From positions 2,828 through 65,862 of the forward strand of contig DF237474.1 of assembly GCA_000708835.1 (NCBI GenBank): DNA of 63,035 bases, read 5' to 3'. The notes below the pieces were generated by a model. It saw nothing but the letters and a program-made list of their open reading frames with translations, made no database searches and had not been told where the DNA came from. This document shows positions 1-63,035 of this stretch, one piece after another. Positions within the stretch are counted from its first letter, which is position 1. Each line of letters opens with the position of its first letter. Both the position numbers and the translations under genes were made by a program. The stretch is from Klebsormidium nitens (taxonomy: Eukaryota; Plantae; Klebsormidiophyceae).

Positions 1-999
1 AGATCCGAGGTTTACAAGCAAGTTATGGGTTGAGCTAGCTCGGCTGCTAGGACGCAGTTAAAGATGAGCACAGCATTCCACCCTCAGACAGATGGACAAC
101 CTGAGCGGGCTAACCGTATTCTGGAGGATTACTTGCGTCACTACATCAGTCCTCAACATGACGATTGGGATGAGTGGCTTTATCTTGCAGAGTTTAGTAT
201 GAACAATGCTTGGCAAAAGTCGGTTAAGGAAACCCCGTTTATGTTAAACACTGGTCAGCACCCACGTACACCTCTTGATGGGGGCAGGGAAACTCGGGTC
301 CCCCAGGTCACTCACTTTGTGCGTCAGATGGATATGAGTCTCGCGCGTGCGAAGCAAAGTATCTCATGGCGGCACAATCGCGTATGAAGTCTTTTGCTGA
401 TCAAAAGAGACGGGACGTCTCTCAGCCTTTCGCGAACTTAGGGGGAGAAAGTGCTCCTCTCAACGCAAAATATTAAACTCGCCAATCCAGGGACTCGCAA
501 GCTTCTGCCCAAGTGGGTAGGACCGTTCGAAGTGATCGAACCGGTGGGCAAGGTCGCTTATAAGTTGAAGCTTCCACCAATTCTCAAGATGCATAATGTG
601 TTCACGTTAATCATGTGAAGCCCTACAGAAATGATGGCAGAGTGCAGCCGCCTCCGGCCACCACCGGCCCATCGAAATCGATGTCTAGCTCATTGGAGTA
701 TGAGGTCGAAAGAGTACTCGATAATCGCACGGTTAAACGCGGAAAAAGCACCAAGACAGAGTACCTGGTCAAATGGTTAGCTAGGGTATGGGCCCGAGCA
801 CAATACTTGGGAACCAGAGAAGAACCTTACTAACTGTAAGGATATTCTCGAAGAGTATTGGGTTTATGTGGGTAAGTTTTGGAAAGGTGTACCCGAGCCC
901 GCAAAAGCTCAGGTGAAGCCTCCTAAGGCTAATAAGCCGAAGCAGAAGGCTGTCACCAGGTCAGTTCGTAAAGCTGCTAAGAGAGCGCAAACGACATGA
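1..999 (+). pseudogene. pol: E1: 3' part of a Ty3/gypsy chromovirus pol (integrase core end, GPY/F region, chromodomain), frameshifted
   Basis: STAFHPQTDGQPERANRILEDYLRHY...DDWDEWL (integrase E region); LLPKWVGPFEV near 500-540; EYEVERVLDNRTVKRGKSTKTEYLVKWL followed, after a frameshift, by GYGPEHNTWEPEENL (chromodomain). No LTR could be assigned. Confidence 0.9.
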
Positions 1000-3166
1000 G
1001 AGTTTTCGTAAACCAACGCTCAACTGTTTTCTGACAGAATTATTGTTCAAACTTAGTTTTGCAGACTCTGTGACTACGAAGTTTGCGCGGCCGCGTCTGT
1101 CGTTCCGCCGACCTTCTACGAGCTGCCTACCACCGTTGATCTGCCACGTGTCATGATCAGGTGGGCTTCTCTACTGTGTTCTTAGACCCACAGTGTCATA
1201 GAAGTCAGGAAGTAATTTTTATATTTTTGCACTGGTGCTTCGTGGTCAGCACGGGCAAAGAAGATAATTGGCACTGGCAACTTGAAGTTGCTAGCCACCA
1301 CTCGCACTCCCAAGCGGGACGATCTGAGCCCGATTCCTTTTTGAATGGAAAGTAAGCGGAACCCAGACGAAACCGTCAATTTTCCGACGGTCGAAATCCA
1401 AGTTGACCCACAAAACTTCTCGATGAAGTTGCCCGTCTTTAAATACAAGGAATTAAGGGGTTGAGGATCAACTAGGATGTTGGTCAGTATCTGTGACCTA
1501 GCGGGTTATCAAGCACAGCAGGACGAGCTTCCGGACTTCCAGGGAACTGATCCGTTCGTAAGTCGGGGGGTAAATCCTTCGGGAGACCGACCTGCGTTGG
1601 GTAACCTCCTTCGCAATCGCAGAGCGCTCACTCAGAAGACATTGCGTCACCATCCCGTAACGGATTTCCGGCAACGCCGCGAACAGCCAGGCCCAGATTA
1701 CCGGGTTCGAACCCCGGAGCATTCCATTTTGCTCCCGTGCGCATGTGCGTTCGTCAAGAAGTGCATGCATGGTTGTTGTAACAGAGTCTGTGATCAGCTG
1801 AGCAGCGTTGATTCCAAGTTATAAATTTAAGCTTGATTAGCCTCGACGTAGGACTACGTTTCCTGGGAGTGTGGCTCAAAAGCCACGTCTTCTCGGGACT
1901 CCGTCCTACGCTTTTGCTGATGTTCATAGATCATGGAATATAAGTTTATTTCAAAGAAGACATTACTGAAGGCGGGTTTACGCAGTGCAGGCTGGGTAGC
2001 ACGCTCAGCATTGACACTCTCCGTACCGCCTTTTTACTGACGTTGTCAGGGAATTTTCAATAAAGGTTTAATTTGGAACTCCCAGGCAGAGCTAGTGCAT
2101 CGAGGATATAATGGTATACTACCACATATCCGGGCTTTAAGGCTTTAAGGTTAAGGCCGATGCTCAGCTCTTTTGTCAAGTGACAGCTAACGTGCGGCTT
2201 ATAAGTTTGTTCTAACGAGAGAATTGTAACGAAGGCTTTACCCGTGACGGAGCGGATGAGCGGTACGGTCTGCTCATCACGCTTGCGTCATCGACCCTTC
2301 CTTTTGCAGACATCATAAGTTTGTTATGTCTGACTGTTATGTATTATTTCTATGTGACCAACTAAGTTAAAAATTGGGTTGCACATCCAAATGATACGTC
2401 TGCAGGCTGATGTTGCACAGGTTTGCTGAACGCAGCGTGATTTCATCGGTTGCCAATGCGGCAAAGTTTGATTCTGTGCGGCATCAACTTTTTGCCGTCG
2501 ATAGAACTTTTGGTTCCGCGATGTAAAATCTGCGTCGCTCGATACGCGTCGCGCGGAACCGGAATTTGACCGGCGGTCACTGTCCCCGTACGATCGGACC
2601 CACATAAATTATATCCACTGGTTCTAGTGTTTACAAGGTTAAATTTACCGACTTGTTTCATGGTACAGGGTGACCAGAAGCAAGCCCGGTGCTGAGTGAT
2701 GGGCTAGGCAGATTGCTACAGCCCTCACTCAACGCCGGGCCCCGCCTCTCATTGACTTGTACCTTTTGCAGCTCTCCGGAGTTTCGCTCTTAAGGGGGGA
2801 GGATTGAAACGGCGCTAGCTTTCCAAGCCTCCGCGGGGATCCCCCGGTAGCTAAGCGCGTGCGGGTCACGCGGACTTGTGTCATTAACGCGCAGTTAAAC
2901 CCCGAGCCAGTTCCGCCGTCGGATGGCCGGATCCGGTTGAATTCAAAACGGCATACTGTTTGAGTAAATGCGTGTGCACGTACTGCAAGTCTGCAACTCA
3001 TAATATCATATACATGAGAATATGCATGCAACTCCCAAGGGGGAGCAGGAATGAGACATGTAGTAGTCTCTGGATTCCACCAAAGGTGTAACCTTTACAC
3101 AACCTTCTCTACGAGAAATTTATCACCAGGCGCCTTCGCGCCTCTCCCGGGCTCACCAGGAGTAAG

Positions 3167-3175
3167 TGTTACCTT
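3167..3175 (-). repeat. E2 terminal segment A2 (AAGGTAACA), second copy of 3975-3983
   Basis: Plus-strand tgttacctt occurs at both 3167-3175 and 3975-3983 and supplies the terminal CA. Confidence 0.7.
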
Positions 3176-3972
3176 AGAAATCGCCTTGCTCCAAGACCTG
3201 CTATCTGTGTACGGACTGACAGCCTGAGGGCATGCAAGTCAACGCACGTATGGCAATAAGTACAGATTAGGTCGGAGTCACGTAGGTCAAGATAGCATGC
3301 AGTACAGTAATATGCAATACAGGTCAGCGTAATATATGATGCACTCGAGTCGGTATGGAAACAGAGCACAAAACATACAATAGCACAGGCAATAAAACAA
3401 CAATGGCTGCCGCGGTGGCGGAACAAGCAAAGGCAATGGGAGGGCAAACAAACACTTGGGGTTCCAAGTGGATCCCGTTCTCTTTTGGCGTTGAGAAGGA
3501 ATGACTTTACAAATCAGAATCCTTCTCTTTATTCCTGATTGTCTCTAGCCTATAGGCTGTCAGCGACACGGTCGGCCTCTCCACGCAATGGGAATCGGCA
3601 CGCTGGCAACTGACAGCCTTCACTAAAATATCTAGGCCGCTACTTCAGAATTGGTTTTGAATGCTACGGCCGTCTTCACTTATGCAATGAACTTATTTTT
3701 GTTTTTTCCCTATGCAACTTCCTTGCATCCTCCTCGCTTCCCGAATCTTCTACCCGGCATGCCACGTGTCCTCCTATAATTGGACGGCTATAAGCCGCCA
3801 ACTTCAGCCGCACGTTTGTTCATGTTCACACTTGATTGGGGTGTTGCCACCAATGATTGGTTCCGGTTCGCAGAGGTTTACAGGGTTTGGGATGGGTTGG
3901 TCGCGCGCATGCGCCCGCAGTGCTCTGGGTAGGCTAGTGAGTCTGTGAGGTTAGTAAGGTTTTGAGGTAATA
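3176..3972 (-). repeat. E2 LTR segment B2 (3' copy)
   Basis: Aligns end to end with 13743-14534 (roughly mid-90s % identity by eye, with small indels). Begins TATTAC versus TGTTAC in the 5' copy. Confidence 0.9.
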
Positions 3973-3974
3973 TC

Positions 3975-3983
3975 TGTTACCTT
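3975..3983 (-). repeat. E2 segment A1 (AAGGTAACA), separated from B2 by a 2-nt spacer GA
   Basis: Minus strand reads ...GGGGCA-AAGGTAACA-GA-TATTACCTC. The upstream purine tract is weak. Confidence 0.65.
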
Positions 3984-4363
3984 TGCCCCGGCGGACAAAA
4001 ATGCACGTCCTCGTGCATTAAGGAGGTAGATAGGGTCTTCCGTTCGGTGGTTGTACAGTGATACGGGTAATCAGTGCGACTGGGTCTGGCCGGTAGGTAC
4101 TATAGTATAGTTCGAGTGGGATAATCTGGGTGACGGAGATCATATCTCCGTTGTCAGTTGAGTTGGTTTCTCTGGTGACAATTACCAGATTGTGGGTGTA
4201 GTCAAATCGGTGTAACTCGTGAAGCCAGGTGGGTCGGAAAGGTGGGTATGAGATGCTGGATCGATGGGCTGATTGCGCGGGCAACTTGGCTTGCTTGGAC
4301 AGGGACAATAGTTGTTGGGGGAACAAATATGTTGGCGATCGTGTAGGGTAAGACTAGGTCGCC

Positions 4364-6277
4364 TCATTGGACAGGGCTGAATGGGGAGTTCGGTATGAAG
4401 AACTGGGTTGCGGAAGGAGCAATCGGTACTGCGGTATTTAGAGGAACGGCTTGTTCCATTGGTACGTCCTGGGTCGGGGTTTGTGTAGTTGGTACGGTGG
4501 GTGTCAGAAGGGGCTGAGTTGGAGTGTTCAGACTTGCTGGTGGATCGGTTTGAGTCGGTGGATACGGGTTTGGGTTAAGCGCTGGGTTAGGTGGTAGGTT
4601 AGCTGGTTGAATTGGAAGTGGGTTGACTTGTGGGTTCGATGCGGAGTTAGGTCCTGGTACGGGACGGACGGGCGGAGGAGCCATAGGTAGAGTGGGTCCG
4701 GTGGGTAAGGAAGCAGGTAGGTGAGGTACGGTGAGTTTGGATCGAGGGGTCGGAGAGGTCGGTTGAGGGTTCGAGGTTGAGTTTTTGTTAGGTTTGGTGT
4801 CTCTCACTCCGGGATATTTGGGTGGTGGATTGATGTATTTACCAAAGAGGCGCTCGGCGGTTGCCCAGTAGTTTACGAGTGTGTCTCTAACGGCTTGGTC
4901 AACGCATGAGTTATTTGGGTCGGGTCGGTTGAGCCATCGGTGCAGTGGTGGGATGCCTTCCTCCTGGGCAATCTGATCTAATGTGGCGTTCAGGCTATTG
5001 AGGTTAGTGTTTTGGAAGCAGTGTGTTGCGTAGGCGGGTAGGTATTTTCCTAGGAAAGAGAAAGATTGAGCTGATTCTTGTAGGTGTGGGTCTGAGAGGA
5101 TCTCGTGAAGGAGACTAGTGAGTTTGTTGCGTTTGTCTGTATAATCGGGGTCTTTTGGGTCAAGGTATTTCGGGTTATCTCGGTAAGCGGCGATCGCCCA
5201 GAGCATGATAAACCAGTACTGCGGACGAAGAGCGTCCTCAAAGCGGTACCTGACGGTGTCTGGGTCGCCGGATTTGAGGGTGATTGGGGCGTTGGTCGGG
5301 TCCATGCGTCGGTTAAAGTGGGTCGGTCTGGATCCGCTTGGTCCTGTGGAAGAAGCATGCGAGATATGAAGTTTGGTCTCAGAAGTGCTTGGTAGCTTGC
5401 ATCTGATATTCCGCACTTGTTTCCGTTCTGCGGTAATTTGTATGTCGAGCAAAGTGAGTGGATCAGAAAGGGGCGGTTTTGTAAGTATGCAGAGTTCCCG
5501 GTTAAAGTTTAACACATCAGAATAAGTCTCTGTGAACCATGACGTTCCTGCTTGTTCCAATGGGAGATACTCACGCACGCGGGACAGAAAATTTAGTGGT
5601 TCTGTGTTGATCAGGTCGGCGAACAGGGTTTCCGGAAGTGTGTCGGTAGGATTGCCTTCAAAGTTAAGAGGAGACCACATGCCAGCTCTCCCCAAAGTTT
5701 CAAACCAGTCTGACAGTGATGCATCATTCAAGGGATACGACTGGAGGAAGGCACGGAGTTCAGGCCTCTCAAGAGCTTGATTTAGTTCGGCAAAAAACTC
5801 GGTGTGGAGTGGGTCGCCTGGTTCCTCTGATTTTAACAGGCTCATCGCCTTGATTCCGACTTCAAGAAATGAATACAAATCACGAATGGTGGGTTTTGTC
5901 TCCAAGTCCTGATCCAATGCGTAACTCCAGTATGTCTCGACAATGACAAGCTTGTCATAGAGCTTGACTTGTGGGTTCGAGAATACACGCGCTGCCAAGC
6001 AGAACGACTTGAACAGATTTACGACGACATGGTGTGACTGCGCAACACAAGAAAAATAAACCAGATCGTCTTTTCCGAGACGCAACAGAATTCGAAGCAA
6101 GGCCTTCTCTGGTAAGTTTGTAATGGGCGTAGATTCGTAGCAATCGGTTATGGGTGGCACCAGCGCGTAAGGATCGCCGAACAGCAAGTCCCCGCGGACC
6201 TTCTGCAAAAACGGTTCCGTGTACGGGGTTCGGATCGACGAGGCCATCGAGGTAGGTAATCTCTTTTGTGGATGCAT
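4364..6277 (-). CDS. E2 extra ORF (637 aa) downstream of integrase: F-box-like motif near the N-terminus, Pro-rich C-terminus
   Basis: Uninterrupted 637-codon ORF. ITNLPEKALLRILLRLGKDDLVYFSCVAQSHHVVV fits the F-box pattern LP-x6-I-x3-L-x3-DL-x5-V. Confidence 0.6.
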   Translation of the reverse strand: MHPQKRLPTSMASSIRTPYTEPFLQKVRGDLLFGDPYALVPPITDCYESTPITNLPEKALLRILLRLGKDDLVYFSCVAQSHHVVVNLFKSFCLAARVFSNPQVKLYDKLVIVETYWSYALDQDLETKPTIRDLYSFLEVGIKAMSLLKSEEPGDPLHTEFFAELNQALERPELRAFLQSYPLNDASLSDWFETLGRAGMWSPLNFEGNPTDTLPETLFADLINTEPLNFLSRVREYLPLEQAGTSWFTETYSDVLNFNRELCILTKPPLSDPLTLLDIQITAERKQVRNIRCKLPSTSETKLHISHASSTGPSGSRPTHFNRRMDPTNAPITLKSGDPDTVRYRFEDALRPQYWFIMLWAIAAYRDNPKYLDPKDPDYTDKRNKLTSLLHEILSDPHLQESAQSFSFLGKYLPAYATHCFQNTNLNSLNATLDQIAQEEGIPPLHRWLNRPDPNNSCVDQAVRDTLVNYWATAERLFGKYINPPPKYPGVRDTKPNKNSTSNPQPTSPTPRSKLTVPHLPASLPTGPTLPMAPPPVRPVPGPNSASNPQVNPLPIQPANLPPNPALNPNPYPPTQTDPPASLNTPTQPLLTPTVPTTQTPTQDVPMEQAVPLNTAVPIAPSATQFFIPNSPFSPVQ

Positions 6278-6301
6278 GCGTCAGTGGGGGCCCAGCACGG
6301 T

Positions 6302-7931
6302 TCAATACCTTACCTTTGGGTGCGGCTGGTGTTGTCTGGTCTTCGGTAAGTCGGGGCTGTCTTGCTGGCGGTGCTTTCGGATCAGCGTCCGCAGCGGCAG
6401 AGTCCGGAACAGTGACGTCAGCAGCAGGGTTGGAAGCAGCGTCGGGACGGTGACGGCAGCAGTGCGGTTGGCGGCAGTGTGCAGAACAGTGTTGGCAGCA
6501 ACGGTGTTGTCGGCAGCGTCCGGAGCAGTGACGTCAGCAGCGGCGTTGTTGGCAGCTTCCGGAACAGTGACATCAGCAGCGGCGAGGTTGGTCGGTTTGG
6601 GTGCGGTTGTGTTGCTTGGGTCAAGGATGTCGGTAGGTCCTGGGATTGGAGCAAAGTCGGGCAAGTCAGTCATGTTTTGATCAGCTGTAGTATAGGTCAG
6701 CAAAAGAGGGTCAGTTTCAGGGTTAACGTCGGTAGGTAACAGGTTTAGGTCAAAGCCACGTGGGTTCGGTGCATCGAGTATGGGTTGCGGGGCGTGACTT
6801 TGTGCTGGGAACCTGGAAGAAAGAGACAAGAACTCGGCTGCAAACTGGTCTCGTGAGTAATATTTAACAACTTCGACTCCGCGGCGCTTCCACTTCCGGC
6901 CTTGTGCATCCTGCAAAACAGCAACACGGTTGTCCCCGTGACCAGTCCAACCTTTAAATTTGTACGGCCCTTCCCAGTGCAACTTGAAACCTCGAATGGT
7001 GCCTGGCTTCTGCATCAAGGCAAAATCACCTTTGGTTAAGTTATCAATTCGCTTACGTTTCTATGCGTTCCACCGGGCGTAGTTCTCTTTCGCCTTGGTC
7101 TGAGCTGCTTCGATCTGAACTTTTTACTTGTTGCTGTATGGTTTTGATTGTTCCAAAACGGTGGATTTGATCATCAAGCGTTGGTTCAATTTGTTGGTCT
7201 AGCGGAGTCGGTTGAGCGGCGCCAAACAAGTGATGCGCCGGAATGATCGGTTTTCTGCCATACAGAGCAACGAAGGGGGAGGTCTTGATGCTCTCTGGAT
7301 AGGAGATGTTATACTGAAATATGATTCGCGAGATATGGTCTTCCCAGGTCGTCGGTTCTGCATCACAAAGAGTTCTGAGTTGCGACTTGACAACTGACAT
7401 GAGCCTTTCGACTTGACCGTTTGCCTTTGGATTTCGGGTGCGGATCTGGACATAATTCAAACCCTCCTTCTTAAGTTGTTCGGCAAACTCTTTGTTGAAC
7501 TCGGTCCCACGGTCGGTCACGATTTGAAACGGACAGCCGTGACGGAGCAAGACTTCGTCACGAAATACGTCAGCGACAGTTGCGGCTTTGTTGTCCCTGA
7601 GTCCACGTCCTGACAAGTGTTTGGTGACTGGGTCGATGGCAAGCATGACGTACTTAAGCTTTTGGGTACGAGAACGCTGAACAGGGCCAAGTAGATCAAC
7701 ATGCACGCGAAAGAATGGGTCTACTGGCGGAGTCGGGTAGATCTCACGGTCGGTTCTGCCGGCACGTCCGGCTTTCTCCTTTTGGCAAACATCACACGAA
7801 AGCAAAAACGCCCGGGTGACGACAGCAAGTTGGGGAAAATAGAAGACGCTCTCAACCAGTTGACGAAACTTCCCTTGGTCCTTTGGATAGTGAGCTCCGT
7901 TCTCGTGAATCTCTAGCAAAGCGGGTTGCAC
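6302..7931 (-). pseudogene. pol: E2 integrase (Zn-binding, rve core, GPY/F) plus Ala/Thr-rich repeat linker
   Basis: CDVCQKEK; RVHVDLLGP; IVTDRGTEF; NPKANGQVER; KLHWEGPYKF. Degenerate AAADVTVP repeats at ~6390-6600. Frameshifts present. Confidence 0.9.
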
Positions 7932-8458
7932 TTCGTTCTCCCATAAAACTTCAAAAGCTCAGATCCTTTCTTACGGTAAAGTACGTCATTCGAAAAGGTA
8001 AATTTGGTTTGTCTACGTTTAAAGTTCTGCCGTTGGTTGCATTAGTGACGTCACTTGGGTACTTTTGTTCCTTGAAAAAGTCAACGAGTGAATGCAGGAA
8101 ACGGTATTGGTCGCCTCGGATTGCTTTCAAGGCATCTACTGAGTACTTGTAGGTCTTTTTAGAAGATGAGCTTGGGTTACACGGGGGCTGTGGCAACGCA
8201 AGCTCTAAGTTGGGTGGTTCCTCACCAAGGGCGGCACCAGAAGTGGGTACAAGTTGGTCGTGCTTGCGTTTTCCGGTCGGTCGTGCGGAGTTCTGGACGT
8301 CCTCCGGTTGGGTCGGTTGTGACGTAGGTGTAACTCCAAGGGCGTGGGTCAGGTCCAAGGTAGTCGGGCTGCGGGAAAGAGCAAACATGGTTTGATATCA
8401 AGGCAGAAAAGCATACAAGGCAAAAGGAGAAGTAAGAATCGGTTAACTGGGTTTCAAG

Positions 8459-9898
8459 TTAGTCGCCTTCTTTCATGTCCGATCGGTCTAAATGTTCAGC
8501 AACTGCACGAGAAAGAGCGTCAGCGTTGCGATGTTTGAGTCCTTCCCTGTGACGGAATTCATTATTGAATTCCGCTTCGATCAGATACAACCACCGCGCC
8601 AATTTTCCTGTTTGAGGGGCAAGAGATCGGAGGTAGAGGAGAGCTTTGTGATGTCCGCACAATAAACTTCGGTCGTCCCCTGAGGAAAACAGAAAAATGT
8701 TTCAAGCCGAAGACGAGAGCAGCCAGCTCTCCTTGGGTCGGTGCCAGACGGCGCTCGGTTTTGGAAAGAGTCCGCGACGCATAACCTATGACTCGCTCCC
8801 TTTTATGCCCCGGTTCAATCTGCCCTAGAATCGCAGAGATCGCATGCTTTTCATAGTCGGTATCTATAGAACAAGTTGGCAATCAGGATTGTATGACGTA
8901 AGCACCGGTTCGGAACAGAGGCAATCTTTCAAGAACTCAAAGGAACGCTGACAGGCTTCAGTCCAATCAAAGTCTGCATCCTTTGCTAGCAATTGAGACA
9001 TGGGTCGGGCGATATGCGAAAACTTGGGTATGAAACATCGGTAGTACTGCATCAAACCGAGCACGGACTGCAATTGCTTCACGTTAGTAGGTGGTTTAAG
9101 GTTCCGAATAGCTGTGACGTTCTTCTCGGATGGTTTGATACTGCCCTGTGAGATGACATGCCCAAGGAATTCCACTTCTTCGACTCCAATCACACATTTC
9201 TTGGGACTGAGTTTCATTCCGGCCCAAGCAAGTCGCTCCAAAACTCGGTCAAGTCGGTCAGCCAGGTCTCGAATAGAGTCAGCACCAAGACACAAATCGT
9301 CAATGAAAACTTCAAGCCATTGAAACTCGTGAAGCGGGAAAACAATTTGCTGCAGACGGGTAAATGTTGCGGGGGCGTTTTTCAGTCCCATAGGCATTAC
9401 AAGCCACTCGAACAGACCAATGTTTCGAAGACAAAAAGCTCTGTAAGGTCGGTGCTCCGGTTTGACAGGGACGTTATAAAAACCGCTTGTGACGTCCATT
9501 GTAGCAAAGTACTTGAAGCGGGCAATTTTCTGTTGTAGGTCGGACATAAAAGGCAAGGGCATGGACCAGGGTCGGGTCACGGAATTCAGTTTCCTGAAGT
9601 CGATTAGAAGACGCCACAGTCCTGGTTGCTTGGGTTTGGGTTTCAAAAACGCCGGAGAGCTCCATGGTGATTTACTCGGTTGAATCTGACCTTCTTTGAC
9701 CAACTGCTGTATATACTCTACGGCTGCGCTTTGCTCGGCAAAAGACAGCTTGTATGGTTTGATTTTGAACGGCTTAGTGTCGGTCAGGTCAATTCTCGTG
9801 TTCAATGAGTGTAGTATAACCGATGTCCCCTTTGTGACGGCTGAACCTACTAATGCGTCTCTTGATGACGTCAACAAGTACGTTTCGATCTTGTTCAC
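8459..9898 (-). pseudogene. pol: E2 reverse transcriptase and RNase H
   Basis: WRLLIDFRKLN; FATMDVTSGFYNV; MPMGLKNAPATF; VFIDD; FLGHVI. RNase H: IDTDYEKHAISAILGQ, ELAALVFGLKHF, KHRNADALSR. Confidence 0.95.
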
Positions 9899-10261
9899 TT
9901 AGGGTCTGACCAAAGGTGATTTCCGAAACAATCTTCTCGGCATCCTCTTCAGTATAATCGATATTTTTAAGTGCTTCGACTGAGTACAACTCTTGAGTAG
10001 AATCAAAACACACTTCCATCTCAACACGGCAAAGCTCGGGAGGTGGGTCCGTGCTGTTAGGTGGGTAAATCCAAATCAGCTCCGTAAATTCAGGGTCAGA
10101 GACGGCGCGGCAAACATGCTTTAGAATCTTTTTTAAGCGACCATTCTTAACCCGGTTCGATTTAGCCCAGCGCTGCATACAAGTCAAATCTGTGTTCTTC
10201 CGAATTTTGATACCCTTGATAACCAAACCCGGAGAAGCCTTAGGGCACTCACACGAATCAG

Positions 10262-11194
10262 TCACACAGACTCCTCCAGGGTACACTCGTTTTTTGGATC
10301 CACAGTCAAAGAGAAGTCAGGGGGCGTCTCCCCAATACCAAACCAGCCCCCTTCGATCGCTCCGACTAGGTCGGTTATGCAGTAACTGGGTTTATCGTGC
10401 GGGTCATCACGCTCGTGATCCAAGACAAACGGGACGCGTACGACTGTGTTTCCGTAGTGCAGGTGAAGTTCGTTTTTGGTCCGCAGAATATCTCCCTTCA
10501 AAGGGCCAAGAATGTCGTTTGCAAGCAGAACGTTGTAAGAACACTGTTCAGGCATCACAATCATTGTGGTTCGGATGGTTAGCGGACCGAGGGTTAGCTT
10601 AACCCGGACTTTGCCCTCGGCCGGACACAACTCTCCAGACGAAGTTTTGTAGTGCACTAAAGTCTTCTTGATGCGGTCTAGAATGCCTGCTTCCCTACAA
10701 ATAGCTTTTGAAATGCCAGAAACTTTTGAAATGCCAGAAAACATTGCACCACTGTCCACACAAATACGTCGCTCGGTCAGTCGTTCAATCGTACCCCGAA
10801 TCTTGGTGCGGAGAGGGGTCGGTTGCGTTGGTTCGGTCCGTGGGTCGAGGGAGCACTGGAGCAAGTTGGTCTCCCATGCCCTGGCTGGTTGATTGGGTGG
10901 TGCGTTCGACTGCTGGGTACCTGCGGATTGATAAGTAGGTCGGGTTTGAGTGTTGGTGCCAGAAGAAGCACCAGGTCTGCGAGCTTTTCGTGAGACATGG
11001 TCAAACAGGTGGTCCACGTAACGGTGCACTTCGGTGCGGAAGTGTTTAAAGTCCCGGTGGGTCACGAGTTGGTCCTGGATGGGAGCAAAGATTGCACGAA
11101 TAACAGAACGGTTTTGGTCAGCAAGTGCAGCTCGGTTTCGTTCCCTAGTTTGTCTTTGCTGGGCCTTCTGGTCCTCGGTCAGGGGCTTCTGCAC
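10262..11194 (-). pseudogene. pol: E2 aspartic protease region
   Basis: RRICVDSGAMFSGI active site; YNVLLANDIL C-terminal motif; 18-bp tandem duplication at 10705-10740. Confidence 0.85.
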
Positions 11195-13107
11195 AGGTTT
11201 AAAGGTTCTCTGCGTTTGGGTAAGTCATTTCGAGCTTGTTTCCTAGGACCTTGGTTACTCGGGTGACCTGGACTCTTTCTCTTTTCCGCTGCAAAAGCTT
11301 CTGGGTCATCATCGTCTAACTCGTCCGAGCTAGTGTAAGCATCTTCGTCAACAGACTCGGAATCAGAACCGTCTCGGACTTCGACCTGCAACTCCTCTAA
11401 AAGTTCTGGCATGCCTTCGTCCCGGTCGGTAATAATAACCTCCAAACAGTGGGTTTCCTTAGGTTTGTCAGGACAATCGAATCGGTGAGTACCCCATCTA
11501 CGGCAACAATCCAAGCGGGGAACTTTGGGTGGATTATTGCATTCGCGGAGCAGATGGCCGTGCTCCAGACACTTATGACACTGCATAGCCCTAAGTCGGT
11601 CGTCGATCAGAGGCTGTGGGTTAGCGACGTAACCAGGATTGCCAACTCGTCGTTTGCTTACTTCAGTCCTTAAGGAATCCAGTCCTTCACTGACTGCATG
11701 GATCTGTTGACTCAAATCTTCACCAGGCATTATGCTGTAGATAGTCTCATACTCGCGGGCGGCTGCAATTGCATCATGCACAGTCTGAGGAGCACGCCCA
11801 ATCACAGTGTCCCTGACATTTGGGTGAAGGTTTTTGATAAAGTGGATCTTTTGTTGCTGGGGAACAAGGTCAAGTTCATTGCTGAAAATACCGCATCATT
11901 TTGGTTGAGTATTCACCAACAGATTGCTTCCCCGGCTTATACTGGGTCATTTCAATGTAGATCTGATCATAGTTATTGGTGCCAAATTGCAGACGGAAAG
12001 CACTTTTGAAGTCTTCAAAGGTTTGGTCACCCGGTTGAGTGCCTGCCCAATTCTTTGCATAATCCACACAACACATTTATAGCATAATTGGCCATTTGGT
12101 CTTCCGGAATGTTATGCATCCGTTTGATTCTGTTCATGTCAGCCAGCCAGTCCAAAGCATCAATACCTGTCTTCTTCCCATTGTACTTTGGCATGTGGTG
12201 TAGGGCGGGTAGATTCACGCGTGGCCCAGCCATGGGCGGTGCAACGACTGCGGTCTCTGTGAAAGTGGGTGCTCGAACGCTGACCTGAGGTTCATGTGTG
12301 GTTTGTGAATCTGACACATGTGGTTGAGTCCGGAAAGGCATCGGCCGAGAGCCTGGGTTGATGAACGTGGCTGCCTGACTTGACGGATTGTCTGAGAAAC
12401 ATAAGGGGGTGTGGACATGCGAGAGTTACCAGTAAAGAGAGTAGGTCTGTTTACTTCTGGGTGAGAGGCAGCAGCGAGGGCAGCAGCTACACTGGTAGAT
12501 TGAGCTGGTTCTAAAGGTGCAAAACTCACAGCTGCATGTGGTACATGGCCTGAATACGCCTCATAGGTTGGGGCAACATTGCGTGGATAAGCTGCGAAAG
12601 CTCGCTGAGCATCTACGTATGCAGCTCTCATGATGTCTTGAAGCTGCTCCCGAGAGAGTGTAATGCTTTCACTGTGTGTGGGCTGAGTTGTGGCTGACTG
12701 AGTTGTGATTACGGGCACTGTGTTTGGTGACTGTGGTCGAGAGGCAGGATTTGTTGTGCTCCAGTTCAATGGCAAGGCGGAAGCATCCAAGCAGACAACG
12801 AAGGCAATGCTGGAACAGTCTCATTGCTCCTGGTTGCTCTAAATTGGAAAGCTGGTGCTGAAGTGGCTTGAGAAATGGGGTTTGTGGTTGGCTGAGTGCT
12901 TGTCGTTGGTAGAATGCTTGTCATTGCGATGGATGTCGAAGCAAGTGCTGAGCTAGAACCCCCAAGATTCAATGCAGAAAGCCTGTTAGCTAGCTCAATG
13001 TCAACCGCTAAGGTTTGTGTCATAGGTGGTGGGTCAGACACGGCTGTGGATGTTGTGGTTTGTCCTGAAGGGCCTTCCCCTGAGGGATTGTTATGATCTG
13101 GCCCCAT
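11179..13107 (-). pseudogene. gag: E2 gag (capsid-like region plus CCHC knuckle), several frameshifts
   Basis: MPKYNGKK...DALDWL; TFEDFKSAFRLQFG; CHKCLEHGHLLREC. Confidence 0.85.
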
Positions 13108-13724
13108 TCTTCACACTTTAATCCCAAACACACCTTAAGCTTAGGCTCAGGCACATGGTTTCACAGAAAGATTGAGGGGCAGTCCCGAGGGAGAGGAATG
13201 CATGAAAAGCAGCTAAGCACACCAGACCAGTTCAAATCCACAAAGCTTAAAATCAGTCTCCAAAAAGCAAATGTTCCACTGGAGGTGGCTTGAGCTGTTT
13301 TTAGCTTACCTTACAGGCTGTTCGTGGCCTTGGTCGAATGCTCCGAGCTCTTCTTGCCCTAGCTCCGCGAGCAAGAAGATCCTCAGTCTCAGGGGCACTC
13401 CCTTGGTTTGGGTCTACAGCAAACCTAGATGGTGCAGGATTTTTGGGCTTCTTCCCTGCCAAATATTCTTTCCAGAAAGACATCAAGTTCTAGGATTTGC
13501 CAACAAGGCCCTGGGTCTTGCTAATGCTGGTCAACGCAAGGTCCAGGACATGCTCCCTGGAAAATGGGTCTGGCGTTATAGGTAATTGTTTTCAGGTCAA
13601 TCAATCAATCTACGTTTGCTTCCTCCCTACTTAGGTCGTTTTTAGGTTCAGAGCAAAGCTGGGTTGCCAAGAAACACCTCCAAGACGTGATTGGTCTTGT
13701 GAGGAAGACACAAACAGAAGTGTT

Positions 13725-13742
13725 TCCCCGGCATCGGCGCCA
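13725..13742 (-). promoter_or_regulatory. E2 primer-binding site complementary to the tRNA-Asp 3' end
   Basis: TGGCGCCGATGCCGGGGA directly follows B1. It matches 17/18 to the complement of the land-plant tRNA-Asp(GTC) 3' end as I recall it (TGGCGCCGTTGCCGGGGA, the Athila-type PBS). Confidence 0.85.
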
Positions 13743-14534
13743 AGAAATCGCCTTGCTCCAAGACCTGCTATCTGTGTACGTACGGACTGACAGGGCATGC
13801 AGGTCAACGCACGTATGGCAATAAGTACAGATTAGGTCGGAGTCACGTAGGTCAAGATAGCATGCAGTACAGTAGTATGCAGTACAGGTCAGCGTAATAT
13901 ATGATGCACTCAAGTCGGTATGGAACAGAGCACAAAACATACAATAGCACAGGCAATAAAACAACAATGGCTGCCGCGGCGGCGGCACAAGCACAGGCAA
14001 TGGGAGGGCAACCAAACACTTGGGGTTCCAAGTGGATTCCGTTCTCTTTTGGCGTTGAGAAGGAATGACTTTACAATTCAAAATCCTTCTCTTCATTCCT
14101 AATTGTCTCTAGCCTATAGGCTGTCAGCGACACGGTCGGCCTCTCCACGCAATGGGAATCGGCACGCTGGCAACTGACAGCCTTCACTAAAATATCTAGG
14201 CCGCTACTTTGGAATTGGGTTTGAATGCTACGGCCGTCTTCACTTATGCAATGAACTTATTCTTGTTGTTTCCTATGCAACTTCCTTGCATCCTCCTCGC
14301 TTCCCGAATCTTTTTCCCGGCATGCCACGTGTCCTCCTATGATTGGACGGCTATAAGCCGCCAACTTCAGCCGCACGTTTGTTCATGTTCACACTTGATT
14401 GGGGTGTTGCCACCAATGATTGGCTCCGGTTGCAGAGGTTTACAGGGTTTGGGATGGGTTGGTCGCGCGCATGCGCCCGCAGTGCTCTGGGTAGGCTAGT
14501 GAGTCTGTGAGGTTAGTAAGGTTTTGACGTAACA
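13743..14534 (-). repeat. E2 LTR segment B1 (5' copy); ends ...GATTTCT with no CA before the PBS
   Basis: Direct repeat of 3176-3972; starts TGTTACGTC. Confidence 0.9.
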
Positions 14535-14639
14535 AAGAACGTTTCATCACGTATGACAGGCTGGCTTTTGACAGTCTGGCAACCTTGTATTCGGATATTT
14601 CAAGGATCCTTTAAGATCACTTGATCACCGAACGAGTAT

Positions 14640-15130
14640 CCTAGTCGAAGTCGTTACTTAGAACTATACTTCGCCTTAATAACCAAGGTTATTAAATAAT
14701 AGGATTCTTAGTAAGCCGCAACTTTCTATTGAATCCTAGATGCCTTTAGTCTCTTAGTCTATCTCGCTCTTAGGTATAGTCAATACAGTCGGTATAGACT
14801 ATACTTAAAATAGACTAATACTAATCGGCATAATGCCATTAGCCTATAGTCAATATCTTAGATATAGTCTATACATTCCTATATAGACTATACGTAGATA
14901 GACTGTACTAATCGGCATTTGTTTGCGTGGCCTAATAGGCCCTATAGGAGTATACTCAGTAGGGAATCTCAATAGAAAACTTGTCTTAGTAGCATTACTA
15001 CCGAAGTGTATTGCTACTACTATATAGTCTTACTATATAAGAGACCTTTGATTAGAAGTACTTCCTATACTACGGCGTTTTACTTAGTAGTATTAGTAGC
15101 CTTAATTAAATAAGACTCTACTGAGTAGCG
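14640..15130. other. TpA-rich, TpG-poor degenerate tract
   Basis: Hand count gives about 10-11 TpA per 60 nt in 14821-14940, while CpG is still present. No ORFs. Confidence 0.6.
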
Positions 15131-15261
15131 AAGCCTCTAATCGAAGATTCCGAGGAACCTTTTGTCTGCGTGAACTCGGTGAGTTCGTTCGCCCGCATAA
15201 TCCGGGAAGAGTTCGGATGCGACCGTCCGCGGTTCGGCGCAGTCCATTCCGGTCGGGCCGG

Positions 15262-15420
15262 TGTCGTGCGATATAACGTCGGCGTTTGATTGACGTCGGT
15301 TACATGAAGTGATGAGACACATGGATCGGCTAAGCGTTAAAAAGTACATGATACGAGCAATTGGCGGTATATGTTGAGTAAACAAGGCGGCATGGATGGA
15401 ATTCATAGTCATTCATTATC
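15262..15420 (-). repeat. E3 segment A2 (159 bp, terminal)
   Basis: Copy of 16133-16291 with 2 substitutions seen. Confidence 0.95.
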
Positions 15421-16130
15421 GGGGTCGGGCCCCTTCCCTTGGTTAAGGATTGATTGAAAGGACACGATGGTTTCTTAAGCTGGCGCTCAGAAAAGTATGG
15501 CTGGTATATGGCACGTTATGAACAAGCTGTATTGGAGGTGGCTTGTGCTAACATTCAAGGTAATCCCCACAGCATCCACNNNNNNNNNNNNNNNNNNNNN
15601 NNNNNNNNNNNNNNNNNNNNNNNNNNNNNNNNNNNNNNNNNNNNNNNNAGTGTCCGGTGGCGATGGATAGTTAACTTGAATGAAAGTCAAGTTGGAAATG
15701 GCTGGGCCATTGACTTAAGTACCCGTGGATTCGCATAACGAGTTTGGACATCCACTTGCATGCTGCAGCTGGCTGCGCAGCATGCTATAGGGTACGCGAC
15801 GGCCGGTATCATAACCTGGTGACTCATGGTGACATAACCGGTTAGTGGCTGGTTACGTCCCCAGGGAACGTTCGAAAACGTACCCGGATTCAATCGCGGA
15901 ACCTTGGTTGCAATAATTGGATTGTGGATAACGGGTTGCACCAATGGATGTCCAGTATGATGTGACTGATCCATAGCCAATCCGTGACGAGCCTGCGAGG
16001 TTATGGTTAGATGTGCTAACTGCGGTCGGTTTAAGCTAACTAACTTATCTAAGTATGTTACGACATGCCACGTGTCCCATGCTGGTTCGCCAAGCGACGC
16101 GTTATGGCAGCGACGCGTTGTGGCATGACA
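15421..16130 (-). repeat. E3 segment B2 (contains N-gap 15580-15648)
   Basis: Copy of 45134-46155 on both sides of the gap; about 9 substitutions seen. Confidence 0.9.
15580..15648. other. Assembly gap (N run)
   Basis: 69 N. The matching stretch in B1 is much longer, so the gap size is underestimated. Confidence 0.95.
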
Positions 16131-16132
16131 GC

Positions 16133-16291
16133 TGTCGTGCGATATAACGTCGGCGTTTGATTGACGTCGGTTACATGAAGTGATGAGACACATGGATCGG
16201 CTAAGCGTTAAAAAATACATGATACGAGCAATTGGCGGTATATGTTGAGTAAACAAGGCGGCATGGATGGAATTCATAGTCATTCATCATC
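16133..16291 (-). repeat. E3 segment A1 (159 bp) directly after the PPT; joined to B2 by the spacer GC
   Basis: Minus strand reads PPT-GATGATGAATGAC...CGCACGACA-GC-TGTCATGCC. Confidence 0.95.
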
Positions 16292-16298
16292 CCCCCCT
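16291..16298 (-). promoter_or_regulatory. E3 polypurine tract
   Basis: AGGGGGGG on the minus strand, abutting A1. Confidence 0.85.
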
Positions 16299-16513
16299 AA
16301 GCCACCGAGTTGTCCCGACGAGGTTTAGGGCTTCAAGATTGAAGTGGTCAGGGATATGAAGAGTGAATTTGTGCCATATTCCTAAAATCCGTAATTTTGT
16401 TAATGTGCTAGGCTAAAATGTGAAGAGTGGTCCTTTGCCACCATACAAGTATGGCATCAGCTCTGACCCAAGATCGCGGAGCGGGGGCGCGGTTCGACTA
16501 ATCACATGTCTGC

Positions 16514-17155
16514 TCAAATATTGCCGTATCGTTGCATGAAGAAGTAAGTGCAGTCTGCGGTATGAGTACTTTGGCCTACATCGACTTGTCGCTCGATGAA
16601 TTCCAACATTGCGTCTCTGCGCGGCGTACTCATTCGTCTAGTGGTGACGGTTTCCTGTGGGAAATGTGCGGCGCACTCTTCTAATACTTCGTTTATTTCG
16701 GTGTGCGGCCATTTGGCAAGTAAGTACTGGCGCACGTTGATCGGGGTGCGATCAAGATCGTTTTCTCGTTCTAGTACAAGTAGTTCCCTATGCATTTGGT
16801 CAATGAGAGCATACCAGGTGCGATAGCTATGCACTAGTTGTTTAATTCGGTTGCGCCATTTTCCCATTCGCCAGGCGAGTTGGACCTTCTTAGTGGGCCA
16901 CCAATATTCATCCCACTCATGAATGGCTAACTTTTTGAGATGATCATAATATATATTCGGTGTGTAGGAAGGTGGTAAGTCTTCCAGGCCAGGAGTTGGG
17001 GGTGGGCCCCATCCTGAACTCTGAATTTGTTGTGACGGGTTGTCCCCGGGTTGTTGTGCTGAGCTGGATGCCATGCTTCCTGTATGAGTGAAAACATAGG
17101 TTAGACTTTGCCCCTCTTGCTTGGAGCTTATAAAGCGCATCGTGGGCAAAACCAA
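16514..17155 (-). CDS. E3 extra ORF (up to 213 aa) between the PHD finger and the PPT; function unknown
   Basis: Open frame with a complex Trp-rich core (HEWDEYWWPTKKVQLAWRMGKWRNRIKQL). No family recognised. Confidence 0.45.
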   Translation of the reverse strand: MVLPTMRFISSKQEGQSLTYVFTHTGSMASSSAQQPGDNPSQQIQSSGWGPPPTPGLEDLPPSYTPNIYYDHLKKLAIHEWDEYWWPTKKVQLAWRMGKWRNRIKQLVHSYRTWYALIDQMHRELLVLERENDLDRTPINVRQYLLAKWPHTEINEVLEECAAHFPQETVTTRRMSTPRRDAMLEFIERQVDVGQSTHTADCTYFFMQRYGNI

Positions 17156-18686
17156 TCTCCCTTTGGGAGTCTCAGGATAGGTGGGTCCAGGCAGTCCATG
17201 TGGTAGCCCTCGCTACAGTAGTCACAAATAAGCATTTTGGCAGGTCGGTTTGTCTTCTTGCAAATCTGACAAGCCCAGTCCTCATCGTATCCGGAAAGTG
17301 TGGTGTCCATGGTGAGGTCTGTGGCTGGATTGTGACACGGAGCACAATTCTCAACGTGATCTTTAACCGTTTTGCCCTCTCTGCCCTGCAATCCGAGCGC
17401 TCCATTAGGTAGGATCTCCTTAATTCTCAGGATGATGCGGCCTACATTGACATCGAGGGTGTCAACTTTTCTGCAACGCAGGTAGACCAAGTCTCCTACT
17501 TCAAACCTCTTAACTTTAGGGCTCCAATTGCCAGTACGTGTTTTGGCGTACCATAAAGTGTCCCGGTGTTGCGCTGCTTGCAGGTTGCTGAAGGCTATAG
17601 GGATAGCCTTTTTGAACTCCTCTGAACGTGCTGTAATGATTTTCTCCCACACGTCAGGGTTATCCAGGTCGACAGGTGTGTTGACCATTTCTCGGAGGGT
17701 TGCTACTACCACGGGATGTCGGCCAAACATTAGGAAGTAAGGTGAGTAGTCCCCTAATGACGTTTTCTTTGACATGCGGTACCCCATGGCAATCCAAGGG
17801 ATCCACTTATCCCAGGTATCAACTGCATGTGTTAATACGTACTTTCGTACGGCCCGCTTAGTGGTCTGAACTGCGCGTTCAGCGAGGCCCTCGGCTTGAG
17901 GGTGATCGCGTGAAGTTTCACGGTGATTAATGAGAAGTTCTTTACATAAGGTGTCAAATTCTCCTTGGAATTCTTGCCCTTGATCAGTAAGTACTTCCGC
18001 GGGTGCACCAAATGAGTGCAAACTTGAAGGAAAGCCTTTGCAGTTTCCTCAGAGGTATTGTTGGGGAGTGGAACTAGCTCCAACCACTTTGAGAAGTGTT
18101 TTATCATTACCATGATGTAATGATATCTGGATGCTGATGGGGGAAGCGGCCCTGCTAGGTCGCAACTCCATTGGTACCCTAAGCCCATGATTGGAAGGGG
18201 CTTGAGTACTGAGTCCTTGATGTTGAAACTGGTTTTTACGCGGTCACATACATGACAGCTAGCCACTAATTGCGCGATTTGTTCGTGCATTCTTGCCCAC
18301 CAGTGTGTGGGTTCTAACAAGGAGTAAGTTCTTTTTACTCCGAAGTGACCGAGTTGCTTGTGAATATGAGCCACTAATGCTGCCCTGGCGTCAGGCGCCG
18401 GCACTCGTTTTAAGATGCCATCGTTGGTCAGCTTCATGAGAGCATGGTTCTCAAACTTATAGCTCTGTGCTCGTCGCCGTATCCGGTCCCGTTCCTTGGG
18501 GCCTGCATGGCTGGGGTAGACACAATTATTCTGCAGATATTGTATCGTGTTGTGATCAGACCAGATATCGGGGATGGGGGCCAATTCCGGGTCGTCACCT
18601 AGGAGATCACCATCTTTATCTGTCCCTTGGAAGTGTGATTCAATTGCGTCTGTCCCCGTGACGCCGGTAACTGACTCAGTTACCAA
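17128..18686 (-). pseudogene. pol: E3 integrase with C-terminal PHD finger (one frameshift near 18020)
   Basis: HIHKQLGHFG...CHVCDRVK; WSCDLAGP; VLTDQGQEF; HPQAEGLAER; CQICKKTNRPAKMLICDYCSEGYHMDCLDPPILRLPKGDWFCPRC. Confidence 0.95.
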
Positions 18687-18737
18687 GTCTAATTCTGATT
18701 GGGATTGGTCTGGGGCAGAATTGACTTGCAGAGGAGG

Positions 18738-21013
18738 TTACGCGGAAGATTCGCCAGATGGAATCGCAATTTCCTGATTGACATAAAGATCTTGGGCGGT
18801 ATTCCGATCTTGTGCTTCGTGCGGTTGGTTGGCACGTGTTATGGTTGAGATGTCAGCACTTACCGTAGGGCGAAGTTGCCTTGAAGCGCATGCCCTTTGC
18901 TTCATGACGTGTCCTGTAGTCGGCAGGTCCCCCGTCGACAGTCTCAGCACGGGATAGGAGTCAACTTGGCTTGTTGTTCCCAGGTTCAGGTCTCTGCTCT
19001 TTGAGCTTGCATGCACATGTCGGGATGCATGATGGAAAGGATAGACTTCTCTCTGGATTGGTCGTCCCTGGCTGCTTTCAGTCGACTTAGCAGTCCATTG
19101 TTGACTTACAGTTCTAGCTAGCATTGTAGCTAAGACGCTGGGCGAGTCAACTGAGGGCGGCTTGCTTTCATTAGCAATCCCCTCCTTCTGAATAGTCAGC
19201 AGGCTATTCGAAGCTTCAGTGTCGTTCTGACTTCTAGTGGCATTGGATCGCTCTAAGGTGCGATTTTCACTCAATTCGTTCGGTTGGACATGGTCCATTC
19301 TGGCACCGGTAGAATCTACCTCTGACGGAAGCGGGTTGCGAGACAATCCATCTGCATCTAGGTTCTTAATTCCTGACCTGTGTTTGATGTAGATGTCATA
19401 CTCCTGAAGAATGTTAGCCCATCCGGCGTGCATTCCTCTTAGCTTCTCATTGGTCATTAACCATTCTAACGGTTCATGGTCTGTAATCAGAGTAAACTTG
19501 CGGCCGTACAAGTAATACCTGAAGTGGGAAACAGCCCAAACCGCAGCTAAGCACTCACCGTGGTAGCTGGAGTAATTGCGTTCCGTCTTGTTACAACTGC
19601 GACTGGCATAGGCAACGACATACTCGTTGCCCTCATCATCTCGTTGGGTGAGCACTGCGCCAAGCCCTTGTGCACTCCAGTCGGTGTGCAGCTCGAATTC
19701 GCGCTTGAAGTCGGGCCGGCGAAGGATGGGTGCTTCTGTTAAATGCGTCTTCAGCGTATCAAACGCCCGTTGGCATTCAGTCGTCCAGTCATATGATACT
19801 CCTTCCTGCAGCAAGTGGTTTAGTGGGTTTGCTATCTTGCTGTAGTTCTTGACGAACTTCCGATAATATCCGGCAGTTCCTAGGAAGGCTCTTAGTGCGC
19901 TTACATCTGGAGGAGGTGGGATTCTTAAGATTGCTTCCACCTTCTTTTCCTGCACTGCGGTTCCTTTAGGGACAATCAGGTGTCCCAGGTATCCTACGTC
20001 GGGTACGGCGGCGCGCATCTTTTTAGGATGGCATTTGACCCCTCTGTCTCTGAGTTGTTGAAAGACTTGTTTCAGGTGGGCCAGGTGTTCTTCGAAAGTT
20101 CTGCTGAACACTATTAAATCATCAATATAGCGGCGGCAAAAAGCTCTTTCGGCGCGGAGGGTTTAGTCCATGACCTTTTGAAAGAAGGCTAGTGCGTTCT
20201 TCAGTCCAAATGGCATGACCAACCATTCGTACAACCCGTCTGCTCCCCAGAATGCGGTCTTGCAGCGATCTTCTTCTGCAATCCGTATCTGATTGTAACC
20301 TTGACGAAAATCCAAGGTAGTGAACACTTTTGCATCGCCTATGACGTCGAATATTTCCTCTGGTGTTGGTATCTGATAGTGGTCAGGGACACTTACCCGG
20401 GTGAGGCCACGGTAGTCTCCGCAAGCTCTTCGTTGCGTCCAGTCTCCGTTTTCGTCCTTCTTTGGTGGCATAGTAATGGGGGAGGCCCATTGTGAGGTTG
20501 ACGGTCTAAAGAGGCCATTCTTAAGTCGTTCTGCCACTTGTTGCGCTAGGTCTTCCTTTTCTGACTGCGCTAACCGGTACTAGTGTTTGAATATTGGTGT
20601 CTCGTCACTGACTGGAATTTCGAATTCCACTCCAGGAATAGTAGTCATCTCTTGCATGTTGAAGGCGAAGATGTCTTTAAAACTGTCCAGGAGCTCTGTT
20701 AATTGTGCTTGTTGTATTTCAGTCAGTGAGTCTCCTATAGGCCAGCTCCATTCCTCTTCTGTTGTTTTTGCAGGGTTTACAACTAAACCTTTGTCTTCTG
20801 CAGGTCCTACTGTTGGACTTGCCTGCTTGGCAGCTTCCTTTGGCTGCTGGCCGGGACTCTTTGAATTTCCGGCTGATCTGCCGTCTCTCGGCTGATCCTT
20901 AGAACCACCAACGTGATTTATGTGCTCGCCGGGCGAGCGCTCGCTGCCCTTTCCTGCGCGTCTCAGTTGAAGTTTGGCTTCTTGTCTGCTGAGGGGATGG
21001 TCAGGGCTGTCTT
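18738..21013 (-). pseudogene. pol: E3 reverse transcriptase and RNase H
   Basis: RRACGDYRGL; FTTLDFRQGYNQI; MPFGLKNA; RRYIDDLIVF near 20110-20140; FELHTDWSAQGLGAVL; KNLDADGLSRNP. Confidence 0.95.
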
Positions 21014-21672
21014 TGCCATGCCGTGGGGCGTCCGTGCCGTACCACGTAGCGCGCGCGCCCGCGGCTGGCGGCATAGAGGGTGGCAACCGGCGGGAGTCAT
21101 CCACGCGGCTGCCTCAAGGGTTTCGAGGCTCCGGTGGCCTGTCAAGTGTGCACCGGGATGACCACATGGATCCGGTTCAGTGGCTCCGGTGTGACCACAC
21201 AAATCCGGTCAAGTGACCAATAGCTGTACGAGGTCACACGAGTGTAGCAGATGCTAGAGTTGCTAGTTGTTGACCTCCGGCCGAGTGTAGATCTGGAGCT
21301 GTAGGCTGATCTCCGGCCAAGAGGTAGTAGTAGTATATCTACTTGCTTCTAGAGTAGTGTGACTCACTTCTCAAGTTGCAAGTTCTCCGTGAGTATCCTT
21401 GTGAGGACAATGGCGCCTAAGCATGAGAGAAGGACCTGTTGACAGCGAGCAGCGATCTCCGGTGCGGAGCACGACTCCGGTGATGTGAGTGTTGAGCTGT
21501 GTGCAATGGAGGCTTTCTTGTCATGCGAGTCATTGGGAGGCCGGAGCAATGTATGAGGAGTCAAGGCATAGCATGGGGTATGTATGTCAATGTATGGTTG
21601 TATGGTCTGTATATCGGTGACTATCCCTTTGAGCAAGCACCCAAGTGTAAAGCCGAGAAGTGGCATTTACTT
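21014..21672 (+). repeat. E4 segment B1 (5' partial LTR)
   Basis: Copy of 34753-35408 with about 10 differences. TATA-like gtatatct near 21343. Confidence 0.95.
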
Positions 21673-21687
21673 GCAACTTGAGAAGTG
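21669..21687 (+). promoter_or_regulatory. E4 putative self-priming PBS
   Basis: ACTTGCAACTTGAGAAGTG is the exact reverse complement of 21365-21383 inside B1. No TGG-type tRNA match abuts the repeat. Confidence 0.75.
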
Positions 21688-22201
21688 CTTGCTTGGTGGT
21701 CACTAGAGGCCTAGTGGTCTTGTCAAAACTGAGGGGGGGTAGCTAAGATTGCACTTTGCCCTGCAGTGACAGGATTGTTTCCAGTTGCGTGTGTTGCGTT
21801 TCGGGAGCGGTGATCAGCCAAGGGGCTGGACCGGTGGCATAAGCAGGGACCTGTGGTTTCTCTAGCACCGGTTAGCAACTTAGAAAGGGGGCCTGAGCTT
21901 GGGTCCTCTTTGTTGCTGTTCCCGAGCTTGGTATAGCTTGGAAGAGACCTCTTTGAGCTTGGGGTATCCTGGAAATAGGTACCGGAGCTTCGTAAGTGCT
22001 TGTCTTAGGGCCCGCGAAGGGTGCCGGAGGACTGTTAGTGCTTGTCTTAGGGCCCAGGAAGGGTACCGGAGGACAGTAGGTCTTGTCTTAGGGCCCGCTA
22101 AGGGTGCCGGAGGACAGGTCTGAGCACCGGAGTGTGCTTGGGTCAAAGGGGCTAGCTATAAGATTGTAGCTTGTAACTCCCAGTCACGCTGGTCTCTGCG
22201 T

Positions 22202-24093
22202 ATGCAGCCCCAGCAAGACGGTTCCCCGGAGCCTCCTTATTGGACAAGGAGTCAGGGACCTGCCCCGGCAGCACCCCCTGAGGAGGACCGTTCGTCTGCA
22301 GTCAGGGCTTTGGGAGAGTCTTCTACCCTGAGTAGCAGCGCTACCGGTGAGCTTGAATCCTCGACCTCCATCCCTCTTAGTGGACGGCCCAATGAGCCTG
22401 TCATTTGGGCTTCAAGTGTTTTTGGTTGGGAGGACACCTTTGAAATGGAGGACACCGGGGTCAGCTCTTCCGGGCAAGGGGGCATGAATTTCGATGGACG
22501 TTTGGGAGGTCTGAGCGTCCCGGACCTGAAGCTGGGCTACCAGAACAAGCTGCAGCTGCTCCGCTCCCGGCGTAGTGNNNNNNNNNNNNNNNNNNNNNNN
22601 NNNNNNNNNNNNNNNNNNNNNNNNNNNNNNNNNNNNNNNNNNNNNNNNNNNNNNNNNNNNNNNNNNNNNNNNNNNNNNNNNNNNNNNNNNNNNNNNNNNN
22701 NNNNNNNNNNNNNNNNNNNNNNNNNNNNNNNNNNNNNNNNNNNNNNNNNNNNNNNNNNNNNNNNNNNNNNNNNNNNNNNNNNNNNNNNNNNNNNNNNNNN
22801 NNNNNNNNNNNNNNNNNNNNNNNNNNNNNNNNNNNNNNNNNNNNNNNNNNNNNNNNNNNNNNNNNNNNNNNNNNNNNNNNNNNNNNNNNNNNNNNNNCCC
22901 TGGCTGCCTACCTCGACTTCCAGTACGTCTCCAGCCGCAGCACCGCCGCCACCTTCCACTTCCTGCGGGAACTGTGCCGCAAGAACGGGAAGGAGACAAC
23001 GGGGCGGGAGGTGACGGAGAAGGCCCTCAAGTCCTTACGCCCGGAGATCCGGAAGGCATTGGAGGGCGACGTGCTGAAGTGGGCGGTCGACAAGTGCACC
23101 CTCACCAACCTGGAGGACGACTTGCGCAAGGTGGAGGACGCCCTCCACACCAGGGACCTGGAGCGCGACCCCTAGACGCTGGTGAAGTCACTTGCGGGGA
23201 AGGTCAAGGACCTGTCCCTGTCAAGGCCTCATCCCCGGTCTGCTGAAGACAGCCACCCCCGGCGAGATCGCAGCCCCCGGCGGCACGACGACCGGAGGGC
23301 CAAGGGAAAGGGCAAGGGCAAGCAGGCCTTTGCCGCGACCGCAGCTCCGACCAAGGGGACCGGCTTCCAAGGGGCCTGCTACAACTGCGGGGAGCACGGG
23401 CACACGAGGGCCGAGTGCACCAAGGAGCCCAAGGGCGGAGGCTCCATGAGGAAACCGGGGGCCTACTGCGGCCACTGCAAGCGGCGGGACTCCCACACCG
23501 ACAACGAGTGCTGGGAGAAGCATCCCGACAAGCGGCCGGAGAAGTGGAAGCAACCACGCGCCGGAGGACCGGCCCGGCCTGCCTACGCAGCCGCGGAAGT
23601 GGGGGGGGAGGACGACCCCATGAGCCCCGACTTCGACCCGTTGACCACCTGGGGCGCCCACCTGCTGGGCCAGGCGACAGGAGTGGACGTGATGGCTGTG
23701 GGGACCCCGGAGGACTACCCGGAGGTGCGCCCCAGCACCATGGCGCAGCGGGACACGGAACCCGCAGCGCGCGCCCGCACGGAAGCGGAGCGCATGCGCG
23801 CAAAGGCGAGCAAAGATCGCCTGCGGCGCGGGGGGCCTCCCCCGGCTTTCAGGCCACAGGGGGAGCGGCCCCCACCGGACCAGGGAGCAGGAGAGGCAGC
23901 GCCGCCGGCGACAGCAGAGGCGGCTGAGGGACCGGGGCCCGCACAGACGGGCCCGGTGCAGCGCCTACTACCTAGCTTCGGGGAGTGCCCCGTCACTGAC
24001 CCCCGGTACCAGGGGGCAGAGGACCTGGAGCGCGCAGGGGTGCAGCCCCACCTCCTGGCGGAGCCCACGGTGGGCCCTCAGCGAGAGGTGTAG
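22202..24093 (+). pseudogene. gag: E4 gag (N-gap 22578-22897)
   Basis: CYNCGEHGHTRAEC knuckle and a second Cys/His motif YCGHCKRRDSHTDNECWEKHP. Confidence 0.8.
22578..22897. other. Assembly gap (N run)
   Basis: N run within E4 gag. Confidence 0.95.
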
Positions 24094-27000
24094 GTGCACC
24101 GCCGACACCCCTTCGAGATCGTCGCCGCCCCGGCGCACTACGCCTGGGTCGGGGCCGTCTCCATACTGCCCCCGGATGGCACCACCGGGCAGCCCCTGCG
24201 CTGCAAGGGGGGGGGAGGCTCATCCTCCGGCGACGAAGCCGAGGAGGAGGGGAGCGAGGAGGAGGGAGAGGACGCTGAGGGGGCTGCTGGAGAAGCAACT
24301 AAAGAGGATTACGGCGTCGAGGACATGGGGGACGCAGCAGACCTCACCCCCGCTGAGCGCGCCATGCGGACTATCCCGGCGAGGTACCGCTACTTTCCCC
24401 CGGCCCAACTCCCCACCATGGCCGAGGTCTACCTCCAGAAGCACATCGCGCTAATGGAGGAGAACTTCCGTGCCGACCCCAAGGGCAACCCCGACCGTGA
24501 GGATCACCGCAACCCGGGGTGGCACAAAACCCCCCGGTGGTCCAACTTCAAGCCGGAGGAGCTGGAGGCCTACATCCTGTGGCACGGCCGGTGGCTGGTG
24601 ACGTACGAGCAGCACGCGCATAGGCGGCTGCACGTGGGGGAGACAGTGGCGGCGCAGGACGCGTATGTCCTGTCTGCCTTGGGAGCGGCCCAGCGAGGAC
24701 TGCGGGCCTACTTCCGGGACTGCAACGAGTCCCAGCTCACCAACCCCGACTTGCGGATGATCGTCAACATCCACGAGTGGTTGATGGAGCCCCCGGTGGA
24801 CCGCCCGGAGGATGACTACGCGGTTAACCTAGGGCCCCCACCGGAGGAGGAGTTAACCCGGCCGGCTAAGGCGACTCCCCACGGAACGCGGCTCCGGGTG
24901 CCCCTGTCCCTGCTGCAAGCTTACTTCACCCAGCGCTATGGCACCAACTGGGTGGAAGGCTTCTTGCAGAACCGAGTGGTCAACTACCCGGAGGGCATGC
25001 CGAACCGCCCCACTCCCTGCCACGACTACAAGCTGCCTAGCACCGGACCACTGTCGGAGGGACCGGTGACCCCAGAGAGCGTCCCCATCAAGGCCAAGGT
25101 CAAACCAGCGACCAAGGCCAGGCCCAACACGCCCCCAGGGTTGCGCATCTTAGTGCGCGACGCCTGGAAGGACACCGAACCGGATGGGTCAAACCAACCA
25201 CACGGTCGGATTTGGCGCGAACCCACACCCCCGCCGACCGCAGAGGACCGGGGTGGAACCACACCGGCAGAGGGAGGAGCCGGGAAGGAGCGCGGAAAGA
25301 AGCGCCCGGCGGGAGCGGCAGCGGCCGGGGGAGGACAACCCCGGGGCAGCAAAGTCCCCAAGAAAGTTCCGGAGAGCACGGGGCCGGAGGCATCCGCAGC
25401 AGCATCGAGTGCCGCTGCTAAGGGGAAGGCCAGGGAGCCAACCCCGGAGGAGCCTACCGAGGAGGAGGAAACCGAGGAGGAGATGAACGAGAGGCTCGGG
25501 GAAGAGATAGCAGAACGGGTGAGGTACATGTACTCGATCCACACGCGGAACCCGGAGTTCTACGAGGGGGTCACCACAGCCGAGCTGGTGGCAATGTACA
25601 TCAACCTCAGTGCGGAGGAGGTGAGGACGGAAGAGGGGCGCCGCATGCACCAGACGTTGGTGTATCACCAGATGCAGGCGGAAATCGACCTGGTCGAGGG
25701 GAACAGCGAACAGCATCCCATTGAGGAGATGTTGCAGCTGGACAACATAACGGCTGCCGCCCCCCTGACCCAGGAAACCCTCCAGCAGTACCTCGCCCTT
25801 GCCCCGGAGCAGCGCCTTAACCTCCGGGGGTACAACCTCTACAGCAAGTTCCTCCGCCTCCGGGCCCAGGAATTGCGGGAGGGATTTGCAGACGAGATAG
25901 CCCAGCACCGGGAGGAGGAGCAACGGGAGGAGGAGCAACGGGATCAGCGACCTAGCACGCCCCCGGCAACCACCCAGACTTTCCCAGTGGCTAAAAGAAC
26001 TGCCATCCCAATCCCACCAATAACCGCAGGGCCCTCCATCCCGGTGGGCCAGAAGCGGCGCGCGGCAACCCCTCCGGAGATGGAGGAGAGACCTAGGAAG
26101 GTCGCCGCGGAAGACACTAGAGACGCAGAAGGCGTGCTCACGGGGTCAAGATCCGAAGCTGCGAAAGTTCCAGCAGCAGACACCGTCTCGGTGCCCGCAG
26201 CTGGAGGGGGGGACCAGCAGGAGAAGAAAGAAGAAAAATCGGCGGAGACCGGAGCTGAGGGGCCAGAAGAGCCCGGGGCAGAAGAGGAGACGGGAGAAGA
26301 AGGTCAGGGGTCAGGGCCAAGCACAGGCCAAGTGTCAGGCGCAGGCGGGGCAAAACCGGGGGGGAAAACCAAAACCCAGCCCGGGGAGGCAGGCCGGCAG
26401 CACGGAGTACCTACAACCTCCCTGTCGGAACCCACCTCGGAGCTGGAGCAGGCGCTGGCGGCGGTCACAATGGTCACCATGTCCACATCCTCGCACTCCA
26501 GCAAATTGCAGGTTGCCATGGGTACCGGGTCGTTTATCGCGCTCCCCACCACCAGCATCGAAACGTTCGACACTTCCGACGTTCGTGCCCGTGCCCGTGA
26601 TTGAAGCGCACTTGGCGTTGGAGGAAGCGGAGCCCATTGCAGCCGCCCCCGAGACGGAGTCCCTGGATGGTGCATCCCTGGAGCCAACACCCCCTACCCG
26701 TTCAACAACCTCTACGCCCCCACCTCCGCTGGGACCACCCCCGCCACCGAGACCGCCACCCCCACCGCCAAGACAGCTAACCCCGGTGCCGAGCGACACA
26801 CCATCGACATGGGAGCATGTGGCGGCAGACCTGGGGGAGACGGTGCGGGCGCTGTACCCAAATGGGCCTGAGGAGAACCAGCTCATGCAGGCCGTGGCGG
26901 ACGAGGCGGGCTACCCACCGCTCCATGCGGTAGGAGGGCAGGAACTGACCCGGATCTTGGTGGAAGACCTCCGCCGGACCTACCCCAACAACCCCGAGGT

Positions 27001-27997
27001 GGCTGCGGTGATGGTAGATGACCCCGGAGAGGTGACCCGCCGCACCGCCCAGCGGCTACACGACTACCGCAAGGAGCGAGGCCTTGCCGCAGCCGCGCAC
27101 ACAGAGGCGCAGGAGCTGGAAGCGGCAGAGGAGGCCAAGAAGGCGGGCAAGGTAAAAGCCAAGGTGGGGGAGGAAGTGCCTCCCACCCCGGAGAAGCCAC
27201 CGGGCCCCGGGGCCGCAGACGGAGTTCCTGCAGCACAAGGGGCGCAACCGGAGGGAGGCGTAGCGGAGGAGTTACCCGCAGCGCCTGAGAAGGATCAGGG
27301 CGAGGGAGCTGCCGGAGGGGCGGGACGAGTGGTACCGGAGGCCGTGATAGCGGCCCCTGTCTCTTCCCGGCCACCTGTACCCGCAGCCCCCGCCAGTGCG
27401 ACCCCGGTCACACTCGCCTTGGCCATGGCCGGACGTGCGGGCTTGGCAGCACCGGTGGCCAAACGACCCCCGGTGCCAACAGACGTGGTGGTACGGGTGG
27501 GAGATGTGTCTATTTCATGGGACGAATCGATTGGGCAGGCCGTCAACCGGGCCAGCAATGCCATCGTGCGAAACATCCTCCCGCACTACCTCCGGGGCCC
27601 CAATCTGACGGCCTTTGTGGCAGCGCACCTGTACGAGGAGCTGCGCCGCAGACCCCCGGGGGTACCTACCCCACCTCCAGTCCCGCCAGCTAAAGGCGAG
27701 GAGCAGGAACGACAGAGCCCGGGTCCCACGGACGAGCACCCACAGCGGGAGCAGCCCCGGAGGGACCACCCTGAGGGCGACGGAGGCGGAACCGGAGGAC
27801 AACCGGCACCGGCCCCCGCGGCAGCACCTGGGGCAGGGGGACATCAGGCCCAGGGCCCCAAGGCGGGGACCCAGGGCGGGCAGAACGCGGGGGGAGCGGC
27901 TCCGGGCGGAGCCGGCGAGCGTGCAGCGAGGGAGCCAGCCATTTCCCGGGCGCCAGCGCGGCCAACACGCCTCCGGCGATGCATTACGCCGGAGTAG
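24094..27997 (+). CDS. E4 long low-complexity gag-pol linker ORFs (836 aa and 494 aa), function unknown
   Basis: Two long overlapping frames, rich in Glu/Pro/Ala, with some globular-looking blocks (e.g. EELEAYILWHGRWLVTYEQH). Confidence 0.55.
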
Positions 27998-28051
27998 TCA
28001 GCTCCCCGAGCGCTAGTATGGCCAATTCAACCCCCGGCGTCCCCTACCTAC

Positions 28052-28561
28052 ATGGCCCTAGGCGAAGGAGAGATCAGCTCAACCCTGGAGCTGTTGGAGC
28101 CGGCGGCGAGATCCTTCCTCGTGCGGCAGTTGGCAAACCTGCCGGCGCATCGGGGGGACCGGAAGAGAGAGCGGGTGCGGGCGCCCATAGTGAAGGTCCG
28201 AGAGAGGGCCTTGTGGGTGAACGGCAAGCCACTGCAGGGGAGCGCGATCCTGGATTCAGGGGCAATGCCCCTGCTGATCGGGCGCCCGGGGCTCATCCAA
28301 CTGGGACTGAGCGCAGAAGACGTCACCCCCAACGCAGTGCGGTTGGGCCTAGCAGACGGCAAGTCCACCCGGCTGTTTGGCGTCACCCAACAACCCATCA
28401 AGTTCACGTTTAACCCGGGGAAAGCGACAGAGACGGAGATCTCGGTCCGGGCGGTAGTGACGCAGGCGCCCTACGACTTTCTCGTGGGCAACGTCGTGCT
28501 GTGGGTCATTGGGGGAGTCATTGACAGTTGGCGGGAGCAGTTCCGGTATCAGGTGAACTGA
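28052..28561 (+). pseudogene. pol: E4 aspartic protease
   Basis: SAILDSGAMPLLIG active site; PYDFLVGNVVL C-terminal motif. Confidence 0.88.
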
Positions 28562-29333
28562 AAGTCCGGGCTGCCTGACGCAGACGGGCCGGAGGGGTAC
28601 ATTCCCCTAACCTTCGAGCGGGAAAAGGGGGCGGCCCCATTGCCAGACGCATTCTACTCAACCCTCCACCGCAGGGGGGGAGAGGAAGTAGACAGTGCGG
28701 TGTAAGTTGAGTCGGATGATGAAATGCTCTCGTTAATTGACGATGGGTCTGACGACAATTCCGACTTGGCACCCACTGTGCTACCCTTCCCCATCCTCCC
28801 GGCGGCAGTAGAGAGGGAGCGCCTCCGACGAGAAGGAGAGGCGAACCACGGAGGGGTCGAGATCCGGGGACCGAGACTGGCGGAGAGACTTAATCGCTAC
28901 AGAGAGCTCCTTGGACTGGCGCCCGGGGAGTACGCGCGACGCTGGGCTGAGGAAGGCCCGGCCATAGAGGAGCCAGAGGTCCCTGAGCCCGGCCTAAAGG
29001 GGGTTAACCTGAAGGGCATTAACCGGGTCAACCCAATCCCTGCCGGCGAACCGGAGAGGGACTTCAAGCCCGAAGAGGCGGCCCGGAGGCTGGACACCGA
29101 GACTACGGCGGCCCACAACGCCGCCACCGGGACCAGGCACGTAGACTACCCGTGGGATCCCGTGTTAAGATCCTAGGAGGGCTACCCCGCGCGCAACACG
29201 CAGCAGCAAGTTGTAAACCACCGTGGGAGGCCGGAGCTGCCACCCGGGTGGACGCGGCGGGGGGACAACGACAACCTCTACTACCGGGAGCTGACTGACT
29301 ACAACGACTCCCGGGAACAAGACTATCCCCCAG

Positions 29334-30604
29334 ATGCGGGACCAGCGGCGGCAGGAGCCGCCACGGGTACTGGTGTACGAAGACGGGGTCCAACCCGTAC
29401 CTGCACCGGACCCGGAGGCCTGTGAGCAGGTGGTGCCACCACCGGAGGACGAAAACTGGGAGGAGTTGCCCCAGGCGTTCATGGTGGACCACCACGCCTC
29501 GCCGGAGGAGCAGTCAGCTAACGCGCAGGCTACTCACTACCGGGAGAATGAGATGATTTGGGCCACTGACGACAACCACACCCGCATGTTCGGGGACGAG
29601 AAGTGGCTGCGAGTGCTGCTGCTCTTTGGGGGCATTGCGGCGGAGTTGGAGGCGCTGCTGAAGGCCGGGGTCAACATCAAGCAGGTCGTGTACGTGGACA
29701 ACGACCCGGTTAGCCGGAGGGTCTTCGGCCACCGTTTGCGGGCCCTCCATCACGCCTACCCGGAACAGCTACCGGAGTTGGCGTACCACGCACCAACACA
29801 TCGCTCTCCTGGGACATCAGCGAGATCGGCGAGCTAGAGCTGGTGCGCCACATCGGGCGCGATGGGCAACACCCAATCGACCTGGTGACGGTGTCATCAC
29901 CGTGCCAGGGCTTCTCGCGGGCCAATCGACAGGCCCGGGGGCTAGAGGACCCACGCTCCAGTCTCTACCTGGAGGCGGTGCGCGTGCTGGCGACCATCCA
30001 ACGCCTGCAGCGGCCCTGGGGGCACGAGCCGGGCTACATATTCGAGATGGTGGACGCGAGCGATCACGCCAGCCCGCCAGCCCGGTGGGGCTTTCAACAA
30101 ATGGAGCTCATCAGCGGAGGCTACGCGGGGAGCGGCATCCGGCTCGACGCAGCCAAGTTGGGGTCGGCAGCCCACCGGACCCGAGTGTTCTGGACCAACT
30201 TGGCGCGCGCAACCGACATCCAGGAGCGCTACACCCAGTTCGACCGCGACCAAGTCTGGGACCGACTGGACGCACAGGACGCGCTGGACAACTTCCGGGC
30301 AGTGCAATTGGCGGCCCAGGACGACCCCGCAGTACCGGGGTACTACCGCGTCAACATGAAAGGGGAGCCTTTGCAGGGTTTTCCTACTTTGGTGGCGACC
30401 CCAAGCTCCTACGCCTTCCGCTTTCAAGCCAACCAACCGGGGCCGGGGATGGTGTACGACCGCAACGTGCGCAAGTGGCAGGAGCCCAACGCCGACGAAC
30501 GGGAGCGGATCATGGGGATGCTGCCAGGGTCCACAAGGGGCTACAATGTCCCGGAGGCAGAACGCCGGAGGCTAATCGGGAGCGCCACCGACGTCCGCGC
30601 CTAA
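29334..30604 (+). pseudogene. E4 C5 cytosine DNA methyltransferase domain in Pol (frameshift near 29790)
   Basis: Motif I VLLLFGGIA; VYVDND; motif IV DLVTVSSPCQGFS (29900-29908); VI IFEMV; VIII HRTRVFW; IX ERERIMG; X RRLIGSA. Confidence 0.88.
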
Positions 30605-31199
30605 ACCTGGCTGTGCAAGGAGTTTCGCCGCTGGCGGGTCATCAACAAGGACGAATGAAGGCGCGCGGGGGCGACAGACGCGCCCCCGGAACAAGGGTGT
30701 TACGACTCACCCTCAACAAAAGCCGAAGGAACCCAGCCAGCTGGCGGCCTGCAAAAATCACAGCCCGCAGCTGGGGGGAGGTAAGTACAGGGGCCGGAGA
30801 GCCTAAACAAAATCCACCTGGGACCGGAGCGTCCCAGGGCCAGGCCGGAGAGCCTGAACAAGCTGGGAAGTCCGGCACAGCCTTAGTGGAGCAAGAGGGG
30901 GAGAAGGGCAACTATCCCCAGGGACTAACCGGAGGAGAACCCGGGAAGGTCAACCAAGGAGGTGGGGCCCAAAAGGCCTTAGGGCCAGGGCAGTCCGAAA
31001 GGGCCTTGCCCCCGGAGGGGGGCAAACCACCAACACCCGATCAGGGTGGACAAGAGCTACGCCGGGACCCTGCCCCGGGAATCAACAGGAGAGAGGGCAC
31101 AGGGGAGATCAGCTTGAAAGGGCTGCATTCCCTTGAAGCCGGAGGTCAGGAACTGGGACCGGAGCTGCAGGCAACAGCTGTGGGGACAGCACCAGAGGA

Positions 31200-33800
31200 G
31201 AAAGGTGCGAGCCAATTCGGAGCAAAGGGGACTGAGAAGCCCTTTGAGTGGGGAGACGAGCAGATCTGGCCGGGACTACCACCGGAGCAGAGGGCCGAGG
31301 TCACGGGGCTGCTGGAGGAGTTCCGGGACATCTTCGCGTGGTCCATCTACGACCTGAGCGACACCGCCATCGAATGGGTGGAGTTCGAGGTGGACTTCAC
31401 CGACGAGAAGCCAATCTGGTCACCCAAGCGGCGCTACTCCCAGTACGAGACGGACCTGTTGAAGGCGTACGTGGAGGAGAGGCTGGCCGCCAAGCTCATT
31501 GCGCCTTTAAAGCTGCCCCCGGGGGTCAAGGAGCCCTTCGCTGCCGCCACCGTCATGCCGCGCAAGAAAGACGCGGAGAGGAACTGGACGGAGAGGCGGA
31601 TCTGCGGCGACTACCGGCCCCACAACGACAAGACTGTCCCTGACAAGTACCCGATGCCTATAGCGGACGAGCTATTCGACGATCTGGGGGAGAGCGACTG
31701 CTTCTCCACGCTGGACCTCAGGATGGGGTACCACCAGATCCGGATCCGGGAGGGAGACGAGTGGAAGCTGGCGTTGGGCCACGACGACCTCTACATGCCG
31801 CTGCGCACCCCCTTCGGGCCCAAGAACGCGCCAGCGCTGTTTCAGAGGCTGATGGACCGGGTGCTGCGGGAGCTGCGGGCCTTCGCGCGGGCGTTCATCG
31901 ACGACACCATCGTCCACGCCAAGGGCTTCCGGGCCCACTTGGACGCCCTGCGCGGAGTCTTCACCGAGCTCCGGCGCCACAACATCAAGGTGCACCCGAA
32001 GAAGATCCGGATCCTTTTCCCGGAGATCCCTTTCTTGGGGCACATGGTTAACCCCGTGGGGCTGAAGCCCCAAGCCGTCAAAGTGGCGGCCATCCAACGC
32101 ATCCCCTACCCTACAGGCCAAACCGCCATCAAGCAGTTCCGGGGCATCGTCAACTACTACCGCAAGTTCCTTGCGGGGTGTAGCGCGGTGGCCCGGCCGC
32201 TAAACGACCTACTCAAGAAGGACGTGGAGTTCCGGAGGAGCTGGGAGCTGAATGCAAGGAGGCGGTGGACCGGCTGAAGGCGATGCTGTGCGAGGCACCG
32301 CTGTTGGTGCGCCCGGACCCCAGGAAGGAGTTCGAGCTGCACACAGATTGGAGCGCGGCAGGATGCGGGGCAATTCTACAACAACGAGACGACGCCGGGG
32401 AGGAACGGGTGGTGGCCTACGCCAGCCGGAGCAACAACAAGGCCGAGAGCAACTACTCCAGCTACGCTGGGGAGTGCTTGGCCGCGGTGTGGGGAGTGCG
32501 CTACTTCCGGGTGTACCTGTACGGGGCGCGCTTCATCCTCTACACCGACCACCGCCCCCTCGAGTGGCTGGTGACCAACCCCAACCTCACGGGCATGCAC
32601 GCCCGGTGGGCGCTGATGCTTCAGGAGTTTGACTTCGAGGTGCGGTACCGCAAGGGGTTGATCAACATGAACGCAGACGGGCTGAGCCGAAACCCCCAGC
32701 CGGAGACAGAGGATCCCACCGGAGCGCGGATGCATGAGGACGCGGCCGGAGGAGGGGACCCAGGGCCGGGGGGAAGGCCAGCAGTAACCTACCTGGCCTG
32801 GCAGGCCTGGGCAGCCGACACTCCGGTGCCCCCAGGGGAGTTGGAGTACCTCACTATGGAGGAGGCCGGAGGCGAGCCGTGGGAACCAGAGGACGAGCTC
32901 GAGCTCCCCGGAGAGCTGCCCATGCCGGGCCCAATGGACTACGGCACTGTTGACGCAGATGTACAGGTCCCGGAGACTCCGGGGCTGGGGGGAGAAAGAG
33001 CCAAAGCCCTCACCGACATCTGGGAAGACATCAACACCCTGAACCACCTGTGGACCGGGGTCCTCGACCCCAACTGGAGCAAGGGCGAGGTGGAGAGAGT
33101 GCGCCGGAGAGCGCAGTCCTACCGGTTTCGGGACGGGGTGGTGATACACCATCTTAATAGCGATGGGGAGGAGGAGCCCCGGACCTGCGACGGGGTGCTG
33201 TTGCGCCTCCTGGCAGGGGGGGAGGAGAAGATCGTGCCAGCACCGCAACAGCGGGACAACCTGGTTCGAGAAATTCACGACTTCACCGGGCACTGGGGCG
33301 AGAAACGCACGGTGCACCTCCTCAAACGAACCTACTGGTGGGCCGGGATGTACAAGACGGCCCAAGACGGCGTGGCAAGTTGCCAACAGTGCGACCGGAC
33401 CAAGGCGAGCTTCTCGGTCAAGATGTCGGGGATGAAGTCCCTGCCCATCATGGGGCTGGGGTACCGGTGGAGCCTGGACTTCGCCGGGCCTCTGCTGACG
33501 ACCCGGAGCCGGAAGCGGTACTGCCTGGTCATCATCGAGCACTTCAACAAGTGGTGCCAGCTAGTGGCGCTGCCCAGCAAGCACTTGGGGAAGGTGGCGG
33601 AGGCGTTCCTGGCCATTATGACCCGGTTCGGAGCCTGCGCGGAAGTCCTAACGGACAACGGGAGTGAGTTCATGGGCGAGTTTGACGCCCTCTGTCAACG
33701 ACTCCTCCTCGACCACCGCACCACCTCCCGGTACCACCCCCAGTCCAACGGCCTGACGGAGCGCTTGGTGCGCACCATCAAGGAAGGCATCACCCGCTAG
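31200..33800 (+). pseudogene. pol: E4 RT, RNase H and integrase core
   Basis: RRICGDYRPHN; FSTLDLRMGYHQI; AFIDD; FELHTDWSAAG; HDFTGHWG...CQQCDRTK; WSLDFAGP; VLTDNGSEF; HPQSNGLTER. Confidence 0.95.
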
Positions 33801-33850
33801 GGACGGAAGCCGACCGCCGGACGTGGGACGAGTGGCTGCCGTACCTGGCA

Positions 33851-34528
33851 ATGGGGTACCGGATGAGCCCAAAGACGGCTCTGGGGGGATACTCCCCCTA
33901 CTTCCTTTTGCACGGCCGTCACCCCATGCTTACGGGGGAGGCGGTCAAGCAGTTGGTGGGAACTCCGGTCGATTTCGACACACCGGAGCAGTGGGTGGCG
34001 GCATGCCACCAGCGAGCGGAGGTGCTGCAGCGGGAGATGCCCCTGGCCTTGGGGAACCTGCTCGCTGCGCAGCACCGGGACCAACGGCGGTACGACCACG
34101 TGCGCAAGACGGGGTACCGGCCGAAGGTGCGGAAATTTGAAGTGGGGGACCTGGCCTACCTCCGGCGCCAACCGGCGGACAAGACGGACGTGTCCGTGAC
34201 GCGCGAGGCGTACCGGGTACACCAGGTCGGCTCCAACGGGCGCTTGGTGTTGCAAGGGGCGGACGGGACGCTGTTCAAGGAGCATATCGAGAACTGCGCC
34301 CCCTGCCACAACCCCAACATCGACACCACCATCGACCCGACGCTCACGACAGTGACGGCAGATCACGCCTGCCAAATATGCAAGAGCCCCGGCCGGCAAG
34401 CAACGATGTTGCTTTGCGACTACTGCCTGGAGGGTTACCACATGGGCTGCCTAGAACCGGCGGTCAAGGAGGTGCCCAAGGGAGTTTGGCTGTGCTCAAG
34501 CTGCACCCAGAGCTTGCAGCAAGGGTAA
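33851..34528 (+). pseudogene. pol: E4 integrase C-terminus with PHD finger
   Basis: KFEVGDLAYL; ENCAPCHNP; CQICKSPGRQATMLLCDYCLEGYHMGCLEPAVKEVPKGVWLCSSC (C4HC3). Confidence 0.92.
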
Positions 34529-34558
34529 CTCGCCACAGCCGCGGGGGCCGCGGCAGGC

Positions 34559-34570
34559 GAGTGGGGGGGA
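34559..34570 (+). promoter_or_regulatory. E4 polypurine tract
   Basis: GAGTGGGGGGGA directly before A1. Confidence 0.85.
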
Positions 34571-34750
34571 AGTAAACGGATAGCCACGGGTCTAGCCGGG
34601 CTATGCCTAGAAATTTCTGCATGGCTAGATGCGGATGGGAAACACCCAAATGAGAGCCGGAGAGTAGCGTGACTAACAATTCCGGGCTCGGAGTTCATTG
34701 CGTTCAGCCGGACCCGATGAGGACCGGCAATAGCCGCGTAGCGCACGGCA
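34571..34750 (+). repeat. E4 segment A1 (180 bp), followed by the spacer GC
   Basis: AGTAAACGG...CGCACGGCA-GC-TGCCATGCC. Copy of 35409-35588 with 4 transitions. Confidence 0.95.
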
Positions 34751-34752
34751 GC

Positions 34753-35408
34753 TGCCATGCCGTGGGACGTCCGTGCCGTACCACGTAGCGCGCGCGCCCG
34801 CGGCCGGCGGCATAGAGGGTGGCAACCGGCGGGAGTCATCCACGCGGCCGCCTCAAGGGTTTCGAGGCTCCGGTGGCCTGTCAAGTGTGCACCGGGATGA
34901 CCACATGGATCCGGTTCAGTGGCTCCGGTGTGACCACACAAATCCGGTCAAGTGACCAATAGCTGTACGAGGTCACACGAGTGTAGCAGATGCTAGGGTT
35001 GCTAGTTGTTGACCTCCGGCCGAGTGTAGATCTGGAGCTGTAGGCTGATCTCCGGCCAAGAGGTAGTAGTAGTATATCTACTTGCTTCTAGAGTAGTGTG
35101 ACTCACTTCTCAAGTTGCAAGTTCTCTGTATCCTTGTGAGGACAATGGCGCCTAAGCATGAGAGAAGGACCTGTTGACAGCGAGCAGCGATCTCCGGCGT
35201 GGAGCACGACTTCGGTGATGTGAGTGTTGAGCTGTGTGCAATGGAGGCTTTCTTGTCATGCGAGTCATTGGGAGGCCGGAGCAATGTATGAGGAGTCAAG
35301 GCATAGCATGGGGTATGTATGGTCAATGTATGGTTGTATGGTCTGTATATCGGTGACTATCCCTTTGAGCAAGCACCCAAGTGTAAAGCCGAGAAGTGGC
35401 ATTTACTT
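34753..35408 (+). repeat. E4 segment B2
   Basis: Copy of 21014-21672. Confidence 0.95.
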
Positions 35409-35588
35409 AGTAAACGGATAGCCACGGGTCTAGCCGGGCTATGCCTAGAAGTTTCTGCATGGCTAGATGCGGATGGGAAACACCCAAGTGAGAGCCGGAG
35501 AGTAGCGTGACTAACAATTCCGGGCTCGGAGTTCATTGCGTTCAGCCGGACCTGATGAGGACCGGCAATAGCCGTGTAGCGCACGGCA
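35409..35588 (+). repeat. E4 segment A2 (180 bp, terminal)
   Basis: Abuts B2 with no filler (CATTTACTT|AGTAAACG). Ends GGCA, then the TSD. Confidence 0.95.
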
Positions 35589-35906
35589 TCTTTACTTAAA
35601 TTAGCTTGGTCGAAACTAATTGAGGTGCATGTCTGCTTATCTGAATTGGAATTTGTGTTCAGGTAAGAGTTGGCGAAGTGGATCTGGTCTCCCCTCCCCC
35701 CTTGCATAGGGAACATACCAACCTGGCCGTTCGCTATGCACTCTGCTACGGAAGTCGGGGTGTGATGTTATTGAGCTGTGATTGATTATTGCTAAATTAT
35801 GTAATTCGTGGGGCGAAATGAGGTGAGTTGTAGGCATATTGCTCAGAATTGCTAGGCGATTCACACTAGTGTCTCTGATTTTAGCTAGTTGTGACTCAGC
35901 GCGCCG

Positions 35907-36900
35907 TCAATTTAAGAAGAAGGCATGCTGAAATACCATGATAGCTCCAATCAGGAATTTAATTTGAAACATATCCATGGTTCCTCCTAACATTCGCCTG
36001 CGCTCTGCCTCCGTAACTGCGTCATGTGCAGTTGTGCCGACCATGAAACCCATGGCGGCTTCCCTTTCGTTTGCATTGGGTTCTTCCAAGTTCCCAGTGT
36101 CTGTGTTAATTAGCAAGCTGTGCCCATTATCTCGGTAGGCATGTGATCCTTTCACTGTGACGAATGTGGCAAAAGCTCGTAGCGGTTTGCTGACTTCGTT
36201 CACTGCGTAATCCCCTGGGACTCATGCATGCGCGGCTAATTGAGCTTCATGGTGATCTTCAATTATGTCGCACACTGTCTGAGTGGGTAGGTTTTGGAAT
36301 GTATATGCTGCACCATGTTATCCAACAAGGCTAGTGGTATACCATTGGTCCAAAATCGCCGATTGCGGTGTGCATATGATCCTACGGCTACTGCATCAAA
36401 GGCCACTCCTGGGCCTAATATTCCCTTGACTACATGGTTATATTCTTGTGCGACTTGTGGGTCGCGATGGTCCGTTGCGTCAACGTTTTCGAAGAGCCAT
36501 ATGCATGGACCATGATTACGATATATTAATCGTACTATTTATGTGCATGTGTAAAACAATGCCGTGCGGGTGTCCCGCAATCCAAGCGGCTTAGTGGCCG
36601 CGGATGAAAATCCCTGGCATGGGAATCCGGCTACTACCATGTCCACTGGCTCGAGTGTAGTTATGTGTTGCTCGGTTATGCCGACACGTCATGTGGTAAT
36701 GTGTCGTGGCATGTAGTTATTGCTTCGGATGTAATGAGATGTGGAAACAACTTAACGAGAGTGGCCAACCTTTGTTGAGCCACTTCACGGCTGAGGCTGT
36801 CAATTTCGCATGCATACACTTTGCGAACTCTTACACCGTTGCGCACAAGTGCTTCTGTTGTTGCGCACAATCCAGAACATAGTTCTAGCACCACTATGCC
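35907..36900 (-). pseudogene. E3 C5 cytosine DNA methyltransferase domain in Pol (frameshift near 36676, stop at 36539-36541)
   Basis: Motif I VLELCSGL; VYACEID. Manual translation past the ORF track gives DMVVAGFPCQGFS (36614-36622), WLFENV (36482-36490) and HRNRRFW; then EREAAMGF and RRRMLGG. Confidence 0.9.
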
Positions 36901-37660
36901 TGAACTATTTACAGCCGTTTGTTCGTGGATATCCACAAAGTTCGAATCCAATGGGGATCCATATCTAGAGGCCAAAAGTATAGCCGGAGGCGGCTGCTCT
37001 GTAAGGCTACGGATAGTCCGCTGAAAACTAGCTATGACACTCTGTGTGGCTAGCTGGTCTCGAAATTCTAACTGTAGCCGAACTGCTCTCTCCTCCTGCG
37101 CCGACTGCGGCGCTACTACAGGACACCTACAAAGCCGCTCAAACGGCGGCGGGGGCCTGGGGGCGTTGCGCCCGATATCTGCTGGCTGTCCGGAGGCGGC
37201 TGCGGCACTCACTCGACCTGCGTAAGCAAGAGTGACGTGGTTAATGCGCGAGCTGGTTGCGGCAAGCAAGCAATTATTGACCAAGTCCACATTAAAGATG
37301 GACGGCAGCTCCGCGGTGGGGGATCCCTCTTCCCACCATTTCGGATAATAGGTCAAAGTTTGGTTGTATGGATTTGGTGTCAAGCCAATCCTGCCGATGA
37401 CGCTCATGCCGACGAGGGTCTCCCGGGTCTGCGACGGAACAATTGTTAGTTTGACCTGGACCGTCGTAGACGCAGACGTGTGTGGATTAATCGCGATTTC
37501 GATTGTGTCCCACGTACGATCAACGGGTGCTGTAGTGACAGCATCCGCTGTAATTAGACTGATTGCCTTTCGTTGGCGCATTTCTGGAGTGATGCCTAAC
37601 TTTTTGGCTGTCCAGTTGGATATTATTACGCTTTCACAGCCGTTGTCTATTGTTAGCCAT
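36901..37660 (-). pseudogene. pol: E3 aspartic protease region
   Basis: Manual translation upstream of ORF 36676-37581 gives WLTIDNGCESVIIS (Asp at 37645-37647), then ETLVGMSVIG. Confidence 0.7.
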
Positions 37661-37919
37661 TCCAGGGCAACGCCGTAATTAAGAAAGCTCGCGTTGGTTC
37701 GGAATTGTCGATTCGAGGGGCGTGGTGGAAACCTGTTACCCTGTCTGCGTGGTCCATAAGGGCCAGCTGATTTAAGCGCAGACGTCCAACTGGACTAATG
37801 AATTGACTGTATGACTTACAATGTTGACGAGCTGAGGTGGCCTGCTGGACCGGCAGGTCACAGAGGGCCAACGGAGGTGCGTAAACCCTGTGTCTTACGG
37901 CACTGGGTTGTTTAACTTC

Positions 37920-40900
37920 TCACCGCTGATAGTGTCTGTACACTCCTGACGCGGTGGCGTGTAAAACTTGGGACGCCAGACAGAATCGCATAAACAGGGC
38001 TACAGACTGCCAGGCGTTTTTAAAAGTTGCAGTAAGTTCTACTCCTGGCTCTGGTTTCAGAAACTGAAAAACCATTGGTTCTGGTTCCAAAAGCCACTTT
38101 GATTTAACCAGAACGGACAACCCATATTCTAACTTCTCCAGAAACTCCTGGGGTAAGTTGTGTGCGGAGGTCCAGTGAAACTCAAACTCTTCACTTTCCG
38201 TAATGTCTAAGACAGTGCCCACAGCCCGAACCTGGGCAGTGGTTAATTGGGTTTGGTTGTCGGTCTCTGATGTTACCGGACCTACGAGGGTAGTAGTGTA
38301 ATCCAAATCCTGTTCTCGAGACGATTTTGCGCTGTGGGCAGTTGGGTTTTGCTCAGAACAAGTGTCTTTGGACGCTTCCAGCTGACGTAATTCCGGGCAT
38401 GGACTTACCATGTTGTCGCTGGCGGCGCTGACAGGTCTTGCAGGCTGGTCAGGCTCGCTCGTGCTCCCGGGGTCAGGGGTCGTGGAGGCAGCCTGGAGCG
38501 GCGGCACTGCGGGGGCTGGGTCCGCGGTGGACGTCGGCAGGACNNNNNNNNNNNNNNNNNNNNNNNNNNNNNNNNNNNNNNNNNNNNNNNNNNNNNNNNN
38601 NNNNNNNNNNNNNNNNNNNNNNNNNNNNNNNNNNNNNNNNNNNNNNNNNNNNNNNNNNNNNNCAGGGGCAGCCTGCTGGGGCTGGCCCTGGGCGGACGAG
38701 GGGCTGGGCTGGGCTGGTGCTGCGGGGGCGATCTTCTGGAGGGCCGGCAGGTGCTGCTCGAAGTTGGCCATCCGGTTGTCGAGGCTGTTGAGCATGGTGA
38801 AGATGCCGCCCTTGGGGCGCTTGGGGGCCGGGGCGGGCTCCCTCTCCTCCCGGCGGCGCCGGAACTCAGCCTCCAGGCGGTCGGCTGTCCGGATGTACCT
38901 GACGCAGCGGTGGGCGGCCTCCCGGTCGCCCATGACGAAGAAGTTGCACTGGACCGCAATGAGCTTGCGGTCCACCTTGCCAGCGTGCTTCTCGGAGCCC
39001 TGGGTGGGGACGCGGCGCTGGACCACGTCGCCGATCAGCCGCTGCTCGTCCCGGGGAACGTCATCCCAGAAGCAGGGGTAGTCCTGGGAGTCGTTGATGA
39101 TGTGGGTGGAGGACCAGGGGTGCAGGATGTCGTTGTCCGAACCCACTTCAGAGTGGTTCGAGTCGTAGCGGGGCTGCCGCTGGCACAGCCGACGCAGGTT
39201 TTCGACGATGGGGGACGTCTAGGGGAGGGTCACGCGGTCTGCAGACGGGGGGGAAAGGCTTGGGTTATTCTGGAGGTCCAGAGGAGACAGGTCTGATGTC
39301 TCTGGGCTGTCCAGCTCTTCCGCTCCCGACTCCGCAGTACTCGATCTCACTAGTTTCCTGGTCTGACGGCTGATAGGATGGATCTTCTGACTGAGCATCC
39401 GAAGAAGAAGAAGACTCGGTTCTGCCAAAATTTGGCACAAACCGGCGGTGGTTCTGAGACATGTCTACGTTCTTCTCCTCCCACGCACCTTCTGGCTCGA
39501 CTGGGTCCTCTAGCTCAGGGACGTCGTCGTCATCTGGCAAATCTGACGTGATTGTCGCTGCCAGCTGTTCTATTTCGGAGAAGAAAGACAGGGGAGGCAA
39601 GCTGCTGCCAAACTCTCGCAGCGGAGTATCTTCCAGGCTGTTGTAAAGCGGTCCAAAACCAGTCTCCAAAGTCTCTAGCTGCTCTGCATTAAGCGGCGGA
39701 TAGAATGCAGATGCGGCCAAAGCGGCTAAGCCGGGCTGCCTACCTCCTGGGAAAGGCTCAGGCGCGGGCGGGTCCCGCTGGACATGCTGCTGCGGCTGGC
39801 CATTCTGCTGCTGGCCAGTTTGCTGCGGCTGCGCGCTCGGCTGCCCCCCTCCTTCTGTCTGCGCAGAAACCTGGGGGCGCCCGCCCCCCACAGCTGGGTC
39901 CCGCTGGTGCTCCTCAGATGCCATGGTACGGCTGCGCAGGGGCGAGAGGACAAGCTGTTGGCTGGGGGGGGATGCTCCCTGTGTGGACAATTTGAGCAAG
40001 GAAGTGGCTGCAGTATTGGTATGGTCTTCCAAAATGGAAGACTGTGGAAGATTGCCTGGCTGCAGGGCTGGCGATTCCTGTCCTAGTCGGCATGGGTAAG
40101 GATGCTCCATGTGAAGAGATCCTTCTTTTGGACAAGTGTGTGGCTGTGGGTCGGCAATATTGTCGACGCGCAAGCCTAATGCAGGATCGTCACGAGTCTT
40201 GTGTGCCAGTTTGTCAGCTTCTAGATTGTCAAGGTGACAATGGTGCATGCTCGAGCATAAGCAAGCCAAGCTTGCTCGAGCTGCCCTCTCTGACTGATGC
40301 TGGTTAGGCAGAGGCTCCTGACTCTTTGGATCTCCAGAGGGGTCAGCTGAGGTGCCAGTGGCACTGGACACCTGTTCAGTGAGGTTGGATGGACTGGCAG
40401 TGGAGTCTGCCAGGTCATCATCCGAACTAGAATGGTTTGTCGAACTGGATCCAGTAGGTCTGGGTGTCCTGGCTGCCAGCTTGGCTCTTTCAGTGCTCTG
40501 TGCTTCTGGAGATAGAGACTGAAACCCAAAATCATAGCCACGCGGATCCTTCTTTAGTACAGCTTGGAAATCCGGATGAGGGTTTTTGTAGCTGTTTGGA
40601 TTTGGATCTGCGGGCGGTGTGCGTGGACTTCCGATCCACTGTGGGTCAGCCGGGTCCTTCCAATATTCATAATTTTCATGGTATTTATTTGTTATGATTG
40701 GGGGTAGTTTATCCAATTCTTCTAGTTCTTTAGTCATCTTTATGCTTCGTTTGTGTTGTTCCGCCTCATCCTTTGCTCGTTGAGCATCGGTTCTAAGTTG
40801 GTCCTTAGGTATATGATATAAAAATTGCGGCGCTTCCGCTTTTGCTATTTCCAAGGATCGAAAAGTTTCAGACTTCTCAGAATAATTGATTGTGCTCCCT

Positions 40901-40935
40901 TCCCCCCCCCCTCGCATCGGAACGGAATTTCTCAA
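37920..40935 (-). CDS. E3 long gag-pol linker ORFs (556 aa and 408 aa; N-gap 38544-38662), function unknown
   Basis: Long open frames, mostly low complexity. A GC-rich block (38405-39250) encodes a globular-looking segment. Confidence 0.5.
38544..38662. other. Assembly gap (N run)
   Basis: N run within the E3 linker ORF. Confidence 0.95.
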
Positions 40936-42589
40936 TTTCCTCGGTTGGTCGGAAACTTAATGGCATATCAGGGTTGCGCCTGAGAAATTGTGTTCCAATG
41001 CGTTTGCGGGAATATTTCTTCTCCACTCGTTTGCGTTCGCGCTTCTTAGTGATGATGGCGGGCTTTGGGGTAGGCATATTTTGTGCCTTTTTGCGCCTTG
41101 CGGCTTTGGCTTGAGCTTGATCATGCAACTTATTTTCGGTGAGTTCCATGTCAAATTCAAAATTCTTTTTTTTATCTTGTTTTGCAATTTCCCGTGCTCG
41201 GTCATTTTTGACGTGACTGGGTAAAGGGTTTTCGGAGGCAATCTCCTTAGAATTTGCGGGACTTGACCCTCGAGATGAGTATGCATTTGAAATTTGATGA
41301 CGTTGTTCGTATTCTTTCCATAGCTCTCTCTTTAGATTGCTATCTTTTAACCCGCGAGTGTTCCTTCGACTATGTGTTGCGGCTGAACTTCGAGTGGTTG
41401 GGTTGCGTTGCCGGTTGGCTAATTCCGGATGCAAATGAACACATTGGGATGAGTCATGAGTATTAAGCCGATGATGTGTGCACCATGGTTTGCCGGGTAT
41501 GCGTTGATTGATGAGCCCATTGGCCATTGGTTTACTCGGGCATTGTGCGGCTTGATGTCCGATTTGACCACATTGAAAGCAAGGGCCGGGTTGGAATGTC
41601 ATTGGAGTATTTTGCGCGGCTTTGGCGCTCACTTTATTAGTAGGTACCCTACAATTATGGGCCGAATGGCCTAATCGTCCACAAGTAGTACATCTTGTAA
41701 CCCTTCTAGTCTTAGGCCTGGTGTCATTCTTGGGATGGGTGGTACTAGTAGAACTATTATTATTAATAATCTTAGGATTCAACAATCGTTCTTGGTTAAT
41801 TATCTTTTCAAGCTTCTCAGCTTCAGACCTTATTAGTTCTACCGTCCATGTACTAATATCTTCATATTGAAATTGTAACTTAGTTCTCAACTTGGACTGT
41901 ATACTCCATGGCAATGCGTCGAGTAGCTTCTCAGCCGCTTGCGTTTGAGGTTGTTTTATATCTAATGCTAACTTAGACATACGTTGACTAGCTGTTGTAA
42001 TAGACTCATTATCTTCAACCTTGAAATCTCCATTTGCTTGAATCTTCGCCGCCGAGTCCTTAGGGTACGCCTGCAAGAGTCGAGCCCAAAGTTCAGTGAC
42101 GGGTTCTCCTAAAAAGTTAGTGACCTTAGGAGGTTCAAGTGGCAAAGTTGGTCTAGCATTAGTTCCCCTCTCTTCAACCGTTTGCGCATCCCAAGCCGTG
42201 ATGGATTGTTGTGCGGTTGCTTTATCCCTAAGATAATTTGATTGCAATGACTCATTGTGCTTGGCTAACTCTTCTTCCTTTTCGGTTCGCAATGTAAGAC
42301 AAGTATCATGAGCTGCGCCACCGGTTTTAGACATAATTACGTGGAATTTGTCGGTGGTGGTCAACCTATCAAAACCGGTTTGCAACTTATGAGTGGCTTC
42401 CCATGCGGCATAAGTAGACCGCAAGTTGTCCAAAGTGATAGAGGATTTGGGTTCCCCCGTGAACTTTTGACTAAACGAGTTAAGTTCCTTTAGCGCCATT
42501 GTGAAAGTGGCGGTAGTTTGGGAGTCCGCGGTGTCTAGGCCTTCGGATATGGTGGAGGCTTGAGTGACGGCGGATGTCTCACCTCGCAC
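40877..42589 (-). CDS. gag: E3 gag with two CCHC knuckles and a third Cys/His motif
   Basis: CTTCGRLGHSAHNC; CFQCGQIGHQAAQC; WCTHHRLNTHDSSQCVHLHP. Confidence 0.88.
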   Translation of the reverse strand: MRGETSAVTQASTISEGLDTADSQTTATFTMALKELNSFSQKFTGEPKSSITLDNLRSTYAAWEATHKLQTGFDRLTTTDKFHVIMSKTGGAAHDTCLTLRTEKEEELAKHNESLQSNYLRDKATAQQSITAWDAQTVEERGTNARPTLPLEPPKVTNFLGEPVTELWARLLQAYPKDSAAKIQANGDFKVEDNESITTASQRMSKLALDIKQPQTQAAEKLLDALPWSIQSKLRTKLQFQYEDISTWTVELIRSEAEKLEKIINQERLLNPKIINNNSSTSTTHPKNDTRPKTRRVTRCTTCGRLGHSAHNCRVPTNKVSAKAAQNTPMTFQPGPCFQCGQIGHQAAQCPSKPMANGLINQRIPGKPWCTHHRLNTHDSSQCVHLHPELANRQRNPTTRSSAATHSRRNTRGLKDSNLKRELWKEYEQRHQISNAYSSRGSSPANSKEIASENPLPSHVKNDRAREIAKQDKKKNFEFDMELTENKLHDQAQAKAARRKKAQNMPTPKPAIITKKRERKRVEKKYSRKRIGTQFLRRNPDMPLSFRPTEEIEKFRSDARGGGREHNQLF

Positions 42590-43562
42590 ACTTCTGGGTC
42601 ACCAGTTGGCCCACTGGACAAGGGGTAGCCTCGGCCCTTCGGTCCTGTAAGCAGAACTTTGGGCGTAAGGATTCTGAAGGTCTCTTCGGAGATGGTATCC
42701 TTCTTCAGAATCTGAGTTGGACATGGATGCTTTTTGTTTCAACCGGATGTCCAAACTAAATGGTCCACTGACTGGACTTTGGCAGACTGTCTGCCTTAGC
42801 TTGTTTATCCAAGCTAGTAAATGCGATCGGATCCTACTGCAGGCTTTTAGTAAGGCTGCCAACAGGGACTACTTTCCAGTAATTGTCTTTCCTTTGACCT
42901 TCCGACAGATGCTAGAAGGGATGATGCGGACTGACAATAACTGTCACCTGTAGCTATGGTTGTCTACTGTATAACTACTTAGGGTCTTATCTACTCCGAA
43001 CGCAGGAGGTGGGTACTCTCCCCCTGGGCTTGCCAGTTGCGAATGTCCTTCCGAGATTCCCTCTTCTGGACAAACGCCTAGTGAGCTAACTGGACTCTAT
43101 CTGCTGTTACACACGGGCTCTGACAAATTCAAAGCTTCAATGTCCGGACGGACCTGACAAAGGGTTACGGCAATGTCAGGGGCAAACCACAGAATCCTTG
43201 TCTAGTGGGGTGATTTCCACTGAGACAAGAGACGGCACCTGCTTGAGAAAGCAGTGCCTCTGGTCCTGGTACCTGCGCAGTCGACAAATGGCAGCCAGAT
43301 GCAATGAAAGAAACACTCTTCAGTCCAACTAATTGTAGCTTCGGTTAATTTGGGCTTAATCCCACCGGTCAGGCAACAGTTCTCAATAACCGGCACAACA
43401 GAAAGGCGACACCTTTCTGGTTCTCCGATGCTTACCTTATCCCTGGGTAAGGGGCGCGTAGTAGTTGTTGGACTTCCAGGTCAGATTTCGGAGCGGCTTC
43501 TTCTGGTATTTCTGGAGGTACGGCTGGGGTTGATGCTTCTGGGGGTACGGCTTCTTCTGGTA

Positions 43563-44992
43563 CTACGGGTACTTGGGGAACAGCGACGGGGGGCGATACG
43601 GGGCGGGCTGGTAGCGGCCCTGGTACGCCTTGCTGTCCAACCAGCGAGGTGCGGGCTGGTGCTGATACACTGGTCCCTGGTGCAATCTTGCCGGAGGGGC
43701 AAAATGCACACGCCGGTTGTCTCCGAAGCCTGGGGGGGGCCTGGGAGTGTCGGCGCGATACTGCTTACGCCAGGTGGTGTTGCGGACCACCGGGGCAGGG
43801 GCAGGGCGAGGAACCGGTGCAGCAGGCAGGTAGCGAGGGGCGTTGACTGGAGAGGTATGGGGGCCGGTCCGGTGCTGACGCCGCGGCTTGGGGTGACGGG
43901 CCGCAGGGATCACCCTGATGGCTTCGTACACACCGTGCTGCTTGGTGGTGACGTAGTGGTGTTGAAGGTTGGCCTTCCGAGCTGCCAAGCGATGAAGCTC
44001 CACAGCTTTGGTGCCGTCCAAGGCTACGTGTTTTGCGAACAGGTTGTCCGCCTTTGTGACTGCGTTAAGCAGCCGGTCTTCGTTGACTTCGTCTGCCTGG
44101 GCTTCCAATCGCTGGCTGCGGTCGGAGCTGGCACTAACGTTGACTCTGAGGGTGCTGCGGAACGCTTTGGATGCGCGTCCGGGGCACTGATCTGAAGAAT
44201 GAAGGATGGAGGTGGGCCCACAGTGCTGGCACTGAGGCGGGAACTTGGAGTGTTGGGGGGAAGATGGAGGGGTGTTGGAGAGGCTGGGAATGGAGCTCCG
44301 GCGGTTCTTGGACACGGGGCTAAGCGGGGCCTCGACTCGCTCCAGGAGTCCGGGTACACTCTTCGCTGTCTCTTCCCAATTGAAATTCTACTGGCGGAAG
44401 AAAGCAATTAACAATGGTTGTGGACGTCCGACGCGCACTGGCAGGGGACGCGCACTAAGTAGAATCCGGAGATGTCTAAGATGAACAGGAAGGAACAGAA
44501 TTGGGGGCTTCCGTTGACAGTGATCCGGAGCTGGATGGCTCCTGCTACCACTGGCTTCCAGAGGTCCCTTTGGACTGTGAGGCGGCTGCCTTTAACTGAT
44601 GGCCCAACAGGGTTGTCCGAGAACGTTGCCCTGAGAGGCTGGGTGAGCAGAACGAAAGAACATCGACTGTTCCACTTCACAGGTACTGACTGACACACTG
44701 GACAAACGACAGACTGCCAAGTTTCCTTCTGTGGACCTACGTAATACCTGATATCGGAGTACAGCTGATCTACTCCGCACAGGTCTTCCCAATCTCTATA
44801 CTGAAACGGATATCCGGACAAGTTTGCTACAAGACCTTTCTGACGGTAATGCACTGGGAGCTGCTGATCTATCGGCTCCTGGACTACTTCTGCAATTTCT
44901 TGATTGTCCGCTTCCCAAACGATGTGGCTTTCAAAGACGGGTGATGATTCAGTCGATAGAAATCCAACTTCCTCTGTTACGTTCAGAACCAA
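43563..44992 (-). CDS. E3 possible extra ORFs upstream of gag (194 aa and 250 aa)
   Basis: Two sense-strand ORFs in a ~2.5-kb leader. No recognised family. Confidence 0.3.
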
Positions 44993-45118
44993 TCAAACAG
45001 AACAATGAAAACTTCCTCCGGCTCCAAATGATCCTTCAGAACCTAATCCAATTCCAAGCAGGTCTCTACCTACTGCGGACCTCCGCTGAAAACTCATTCA
45101 CACGGCATTGTCCTGCCA

Positions 45119-45131
45119 GACTTTCATTCAA
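45119..45131 (-). promoter_or_regulatory. E3 putative self-priming PBS
   Basis: Minus-strand TTGAATGAAAGTC, 2 nt after B1, is the exact reverse complement of minus-strand GACTTTCATTCAA at 45701-45713 inside B1. Confidence 0.7.
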
Positions 45132-45133
45132 CT

Positions 45134-46155
45134 GGGGTCGGGCCCCTTCCCTTGTTTAAGGATTGATTGAAAGGACACGATGGTTTCTTAAGCTGGCGCT
45201 CAGAAAAGTATGGCTGGTATATGGCACGTTATGAACAAGCTGTATTGGAGGTGGCTTGTGCTAACATTCAAGGTAATCCCCACATCATCTCTATTGTCCG
45301 TCCGAGAGGTTCGCTACCCAGGGTGGCGGTGGCTCGCATTCAGGATTCTGGATGTCCAAAGGGACTCAAGCATGAACACAAGACAAGTACAAGCAGTTGA
45401 CACTTACTGACTGGATGATGGCGTCGCCGGAGGCATGGAACATGGTGATGTGAAACAAGAAGGTAACGCTGAAGGCTATAGGGCCGATTAAGTTACTGTC
45501 GTGTTTGGTACTGCTATTGTTGTTGTTGGTCTCCTACTCCGGTGGTGTTGTTGTAGCTGGTACGTTGGTGTTGTCTCCTCTGTCGCCGGAACTGCTGGCG
45601 CTGGTTGTTGAGTACTCGAGGTACTCGGGTGCTGGGTTGAACGCTCAAGGCGCTCGGATGCTGGGTGGACACATGTGTCCGGTGGCGATGGGTAGTTAAC
45701 TTGAATGAAAGTCAAGTTGGAAATGGCTGGGCCGTTGACTTAAGTACCCGTGGATTCGCATAACGAGTTTGGACATCCACTTGCATGCTGCAGCTGGCTG
45801 CGCCGCATGCTATAGGGTACGCGACGGCCGGTATCATAACCTGGTGACTCATGGTGACATAACCGGTTAGTGGCTGGTTACGTCCCTAGGGAACGTTCGA
45901 AAACGTACCCGGATTCAATCGCGGAACCTTGGTTGCAATAATTGGATTGTGGATAACGGGTTGCACCAATGGATGTCCAGTATGATGTGACTGATCCATA
46001 GCCAATCCGTGACGAGCCTGCGATGTTATGGTTAGATGTGCTAACTGCGGTCGGTTAAAGCTAACTAACTTATCTAAGTACGTTACGACATGCCACGTGT
46101 CTCATGCTGGTTCGCCAAGCGACGCGTTATGGCAGCGACGCGTTGTGGCATGACA
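45134..46155 (-). repeat. E3 segment B1 (5' partial LTR, 1022 bp)
   Basis: Copy of 15421-16130; followed on the plus strand by TSD CCGG. Confidence 0.92.
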
Positions 46156-46197
46156 CCGGTACCGGTCCGGCCGGTATGCGGTCCGGAAACGGGCTTA

Positions 46198-46352
46198 GAC
46201 TGTGTGCGCGAGCCCGGCTAGCAATCTAGGGCCGACAAGTCTTAAGCTGATAGACTTCGACTATGTGCGCGAGCCGCTAGCGATCTAGGGTCGACAAGTC
46301 TCAAGCCTATTAGAGTACATTTAAGCGATCTAGGGCCAACAAGTCTGAAAGG
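46198..46352. repeat. Degenerate tandem repeat, ~60-bp period, ~2.5 copies
   Basis: Core agc(a/g)atctaggg(c/t)c(g/a)acaagtct occurs three times. Confidence 0.7.
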
Positions 46353-46701
46353 CTAAGTCGCCCTATCGCATAAGGTTCGGCTGGTTCAACGAATAGAACC
46401 TAGCAAACGATTTTGGTGGTAAGGGGGAGAGTCGGGATAGAAGCCGAAAGAGTGCAACCGTTACACCCTCACGAAAGCATTGGTAGTCTATTTATTGGGA
46501 CAATTCTGAAACCCTTCTGAAACAGCTCCACTTGAATTCTATCGGGCCTAGCACGGAGATCAATGTTGCCCTCCCACCCGCCCTGTATGTGTCAATCGGG
46601 CTGCCCTCCCGCCCGCCCTCATGGATGCCAGTCCCTTGTATATTTTGCTCTCGAAATGAGGCGAGCTGCAAAATCTGCCGGAGGCGGAATTCTTCGTCCT
46701 A

Positions 46702-47715
46702 TACCGTAGTAGCACGACCCAGTCGCACCAAAAATAATTCGTAAGGCCTTGGAGCAAAAATTTCCGGAAATTATTTTGACCTTGGTGCGAAAGTGCGAAA
46801 TTAAAAAAAAATGCGACAGTGGCGAAACGCCACTTATGCTCGGTTTTGCTTTGGGCGACCGGGATGATACGATGGTGCTGGTTTAGTACAGCCTTGAGTA
46901 AGTAGTAATAGCGCTCGGACGGTTGAACCGGGAACGTTTTCTGTGTTCATTAGCTTACCATATTAGGATTTCAGATACTTTAGCAATGTAAATAAGCTAT
47001 CTATCTTGAGAGTTGATCAGCTCTACCGGGCGGGGTGGGGACCGCAAGGTGTAGCGCTGTCAAACAGTCACGGAGCTGCCCGGTGGACTTGTATTTCCAC
47101 ATATTAGTTATCAGCCAGCTAGCCCTCAGTGGCGCGCCGAGCCTCGGCCGCACTGCGTGATCGGCCGCCCGGCCGAGAACGTACTAAGTTAAGGTCACCA
47201 GGGTTTAGCACCGTCGGTATGTACCATTTGTAGTAGAGCCGTTGGCTCTAAGGAGTCCCGTACGTACCGGTCTAGTGCGGCGGCCGGCAGGTGAACCGAT
47301 GGGTATGCCGTCCCGAAAAGGTTTAGCGAAAGAAAAACTAAATTTCGGGGCATCGACTCCCAAAACTCGTCGAAAACGTCAGTACCCTAGACAAATTTTA
47401 GACCTGGAGCCGGGCAAAAAGGCCGTTCGACGTCTAAAACCCGCTTAACAGAGTGATCCAGTCTGCGACGCCAGCTTCTCAGGTTCTCAAAATTACTGGT
47501 CGATTGCTATAGCTGGTTTTTTGTAAACAAAAAAACCGAGCTTAAAAAAACTCAAGTATACCGGCCCCGGAAACACGTAAGAATAGGCCTACAACACTGT
47601 AAATTCTGGCAAGTGCGAAATTGAAGTAATCCTCAAAACCCTGGTGCGAAATCCAAAAAAGGAAAAAAATAATTTTCTTAAGAGCTTGGTGCGAGTTCCC
47701 CGTGCCACTACGGTA
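46702..47715. mobile_element. Non-autonomous TA-flanked DNA transposon (Tc1/mariner, pogo-like ends), ~1 kb
   Basis: 30-bp imperfect TIR, 24/30 matches, starting TACCGTAGT and ending TCGCACCAA. Repeated GGTGCGAA subterminal motifs. No ORF. Confidence 0.6.
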
Positions 47716-48931
47716 GTTTGAAAATCAAGAAAACCGAGCTATAATTTTCGAAAATACATATTCGCACCAGCCGCCATGGTGCGAATGGGAAATGCAGTAC
47801 GGTACCGGTAGTCTGCCAGGGCTGTGGCAGGTTCCTCGCTGACGCAGGATGGACAAAAGTACACTACGACGTTGTACCTGATCTTTTTGTGTCAGAGGAG
47901 GCCAGGAAATATACTGTCACGAGTCACTCGCGAGTCACGACTCGCATGCTTGGCGTCCATCTATGCATACTGTAACACGTGGATCATTCTTAGACATTTA
48001 TAGCTGTAGATATGCAGATAGACTTAATCAGATTATTCCGATGACTTGCAGGTTTCCCCCTATAACGGTAACATGATCTATATAAACTAATACTTGATTC
48101 CTATTGGCTGCACAAGATGAGCTTAGCTAAGCTCATTCTAAGCTCACCCGGACTGCTGAGCTGCAGCAAGTCACACTAAGACTATCCTATAGACTGCATT
48201 TATAGACTGAGCTCATGTAAGCACATGAGCAGCTTGGGTCAAGCTACCAAACTGGATTTCTCCACTTGTGGACCTCATTCCCTAGACCCCGGATTGAGGA
48301 CAACTTTCATCTTAAGATCTTTCTCAACTCTACACTAGCTCTCTCCGCATCCATGTAGAAATCAGGATCCCCTATATCGCTTAAGGGAGCTCCCGATTAC
48401 ACATACATTGGCTGGCGGTCTGACATGTGTCAGAACGATCAGGTTGCAACGTGCTTGGGTCTGGTCAGCTACTCGGCGGTGACTCCGGTCCTAGGCTTTG
48501 ACCGAAGTCACCGGACACCTACCGAGCTACCTACCGTCCGGGGTGTCCGCTGCGCCTTGCATGGGCGCGACAATATTGCCCTGGCCGTGTCCGGAAACAT
48601 TGCCCTGGCCGTGTCCGACCGGGCAAGTATAAGTTCTCCCACAAGAGCGAGAGAATAGATCGATGGTTTTTGCGTCGAAGGAGAGCTGATATTGCACGAG
48701 GACCTCGGAGGCCCAGGGTCGAGTGGAATATAAAGCTCGACTTTGACGCAAAACCTAAGATGTTCTTGAGCACGACTAGGTAACCAAGTTGTCGCTGGAA
48801 CGAAGTCCGATGCATCGTCGAGCCTGGTAAGGGCCTCCCGTAAATATTGCACGGCAGAGGGTGGGCTGGAAAATATACATATTCAACGCCGCGGTCGCCC
48901 ACAGAGTTCGACGACAACACCTTTGCGGTAA

Positions 48932-49397
48932 GGGGCTCGTCGCATGCGACCGCTGCAATTTTCTTTCCGCCAGAATGTGGCGGGTTGACTTCGGGTCAGG
49001 TCGTCCAAATGCGGCATGGACGGATCGTCAAAAAGGTACAGCTTTCGACGGCGGTTTCGATAGTCTGGCGGTGACTCTCCAGATTCAATTCCAAAAAAAT
49101 ACATTCTGATCGCGAAGAAAAAGTTGGATTAATACTGATCCGGTACCGGGGCCCTGTAGTCTGCACATTGAGACCATGAAAGTCCTCGGTTTGGAATGTC
49201 GGAACCGCCAGATTCTAGGAGGACCTCCAAACCGCCAGCCACATTCTGGCGGGTTTGATAGTCCGATTGCGCGATCGAACTGTACTTTCTAAAATTCTGT
49301 CTGAGTGGCGGTGGCATCCGACGATGGACGGTTTGGGTCTTGGAACCGCTACATTCTCGCGAAAACAGAAATGTAGCGGTCGCATGCGACGAGCCCC
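48932..49397. mobile_element. PIF/Harbinger-type MITE (466 bp)
   Basis: Perfect 23-bp TIR GGGGCTCGTCGCATGCGACCGCT. TAA duplication at 48929-48931 and 49398-49400. Confidence 0.85.
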
Positions 49398-49586
49398 TAA
49401 TTAGTTGCTAACACGCAAGCGGCAACGCCTAAATGGCTGAGCGCAAAAACCGGTCGTGGGATAAATGCCGAATGTCCCGGCTCATTTTAGGCTGAGCGAA
49501 CATTCCGGACGGGCGATAAGAAACCCAATTTCCGGTTTTGCAGCGGTTTCATCATGGTTTCGGTCAGGGCCGGTTTGTCAAAATAT

Positions 49587-49780
49587 CAGTCGCAGTCGCA
49601 GTCGCAATCGCAGTCGCAGTCGCAGTTGCAGTTGCAGTTGCAGTTGCAGTTGCAGTTGCAATTTTGCAAATTCAGTCAGGTTTGATGTTGCACGGTTCGC
49701 CAAATCGATCGGGGTTGGGGCCCGGGGGACGTTTCCGGTCAGACACTCACAGTCACAGTCACAGTCACAGTCAGAGTCAC
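49587..49780. repeat. Compound hexamer microsatellites (CAGTCG)n(CAGTTG)n and (CACAGT)n
   Basis: Direct inspection: 49587-49660 and 49748-49780. Confidence 0.9.
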
Positions 49781-50188
49781 GTCGTTCAACCGTACGGTAT
49801 AGGTATTTGAACCATCACAGTAATACCTAAGTCGAAATTGGTCATGCAAAGCGTGTTGGTCAAAGTCGGGGTATCTTTTGTGAAAGTCAGCCTGCGGGCT
49901 ATCGCCACAGTCACAGTCGAGGTCGAAGTCAGGAGTACAGTACCCCTGTACAGTCAGATGTCACAGCAGTCCACCGGATCGCTGTACCTATTAAAACAAG
50001 TTTCAAAGTGGCAGGGTTTGATAACCACACCCGGTCCTGGCCGGCAACGACGAGTGCCCGGAGGGGCGCTGTACAGGTGTGCTACCGACCGGCCATGGAG
50101 CTATAACCATGAAGCTGACACTAAGCCTGGCCTGGGCTTGACTTAGCAAGTATTGGACCCAAGTACTTTAAGCTAGGTACCGTACCTG

Positions 50189-50476
50189 TACCGTACCGCC
50201 AAGGGAATTCATCACCTTTTTGTGCGAATAATTAATTGTGAACGTTTTCAGATTTCACCTTGCGATTCGGATACCGGTATTTATTTTACATTTCGCACAA
50301 ATCGGAAGTTTGATATCTTGATATTTTGCCACGCAAATCAGCAGGAAAGGGCTATTTTTTATTATTTTCTTCATTTCGCCTTTTCACCCTCGGGTCCCAA
50401 TTTAGTGTCCAAATTTTCACACCGACTCGGACCCCAAAAAAATTATTTTCTGGTGAATTCCCTTGGCGGTACGGTA
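50189..50476. mobile_element. Tc1/mariner (pogo-like) MITE, 288 bp including the flanking TA
   Basis: Perfect 23-bp inverted repeat TACCGTACCGCCAAGGGAATTCA at 50189-50211 and 50454-50476. AT-rich interior. Confidence 0.85.
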
Positions 50477-51649
50477 TTTGATTTCGGCAGGTTCGACGCC
50501 GAATAATTAATAATGAAACTTTTAATCCTCTAAGCAGACCTAGCGCCACCTGCTAAAAAATACCGTTATCGACCATTATCGCTTGAAAATATTTTCCAGC
50601 GAAATTCGGTTTTAGTGTTTTAGGGTATTTTTTATTTTTCGCCGAAATCATTATAGGTACGGTAGAATGGTTTGATGGAATATTAGTGTGTAAGAAAATT
50701 GCCTGTAAGCAAGCCTGTGAGGTAACGATGTAGTAGCATTGGTGGGCATATTAGCGAGTACCGACTACGGTAGGTACCCTTTTTTTTTTTTTTTTGCTCG
50801 GTTTTTTTATTTACCAGCTCTAGTTTCGACCCCAGCGTTTGAAAACCCCGAACGTGAGCACCCTAGACTGGATCACTCAGTTAAGCCGATTTTATGCATC
50901 GAACGCCCTTTCTGGCAGGCCGTAAACCTGAAACTCGTCGACTCGCGCTTTGCGTTTTGCTGTCTCCAAACTATTTTGTTTGGCGCGTGTGAATTCAAAC
51001 TTTTGAGGCGTGCTGTACGATGGTTCAGGTACATCCGATATGTTTCCGTATCTCGCAGGCTATACCACTATCACCGGGCTTCGGTGAACCTTGTTGTTGA
51101 TCTACTCTCCTACTAATTCTGTGCCCGGAAGGCTCCCGGAACGTATGCGTATAGATTGAATAGTTGTAATATGAATATACAAACATTTCTAAGGACAATT
51201 GCGGCCGGCGCAGGCCTCCGACCACATCCGATGTGACGTACTGGCTGCCTTCTCCGAAATCTTCAATCCATTTGAAGGCAGTGCCAAATTATTAAAACCG
51301 AGCATACGTGGCGTTTCGCCACCGGTCACATTTTTTTTGCTTGTATGACCTGAGAATACCGAGCACATCAGGTGGAGCATCGAGACTGCTATAGCGGGTA
51401 CCGACTACCTACGTACTACTGAGGAGCGAAGGCACCAACCATAGTACCGGTATGTACCTACCGGCAGCTGTAGTACGGCATAGGGATCTGCTATTCGAAG
51501 TTCCCCGATCGAAGTTCTCCAGACCCCGTACTTGATTGTACTCATCAATCGCCATCATGAACGTACTCACCTTGTAGCCGGAAAGTGTCAGTTTTCTGTG
51601 CTTGTGTGCTTCTTACCAAATTGACACTGTCAGAAGGTGCAGAGGACGG

Positions 51650-53788
51650 AAGTTCGTCATGCAGATCGCAAACATGGACACGGAACGGAAGCAACTAGAG
51701 GTTGATTACCACCAGCAACAGAAGAAGGCGGAAGCAGCTGCCAAGATCGCCCAGGACCAGCGAGAGGAGGTGAGGTTGAATCATGGCACGTCTTTCTTTA
51801 GATTTAACTTCTGGCTCTCCATCCTTCGCCTGCATGGAACAGAGCAGTAATGATTCATCTGTAGTGATTTTGGCCAAGGTTTGAATGCATCTCTGAAAGC
51901 CTGCCATATGCCAAGCATTTTCTTGCCTTTGTGCTGGATGCGCAAACAAGACACCCAGTTGCGATATGAATGACAAACGGTGCTTTTTACTTTTTGGAGC
52001 GAGAGGGACTTTTTCGGAGGCTTACGGTTGGCCTCGTGGCGTTCCTAGCACACAACTGAAACGTTGATTCCTATGCAGAGCGAGGCCTCGTTCCGTCAAA
52101 TGATCCAGAGGGTGAGTTACTTGACACCTTTGGGCTTGCAGTGATGCATTGGTCGGGTCCTGATTTGGGCCTCCGTCTGTTCTTTGAGCGACCTGAGTTT
52201 CAGATGGTTGCAATGTCTGCGGTGAAGGAATTTGCGGAAGGCAGACCTGCAACTACCTGCAGAACCTGCCGTGCCACATAACCGATTAAGCGGTTCAAAA
52301 TTAACCCTCATTGGAATGAAGCTGTGAATATCGGGCAAACCATTTTCATCCGGTCGCGTATGCGCTGTGGTGTTTAGACTCTGCTGCACTTTAAGCATCT
52401 CTAGCAAGGCTTGTCCAGTAGAAGTTGAACCTGACCCCCTTCTCTGTGTGCAGTTGCGCTCTGAATTGGAGGAAGCGACGAAGGCTGTGAGCGCGGCGGT
52501 GTTGCAAGGTGCAGACGAGGGCGCTGGCCAGGAAGTGGTAGTATTTCAGCAAGGCGAGGTAAGTTTCGGAGCGCAAACCCTCTCAAAGCGGCTGCGAAAC
52601 GAACAGCGCCGTGGCGCGCGTGCACATGCATCCCAACGCACCGGCGCACCTCTTGGAAAACATTTGGAGGGCCTGTAAGGTTCTCTCTAACCCAACCTGC
52701 AGGCAGGTCGCTGCGAGGCTTATAACCAGGTTGAGCATCACCACTGCGGGTTTGTTTCGAGAATTCTTCGAGGTCGCTACTATTGCTGGCACTCTTAACG
52801 TCAACGAGACGGATTCTTGCTCTGCAGGGACCCTGGGGCGCCAGGGACGTCGCTGGGGCTTGATCTGCCAAAGAGGATTTGGAAGACGGAGGAAAAGACG
52901 ACCAGCCATTGCCTCCTGCGCTTGTAAGTTCGATTTTTTATCAACACGCGACTGCCCGCTCTGATTCTGGTCTCTCCTTACAAACTCTGTGGATCAGCGT
53001 GTTTGCCAATACGAAGCAGTGTGGGCAATGATTGCCATGAAGATTCGTATTATGCAGATTTGAAGATCTCTGCGCTGGTCTCGAACGTCCTCACTCTGGA
53101 GCCGAGTTGCTGGATTAGTCAGATGACTTCACTTCAATCCCGAACACGTTACTCTTAACAGGGTGCGCCCTACTCAAGACGTGGCCGAAAGAAGGGGGAG
53201 GACAGGACAAAGGGGAAGCGGAGGAAGACCTCAGACTGGGACGAGCAATTGGAGAAGGTGCAGAGCCCCACGCTACTTGATTTGACTAACAGTGGCTCTA
53301 ATTCAGCTTTGGCTCAAATCGTACTTCGAATTATCGTTGATTGATTCCTGCCAGGCTACTTCAATTGTCTAATTGGAGATTATTTGTGGCGGCGGTGTCT
53401 TTGTGGTTTCTGATACAAGCTAAGCCGTATCGTCAGGTCGACAAATTACTGGCGCCTATATATAATTTCTTCTCGCACTTGCTTTTGCACCATGCCTACT
53501 CATCTTGCCAAACCGGCGGTGACTGAAAAGAAGTTCGAAACTTTTGATCTTTCCTTGCAGGAACGGGAAAATTTGAAGCGCTGCTTCGATGACCGCCACC
53601 ACATGCAGAAGGGTAACCTTGTCCGCTGTCAGGCTACTGGTTGTCAAAGCAGAAGCTCCTCTCACTGCAAGGGGTGTATGATGGCCTTCTGCGCGGTTAA
53701 AGGGAAAATTTGCTTTGCCTCACATCACGACCCTATGTTTGTGAAGTACATTAATGAACATATGAACGACGCTCGCGACGGATTTTGA
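51650..53788 (+). CDS. Spliced gene A: coiled-coil exons plus last exon with a piggyBac-type Cys-rich zinc ribbon (exon structure partial)
   Basis: Exons bounded by AG/GT (e.g. DQREE|GTGAGG, QQGE|GTAAG). Last exon 53561-53788 contains RCQATGCQSRSSSHCKGCMMAFCAVKGKICFASHH. Confidence 0.5.
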
Positions 53789-54886
53789 GGAGCTCTACAA
53801 CAGTGGGGAGGCGTTGAAACGAGTGATTATTTTATGTAAGGGAACTGGTTTCGCATGAGGCTTTTGAGGGACGCTGATCAGGGTGGACGCGATAATGTGT
53901 TATTCGGGTCTTCTTTGGCCGCAGAACGATCCCCTTATGAGTAAATCGCCCTTGTTGCCGGAAGCACCTATTTTGATGAAGAAGCAAGCCTTTTGCAGCA
54001 CTACAGGCACATGAAATGGCTTGGACACGAATCAAGAAGCGAAGTTAGCATCCAGAAGTATGAGTGCGCATAACATTACGTGTTTTATGCACGAACTGCC
54101 GGGATTAAAGTTGCACATGATTTCAATTACCTTCTCGCCAGAACTTGCAAGTGAATAAGCCCTGACGGGGACTTATAAAGACACAATCCTTGTACATCTG
54201 CGTAGTGCTAGCTTCGATCTTGCACATTTTGCATCACGCAGCCAACTTTCTACCATCAACGTCATGTCCTCAAGGTTGACGTACAAATTAGGCACTAGCT
54301 GATTGCACATGCATCACTTCAAGTGATGGTACATATGATCACATATACATAGTATGTACCTTCACTTGGTGTATGCAATGATAAATACGTAATATATGTT
54401 GCTATAGCTAGGACGCATACCAGCAGCACGTCAAAGACCGTGAGCTCTCAAGTCAATCAAGTTGTAGCTCGTCAACATGTATGGATGACTACGTATAGCT
54501 TGACTTACGTAGGTAAATCATATTATATAATGGAGCTAGCAACATTCAAATTCTTTAATCGTAGCTTAACTTAATCATAATCCTCGAGCTTAGCAACATG
54601 CCAGAAAGTTGTTTAGTATAGATGGCAATATGCATAAGATCTTTCCCTATTTTTTCAGCTTAAGCTGGTATTGCTGGCGTGCTGCTAAGGAAGCAGGACG
54701 GTCGATTCAATGCATAATCCATACAAAAATGGTTGAAGTAAGACGAATCGAGACGTTTCAGGGGTTTTTAAACCGATTCATATTAAAAGCGACCCGATTA
54801 ACACACTGATGTTTGATCAACCAGCCCTCAAAGGTCTGTGCAAAGCCCTAGGCTTGCAAAGGGAACGGCTTATGAGGTCCAATTTT

Positions 54887-56311
54887 CTACAATCTGTAAC
54901 CAGGGCCATACGTGACAAAAATCTCCTCTCGCTCAATCAAACACTCTGCAATAAGCCAGCAACACTGGTCATCTTTGTCCGGCAAGCTAAACCTGGCGTT
55001 GTTTTTCTTGCGGAGGGCCTTATCTCCGCTGGTTTTGGATAGCGTTCGATCATTTGCAATACTCCCAAGCCCCTGCCCAGGCTTCAGATCGCTCCCCTGT
55101 ACCCCTATCAAACTGCAACTGTTCTTCTCCCACTGCAAAGCATAGTTCTTTTCTGAGCATTTTGTGAGCTGAGACGGATGGCAGTGCCGGAGACTGCCTT
55201 CGTACCAAGTGATGTAGTCTCCTGGCTGGTACGTGACACATGCCTTCAAGCCCTTTCCAGCATCCGGACCAAGCGTAGAGGGAATGACTACATTTGCACC
55301 TTGCAGATAACCACCATGCTGCCTGGCCCACTCCTTGTCTCTTCTCCTGTGGAGATGGCACCTGGTAAAAATGTAGTAGTCAGCTCTTGCATTTCTGTAG
55401 CCCAATGGATGCAAGAAGGATATATAGACTTTTTCTTCAAAGCTAGGCAGATGTGAATAGCTGGGCAGCTTGAAATGGACTGACAGCAGATCATAATATA
55501 CAGCTATAACAAGAGGGCATTGTCGAAAATGCCAATTGATCTACGCAAGCGCTTCAACATCACGAAATGTTGCATTCCAGTTTCTCTCGGTCTCAACAAT
55601 CGAAAGCTATGGAGTGCAACCTGGCTGCTAGCATTGGAACGGCTTCGACCTTCTAGCAACATGCTTCGGATTCTCAGTTGTGACGTTGACATGGAGTTTG
55701 ATCTGACAGATTCCAAAAGTTGAGAGGCAGTTCATGTTCAAGTGCCTGTACATCAAAACAGCCCATACGAAAGTGAATTGTGGAAACGATGCTTCAAGCT
55801 TTGGTATCACTCAGAAACTCCTGCGCAGCTACACAAAGCCGTACCTCCTGTTGCTGTCATCACCCAGCGCACCAGCAATGGCCCTCATGCGGCATCTTTG
55901 GATTGAATCTCCACGCCGTACCAAACCAGTGCAGGTGTAAGTTCCGTAATTCAGGCCCCCAGGGTTCAATTGCGTAACACTCGATGCTGCACTCGAGGCG
56001 TCGTTATCGACTGTGTTCCCGTTCAAGAGCTGCAACGCCCTCTTCTTGACCAGGTGCCTTCGGGAGGTTTGGACAGAGACCCTCTTTTTATGTTCTTGCA
56101 ACTTTAATCCTATCTTGAAGGGCTTGCTTCGGCTCTTCTTCCCGGGGTGGTCCCTGCTCACATGTTTGTGAGCAGTTTTAAGCTTCTTAAAGCAACTTCC
56201 TTGGCAGGATGTACATGCCCATCCACATGTGATTAGCTCCTTCAACCTCACATAATCCTCTGCATCCTCAGTGGCACTCGATGGCAGCCTTTTCTGCTCT
56301 TTGGGCGGCAT
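54887..56311 (-). CDS. Spliced SET-domain lysine methyltransferase gene with an N-terminal C2H2-like finger
   Basis: SET motifs STLGPDAGKGLKA, YQPGDYITWYEG, GLGSIAND, NNARF, EEIFVTYGPGY. Upstream exon has CTSCQGSCFKKLKTAHKHVSRDH. Exact exon joins uncertain. Confidence 0.7.
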
Positions 56312-57328
56312 GATGGCCCTGTAGTGCGCCCCACAAATGCTTTGACGTCAGAGGTGACCAAGACTCGTCTTCAAAAAACCAAGTCATTTCGAGTCAGGGT
56401 GGGCCTGTAACTTACCTAGTAGTAGTACCTATGGAAGTACGGTACCTACCGTTTGTACCCACGCGGGCCACGGGTTCCGGTCTTGTACCGGTGAGTTCGG
56501 CGCGCAAATCGGAATTCCCCATTGTCCTCTTTACCACGCAGCGTCAATATAAATGCGCGGAAACTCCGACGCGACCTGCCGTTTAATAGGTGAACCGTAG
56601 GAACGTCATGGGAACGCTGAGTGCGGCACAAACTGCCAGTGCTCCGGGGCAAGGGGCGCCATCGCGCAGACAAGACGAACTTCATAGTTCTGAGATGCAT
56701 TGAGTGCTTGCGAGCTTTGAACGTGAAGGAGGCAGAGCTTCGCTTTCAAAATGCCCTTGTGAACGGATTTTGATTCAAGTTGGGAGCTCATCACACCGCT
56801 TCTCCAGCGGACCAAGCTTCATTCGCTCAGTTTTGCAGCTACCTCAGCTGGACGCCAATACAAGGTTAGCAGCTGGACTGAGGGGACGATCTGACGGAGG
56901 GAGGTTCCAATGGCTAGCCTTGGCACTATTGCAAGAAGAGTTCTTGCAGATCCGGTTGAGGACCAAGCAGGCAAAGAAAACATACCAGAAGGCCGGTAAG
57001 CATAGCCCCCAGGAGCACTGGTGTGCCAATCTGATGTTCTCCGCATGTTGCTGAAATTTGTGCATTTCATGCAGACTTGCACACTTTTGGCAGCTGGAAA
57101 AATCAAGAGACAACTATGTCAGGACCAATAGACAGTTGAAAAGGAAGTAATCTTTTCTTGTTCTGCAAGGTATCAAGGTGCTGGATAGTTACTAGAAGTC
57201 TTTCTTCTGAGGTCGTTTGGATCGCTTCCAGCTCAGTGAATCTGCAACTTTCTTAGACAAGCTCCGCCAAGTAACAATGGCGCCTTTGCCCTTTTTGCAG
57301 AGACCAGCCTCTGCGATCAACATGTTTC

Positions 57329-59360
57329 ATGTGCAAACACCATCTTGGCACCATTAGGCAGCTCAATGAAAAGCTAGACGCTGCAAAAGGTGACTCTTTT
57401 AGGGGGAAAAACTCAACTTTTGCGCAGCTTCAGGATGCAAGGACTACAAAGCAGATAAAGTCTCTCGAGTCTGAAGTAGTTGCGCTACAAGAAGAGGTTG
57501 CCAAGCTTCAAAAGCAGAATGCCCGCATCTCACGGTCAGGAAACAGGGGTGATTCTCAGCACATGCAGGAAACAATAGTACGTCTCAAAGCCAAACTTAG
57601 AGAGTGCTCCCAAGGGGAAGGCCATGGTGAGGCTCTGCACAACGAAACCTTGCAAGATCAACTCTCAAAAGCTAATTCAACTGCCACGTCTCATGCCTAC
57701 AAGCTTACGCAAGAGAAGTTGGCAGTAGAATCACAGAAGATGGAAATTGCGGAGTTAAAGTCTAATCTGGAGGCCACTATCGCAGCCTTTGACAAGCTGC
57801 TTGAAGAGTATCAAGGGTTTCGGGACGAGTTGGTCAAACAGAATGAACAGGTGAAATGGGCTGCGGCTCAAGACGAAGAGCACATATAGAATCTAAAGGC
57901 TGAATTGGGGGTTGCAACCAAAGAGGTGGAAAGATTGAACATCGCTATGGACAGAAGCAGAAGCAGTTGGGAAGGACAAGTGGGGGAGCTGACAACGGAG
58001 TTAGAGCGCCTGAGAGCAGTCAATGTTGAATGTAGTGAAGCTGCTGCAGAAGAGAGTTGTTTAGAGGTTGATGAGGCTGCTGCGCTAGCGCTCACGGACA
58101 TGAGAGCTTTGACAACGCAGTCACAAGGTCATGAGGTAAGTTACTTTGTGCAAGCACCAAGTCGTTGGGAATCTCCACGTGAGTCTATTTGCTTCTTAGA
58201 AAGCTGATATAATCTCAAGTTCTTTGTCTCTGAGTCTACTTGCTTCTCAAGAAAACTGAATATCGTCCCCGAAACTCTTTGTCCCTGAGTCCTCTTTTTC
58301 AATTGGACATTCATGAAAGTAAGGACACGTGGCGTGGCTCGTTGCAGGCGCGTGTGGGCCCTGCACCGGCGATTGTGGTGAAATCCATCTCAAAAAAGAA
58401 GCGGAGGGAAGACGAGAGACTGGAGGTAGGGAGAAGGATCTTTCCTTTGGCTTCCTTGTCCTCTTAAACCATCCTGGGGAATTCCTTCATGTGTAGGCTG
58501 AAACGGTTGCAACAAGAGCGCCATCACGAGGCCCTACTTGTCAGTCGATTCGGACGAGTTGCGTTAACATTTAAGAATGTTCACACTTTGGAGCACGGAC
58601 CCCATTGGGATTATGTTTGGCCTCATATGCTCTTTGTGACACTTCGTGCGTCCTTAAAACCAGACTTGAAGAGCCTTGATGACGACTTTGGTGCCTGACC
58701 CTGCTGCCTCACTATTTTCTTCGCCTTGCATCTCTCAAAACAGGTCGTGATCAAGGCGGATGGTGGCAAGACGAAAGGCGCTGCCGCATTGAAACGAGAC
58801 TGGGAGGCCTACTGGTCTAAGGTAAATGCCCTTTTCCTTTGTGTCTTTCAACTCCTTATCGTCAATAGCTTGAAGCCTTCAGTGCTCCCATCCTGACTGC
58901 TCTTGCAGGGCGACTCGCAGCACTGAAGGTGCCTCCTTCGAGTACCAGTCTGGTTCCATTGGCAAGGACCTGACTAAGCAGCTCATGGAAAAGCCTTCTA
59001 ACCAATCTTGTTCACCCTCAACTCCGTAATAGCATCAAAAAGCTCGCCGAAAGCCCGTATTGTAAAGTATCAGATCTGTCTCAAGCATACAGCGTTCTTG
59101 CTCTACAGGAACGTGAGCTGTTGAAGTCTACCTACGAAGACCGCCACTCAGTGATCAAGCATCCTGGCAGACCAATTCACTGCAGAGGCTCTGGTTGTGC
59201 CAAGAAGACCACGTCGTTTTGCGGAGGGTGTCAGCTCGCGTTCTGCACGAACGGTGGCAATTGCTGGGCTAGACATCATGAATGGGGCTACCTGAATTTC
59301 ATCAGAGGTGCGGAGGAGGATGCCAAAGACGCGTTCGAAAGGAAAAAGCAGAAGCTGTAG
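57329..59360 (+). CDS. Spliced gene B: long coiled coil plus last exon with a piggyBac-type Cys-rich zinc ribbon, paralogous to gene A's last exon
   Basis: Heptad-rich ORFs 57329-58140. Last exon 59109-59360 contains HCRGSGCAKKTTSFCGGCQLAFCTNGGNCWARHH. The 5' end is probably further upstream. Confidence 0.5.
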
Positions 59361-60116
59361 TGCTCTACGAACTCGAGGCGATTCACTCCGAGGAGGTAGT
59401 TTATCACGCTGACGCAGATTGTAAGAAACAAGATTGTCTTGCGTTGTCGAACATAAAACTGAGTAGGCGACACAGCATTCGCTGGCTTCAAACTTTCGGG
59501 TCTCCTTCCGAGGCTGGCAAGCTCATTCTTTGCTGGATCTTATTTTTTTAAATGCGCCGCCGCACTCTGGCAGGTCACTCTCTAGATTTTGGCAGCTAGC
59601 TTCAGAGGCCTAGGATCTATTTGGTAAGCTGAACAAGCCCGCTAGCGGAAGCTGAACAAGACTTTCTTTGAATGACCAGGAACATCATTCAATTTCATGC
59701 TGCATGTCATGAGCTAGAAGCCTATATGCAGCGGGTGGCTACGGCATGTGATAGAGAACATTACCGTACCAGATCTACCAAGTAGGTCCACGCTTTCTCA
59801 AGATATTGAAAGCGTCCGCGTATGCATGAGGTAGTACATTTCATGTGTAAGCTACTGTTGTAGGCAATCACTTACAATGTGCGTCTCATGGCACGTGTCG
59901 TAGGTCGCGCGGTGCTTCGAGCATTCGATGGCCAATGCAAGCGATGATGCAACCATCAGTCGTGTTATAGGACGAGCAAATACAATTGGAGATAATAGTC
60001 TTCGACCAAATTCGTTGTGAAGCTCAGCTGTTCAACGAGAAGGAGTAGTTATTCAGCAGTATTTACAAGCTGTATTTACAATCAAGTACAACCCGTCTGG
60101 ATTTGACGGGACCAAG

Positions 60117-63035
60117 CTAGTATGGAAGCTCTTTCCTCATCCAGATGCTCCGGTAGTTCAGATCCACCTCCTCGCCGAATACCGCTGGTACTGGAACCGG
60201 GAGCATGTGGACGATCTCGGTGATTGTCCTGATGTCTATGACGGACACCTGAGGCTGACGCGGTCGCGTTTCCCAACGGTATACCGGACACCTGGCTGCG
60301 TCCACGGCTCTGGGCAGTCGCTGATACCAGCGAACGAGTGCCAGACAGTAGAACACGTCCGCGCCAGGGCGACCTTTTCCGCGAAGACTCTTGACCGCCC
60401 GCCTCTTCAGCTTCATCCGGAAGAGCATCAGGACCTTGGCAATCCACGGCTCATCGCCGTCAGCTTGCACCACCGCCACGTCCTTGAAGACCGGCCGGCC
60501 CATGAAAGCCGGGCATGCTCGAAGGCGGTGGGTCTCGACGCGTTCGTTCGCCTCGGATGGAGCGACGTAGAGGGTATAGTTGATGTAGATCTGCAACATA
60601 AAATGGTACGGTGCTTGCCTATCTCGAACTTAATGATCCGAACGATTCAAGTCAGCCCAGCTTGGACAAGCGGTCGACATTAACAGAGCAGAACTTGTCG
60701 CTGCGCGGCCTCTTAAGCTTGGCGTCAAAAGAGCTTCTGGCACAGTGGCCATCAAAAATCTCAGCGCAATCAGGCTGTTAATTTGTGGCATCTTGGACGA
60801 AACAAGACGTACCTTGCCGTCTTCTGGCGCTGGCCAAGCAGCGGTCTTGGCTTTGACGGCACTGGCGTAAGCCTGGACCTGCCTATCATCCAGTCCTTGG
60901 ACTTCCCGAAGGATGAAGAAGCCAATCTGCTCGGGTAGCTGCTTGTAGAAGTAACTCAGAGGCTCTCGCTTGAAGGAGCCGTCCTTGTTCCTTGCTTCAG
61001 GGTGGAGTCTTGGCATCCAAGGAGGCCTGTGCCTCATCCAGGCTCGAAGCGATTTTTTCGGCTTGCTCACTGGTAACGAAGAGGACAAAAGGGTCAATAA
61101 GACGGGGAGTGTTCTTCTACATCATTCACTGCCGCTGAGGCAGCCCTTCCAAGGCAGCCCTCGCGGGGCAGAACAAAACGCTACGAGAGGCAACCATTCT
61201 CTGTCGGAAATCCCCAAGTTGCTGAGTTTTATGCGGCTCTGTGATAGCAAGACGGATCGTGACTTACGCGACAAGCCCAGGCGAGGTTTTTTCGGAGCGT
61301 CGATGTCCTTGAGCTTGACATCGATGGTACTCGTCAACGCGAGCTGGTTGGTACCACTGCTGAAGGCCGTCTCGTCCGCACTCCTGTTCTCCCGAGTCCT
61401 GAAATCCCGGCCTCGAAACCAGCTGATGACCTTGAGCCTGTTTGAGGCCAGGCTGCTTTGCCACCTGCGAAAAAGGCACAGACACCGAGTCATTGGAAGA
61501 TTATCAAAGATTGCAGCAGTCAGCTAAGAAAGTCCTACAAGTCTTGCGACTTATCTGAAACAAGTCTCTGGTTCCAACACTCGGTGTGCAATGGTCGCTT
61601 TACAAAAGAGACGATGCAATTACGCTCGATGCACATAGTAGAGCGGCTGGGACTAGCAGGCTTTGAAAGGGAGCCTCAAGCAGAGCTTCAAGCAGATGCG
61701 AAACTCACTGATTGACCATCCGGGGGATCAACTCCGAGGGCTTGGCACCGATGGCATGGAACCAAGACTTGATGAGCTCGTGAGCTCGTTCGCCACGATC
61801 CGTGTTGCTGAAGCTGTAGGAAAACAAGCAACACGAGTAAGACAACCGCATTTGTCCCTTAGAAAACTCCAGCGCTGCCCACTCAGAAAGGAAAACGAAA
61901 CAAGTCTTCATTGCCTAGGGAAACAGAATGTTCGCTCAGCTTTTAAACGTAGATTGGTACCTATCAGACAGCGTATCCTTACTCTGCGTGACCGTTTCGG
62001 ATTGTAGCGGGCTTGAACAAAGCGAGCTGGAACATCTTCTGGAAAGCCCAACCCAGCTCATTCCCGTTAACCCCTTTCCGAAGGTGACCGGTTGCGTCGC
62101 ACGCGTCCTGGAACTTAAACAGCAGCCTGTCGGACTCCTCCAGGCTGATGTCATCCGGTTCCTTGTTCCACAGGGTCACGTTGATCCACCGGTTCAGGGC
62201 GTTGACCCAGTTGACGAGGATGTCACTATGCCGTTCGTCCTTGCAAAGGTTTGCGAGGATGCAGGCAAGTATCTGCATGCAAGAAGTGTGTGGCCCCGGT
62301 TTGAAAACTGGGCGACCAAGCATGTCCAGGTGATCGCAGCCGTCCTCGCAATCCTTGATCGGTTGTCGACTCTGCAACTTACGATGGTGGCGGGAAACAG
62401 CGCCTCACTGCTTAGACATCGAGCAGGCACGCATTACAGGATGACTTCGAAACGAGGAAGGGGAATGTGACAGAGCGAGGTGCCCGACTAACCTGGAGGA
62501 CACCAGCCTTTTCCCGATGGGAGCAGTTGTGGGAAGTTGAGAAGTGGGTCTTGTTGGAAGGAAGGCGCATGGTCGGGGGTTTGTCGGTGGTAAAGGCATA
62601 GTGCACGCCTCTGTCCAAAGCCAACAGTAGCTTTTTCTGTTCGCCGCGCGGAGCGCAGGTTCTTAGGATCTTGTAGAGGTGGACCCCCACCAGGCTCCCG
62701 TACACAACGTGCAACTCGTCCGGGCCCAGAAAGCACTCCTGAAGGGGTAACTCCTCCTGGAACGCAGTGCCCTCGAGGAACATCTGCCAATCGAAAGGGG
62801 AGGAGCGAAAGGTTTAGTACTTGGTCAATTCTCAAAAAGAAAGACCGCCTTCAACCAGTCAGTCTCCAGGAACTACAAAGCCCACTCGGCTCGATCAAAC
62901 CAAGAAGTGGCAAAAGGACGATGAACCAAGCTTGAACGTGTCAGAGGGCCGCATGTCGAACAGCATTGTGACGGTTGGACAGGGTCACACGCTGCCTGTC
63001 TACTTCACATGTGCGGAAACCATGCGAAGCTTCTC
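60117..63035 (-). CDS. Spliced Plavaka/CMC-like DNA transposase, 3' part (5' end outside the window)
   Basis: PDELHVVYGSLVGVHL; WAFQKMFQL...IRNG...FSNTDRGERAH; C-terminal LRACPAF.GRPVFKDVAV...AKVLMLF...LALVRWY...VIDIRTI. These resemble Plavaka-type transposase motifs as I recall them. Confidence 0.6.

Follow-up and report, generated by a model that had tools for sequence, protein, structure and literature searches.

The LTR retrotransposon E2 of Klebsormidium nitens is probably a genuine permuted-LTR gypsy element, in which the rotated segment of the repeat is reduced to a minimal 9 nt and which belongs to a lineage distinct from that of its neighbours E3 and E4. All three elements reside in the window, that is, the entire 63-kb stretch of contig DF237474.1 (63,035 nt) analysed here, which consists of nested LTR retrotransposons. 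These three elements are delimited by long direct repeats: the repeats of E2 are located near 3.2–4.0 kb and 13.7–14.5 kb, those of E3 at 15.3–16.3 kb and 45.1–46.2 kb (minus strand) and those of E4 at 21.0–21.7 kb and 34.6–35.6 kb (plus strand), while no long repeats were found elsewhere in the window. The layout B...A-NN-B-A, composed of a repeat B, a second segment A and a 2-nt spacer, is common to all three LTR-bearing elements.

Repeat layout of E2

E2 is read on the minus strand and comprises the following features (window coordinates):

3167–14534, minus strand: E2, a decayed LTR retrotransposon of the Ty3/gypsy type, about 11.4 kb long and delimited by the TG of B1 and the CA of A2; the repeat pair is spaced about 10.56 kb apart
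13743–14534, minus strand: B1, the 5′ repeat, 792 nt, starting with TGTTAC and ending with GGCGATTTCT (...GATTTCT), with no terminal CA
13726–13742, minus strand: primer-binding site (PBS) TGGCGCCGATGCCGGGG, tRNA-Asp/Asn-type, adjoining B1 with zero gap
3984–3992, minus strand: ..CCGGGGCA, presumed plus-strand primer site, weak, immediately upstream of A1 and read from the sequence
3975–3983, minus strand: A1, AAGGTAACA, 9 nt, the presumed first 9 nt of the reverse-transcribed LTR
3973–3974, minus strand: spacer GA, 2 nt, the centre of an internal att-like palindrome, flanked by CA (A1) and T(G>A) (B2)
3176–3972, minus strand: B2, the 3′ repeat, 797 nt, starting with TATTAC and ending with ...GATTTCT
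3167–3175, minus strand: A2, AAGGTAACA, adjoining B2 with zero gap; integrated E2 terminates at its 3′ end with the CA of this segment
3164–3166, minus strand: 3′ flank CTT, the sole candidate target-site duplication of E2, matched by CTT at 14535–14537

An earlier note, made from the sequence, had proposed that B1 ends with ...GATTTCT directly at a tRNA-Asp-type PBS without a CA, and that the 3′ repeat is bracketed by 9-nt copies in the order A1-GA-B2-A2. Both features are present, the former at 13743/13742 and the latter at 3983–3167, in unchanged position. Read along the minus strand, the 3′ end of E2 thus consists of AAGGTAACA, GA, B2 and once more AAGGTAACA, followed by the flank CTTACT. 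As compared to a canonical LTR, B1 lacks the final 9 nt including the CA, and this 9-mer recurs 2 nt before B2. A1 and A2 are identical at 9 of 9 positions and their neighbouring bases are unlike, which sets the length of the repeat at exactly 9 nt. In the 63-kb window, AAGGTAACA occurs only twice on either strand, both times at E2 (about 0.5 occurrences are expected window-wide). The probability that the 9 nt following B2 recur by chance 0–4 nt upstream of B2 is approximately 5 × 4^-9 = 2e-5. B1 and B2 align with 96.5% identity and differ by 28 mismatches as well as four gaps of 1, 1, 1 and 2 nt; at 3.5% LTR divergence, the copy is old.

Together with the spacer, the last bases of A and the first bases of B form the palindrome GTAACA-GA-T(G/A)TTAC, which has CA-N2-TG geometry. 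When reverse-complemented, the 9-nt A agrees with the first 9 nt of B at 7 of 9 positions for either copy, and at 8 of 9 only when compared to the inferred ancestral start. Judged from its sequence, A of E2 is essentially the bare terminal inverted repeat that the integrase would bind. The integrated ends are TG at 14534 and CA at 3167. At the internal att copy (3971–3972, minus strand) the sequence reads TA, as opposed to TG in the terminal copy at 14534; progeny of this E2 copy would inherit the defective integrase site. The caveats raised in the note, namely a weak polypurine tract and a flank match of merely 3 bp, are both real: A1 is preceded by a poor tract, and of the flanks only CTT matches, which is expected by chance in about 1 of 64 cases, with mismatches in the 4- and 5-bp registers. 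Searching the window by blastn with the LTR as well as with the whole element yielded no further copies or fragments of E2, whose layout is known from one decayed copy. A spurious 167-aa ORF spans the B1/PBS junction, and a 9-nt insert at this position would add KVT in frame.

E3 and E4 share the repeat grammar of E2

E4 (21014–35588) is inserted within the reverse-transcriptase region of E3 (15262–46155) and is flanked by a clean 4-bp duplication, TCTT. The repeats of both elements are composed as follows:

34571–35588, plus strand: 3′ end of E4, with A1 at 34571–34750 (ending with GGCA), GC, B2 at 34753–35408 and A2 at 35409–35588
21014–21672, plus strand: 5′ B1 of E4, starting with TGCC and adjoined by a self-complementary PBS
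21673–21687, plus strand: PBS of E4, 15 nt, the exact complement of 21365–21379 within B, Tf1-like self-priming
21010–21013 and 35589–35592: target-site duplication TCTT of E4, 4 bp
15262–16291, minus strand: 3′ end of E3, with A1 at 16291–16133 (ending with GACA), GC, B2 at 16130–15421 and A2 at 15420–15262
46155–45134, minus strand: 5′ B1 of E3, starting with TGTC, with a self-complementary PBS next to it
Target-site duplication of E3: CCGG, 4 bp

The segment A measures 159 nt in E3 and 180 nt in E4 as compared to 9 nt in E2. In E3 and E4, priming delimits an LTR that begins with the first base of A and ends with the last one of B, whereas the integrated form runs from the TG of B to the CA of A. 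At their B2/A2 junctions the end of U5 is joined to the start of U3 with zero extra bases. The internal site reads ..GGCA-GC-TGCC.. in E4 and ..GACA-GC-TGTC.. in E3, and A1 is preceded by G runs of 6–7 in both elements (seven G in E4). E2 has the identical grammar: in all three elements B1 adjoins the PBS, B2 adjoins A2 without an added base, the ends are TG...CA and A1 follows a G run. By its repeat order B...A-NN-B-A, its internal CA-N2-TG site and the PBS adjoining B1, E2 fits the permuted-LTR gypsy type of K. nitens. Thus, the suggestion that one layout spans A lengths of 9, 159 and 180 nt is borne out within this copy of E2.

Regarding the neighbours themselves, the rve-type integrases of E3 (17128–18021, minus strand) and E4 (33851–34528, plus strand) end in a PHD finger, not a chromodomain (Pfam PHD matches of 1.3e-12 and 1.4e-10, respectively). 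An assembly gap, represented by a run of N at 15581–15648, interrupts B2 of E3.

Alternative explanations for the end repeats of E2

The main competing explanation regards E2 as a canonical element with an LTR composed of B + A (TGTTAC...AAGGTAACA), whose 5′ LTR later lost its last 9 bp, while the 9-mer upstream of B2 is there by chance or forms a functional part of the polypurine region. Several observations are in accordance with this scenario. B2 + A2 has textbook TG(TA)...CA ends with an inverted repeat of 7/9 in each copy, and the 3′ repeat taken alone (TATTAC...GTAACA) has the appearance of an ordinary LTR with inverted TG...CA ends. The purine-rich run GGGGCAAAGGTAACAGA adjoins B2, and the tract before A1 being poor, the purine-rich GGGGCAAAGG..AGA is more convincing as a primer site adjoining B2, as would suit a canonical LTR. 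Moreover, the E2 copy is old, as judged from its LTR divergence, its ORFs are broken and Athila-type elements, which carry the kind of PBS found in E2, are canonical. A permuted layout is further called into question by its derivation from a single decayed copy, by the 3-bp flank match as compared to the clean 4-bp duplications of E3 and E4, and by the TA in place of TG at the internal att copy. However, the canonical scenario requires two independent coincidences, i.e. a 9-nt deletion that removed exactly A in the absence of microhomology and an exact 9-mer located 2 nt before the 3′ LTR, the latter with the chance frequency of ~2e-5 given above. A clean loss of 9 nt at the very last bases of B1 would be an outlier, as the remaining indels between B1 and B2 comprise just 1–2 nt. 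Together with the low probability of the 9-mer, this renders a chance match plus a private 9-bp deletion very unlikely. The match to the grammar of E3 and E4, including the 2-nt spacer, would also be left unexplained. All in all, we regard a canonical origin of the E2 ends as unlikely, though it is the strongest of the competitors.

Still less probable is an artefact of assembly or copy history, that is, a misjoin at the repeat end in this short-read draft, or recombination between E2 copies with different ends. Runs of N do occur within repeats of the window, e.g. at 15581–15648, and the absence of a proper target-site duplication would fit recombination between elements. Yet there are zero Ns near either junction of E2, and neither a misjoin nor recombination would leave the 3′ repeat bracketed by two exact copies of a 9-mer and at the same time delete it at the 5′ repeat. 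Finally, 9-bp direct repeats around a segment resemble a target-site duplication, and A2 might accordingly represent host flank, the repeat consisting of B alone and AAGGTAACA having been duplicated upon a separate insertion of GA-B2; we consider this highly improbable and reject a 9-bp target duplication for E2, since the partner of B2 stands 10.5 kb away beside the PBS, integrases of this kind generate duplications of 4–6 bp, B by itself would have no CA end, and the same bracket measures 159 and 180 nt in E3 and E4, respectively, which is far beyond the length of a duplication.

Coding capacity of E2

E2 carries the following ORFs in addition to its repeats:

8864–9898, minus strand: reverse transcriptase (Pfam RVT_1, 4.8e-27)
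8562–8882, minus strand: RNase H, continuing the reverse transcriptase (Pfam RT_RNaseH, 7e-16)
7053–7931, minus strand: DDE integrase (matches among solved structures to PFV integrase, 3.7e-12, and Ty3 Gag-Pol, 3e-9; weak Integrase_H2C2)
4364–6277, minus strand: extra 3′ ORF of 637 aa downstream of the integrase, with the relatives P0001, P0003 and P0002

The domain order, reverse transcriptase–RNase H–integrase, is that of Ty3/gypsy (Metaviridae-type) elements and, as judged from these matches, E2 encodes a retroviral-type DDE integrase. When 13 ORFs of E2 were compared to Pfam, no match to a tyrosine recombinase (Phage_integrase) and none to a Dnmt3-type or other DNA methylase was obtained. 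A PHD finger was likewise not found in E2, and its gag-region ORFs had no Pfam match. Classification of E2 as a DIRS-type element was rejected, a DDE integrase being present and a tyrosine recombinase not. Many reading frames of E2 are broken, indicating that this copy is dead.

The 637-aa product of the extra ORF shares 67% identity with P0001, 69% with P0003 (partial) and 40% with P0002. P0001 and P0003 extend for approximately 114 residues beyond it, showing that the E2 version is shortened. The missing tail probably corresponds to the ORF at 4326–4018, which ends 35 nt before A1. For the region 4018–6277, Pfam yields solely a weak, sub-threshold F-box match.

E2 belongs to a distant, tRNA-primed lineage

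E2 had been suspected to represent a separate gypsy lineage that differs from E3 and E4 in priming mode, cargo and integrase tail, and our data agree with the view of a separate lineage. In the reverse transcriptase, E2 is 30–40% identical to E3 and E4, which share 41–47% with each other. The corresponding values are 36% as compared to 66% for RNase H, and 23–29% as compared to 44–61% for the integrase. The PBS of E2 is tRNA-Asp/Asn-type, whereas those of E3 and E4 are self-complementary, and E2 has an extra 3′ ORF; neither a DNMT nor a PHD finger was found in it. A search of the full library with the E2 reverse transcriptase retrieved 13,486 cluster representatives at E ≤ 1e-30, the 150th of which still scored 230 bits. 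In pairwise BLASTP, whose scale differs from that of the library search, the E4 reverse transcriptase scored 110 bits against that of E2; provided that the two scores can be compared at least roughly, a very large number of families would be nearer to E2 than E4 is.

The PBS TGGCGCCGATGCCGGGG is the sole match of its kind in the window. Its part TGGCGCCGATGCC agrees at 12 of 13 positions with the published ATHILA 13-mer TGGCGCCGTTGCC; there are no tRNA genes in the window, and the PBS of E2 is therefore matched to published plant sequences only. TGGCGCCGTTGCC has been described as the tRNA-Asn/Asp PBS 13-mer of ATHILA elements (preprint 10.64898/2026.03.20.713144), and tRNA-Asp primes Diaspora and Calypso as well. 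Taken together, the sequence comparisons support the assignment of E2 to a different, tRNA-primed lineage that is distant from E3 and E4. Its PBS, extra 3′ ORF and large size are Athila-like, which provides a lead, but only a lead, to membership in the Athila lineage.

Searches for relatives in other sequence collections added little to this picture. Alignment of the extra 3′ ORF with metagenome contigs and viral contigs detected no relative, and the same was true for the E2 reverse transcriptase in viral contigs. A DNA pattern representing the LTR-PBS junction (gap of 0–15 nt) had 15 matches in metagenome contigs, all of them chance hits in GC-rich bacterial contigs that are otherwise unlike E2. 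In a collection of bacterial and archaeal genomes, the E2 reverse transcriptase aligned with three contaminant contigs at 28–38% identity, which are outside of the E2 family. Among the sequences encountered are gypsy-type reverse transcriptase fragments with 38% identity to E2 on two short contigs filed under bacterial genomes (L016, 1410–1883; L017, 2071–2505); the source records are a Streptomyces entry flagged UNVERIFIED_CONTAM and a Labilibaculum MAG. Most likely, these fragments represent eukaryotic contamination.

A model for insertion of E2 via joined cDNA ends

As part of the permuted-LTR reading, and with the same confidence, we consider the end repeats of E2 to be circularly permuted relative to the LTR generated by reverse transcription. 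Priming would set the LTR of E2 from the first base of A, following the plus-strand primer site, to the last base of B, preceding the PBS, that is A-GA-B. A linear cDNA would carry A-GA-B at both ends, and the resulting termini, AAGG... and ...TTTCT, would not be substrates for integrase. The integrated element, by comparison, starts at the TG of B and stops at the CA of A, resulting in B...A-GA-B-A. At the B2/A2 junction, the end of U5 meets the start of U3 with no base gained or lost, which would require prior joining of the cDNA ends. Joining may occur by ligation, giving rise to a 2-LTR circle, or else reverse transcriptase may switch templates end to end. Integrase would then cut after each CA of the CA-N2-TG palindrome in one of the LTR copies, yielding a linear molecule B-PBS-...-A-GA-B-A with recessed CA-3′OH ends and 2-nt 5′ overhangs. 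Such ends would constitute a normal strand-transfer substrate, and the molecule could subsequently be inserted. The spacer of the LTR copy that is cut would be lost, as seen in E2. Cutting of the other copy, or of both, would generate products without a 3′ R that are unable to replicate, so that only the observed layout would propagate. The same layout may be expected throughout the E2 family.

According to the textbook view of retrotransposition, joined LTR ends such as those in 2-LTR circles are dead ends, and DDE integrases act on the ends produced by reverse transcription. The K. nitens elements depart from this rule. Our analysis suggests insertion via joined ends also for a second lineage, whose integrase is of the ordinary kind. 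It is an evenly balanced question whether joined-end insertion via an internal att palindrome extends beyond the methyltransferase-bearing, self-primed clade to a distant, tRNA-primed, Athila-like gypsy lineage, in which the rotated piece has been cut down to a 9-nt integrase-binding end. If a second, unrelated lineage indeed uses a 9-nt version, the minimal sequence that has to be carried across the junction would approximate the terminal inverted repeat, and the joined-end route would be general rather than the oddity of one family. In that case, it would be of ancient origin in gypsy elements of streptophyte algae, or else imposed by the host. In addition, a cryptic permutation could be present in elements elsewhere that look nearly canonical. 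Once B1 and B2 have recombined, a solo B-A stays behind which resembles a normal LTR, and LTR finders that require equal LTRs would misplace the ends by the length of A + 2 nt.

Comparison with known systems

That gypsy elements of K. nitens can have a permuted layout has been noted before, in the legend to Figure 4c of de Mendoza et al. 2018 (PMC5890265), which concerns KnitGypsy-Dnmt3. E3 and E4 appear to be of this kind. KnitGypsy-Dnmt3 shares with E2 the gypsy domains, a DDE integrase, DIRS-like repeats (one, followed by the coding region and three more), an internal CA-N2-TG site and a PBS adjoining the 5′ repeat. In contrast, E2 has an A of 9 nt instead of 159–180 nt, a tRNA-type instead of a self-complementary PBS and the spacer GA instead of GC. 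It also differs by its extra 3′ ORF, by the lack of a detectable methyltransferase or PHD finger and by a reverse transcriptase that is 30–40% identical to those of E3 and E4. A text search of the literature for split direct repeats in conjunction with gypsy and integrase found no treatment of the mechanism; the layout was met in the figure legend only.

The Athila lineage of plant Ty3/gypsy elements (Athila, Calypso, Diaspora) resembles E2 in its tRNA-Asp/Asn-type PBS, its length and the extra ORF following the integrase. However, Athila-type LTRs are canonical, ending with CA and separated from the PBS by 3–6 nt, whereas in E2 GATTTCT adjoins TGG without CA and without spacer. The split direct repeats of the DIRS order, as present in Ngaro and PAT, formally share the repeat order of E2, and their internal junction copies the joined ends. 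Ngaro and PAT nevertheless employ a tyrosine recombinase and produce no target duplication, whereas E2, E3 and E4 have DDE integrases and TG...CA ends, and E3 and E4 are flanked by 4-bp duplications. A further parallel is provided by retroviral integrases such as those of HIV-1 and foamy virus, which cleave the palindromic LTR-LTR junction of 2-LTR circles, thereby exposing usable ends. There, cleavage represents a side route acting at the junction of two full LTRs, while in E2, E3 and E4 the palindrome is located inside each reverse-transcribed LTR and the route would be obligatory.

Sequences flanking the 3′ end of E2

Eight bases past the 3′ end of E2, at 3141–3158 on the minus strand, the sequence TGGTGAGCCCGGGAGAGG resembles a tRNA-type PBS, and it is followed by the perfect hairpin AGGCGC-CTTC-GCGCCT. 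The site may belong to an older element into which E2 landed.

Follow-up and report, generated by a model that had tools for sequence, protein, structure and literature searches.

A putative integrase attachment site of abutted half-sites inside the long repeats of Ty3/Gypsy elements of Klebsormidium nitens

In retroviruses, joining of the cDNA ends gives rise to a palindrome with 4 bp between CA and TG that is generally considered a dead end, and an integration route through such circle junctions was once proposed and later abandoned. In bacterial insertion sequences of the IS3/IS30 type, two TG..CA-type ends lie next to each other across a spacer of 2-3 bp and serve as substrate for a DDE enzyme that inserts both at once; the transposase creates this junction anew when the DNA element transposes. 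DIRS elements are not known to produce a target-site duplication on insertion. Internal cutting of palindromic LTR-LTR junctions has been reported for the integrases of foamy virus and HIV-1 (PMC1180852, PMC1905944), and split-repeat topology of the kind seen in PAT, Ngaro and Toc implies a permuted, circle-like intermediate (PMC4157794).

Two sets of algal elements have also been described. Gypsy-7a_cRei of Chlamydomonas reinhardtii is a large, active Gypsy relative with a PHD finger, for which 86 new insertions of about 15 kb on average were described (PMC9940879). Its left LTR is without the last 8 bp of the right LTR, and the figure marks "LTR subparts"; the passages of that report on this element give the asymmetry in passing and mention no upstream copy, spacer, palindrome or mechanism. 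The KnitGypsy-Dnmt3 elements of K. nitens were described as LTR Gypsy elements, and the passages devoted to them do not mention permuted repeats (PMC5890265).

Anatomy of three elements

The window, a stretch of 63,035 nucleotides of K. nitens contig DF237474.1, contains three Ty3/Gypsy elements (E2, E3 and E4), each arranged as B1-internal-A1-NN-B2-A2, with the junction sequence (a 20-mer in E3 and E4) at the equivalent structural point. The E3 pol gene is interrupted by one nested insertion, E4. Their parts are as follows.

E3
46156..46159, minus: target-site duplication CCGG, 5' side
45124..46155, minus: B1, the single 5' repeat, beginning TGTCATGCC at 46155
35593..45123, minus: internal region 5' of the E4 insertion (includes assembly gap 38544-38662)
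40877-42589, minus: gag CCHC ORF (Pfam)
35925-36679, minus: Dnmt3-like methyltransferase segment, broken by one frame change and three stops
17128..20825, minus: pol 3' of the E4 insertion (RT, RNase H, integrase, PHD finger)
16292..16298, minus: polypurine tract AGGGGGG, directly 5' of A1
16133..16291, minus: A1, 3' end GCACGACA
16122..16141, minus: abutted-ends junction (the 20-mer), GC spacer 16131-16132
15421..16130, minus: B2 (includes assembly gap 15580-15648)
15262..15420, minus: A2, base 15262 being the 3' terminus
15258..15261, minus: target-site duplication CCGG, 3' side

E2
13743..14534, minus: B1, beginning TGTTAC at 14534
13742-13730, minus: tRNA-type primer site, beginning TGG, directly after B1
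3967..3983, minus: abutted-ends junction (9-bp A1 3983-3975, GA spacer 3974-3973, start of B2)
3176..3972, minus: B2
3167..3175, minus: A2, the 9-mer of A1 joined to the end of B2, base 3167 being the 3' terminus

E4
21010..21013, plus: target-site duplication, left copy TCTT, identical to 35589-35592
21014..21672, plus: B1, the single 5' repeat, beginning TGCCATGCC, 98% identical to B2
21685..21693, plus: candidate self-priming site (tentative), complementing a 9-mer 41 nt before the end of B
22578..22897, no strand: assembly gap in the 5' region, probably concealing the gag start
23182..24093, plus: gag ORF with CCHC zinc knuckle (Pfam)
28052..34528, plus: pol (weak protease match, RT, RNase H, H2C2-rve integrase, PHD finger)
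34561..34570, plus: polypurine tract, a G-run, directly 5' of A1
34571..34750, plus: A1, 3' end GCACGGCA, 97% identical to A2
34742..34761, plus: abutted-ends junction (3' half-site, GC spacer 34751-34752, 5' half-site)
34753..35408, plus: B2, from self-comparison
35409..35588, plus: A2, directly joined to the end of B2, last base (..GGCA) being the 3' terminus
35589..35592, plus: target-site duplication, right copy TCTT

Pfam searches identified RVT_1, RT_RNaseH, Integrase_H2C2, rve and zf-CCHC in E3 and E4, both of which encode DDE integrases, and RVT_1 with H2C2 in E2. The order RT, RNase H, DDE integrase with a gag zinc knuckle, together with TG..CA termini and a short target-site duplication, is that of Ty3/Gypsy elements. 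The C-terminal region of the E3 and E4 integrases carries a PHD finger; a chromodomain, as in chromoviruses such as Chlamyvir, was sought there and gave no match. Of the three, only E3 has a cytosine-5 methyltransferase domain inside its Gypsy pol, as KnitGypsy-Dnmt3 does: its translation contains FPCQG.. and ENV motifs and is 38-39% identical in amino acids to an ORF of locus L089 annotated PF00145, while the pieces alone, too short for a Pfam match, gave none. The pol of E3 is broken by two stops in RT-RNase H and one frame change in integrase-PHD, and that of E4 by two frame changes and one stop relative to uninterrupted relatives.

With B1 as reference, the true size of the gap in E3 B2 is about 391 nt. 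The gap in the E4 5' region lies far from both junctions. Sequence on its right is collinear with the gag region of a gap-free relative, L002, whose gag ORF begins ~350 nt further upstream; nothing to the left of the gap gave a match. The junction finding is independent of continuity and reading frame across this gap.

The inserted copies run from the TG of B1 to the CA of A2 and are flanked by a 4-bp duplication, the two sides of which agree fully in E3 and E4 and at three of four positions in E2. E4 extends from TGCCATGCC at 21014 to GCACGGCA at 35588 between TCTT and TCTT, and E3 from TGTCATGCC to GCACGACA between CCGG and CCGG. The standard arrangement of two identical LTRs, with their outer ends as termini, the polypurine tract at the 3' LTR and the primer site at the 5' LTR, was not found: the 5' repeat consists of B only, the 3' block reads A-NN-B-A, and only the boundary between primer site and B1 is canonical. 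In E2, E3 and E4 the polypurine tract adjoins the start of A1, 11 to about 190 bp ahead of the TG of B2, and the primer site adjoins the end of B1, so that the repeat expected from reverse transcription is A-NN-B. The ends of A-NN-B have neither TG/CA nor an inverted repeat and should therefore not be integrase substrates. The inserted copy, B-internal-A-NN-B-A, is a circular permutation of the expected cDNA. In self-comparison, A1 and A2 have diverged about as much as B1 and B2, which argues that A2 is newly made at every insertion.

The junction and its recurrence

The preliminary description of this DNA quoted two 20-mers, in E4 (34742-34761, plus) and E3 (16141-16122, minus), and both are present as quoted, with 18 of 20 positions matching. 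A degenerate 18-mer with up to three mismatches recovered only the E3 and E4 sites in the 63 kb searched (0.25 expected). Each 20-mer straddles the boundary between A1 and B2 as determined by self-comparison; from the ends of the inserted copies and the layout, it follows that the 20-mer consists of the 3' end and the 5' end set against each other across a 2-bp spacer. A pairwise LTR comparison found E3 and E4 alike at the junction only, their A and B segments elsewhere being at the level of shuffled sequence, in agreement with the earlier claim. The word "unrelated" holds for the repeat DNA but not for the elements, whose RT proteins are 43% identical. Likewise, the two differences, described as compensatory, are indeed mirror-symmetric (GGCA..TGCC versus GACA..TGTC), but across the whole clade the covariation comes down to a single double change, the G..C form being confined to the E4/L002 lineage. 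Since it rests on this single event, covariation is the weak part of the argument for an integrase site. In decayed copies, symmetric changes of the CAG/CTG core could alternatively stem from deamination at a symmetric methylation site.

The analogue reported in E2 is present at 3967-3983 (minus), and the sequence at this point of the structure is GGTAACA-GA-TGTTACC. The suggestion that a selected site in mid-LTR is recognized or cleaved by integrase is supported by the sequence, in that the half-sites of the 20-mer are identical to the real termini of the inserted elements. Another six complete copies, found in other genomes, also bore out the expected coincidence of the motif with element ends. 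In L026, L064, L078, L081, L090 and L091 too, the start of B1 and the end of A2 show TG..CA ends and 4-bp duplications; the duplications are perfect in E3, E4, L026, L064, L090 and L091, and match at three of four positions in L078, L081 and E2.

The layout of E2-E4 recurs in about 40 loci, belonging to at least eight families and at least six host genomes, which were picked by protein with the motif playing no part in the choice. These genomes include K. nitens (L004, L005), the liverwort Calypogeia fissa, Closterium, Volvox africanus and Cymbomonas. The A-NN-B-A block was found in about 28 unique loci. A G-run polypurine tract stands directly ahead of A1 in every case, and A is always shorter than B. 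The primer site directly after B1 is of tRNA type in E2, and a significant self-priming complement occupies this place in E4 (its 9 nt were reached in none of 300 shuffles) and L026; evidence for self-priming is significant in these two families only. The spacer is invariably 2 bp, and reads GC in all ten young copies of the PHD clade.

The joint between B2 and A2, scored against each copy's own B1 and A1, is imprecise in 7 of 12 complete copies, with copy-specific losses or fillers, and the indel columns are concentrated there. In family 2, its variability may partly reflect slippage in a short CAATT repeat. The mirror-image layout, B-A-NN-B-internal-A, was seen at none of 17 5' ends, the 5' side being a single B in all 17 loci. 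About 16 loci show a "unit" form, B-internal-A, which could be the primary product of linear cDNA cut at both internal sites or the result of later deletion between A1 and A2.

Proposed integration through joined ends and its alternatives

We consider it probable that the 20-mer is a DDE integrase attachment site, kept as abutted half-sites inside the long repeat of these Ty3/Gypsy elements in the order 3' end ..CA, 2-bp spacer, 5' end TG.., and that integration proceeds via a joined-ends intermediate. Ordinary reverse transcription would yield [A-NN-B]-internal-[A-NN-B]. As in a 2-LTR circle, the B end and the A start that form the two extremities of this cDNA would then be linked to each other, presumably by an end-joining enzyme. 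Cutting would come after joining: in the palindrome of the repeat on the 5' side, integrase would nick each strand 3' of CA, leaving recessed CA-OH ends with 2-nt 5' overhangs, and these would insert with a 4-bp stagger and loss of the spacer. There is precedent in the ability of integrases to cleave palindromic LTR-LTR junctions internally (PMC1180852, PMC1905944). The next generation would inherit only the internal junction as the heritable template for both termini, which would explain why the junction stays conserved in a repeat that otherwise drifts. We infer the joined-ends molecule from its scar alone, the imprecision at the joint of B2 and A2 being that expected of joined cDNA ends. 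Cutting a 2-LTR circle at random predicts equal numbers of mirror forms; as none was seen, an extra, hypothetical asymmetry would be needed. The constant use of the 5'-side junction might be due to that repeat being double-stranded first and closest to a cDNA end.

The most serious competitor, itself rather unlikely, dispenses with a covalent circle as the first step: integrase would cut the two strands of the 5'-side palindrome on linear cDNA and insert the two abutted ends, and the remaining cDNA termini would be joined by host end-joining, or the joint would result from a template-end jump of reverse transcriptase. This would account for the sole use of the junction nearest a cDNA end (A always shorter than B, mirror form 0 of 17), and the fillers, small losses and a 150-nt resection at the joint resemble products of end-joining or template switching. 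It would, however, require a chromosome break in every insertion, and the A arm of E2 and Gypsy-7a_cRei, only 8-9 bp once cleaved, would be hard to hold as a duplex. Owing to the relatedness of their integrases, related Gypsy elements commonly have about 8 bp in common at either end of the LTR, and the half-sites could accordingly be ordinary LTR termini of two elements of one clade, with A1 an incidental local duplication and standard integration of linear cDNA. The half-sites do equal the element termini, and TG..CA ends and a 4-bp duplication are standard features. The census nevertheless contradicts this explanation, which we regard as very improbable: A1-NN-B2-A2 is present in about 40 elements of at least eight families and six host genomes, the polypurine tract adjoins A1 instead of the TG of B2, the 5' repeat is always without A, and a linear cDNA bounded by polypurine tract and primer site would end without CA on the right.

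Hardly better placed is the idea that the palindrome is kept mainly for another role, for instance transcription-factor binding at a CAGCTG box or methylation at a symmetric site, with its overlap with the termini secondary. The CAGCTG core is a perfect palindrome and a CHG-type site, and decayed copies show symmetric C-to-T and G-to-A changes in it. Conservation nevertheless tracks the termini exactly, the spacer length is constant, and E2 has a different sequence at the equivalent position, which implies that position and symmetry are conserved and not a particular binding motif. Least credible is a split-direct-repeat element of the DIRS/PAT/Ngaro type, in which a tyrosine recombinase would use the palindrome as its crossover site to recombine a closed circle with the target, even though the topology X1-internal-Y1-X2-Y2 equals the A1-B1-A2-B2 of PAT, Ngaro and Toc (PMC4157794, PMC5890265). 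Pfam scanning of the ORFs gave no match to a tyrosine recombinase (Phage_integrase) and found H2C2 and rve instead; the domain order RT-RNase H-integrase is Ty3/Gypsy-like, and TG..CA ends with 4-bp duplications are not a product of conservative site-specific recombination. Membership in the DIRS order was rejected on the DDE integrase and the 4-bp duplications, despite the matching repeat layout.

Comparison with known systems

Like the retroviral 2-LTR circle, these elements present integrase half-sites abutted as a palindrome, and the U5/U3 joint of the circle corresponds to the joint of B2 and A2. Unlike in the circle, every repeat here has the palindrome, with its 2-bp spacer, built into its own sequence. 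Joining of the cDNA ends yields a different joint that is not palindromic, and the scar of the joined form is borne by the chromosomal copies themselves. A palindrome arising from a U5 end that abuts a U3 start was not found; the palindrome of these elements lies within the repeat defined by reverse transcription. This suggests that the lineage cuts within the repeat after its cDNA ends have joined, as opposed to inserting those ends directly.

KnitGypsy-Dnmt3 resembles E3 and L089 in the Dnmt3-like methyltransferase segment in pol, as far as its description goes (PMC5890265), and the 8-bp asymmetry of Gypsy-7a_cRei, compared by its published description only, matches the 9-bp A of E2 (PMC9940879). 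PAT, Ngaro and Toc share the topology exactly, with a single repeat part on the 5' side and three on the 3' side; those DIRS-order elements encode a tyrosine recombinase, whereas the present ones are Ty3/Gypsy elements with a DDE integrase, TG..CA ends and 4-bp duplications, and the likeness of the repeats is convergent. In contrast to the circle junctions of IS3/IS30, the junction described here resides in a retroelement's repeat and is propagated by way of RNA. The chances seem to us about even that joined-ends cDNA resembling a circle junction is a required stage for a green-algal and bryophyte Gypsy lineage and for at least one other, distant lineage (E2), with integrase cutting the built-in palindrome. 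If so, this would be a natural, obligatory form of circle-junction integration, convergent with both bacterial IS junctions and the split repeats of tyrosine-recombinase elements.

Permuted repeats and the 20-bp junction

Element boundaries were established by self-comparison of the window and by reading of the boundary sequence. Three Ty3/Gypsy elements in it (E2, E3 and E4) show the same unusual layout, B1-internal-A1-NN-B2-A2, in which A and B are repeat segments, each present in two copies, and NN is a 2-bp spacer. Each element opens with the TG that starts B1 and closes with the CA that ends A2, and a G-rich polypurine tract directly adjoins the start of A1.

Repeat segments and flanking duplications of E2, E3 and E4
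E4, 21014-35588, plus strand: B1 21014-21672; A1 34571-34750; spacer GC
E4 3' block, plus strand: B2 34753-35408; A2 35409-35588; flanking duplication TCTT / TCTT
E3 (E4 nested inside), 15262-46155, minus strand: B1 46155-45124; A1 16291-16133; spacer GC
E3 3' block, minus strand: B2 16130-15421; A2 15420-15262; flanking duplication CCGG / CCGG
E2, 3167-14534, minus strand: B1 14534-13743; A1 of 9 bp (3983-3975); spacer GA
E2 3' block, minus strand: B2 3972-3176; A2 3175-3167; flanking duplication with CTT shared (3/4)

The preliminary description had reported a conserved 20-mer in the otherwise unrelated repeats of E4 (34742-34761, plus strand) and E3 (16141-16122, minus strand). Both copies are present as quoted, with 18 of 20 positions identical and both differences mirror-symmetric. 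The claim that similarity is restricted to the junction also holds: local alignments of the E3 and E4 repeat segments, whether or not the 12 nt adjoining the junction were included, scored no higher than shuffled sequence. A scan of the 63 kb with a degenerate 18-mer (up to 3 mismatches) returned these two sites only, where 0.25 were expected. Since the polypurine tract adjoins A1 and the primer site adjoins B1, the repeat expected from reverse transcription is A-NN-B, and within that repeat the 20-mer therefore consists of the element's 3' terminus, followed by the spacer and then its 5' terminus. The proposed interpretation as an integrase site is thus supported, with both element termini abutted around the spacer. 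The permuted repeat architecture and its implications are the more notable finding.

E4 and its closer relative L002 share no more of these segments than the final ~50 nt of A and the initial ~28 nt of B. The junction core, GACA-GC-TGT.A, is common to loci ranging from a prasinophyte to a liverwort. The spacer is always 2 bp long and is GC in all 10 young copies examined. On sequence comparison, the NN junction has the character of a templated site under selection. Three decayed copies (L040, L055 and L062) read GATA-GC-TATC, as opposed to GACA-GC-TGTC elsewhere. This symmetric C-to-T/G-to-A change at CAG/CTG is as expected for deamination of symmetrically methylated CHG, and it mimics compensatory change.

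The type of primer site varies within the one architecture. In E2, a tRNA-type candidate (13730-13742), starting with TGG, directly follows B1; a search of the window and of eight loci yielded no tRNA gene. In E4, 9 nt (21685-21693) are complementary to sequence that lies 41 nt within B, a match reached by none of 300 shuffles and resembling the self-priming of Tf1. A similar self-priming-type complement to sequence inside B occurs in L026 (2018-2026).

Coding content and state of the elements

According to Pfam, E3 and E4 encode a CCHC gag, reverse transcriptase (RT), RNase H, an H2C2-rve integrase and, after the integrase, a PHD finger, and E2 encodes RT and integrase; all three are consequently DDE-integrase rather than tyrosine-recombinase elements. 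The RTs of E2 and E4 are only 30% identical, such that the layout is common to two distant lineages.

E3 and E4 are both inactive in their present state, as judged from frame changes and stops. E3 has one frame change and three stops in a methyltransferase segment, two stops in RT-RNase H and one frame change in integrase-PHD, in addition to one nested insertion; E4 has two frame changes and one stop between RT and PHD. The methyltransferase segment of E3 (35925-36679, minus strand) is of the cytosine-5 DNA type, with FPCQG and ENV motifs, and is 38-39% identical to an ORF of L089 annotated as PF00145. From its sequence, E3 is of the KnitGypsy-Dnmt3 type, as outlined in the available text of the source (PMC5890265), which points to a host resembling Klebsormidium. 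When the continuity of E3 across E4 was probed with the E4 polyprotein, the right flank was unmatched, because it is the methyltransferase region and not RT. With the flanking duplication and L089 as guides, E4 is placed between the methyltransferase segment and the RT of E3.

Three gaps interrupt the two elements. One (22578-22897) separates B1 from gag in E4. To its right, E4 from 22909 onwards is collinear with gag-region sequence of L002, which has no gap, from position 1013, and the L002 gag ORF starts about 350 nt before the collinear region; to its left, E4 had no match in the L002 comparison. The E4 gag start probably lies within this gap, and the gap does not affect the junctions. The gap in B2 of E3 (15580-15648, 69 N) is undersized, its true length, as estimated from B1, being about 391 nt. 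The third (38544-38662) is in the E3 interior.

Between gag and protease/RT, E4 contains ~6 kb of long ORFs (24094-29900, plus strand; 836 aa, 494 aa and smaller) without a Pfam match, and L002 has a comparably long unannotated stretch. The E4 interior (24000-34000) shows 64-68% G+C and a strong A-over-T skew, compared to ~50% elsewhere in the window, E3 and E2 included; such a contrast is unusual for a resident element. Downstream of its integrase, E2 has a 637-aa ORF (4364-6277, minus strand) with a weak F-box match only. The flank at 46160-63035 gave no convincing domain match, the sole match being a weak, C1orf109-like one (57329-57889).

Related loci and integrated forms

Homologues of the E4 RNase H-integrase ORF, many with a PHD finger, occur in Klebsormidium, Closterium, Volvox, Cymbomonas and a liverwort. 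The 3' order of polypurine tract, A1, CA-GC-TG, B2, A2, terminal CA and flank recurs in two K. nitens loci (L004, L005), a JGI metagenome locus (L002) and an ENA assembly locus (L089); the 5' repeats of L002, L004 and L005 lie beyond the fetched flanks. In order to avoid selection by motif, 80 loci were chosen on protein similarity alone. Two divergent families predominate among them, both with the identical architecture, and their closest named proteins are those of Calypogeia fissa (58-74% amino acid identity). Four complete copies show 4-bp duplications (AAGG/AAGG, ATGT/ATGT, AACA/AATA and GCAT/ACAT), as do L090 from C. fissa (AGTG/AGTG) and L091 from Closterium sp. NIES-65 (AAAT/AAAT). L092 (Volvox africanus) and L093 (Cymbomonas tetramitiformis) have the 3' block of the other members, and L001 and L086-L088 were uninformative, being without repeats or affected by gaps or contig ends. 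Long tandem arrays with 51-bp and 57-82-bp periods accompany the Closterium and Cymbomonas elements (L091, 2449-3011 and 5636-6234; L093, 19784-22532) and are unrelated to the repeat layout.

On the 3' side, about 28 unique loci have A-NN-B-A, and about 16 have only A. On the 5' side, all 17 loci have a single B; the mirror form, B-A-NN-B-internal-A, was found in none of them, where ~6 would be expected if the A-only ends were mirror copies. There are thus two integrated forms, the long form and a unit form (B-internal-A). Young Klebsormidium-type copies are mostly long (seven long; L001 and L087 have apparent A-only ends), and the available text on the relative Gypsy-7a_cRei gives 86 new insertions with a combined length of about 1.3 Mb, or some 15 kb apiece (PMC9940879). 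Together, these observations indicate that the long form appears to be the primary product. The unit forms are plausibly later A1xA2 deletions; alternatively, they may themselves be primary products.

The B2/A2 joint, a proposed route and known systems

The joint between B2 and A2 was judged in each complete copy against its own B1 end and its own A1 start. It is exact in E2, E3, E4, L090 and L064 and altered, in a copy-specific manner, in the remaining seven. A is short by 2-4 nt in L026, L078 and L067. In L081 the losses are 3 nt from B and 5 nt from A, with 1 nt added. L083 carries one additional G, derived from the polypurine-tract side, and L091 a 2-nt filler. In the long-form copy L016 (12522-12552), A2 is cut to its last ~30 nt with the 3' half-site retained; some 150 nt seem to have been trimmed from the cDNA end before joining. 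In family 2, the alignment has 16 gap columns at the joint, compared to 0-4 at the NN junction and controls, although slippage in a CAATT repeat may account for part of this variability. A1/A2 divergence is similar to B1/B2 divergence, and with the copy-specific changes this makes the joint resemble cDNA termini that are joined without a template, anew at each insertion.

We propose that reverse transcription would yield [A-NN-B]-internal-[A-NN-B], both termini of which would then be joined to each other. Integrase would nick both strands 3' of CA at the palindrome of the 5'-side repeat, and with the 2-bp spacer these cuts would directly leave recessed CA-OH ends that carry 2-nt 5' overhangs, the form normally used for strand transfer. 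Insertion would produce B-internal-A-NN-B-A and a 4-bp duplication, with loss of the spacer. A1-NN-B2 alone would pass through transcription to the next cycle, and its role as the sole heritable copy of both termini would explain why it is conserved. Joining could precede cutting (a circle) or follow it (repair of free arms), and the joint could be made by a host ligation pathway or by template switching. A is always shorter than B; the constant use of the 5'-side junction could derive from this or from earlier completion of the 5'-side repeat.

Two other readings were rejected. For making the joint without end joining, the purely reverse-transcriptional schemes considered, namely read-through RNA, self-priming, long RNA primers and extra strand transfers, offer no templated right-end extension. 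A tyrosine-recombinase (DIRS-like) reading, suggested by the A-B-A layout, is ruled out by the Pfam rve integrases and by the TG..CA termini with duplications.

Dozens of elements, in hosts that range from prasinophytes to a liverwort, have chromosomal copies in which the ends of reverse transcription are joined and the insertion ends lie within the repeat, unlike the textbook route, in which linear cDNA ends are inserted and joined-end circles are regarded as dead ends. If the proposed route is true, it shows a way for a DDE integrase to use abutted ends in a eukaryotic retroelement and offers a straightforward reason why a 20-bp island is so deeply conserved in repeats that are otherwise unrelated. 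The route would also explain why standard LTR-finding tools would be expected to misplace the bounds of such elements, as they would meet no duplication next to the B pair. Split direct repeats would then not be diagnostic of tyrosine-recombinase elements, which bears on the classification of non-autonomous algal elements.

In our literature search the layout was undescribed, save for an 8-bp remark in one figure-legend sentence on Gypsy-7a_cRei, the sole prior trace found in the available text (PMC9940879); descriptions of REM1 and TOC1, outside the search, may hold earlier ones. According to the same text, this relative shows activity in laboratory strains of Chlamydomonas for which long-read assemblies have been published. 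E2-E4 depart from canonical Ty3/Gypsy elements in the definition of the LTR. Their repeat topology is that of the PAT/Ngaro/Toc split direct repeats (PMC4157794), but they differ from the tyrosine-recombinase group in both recombinase and duplication. By analogy, the 20-mer palindrome may work like the junction of a retroviral 2-LTR circle or of a bacterial IS circle.
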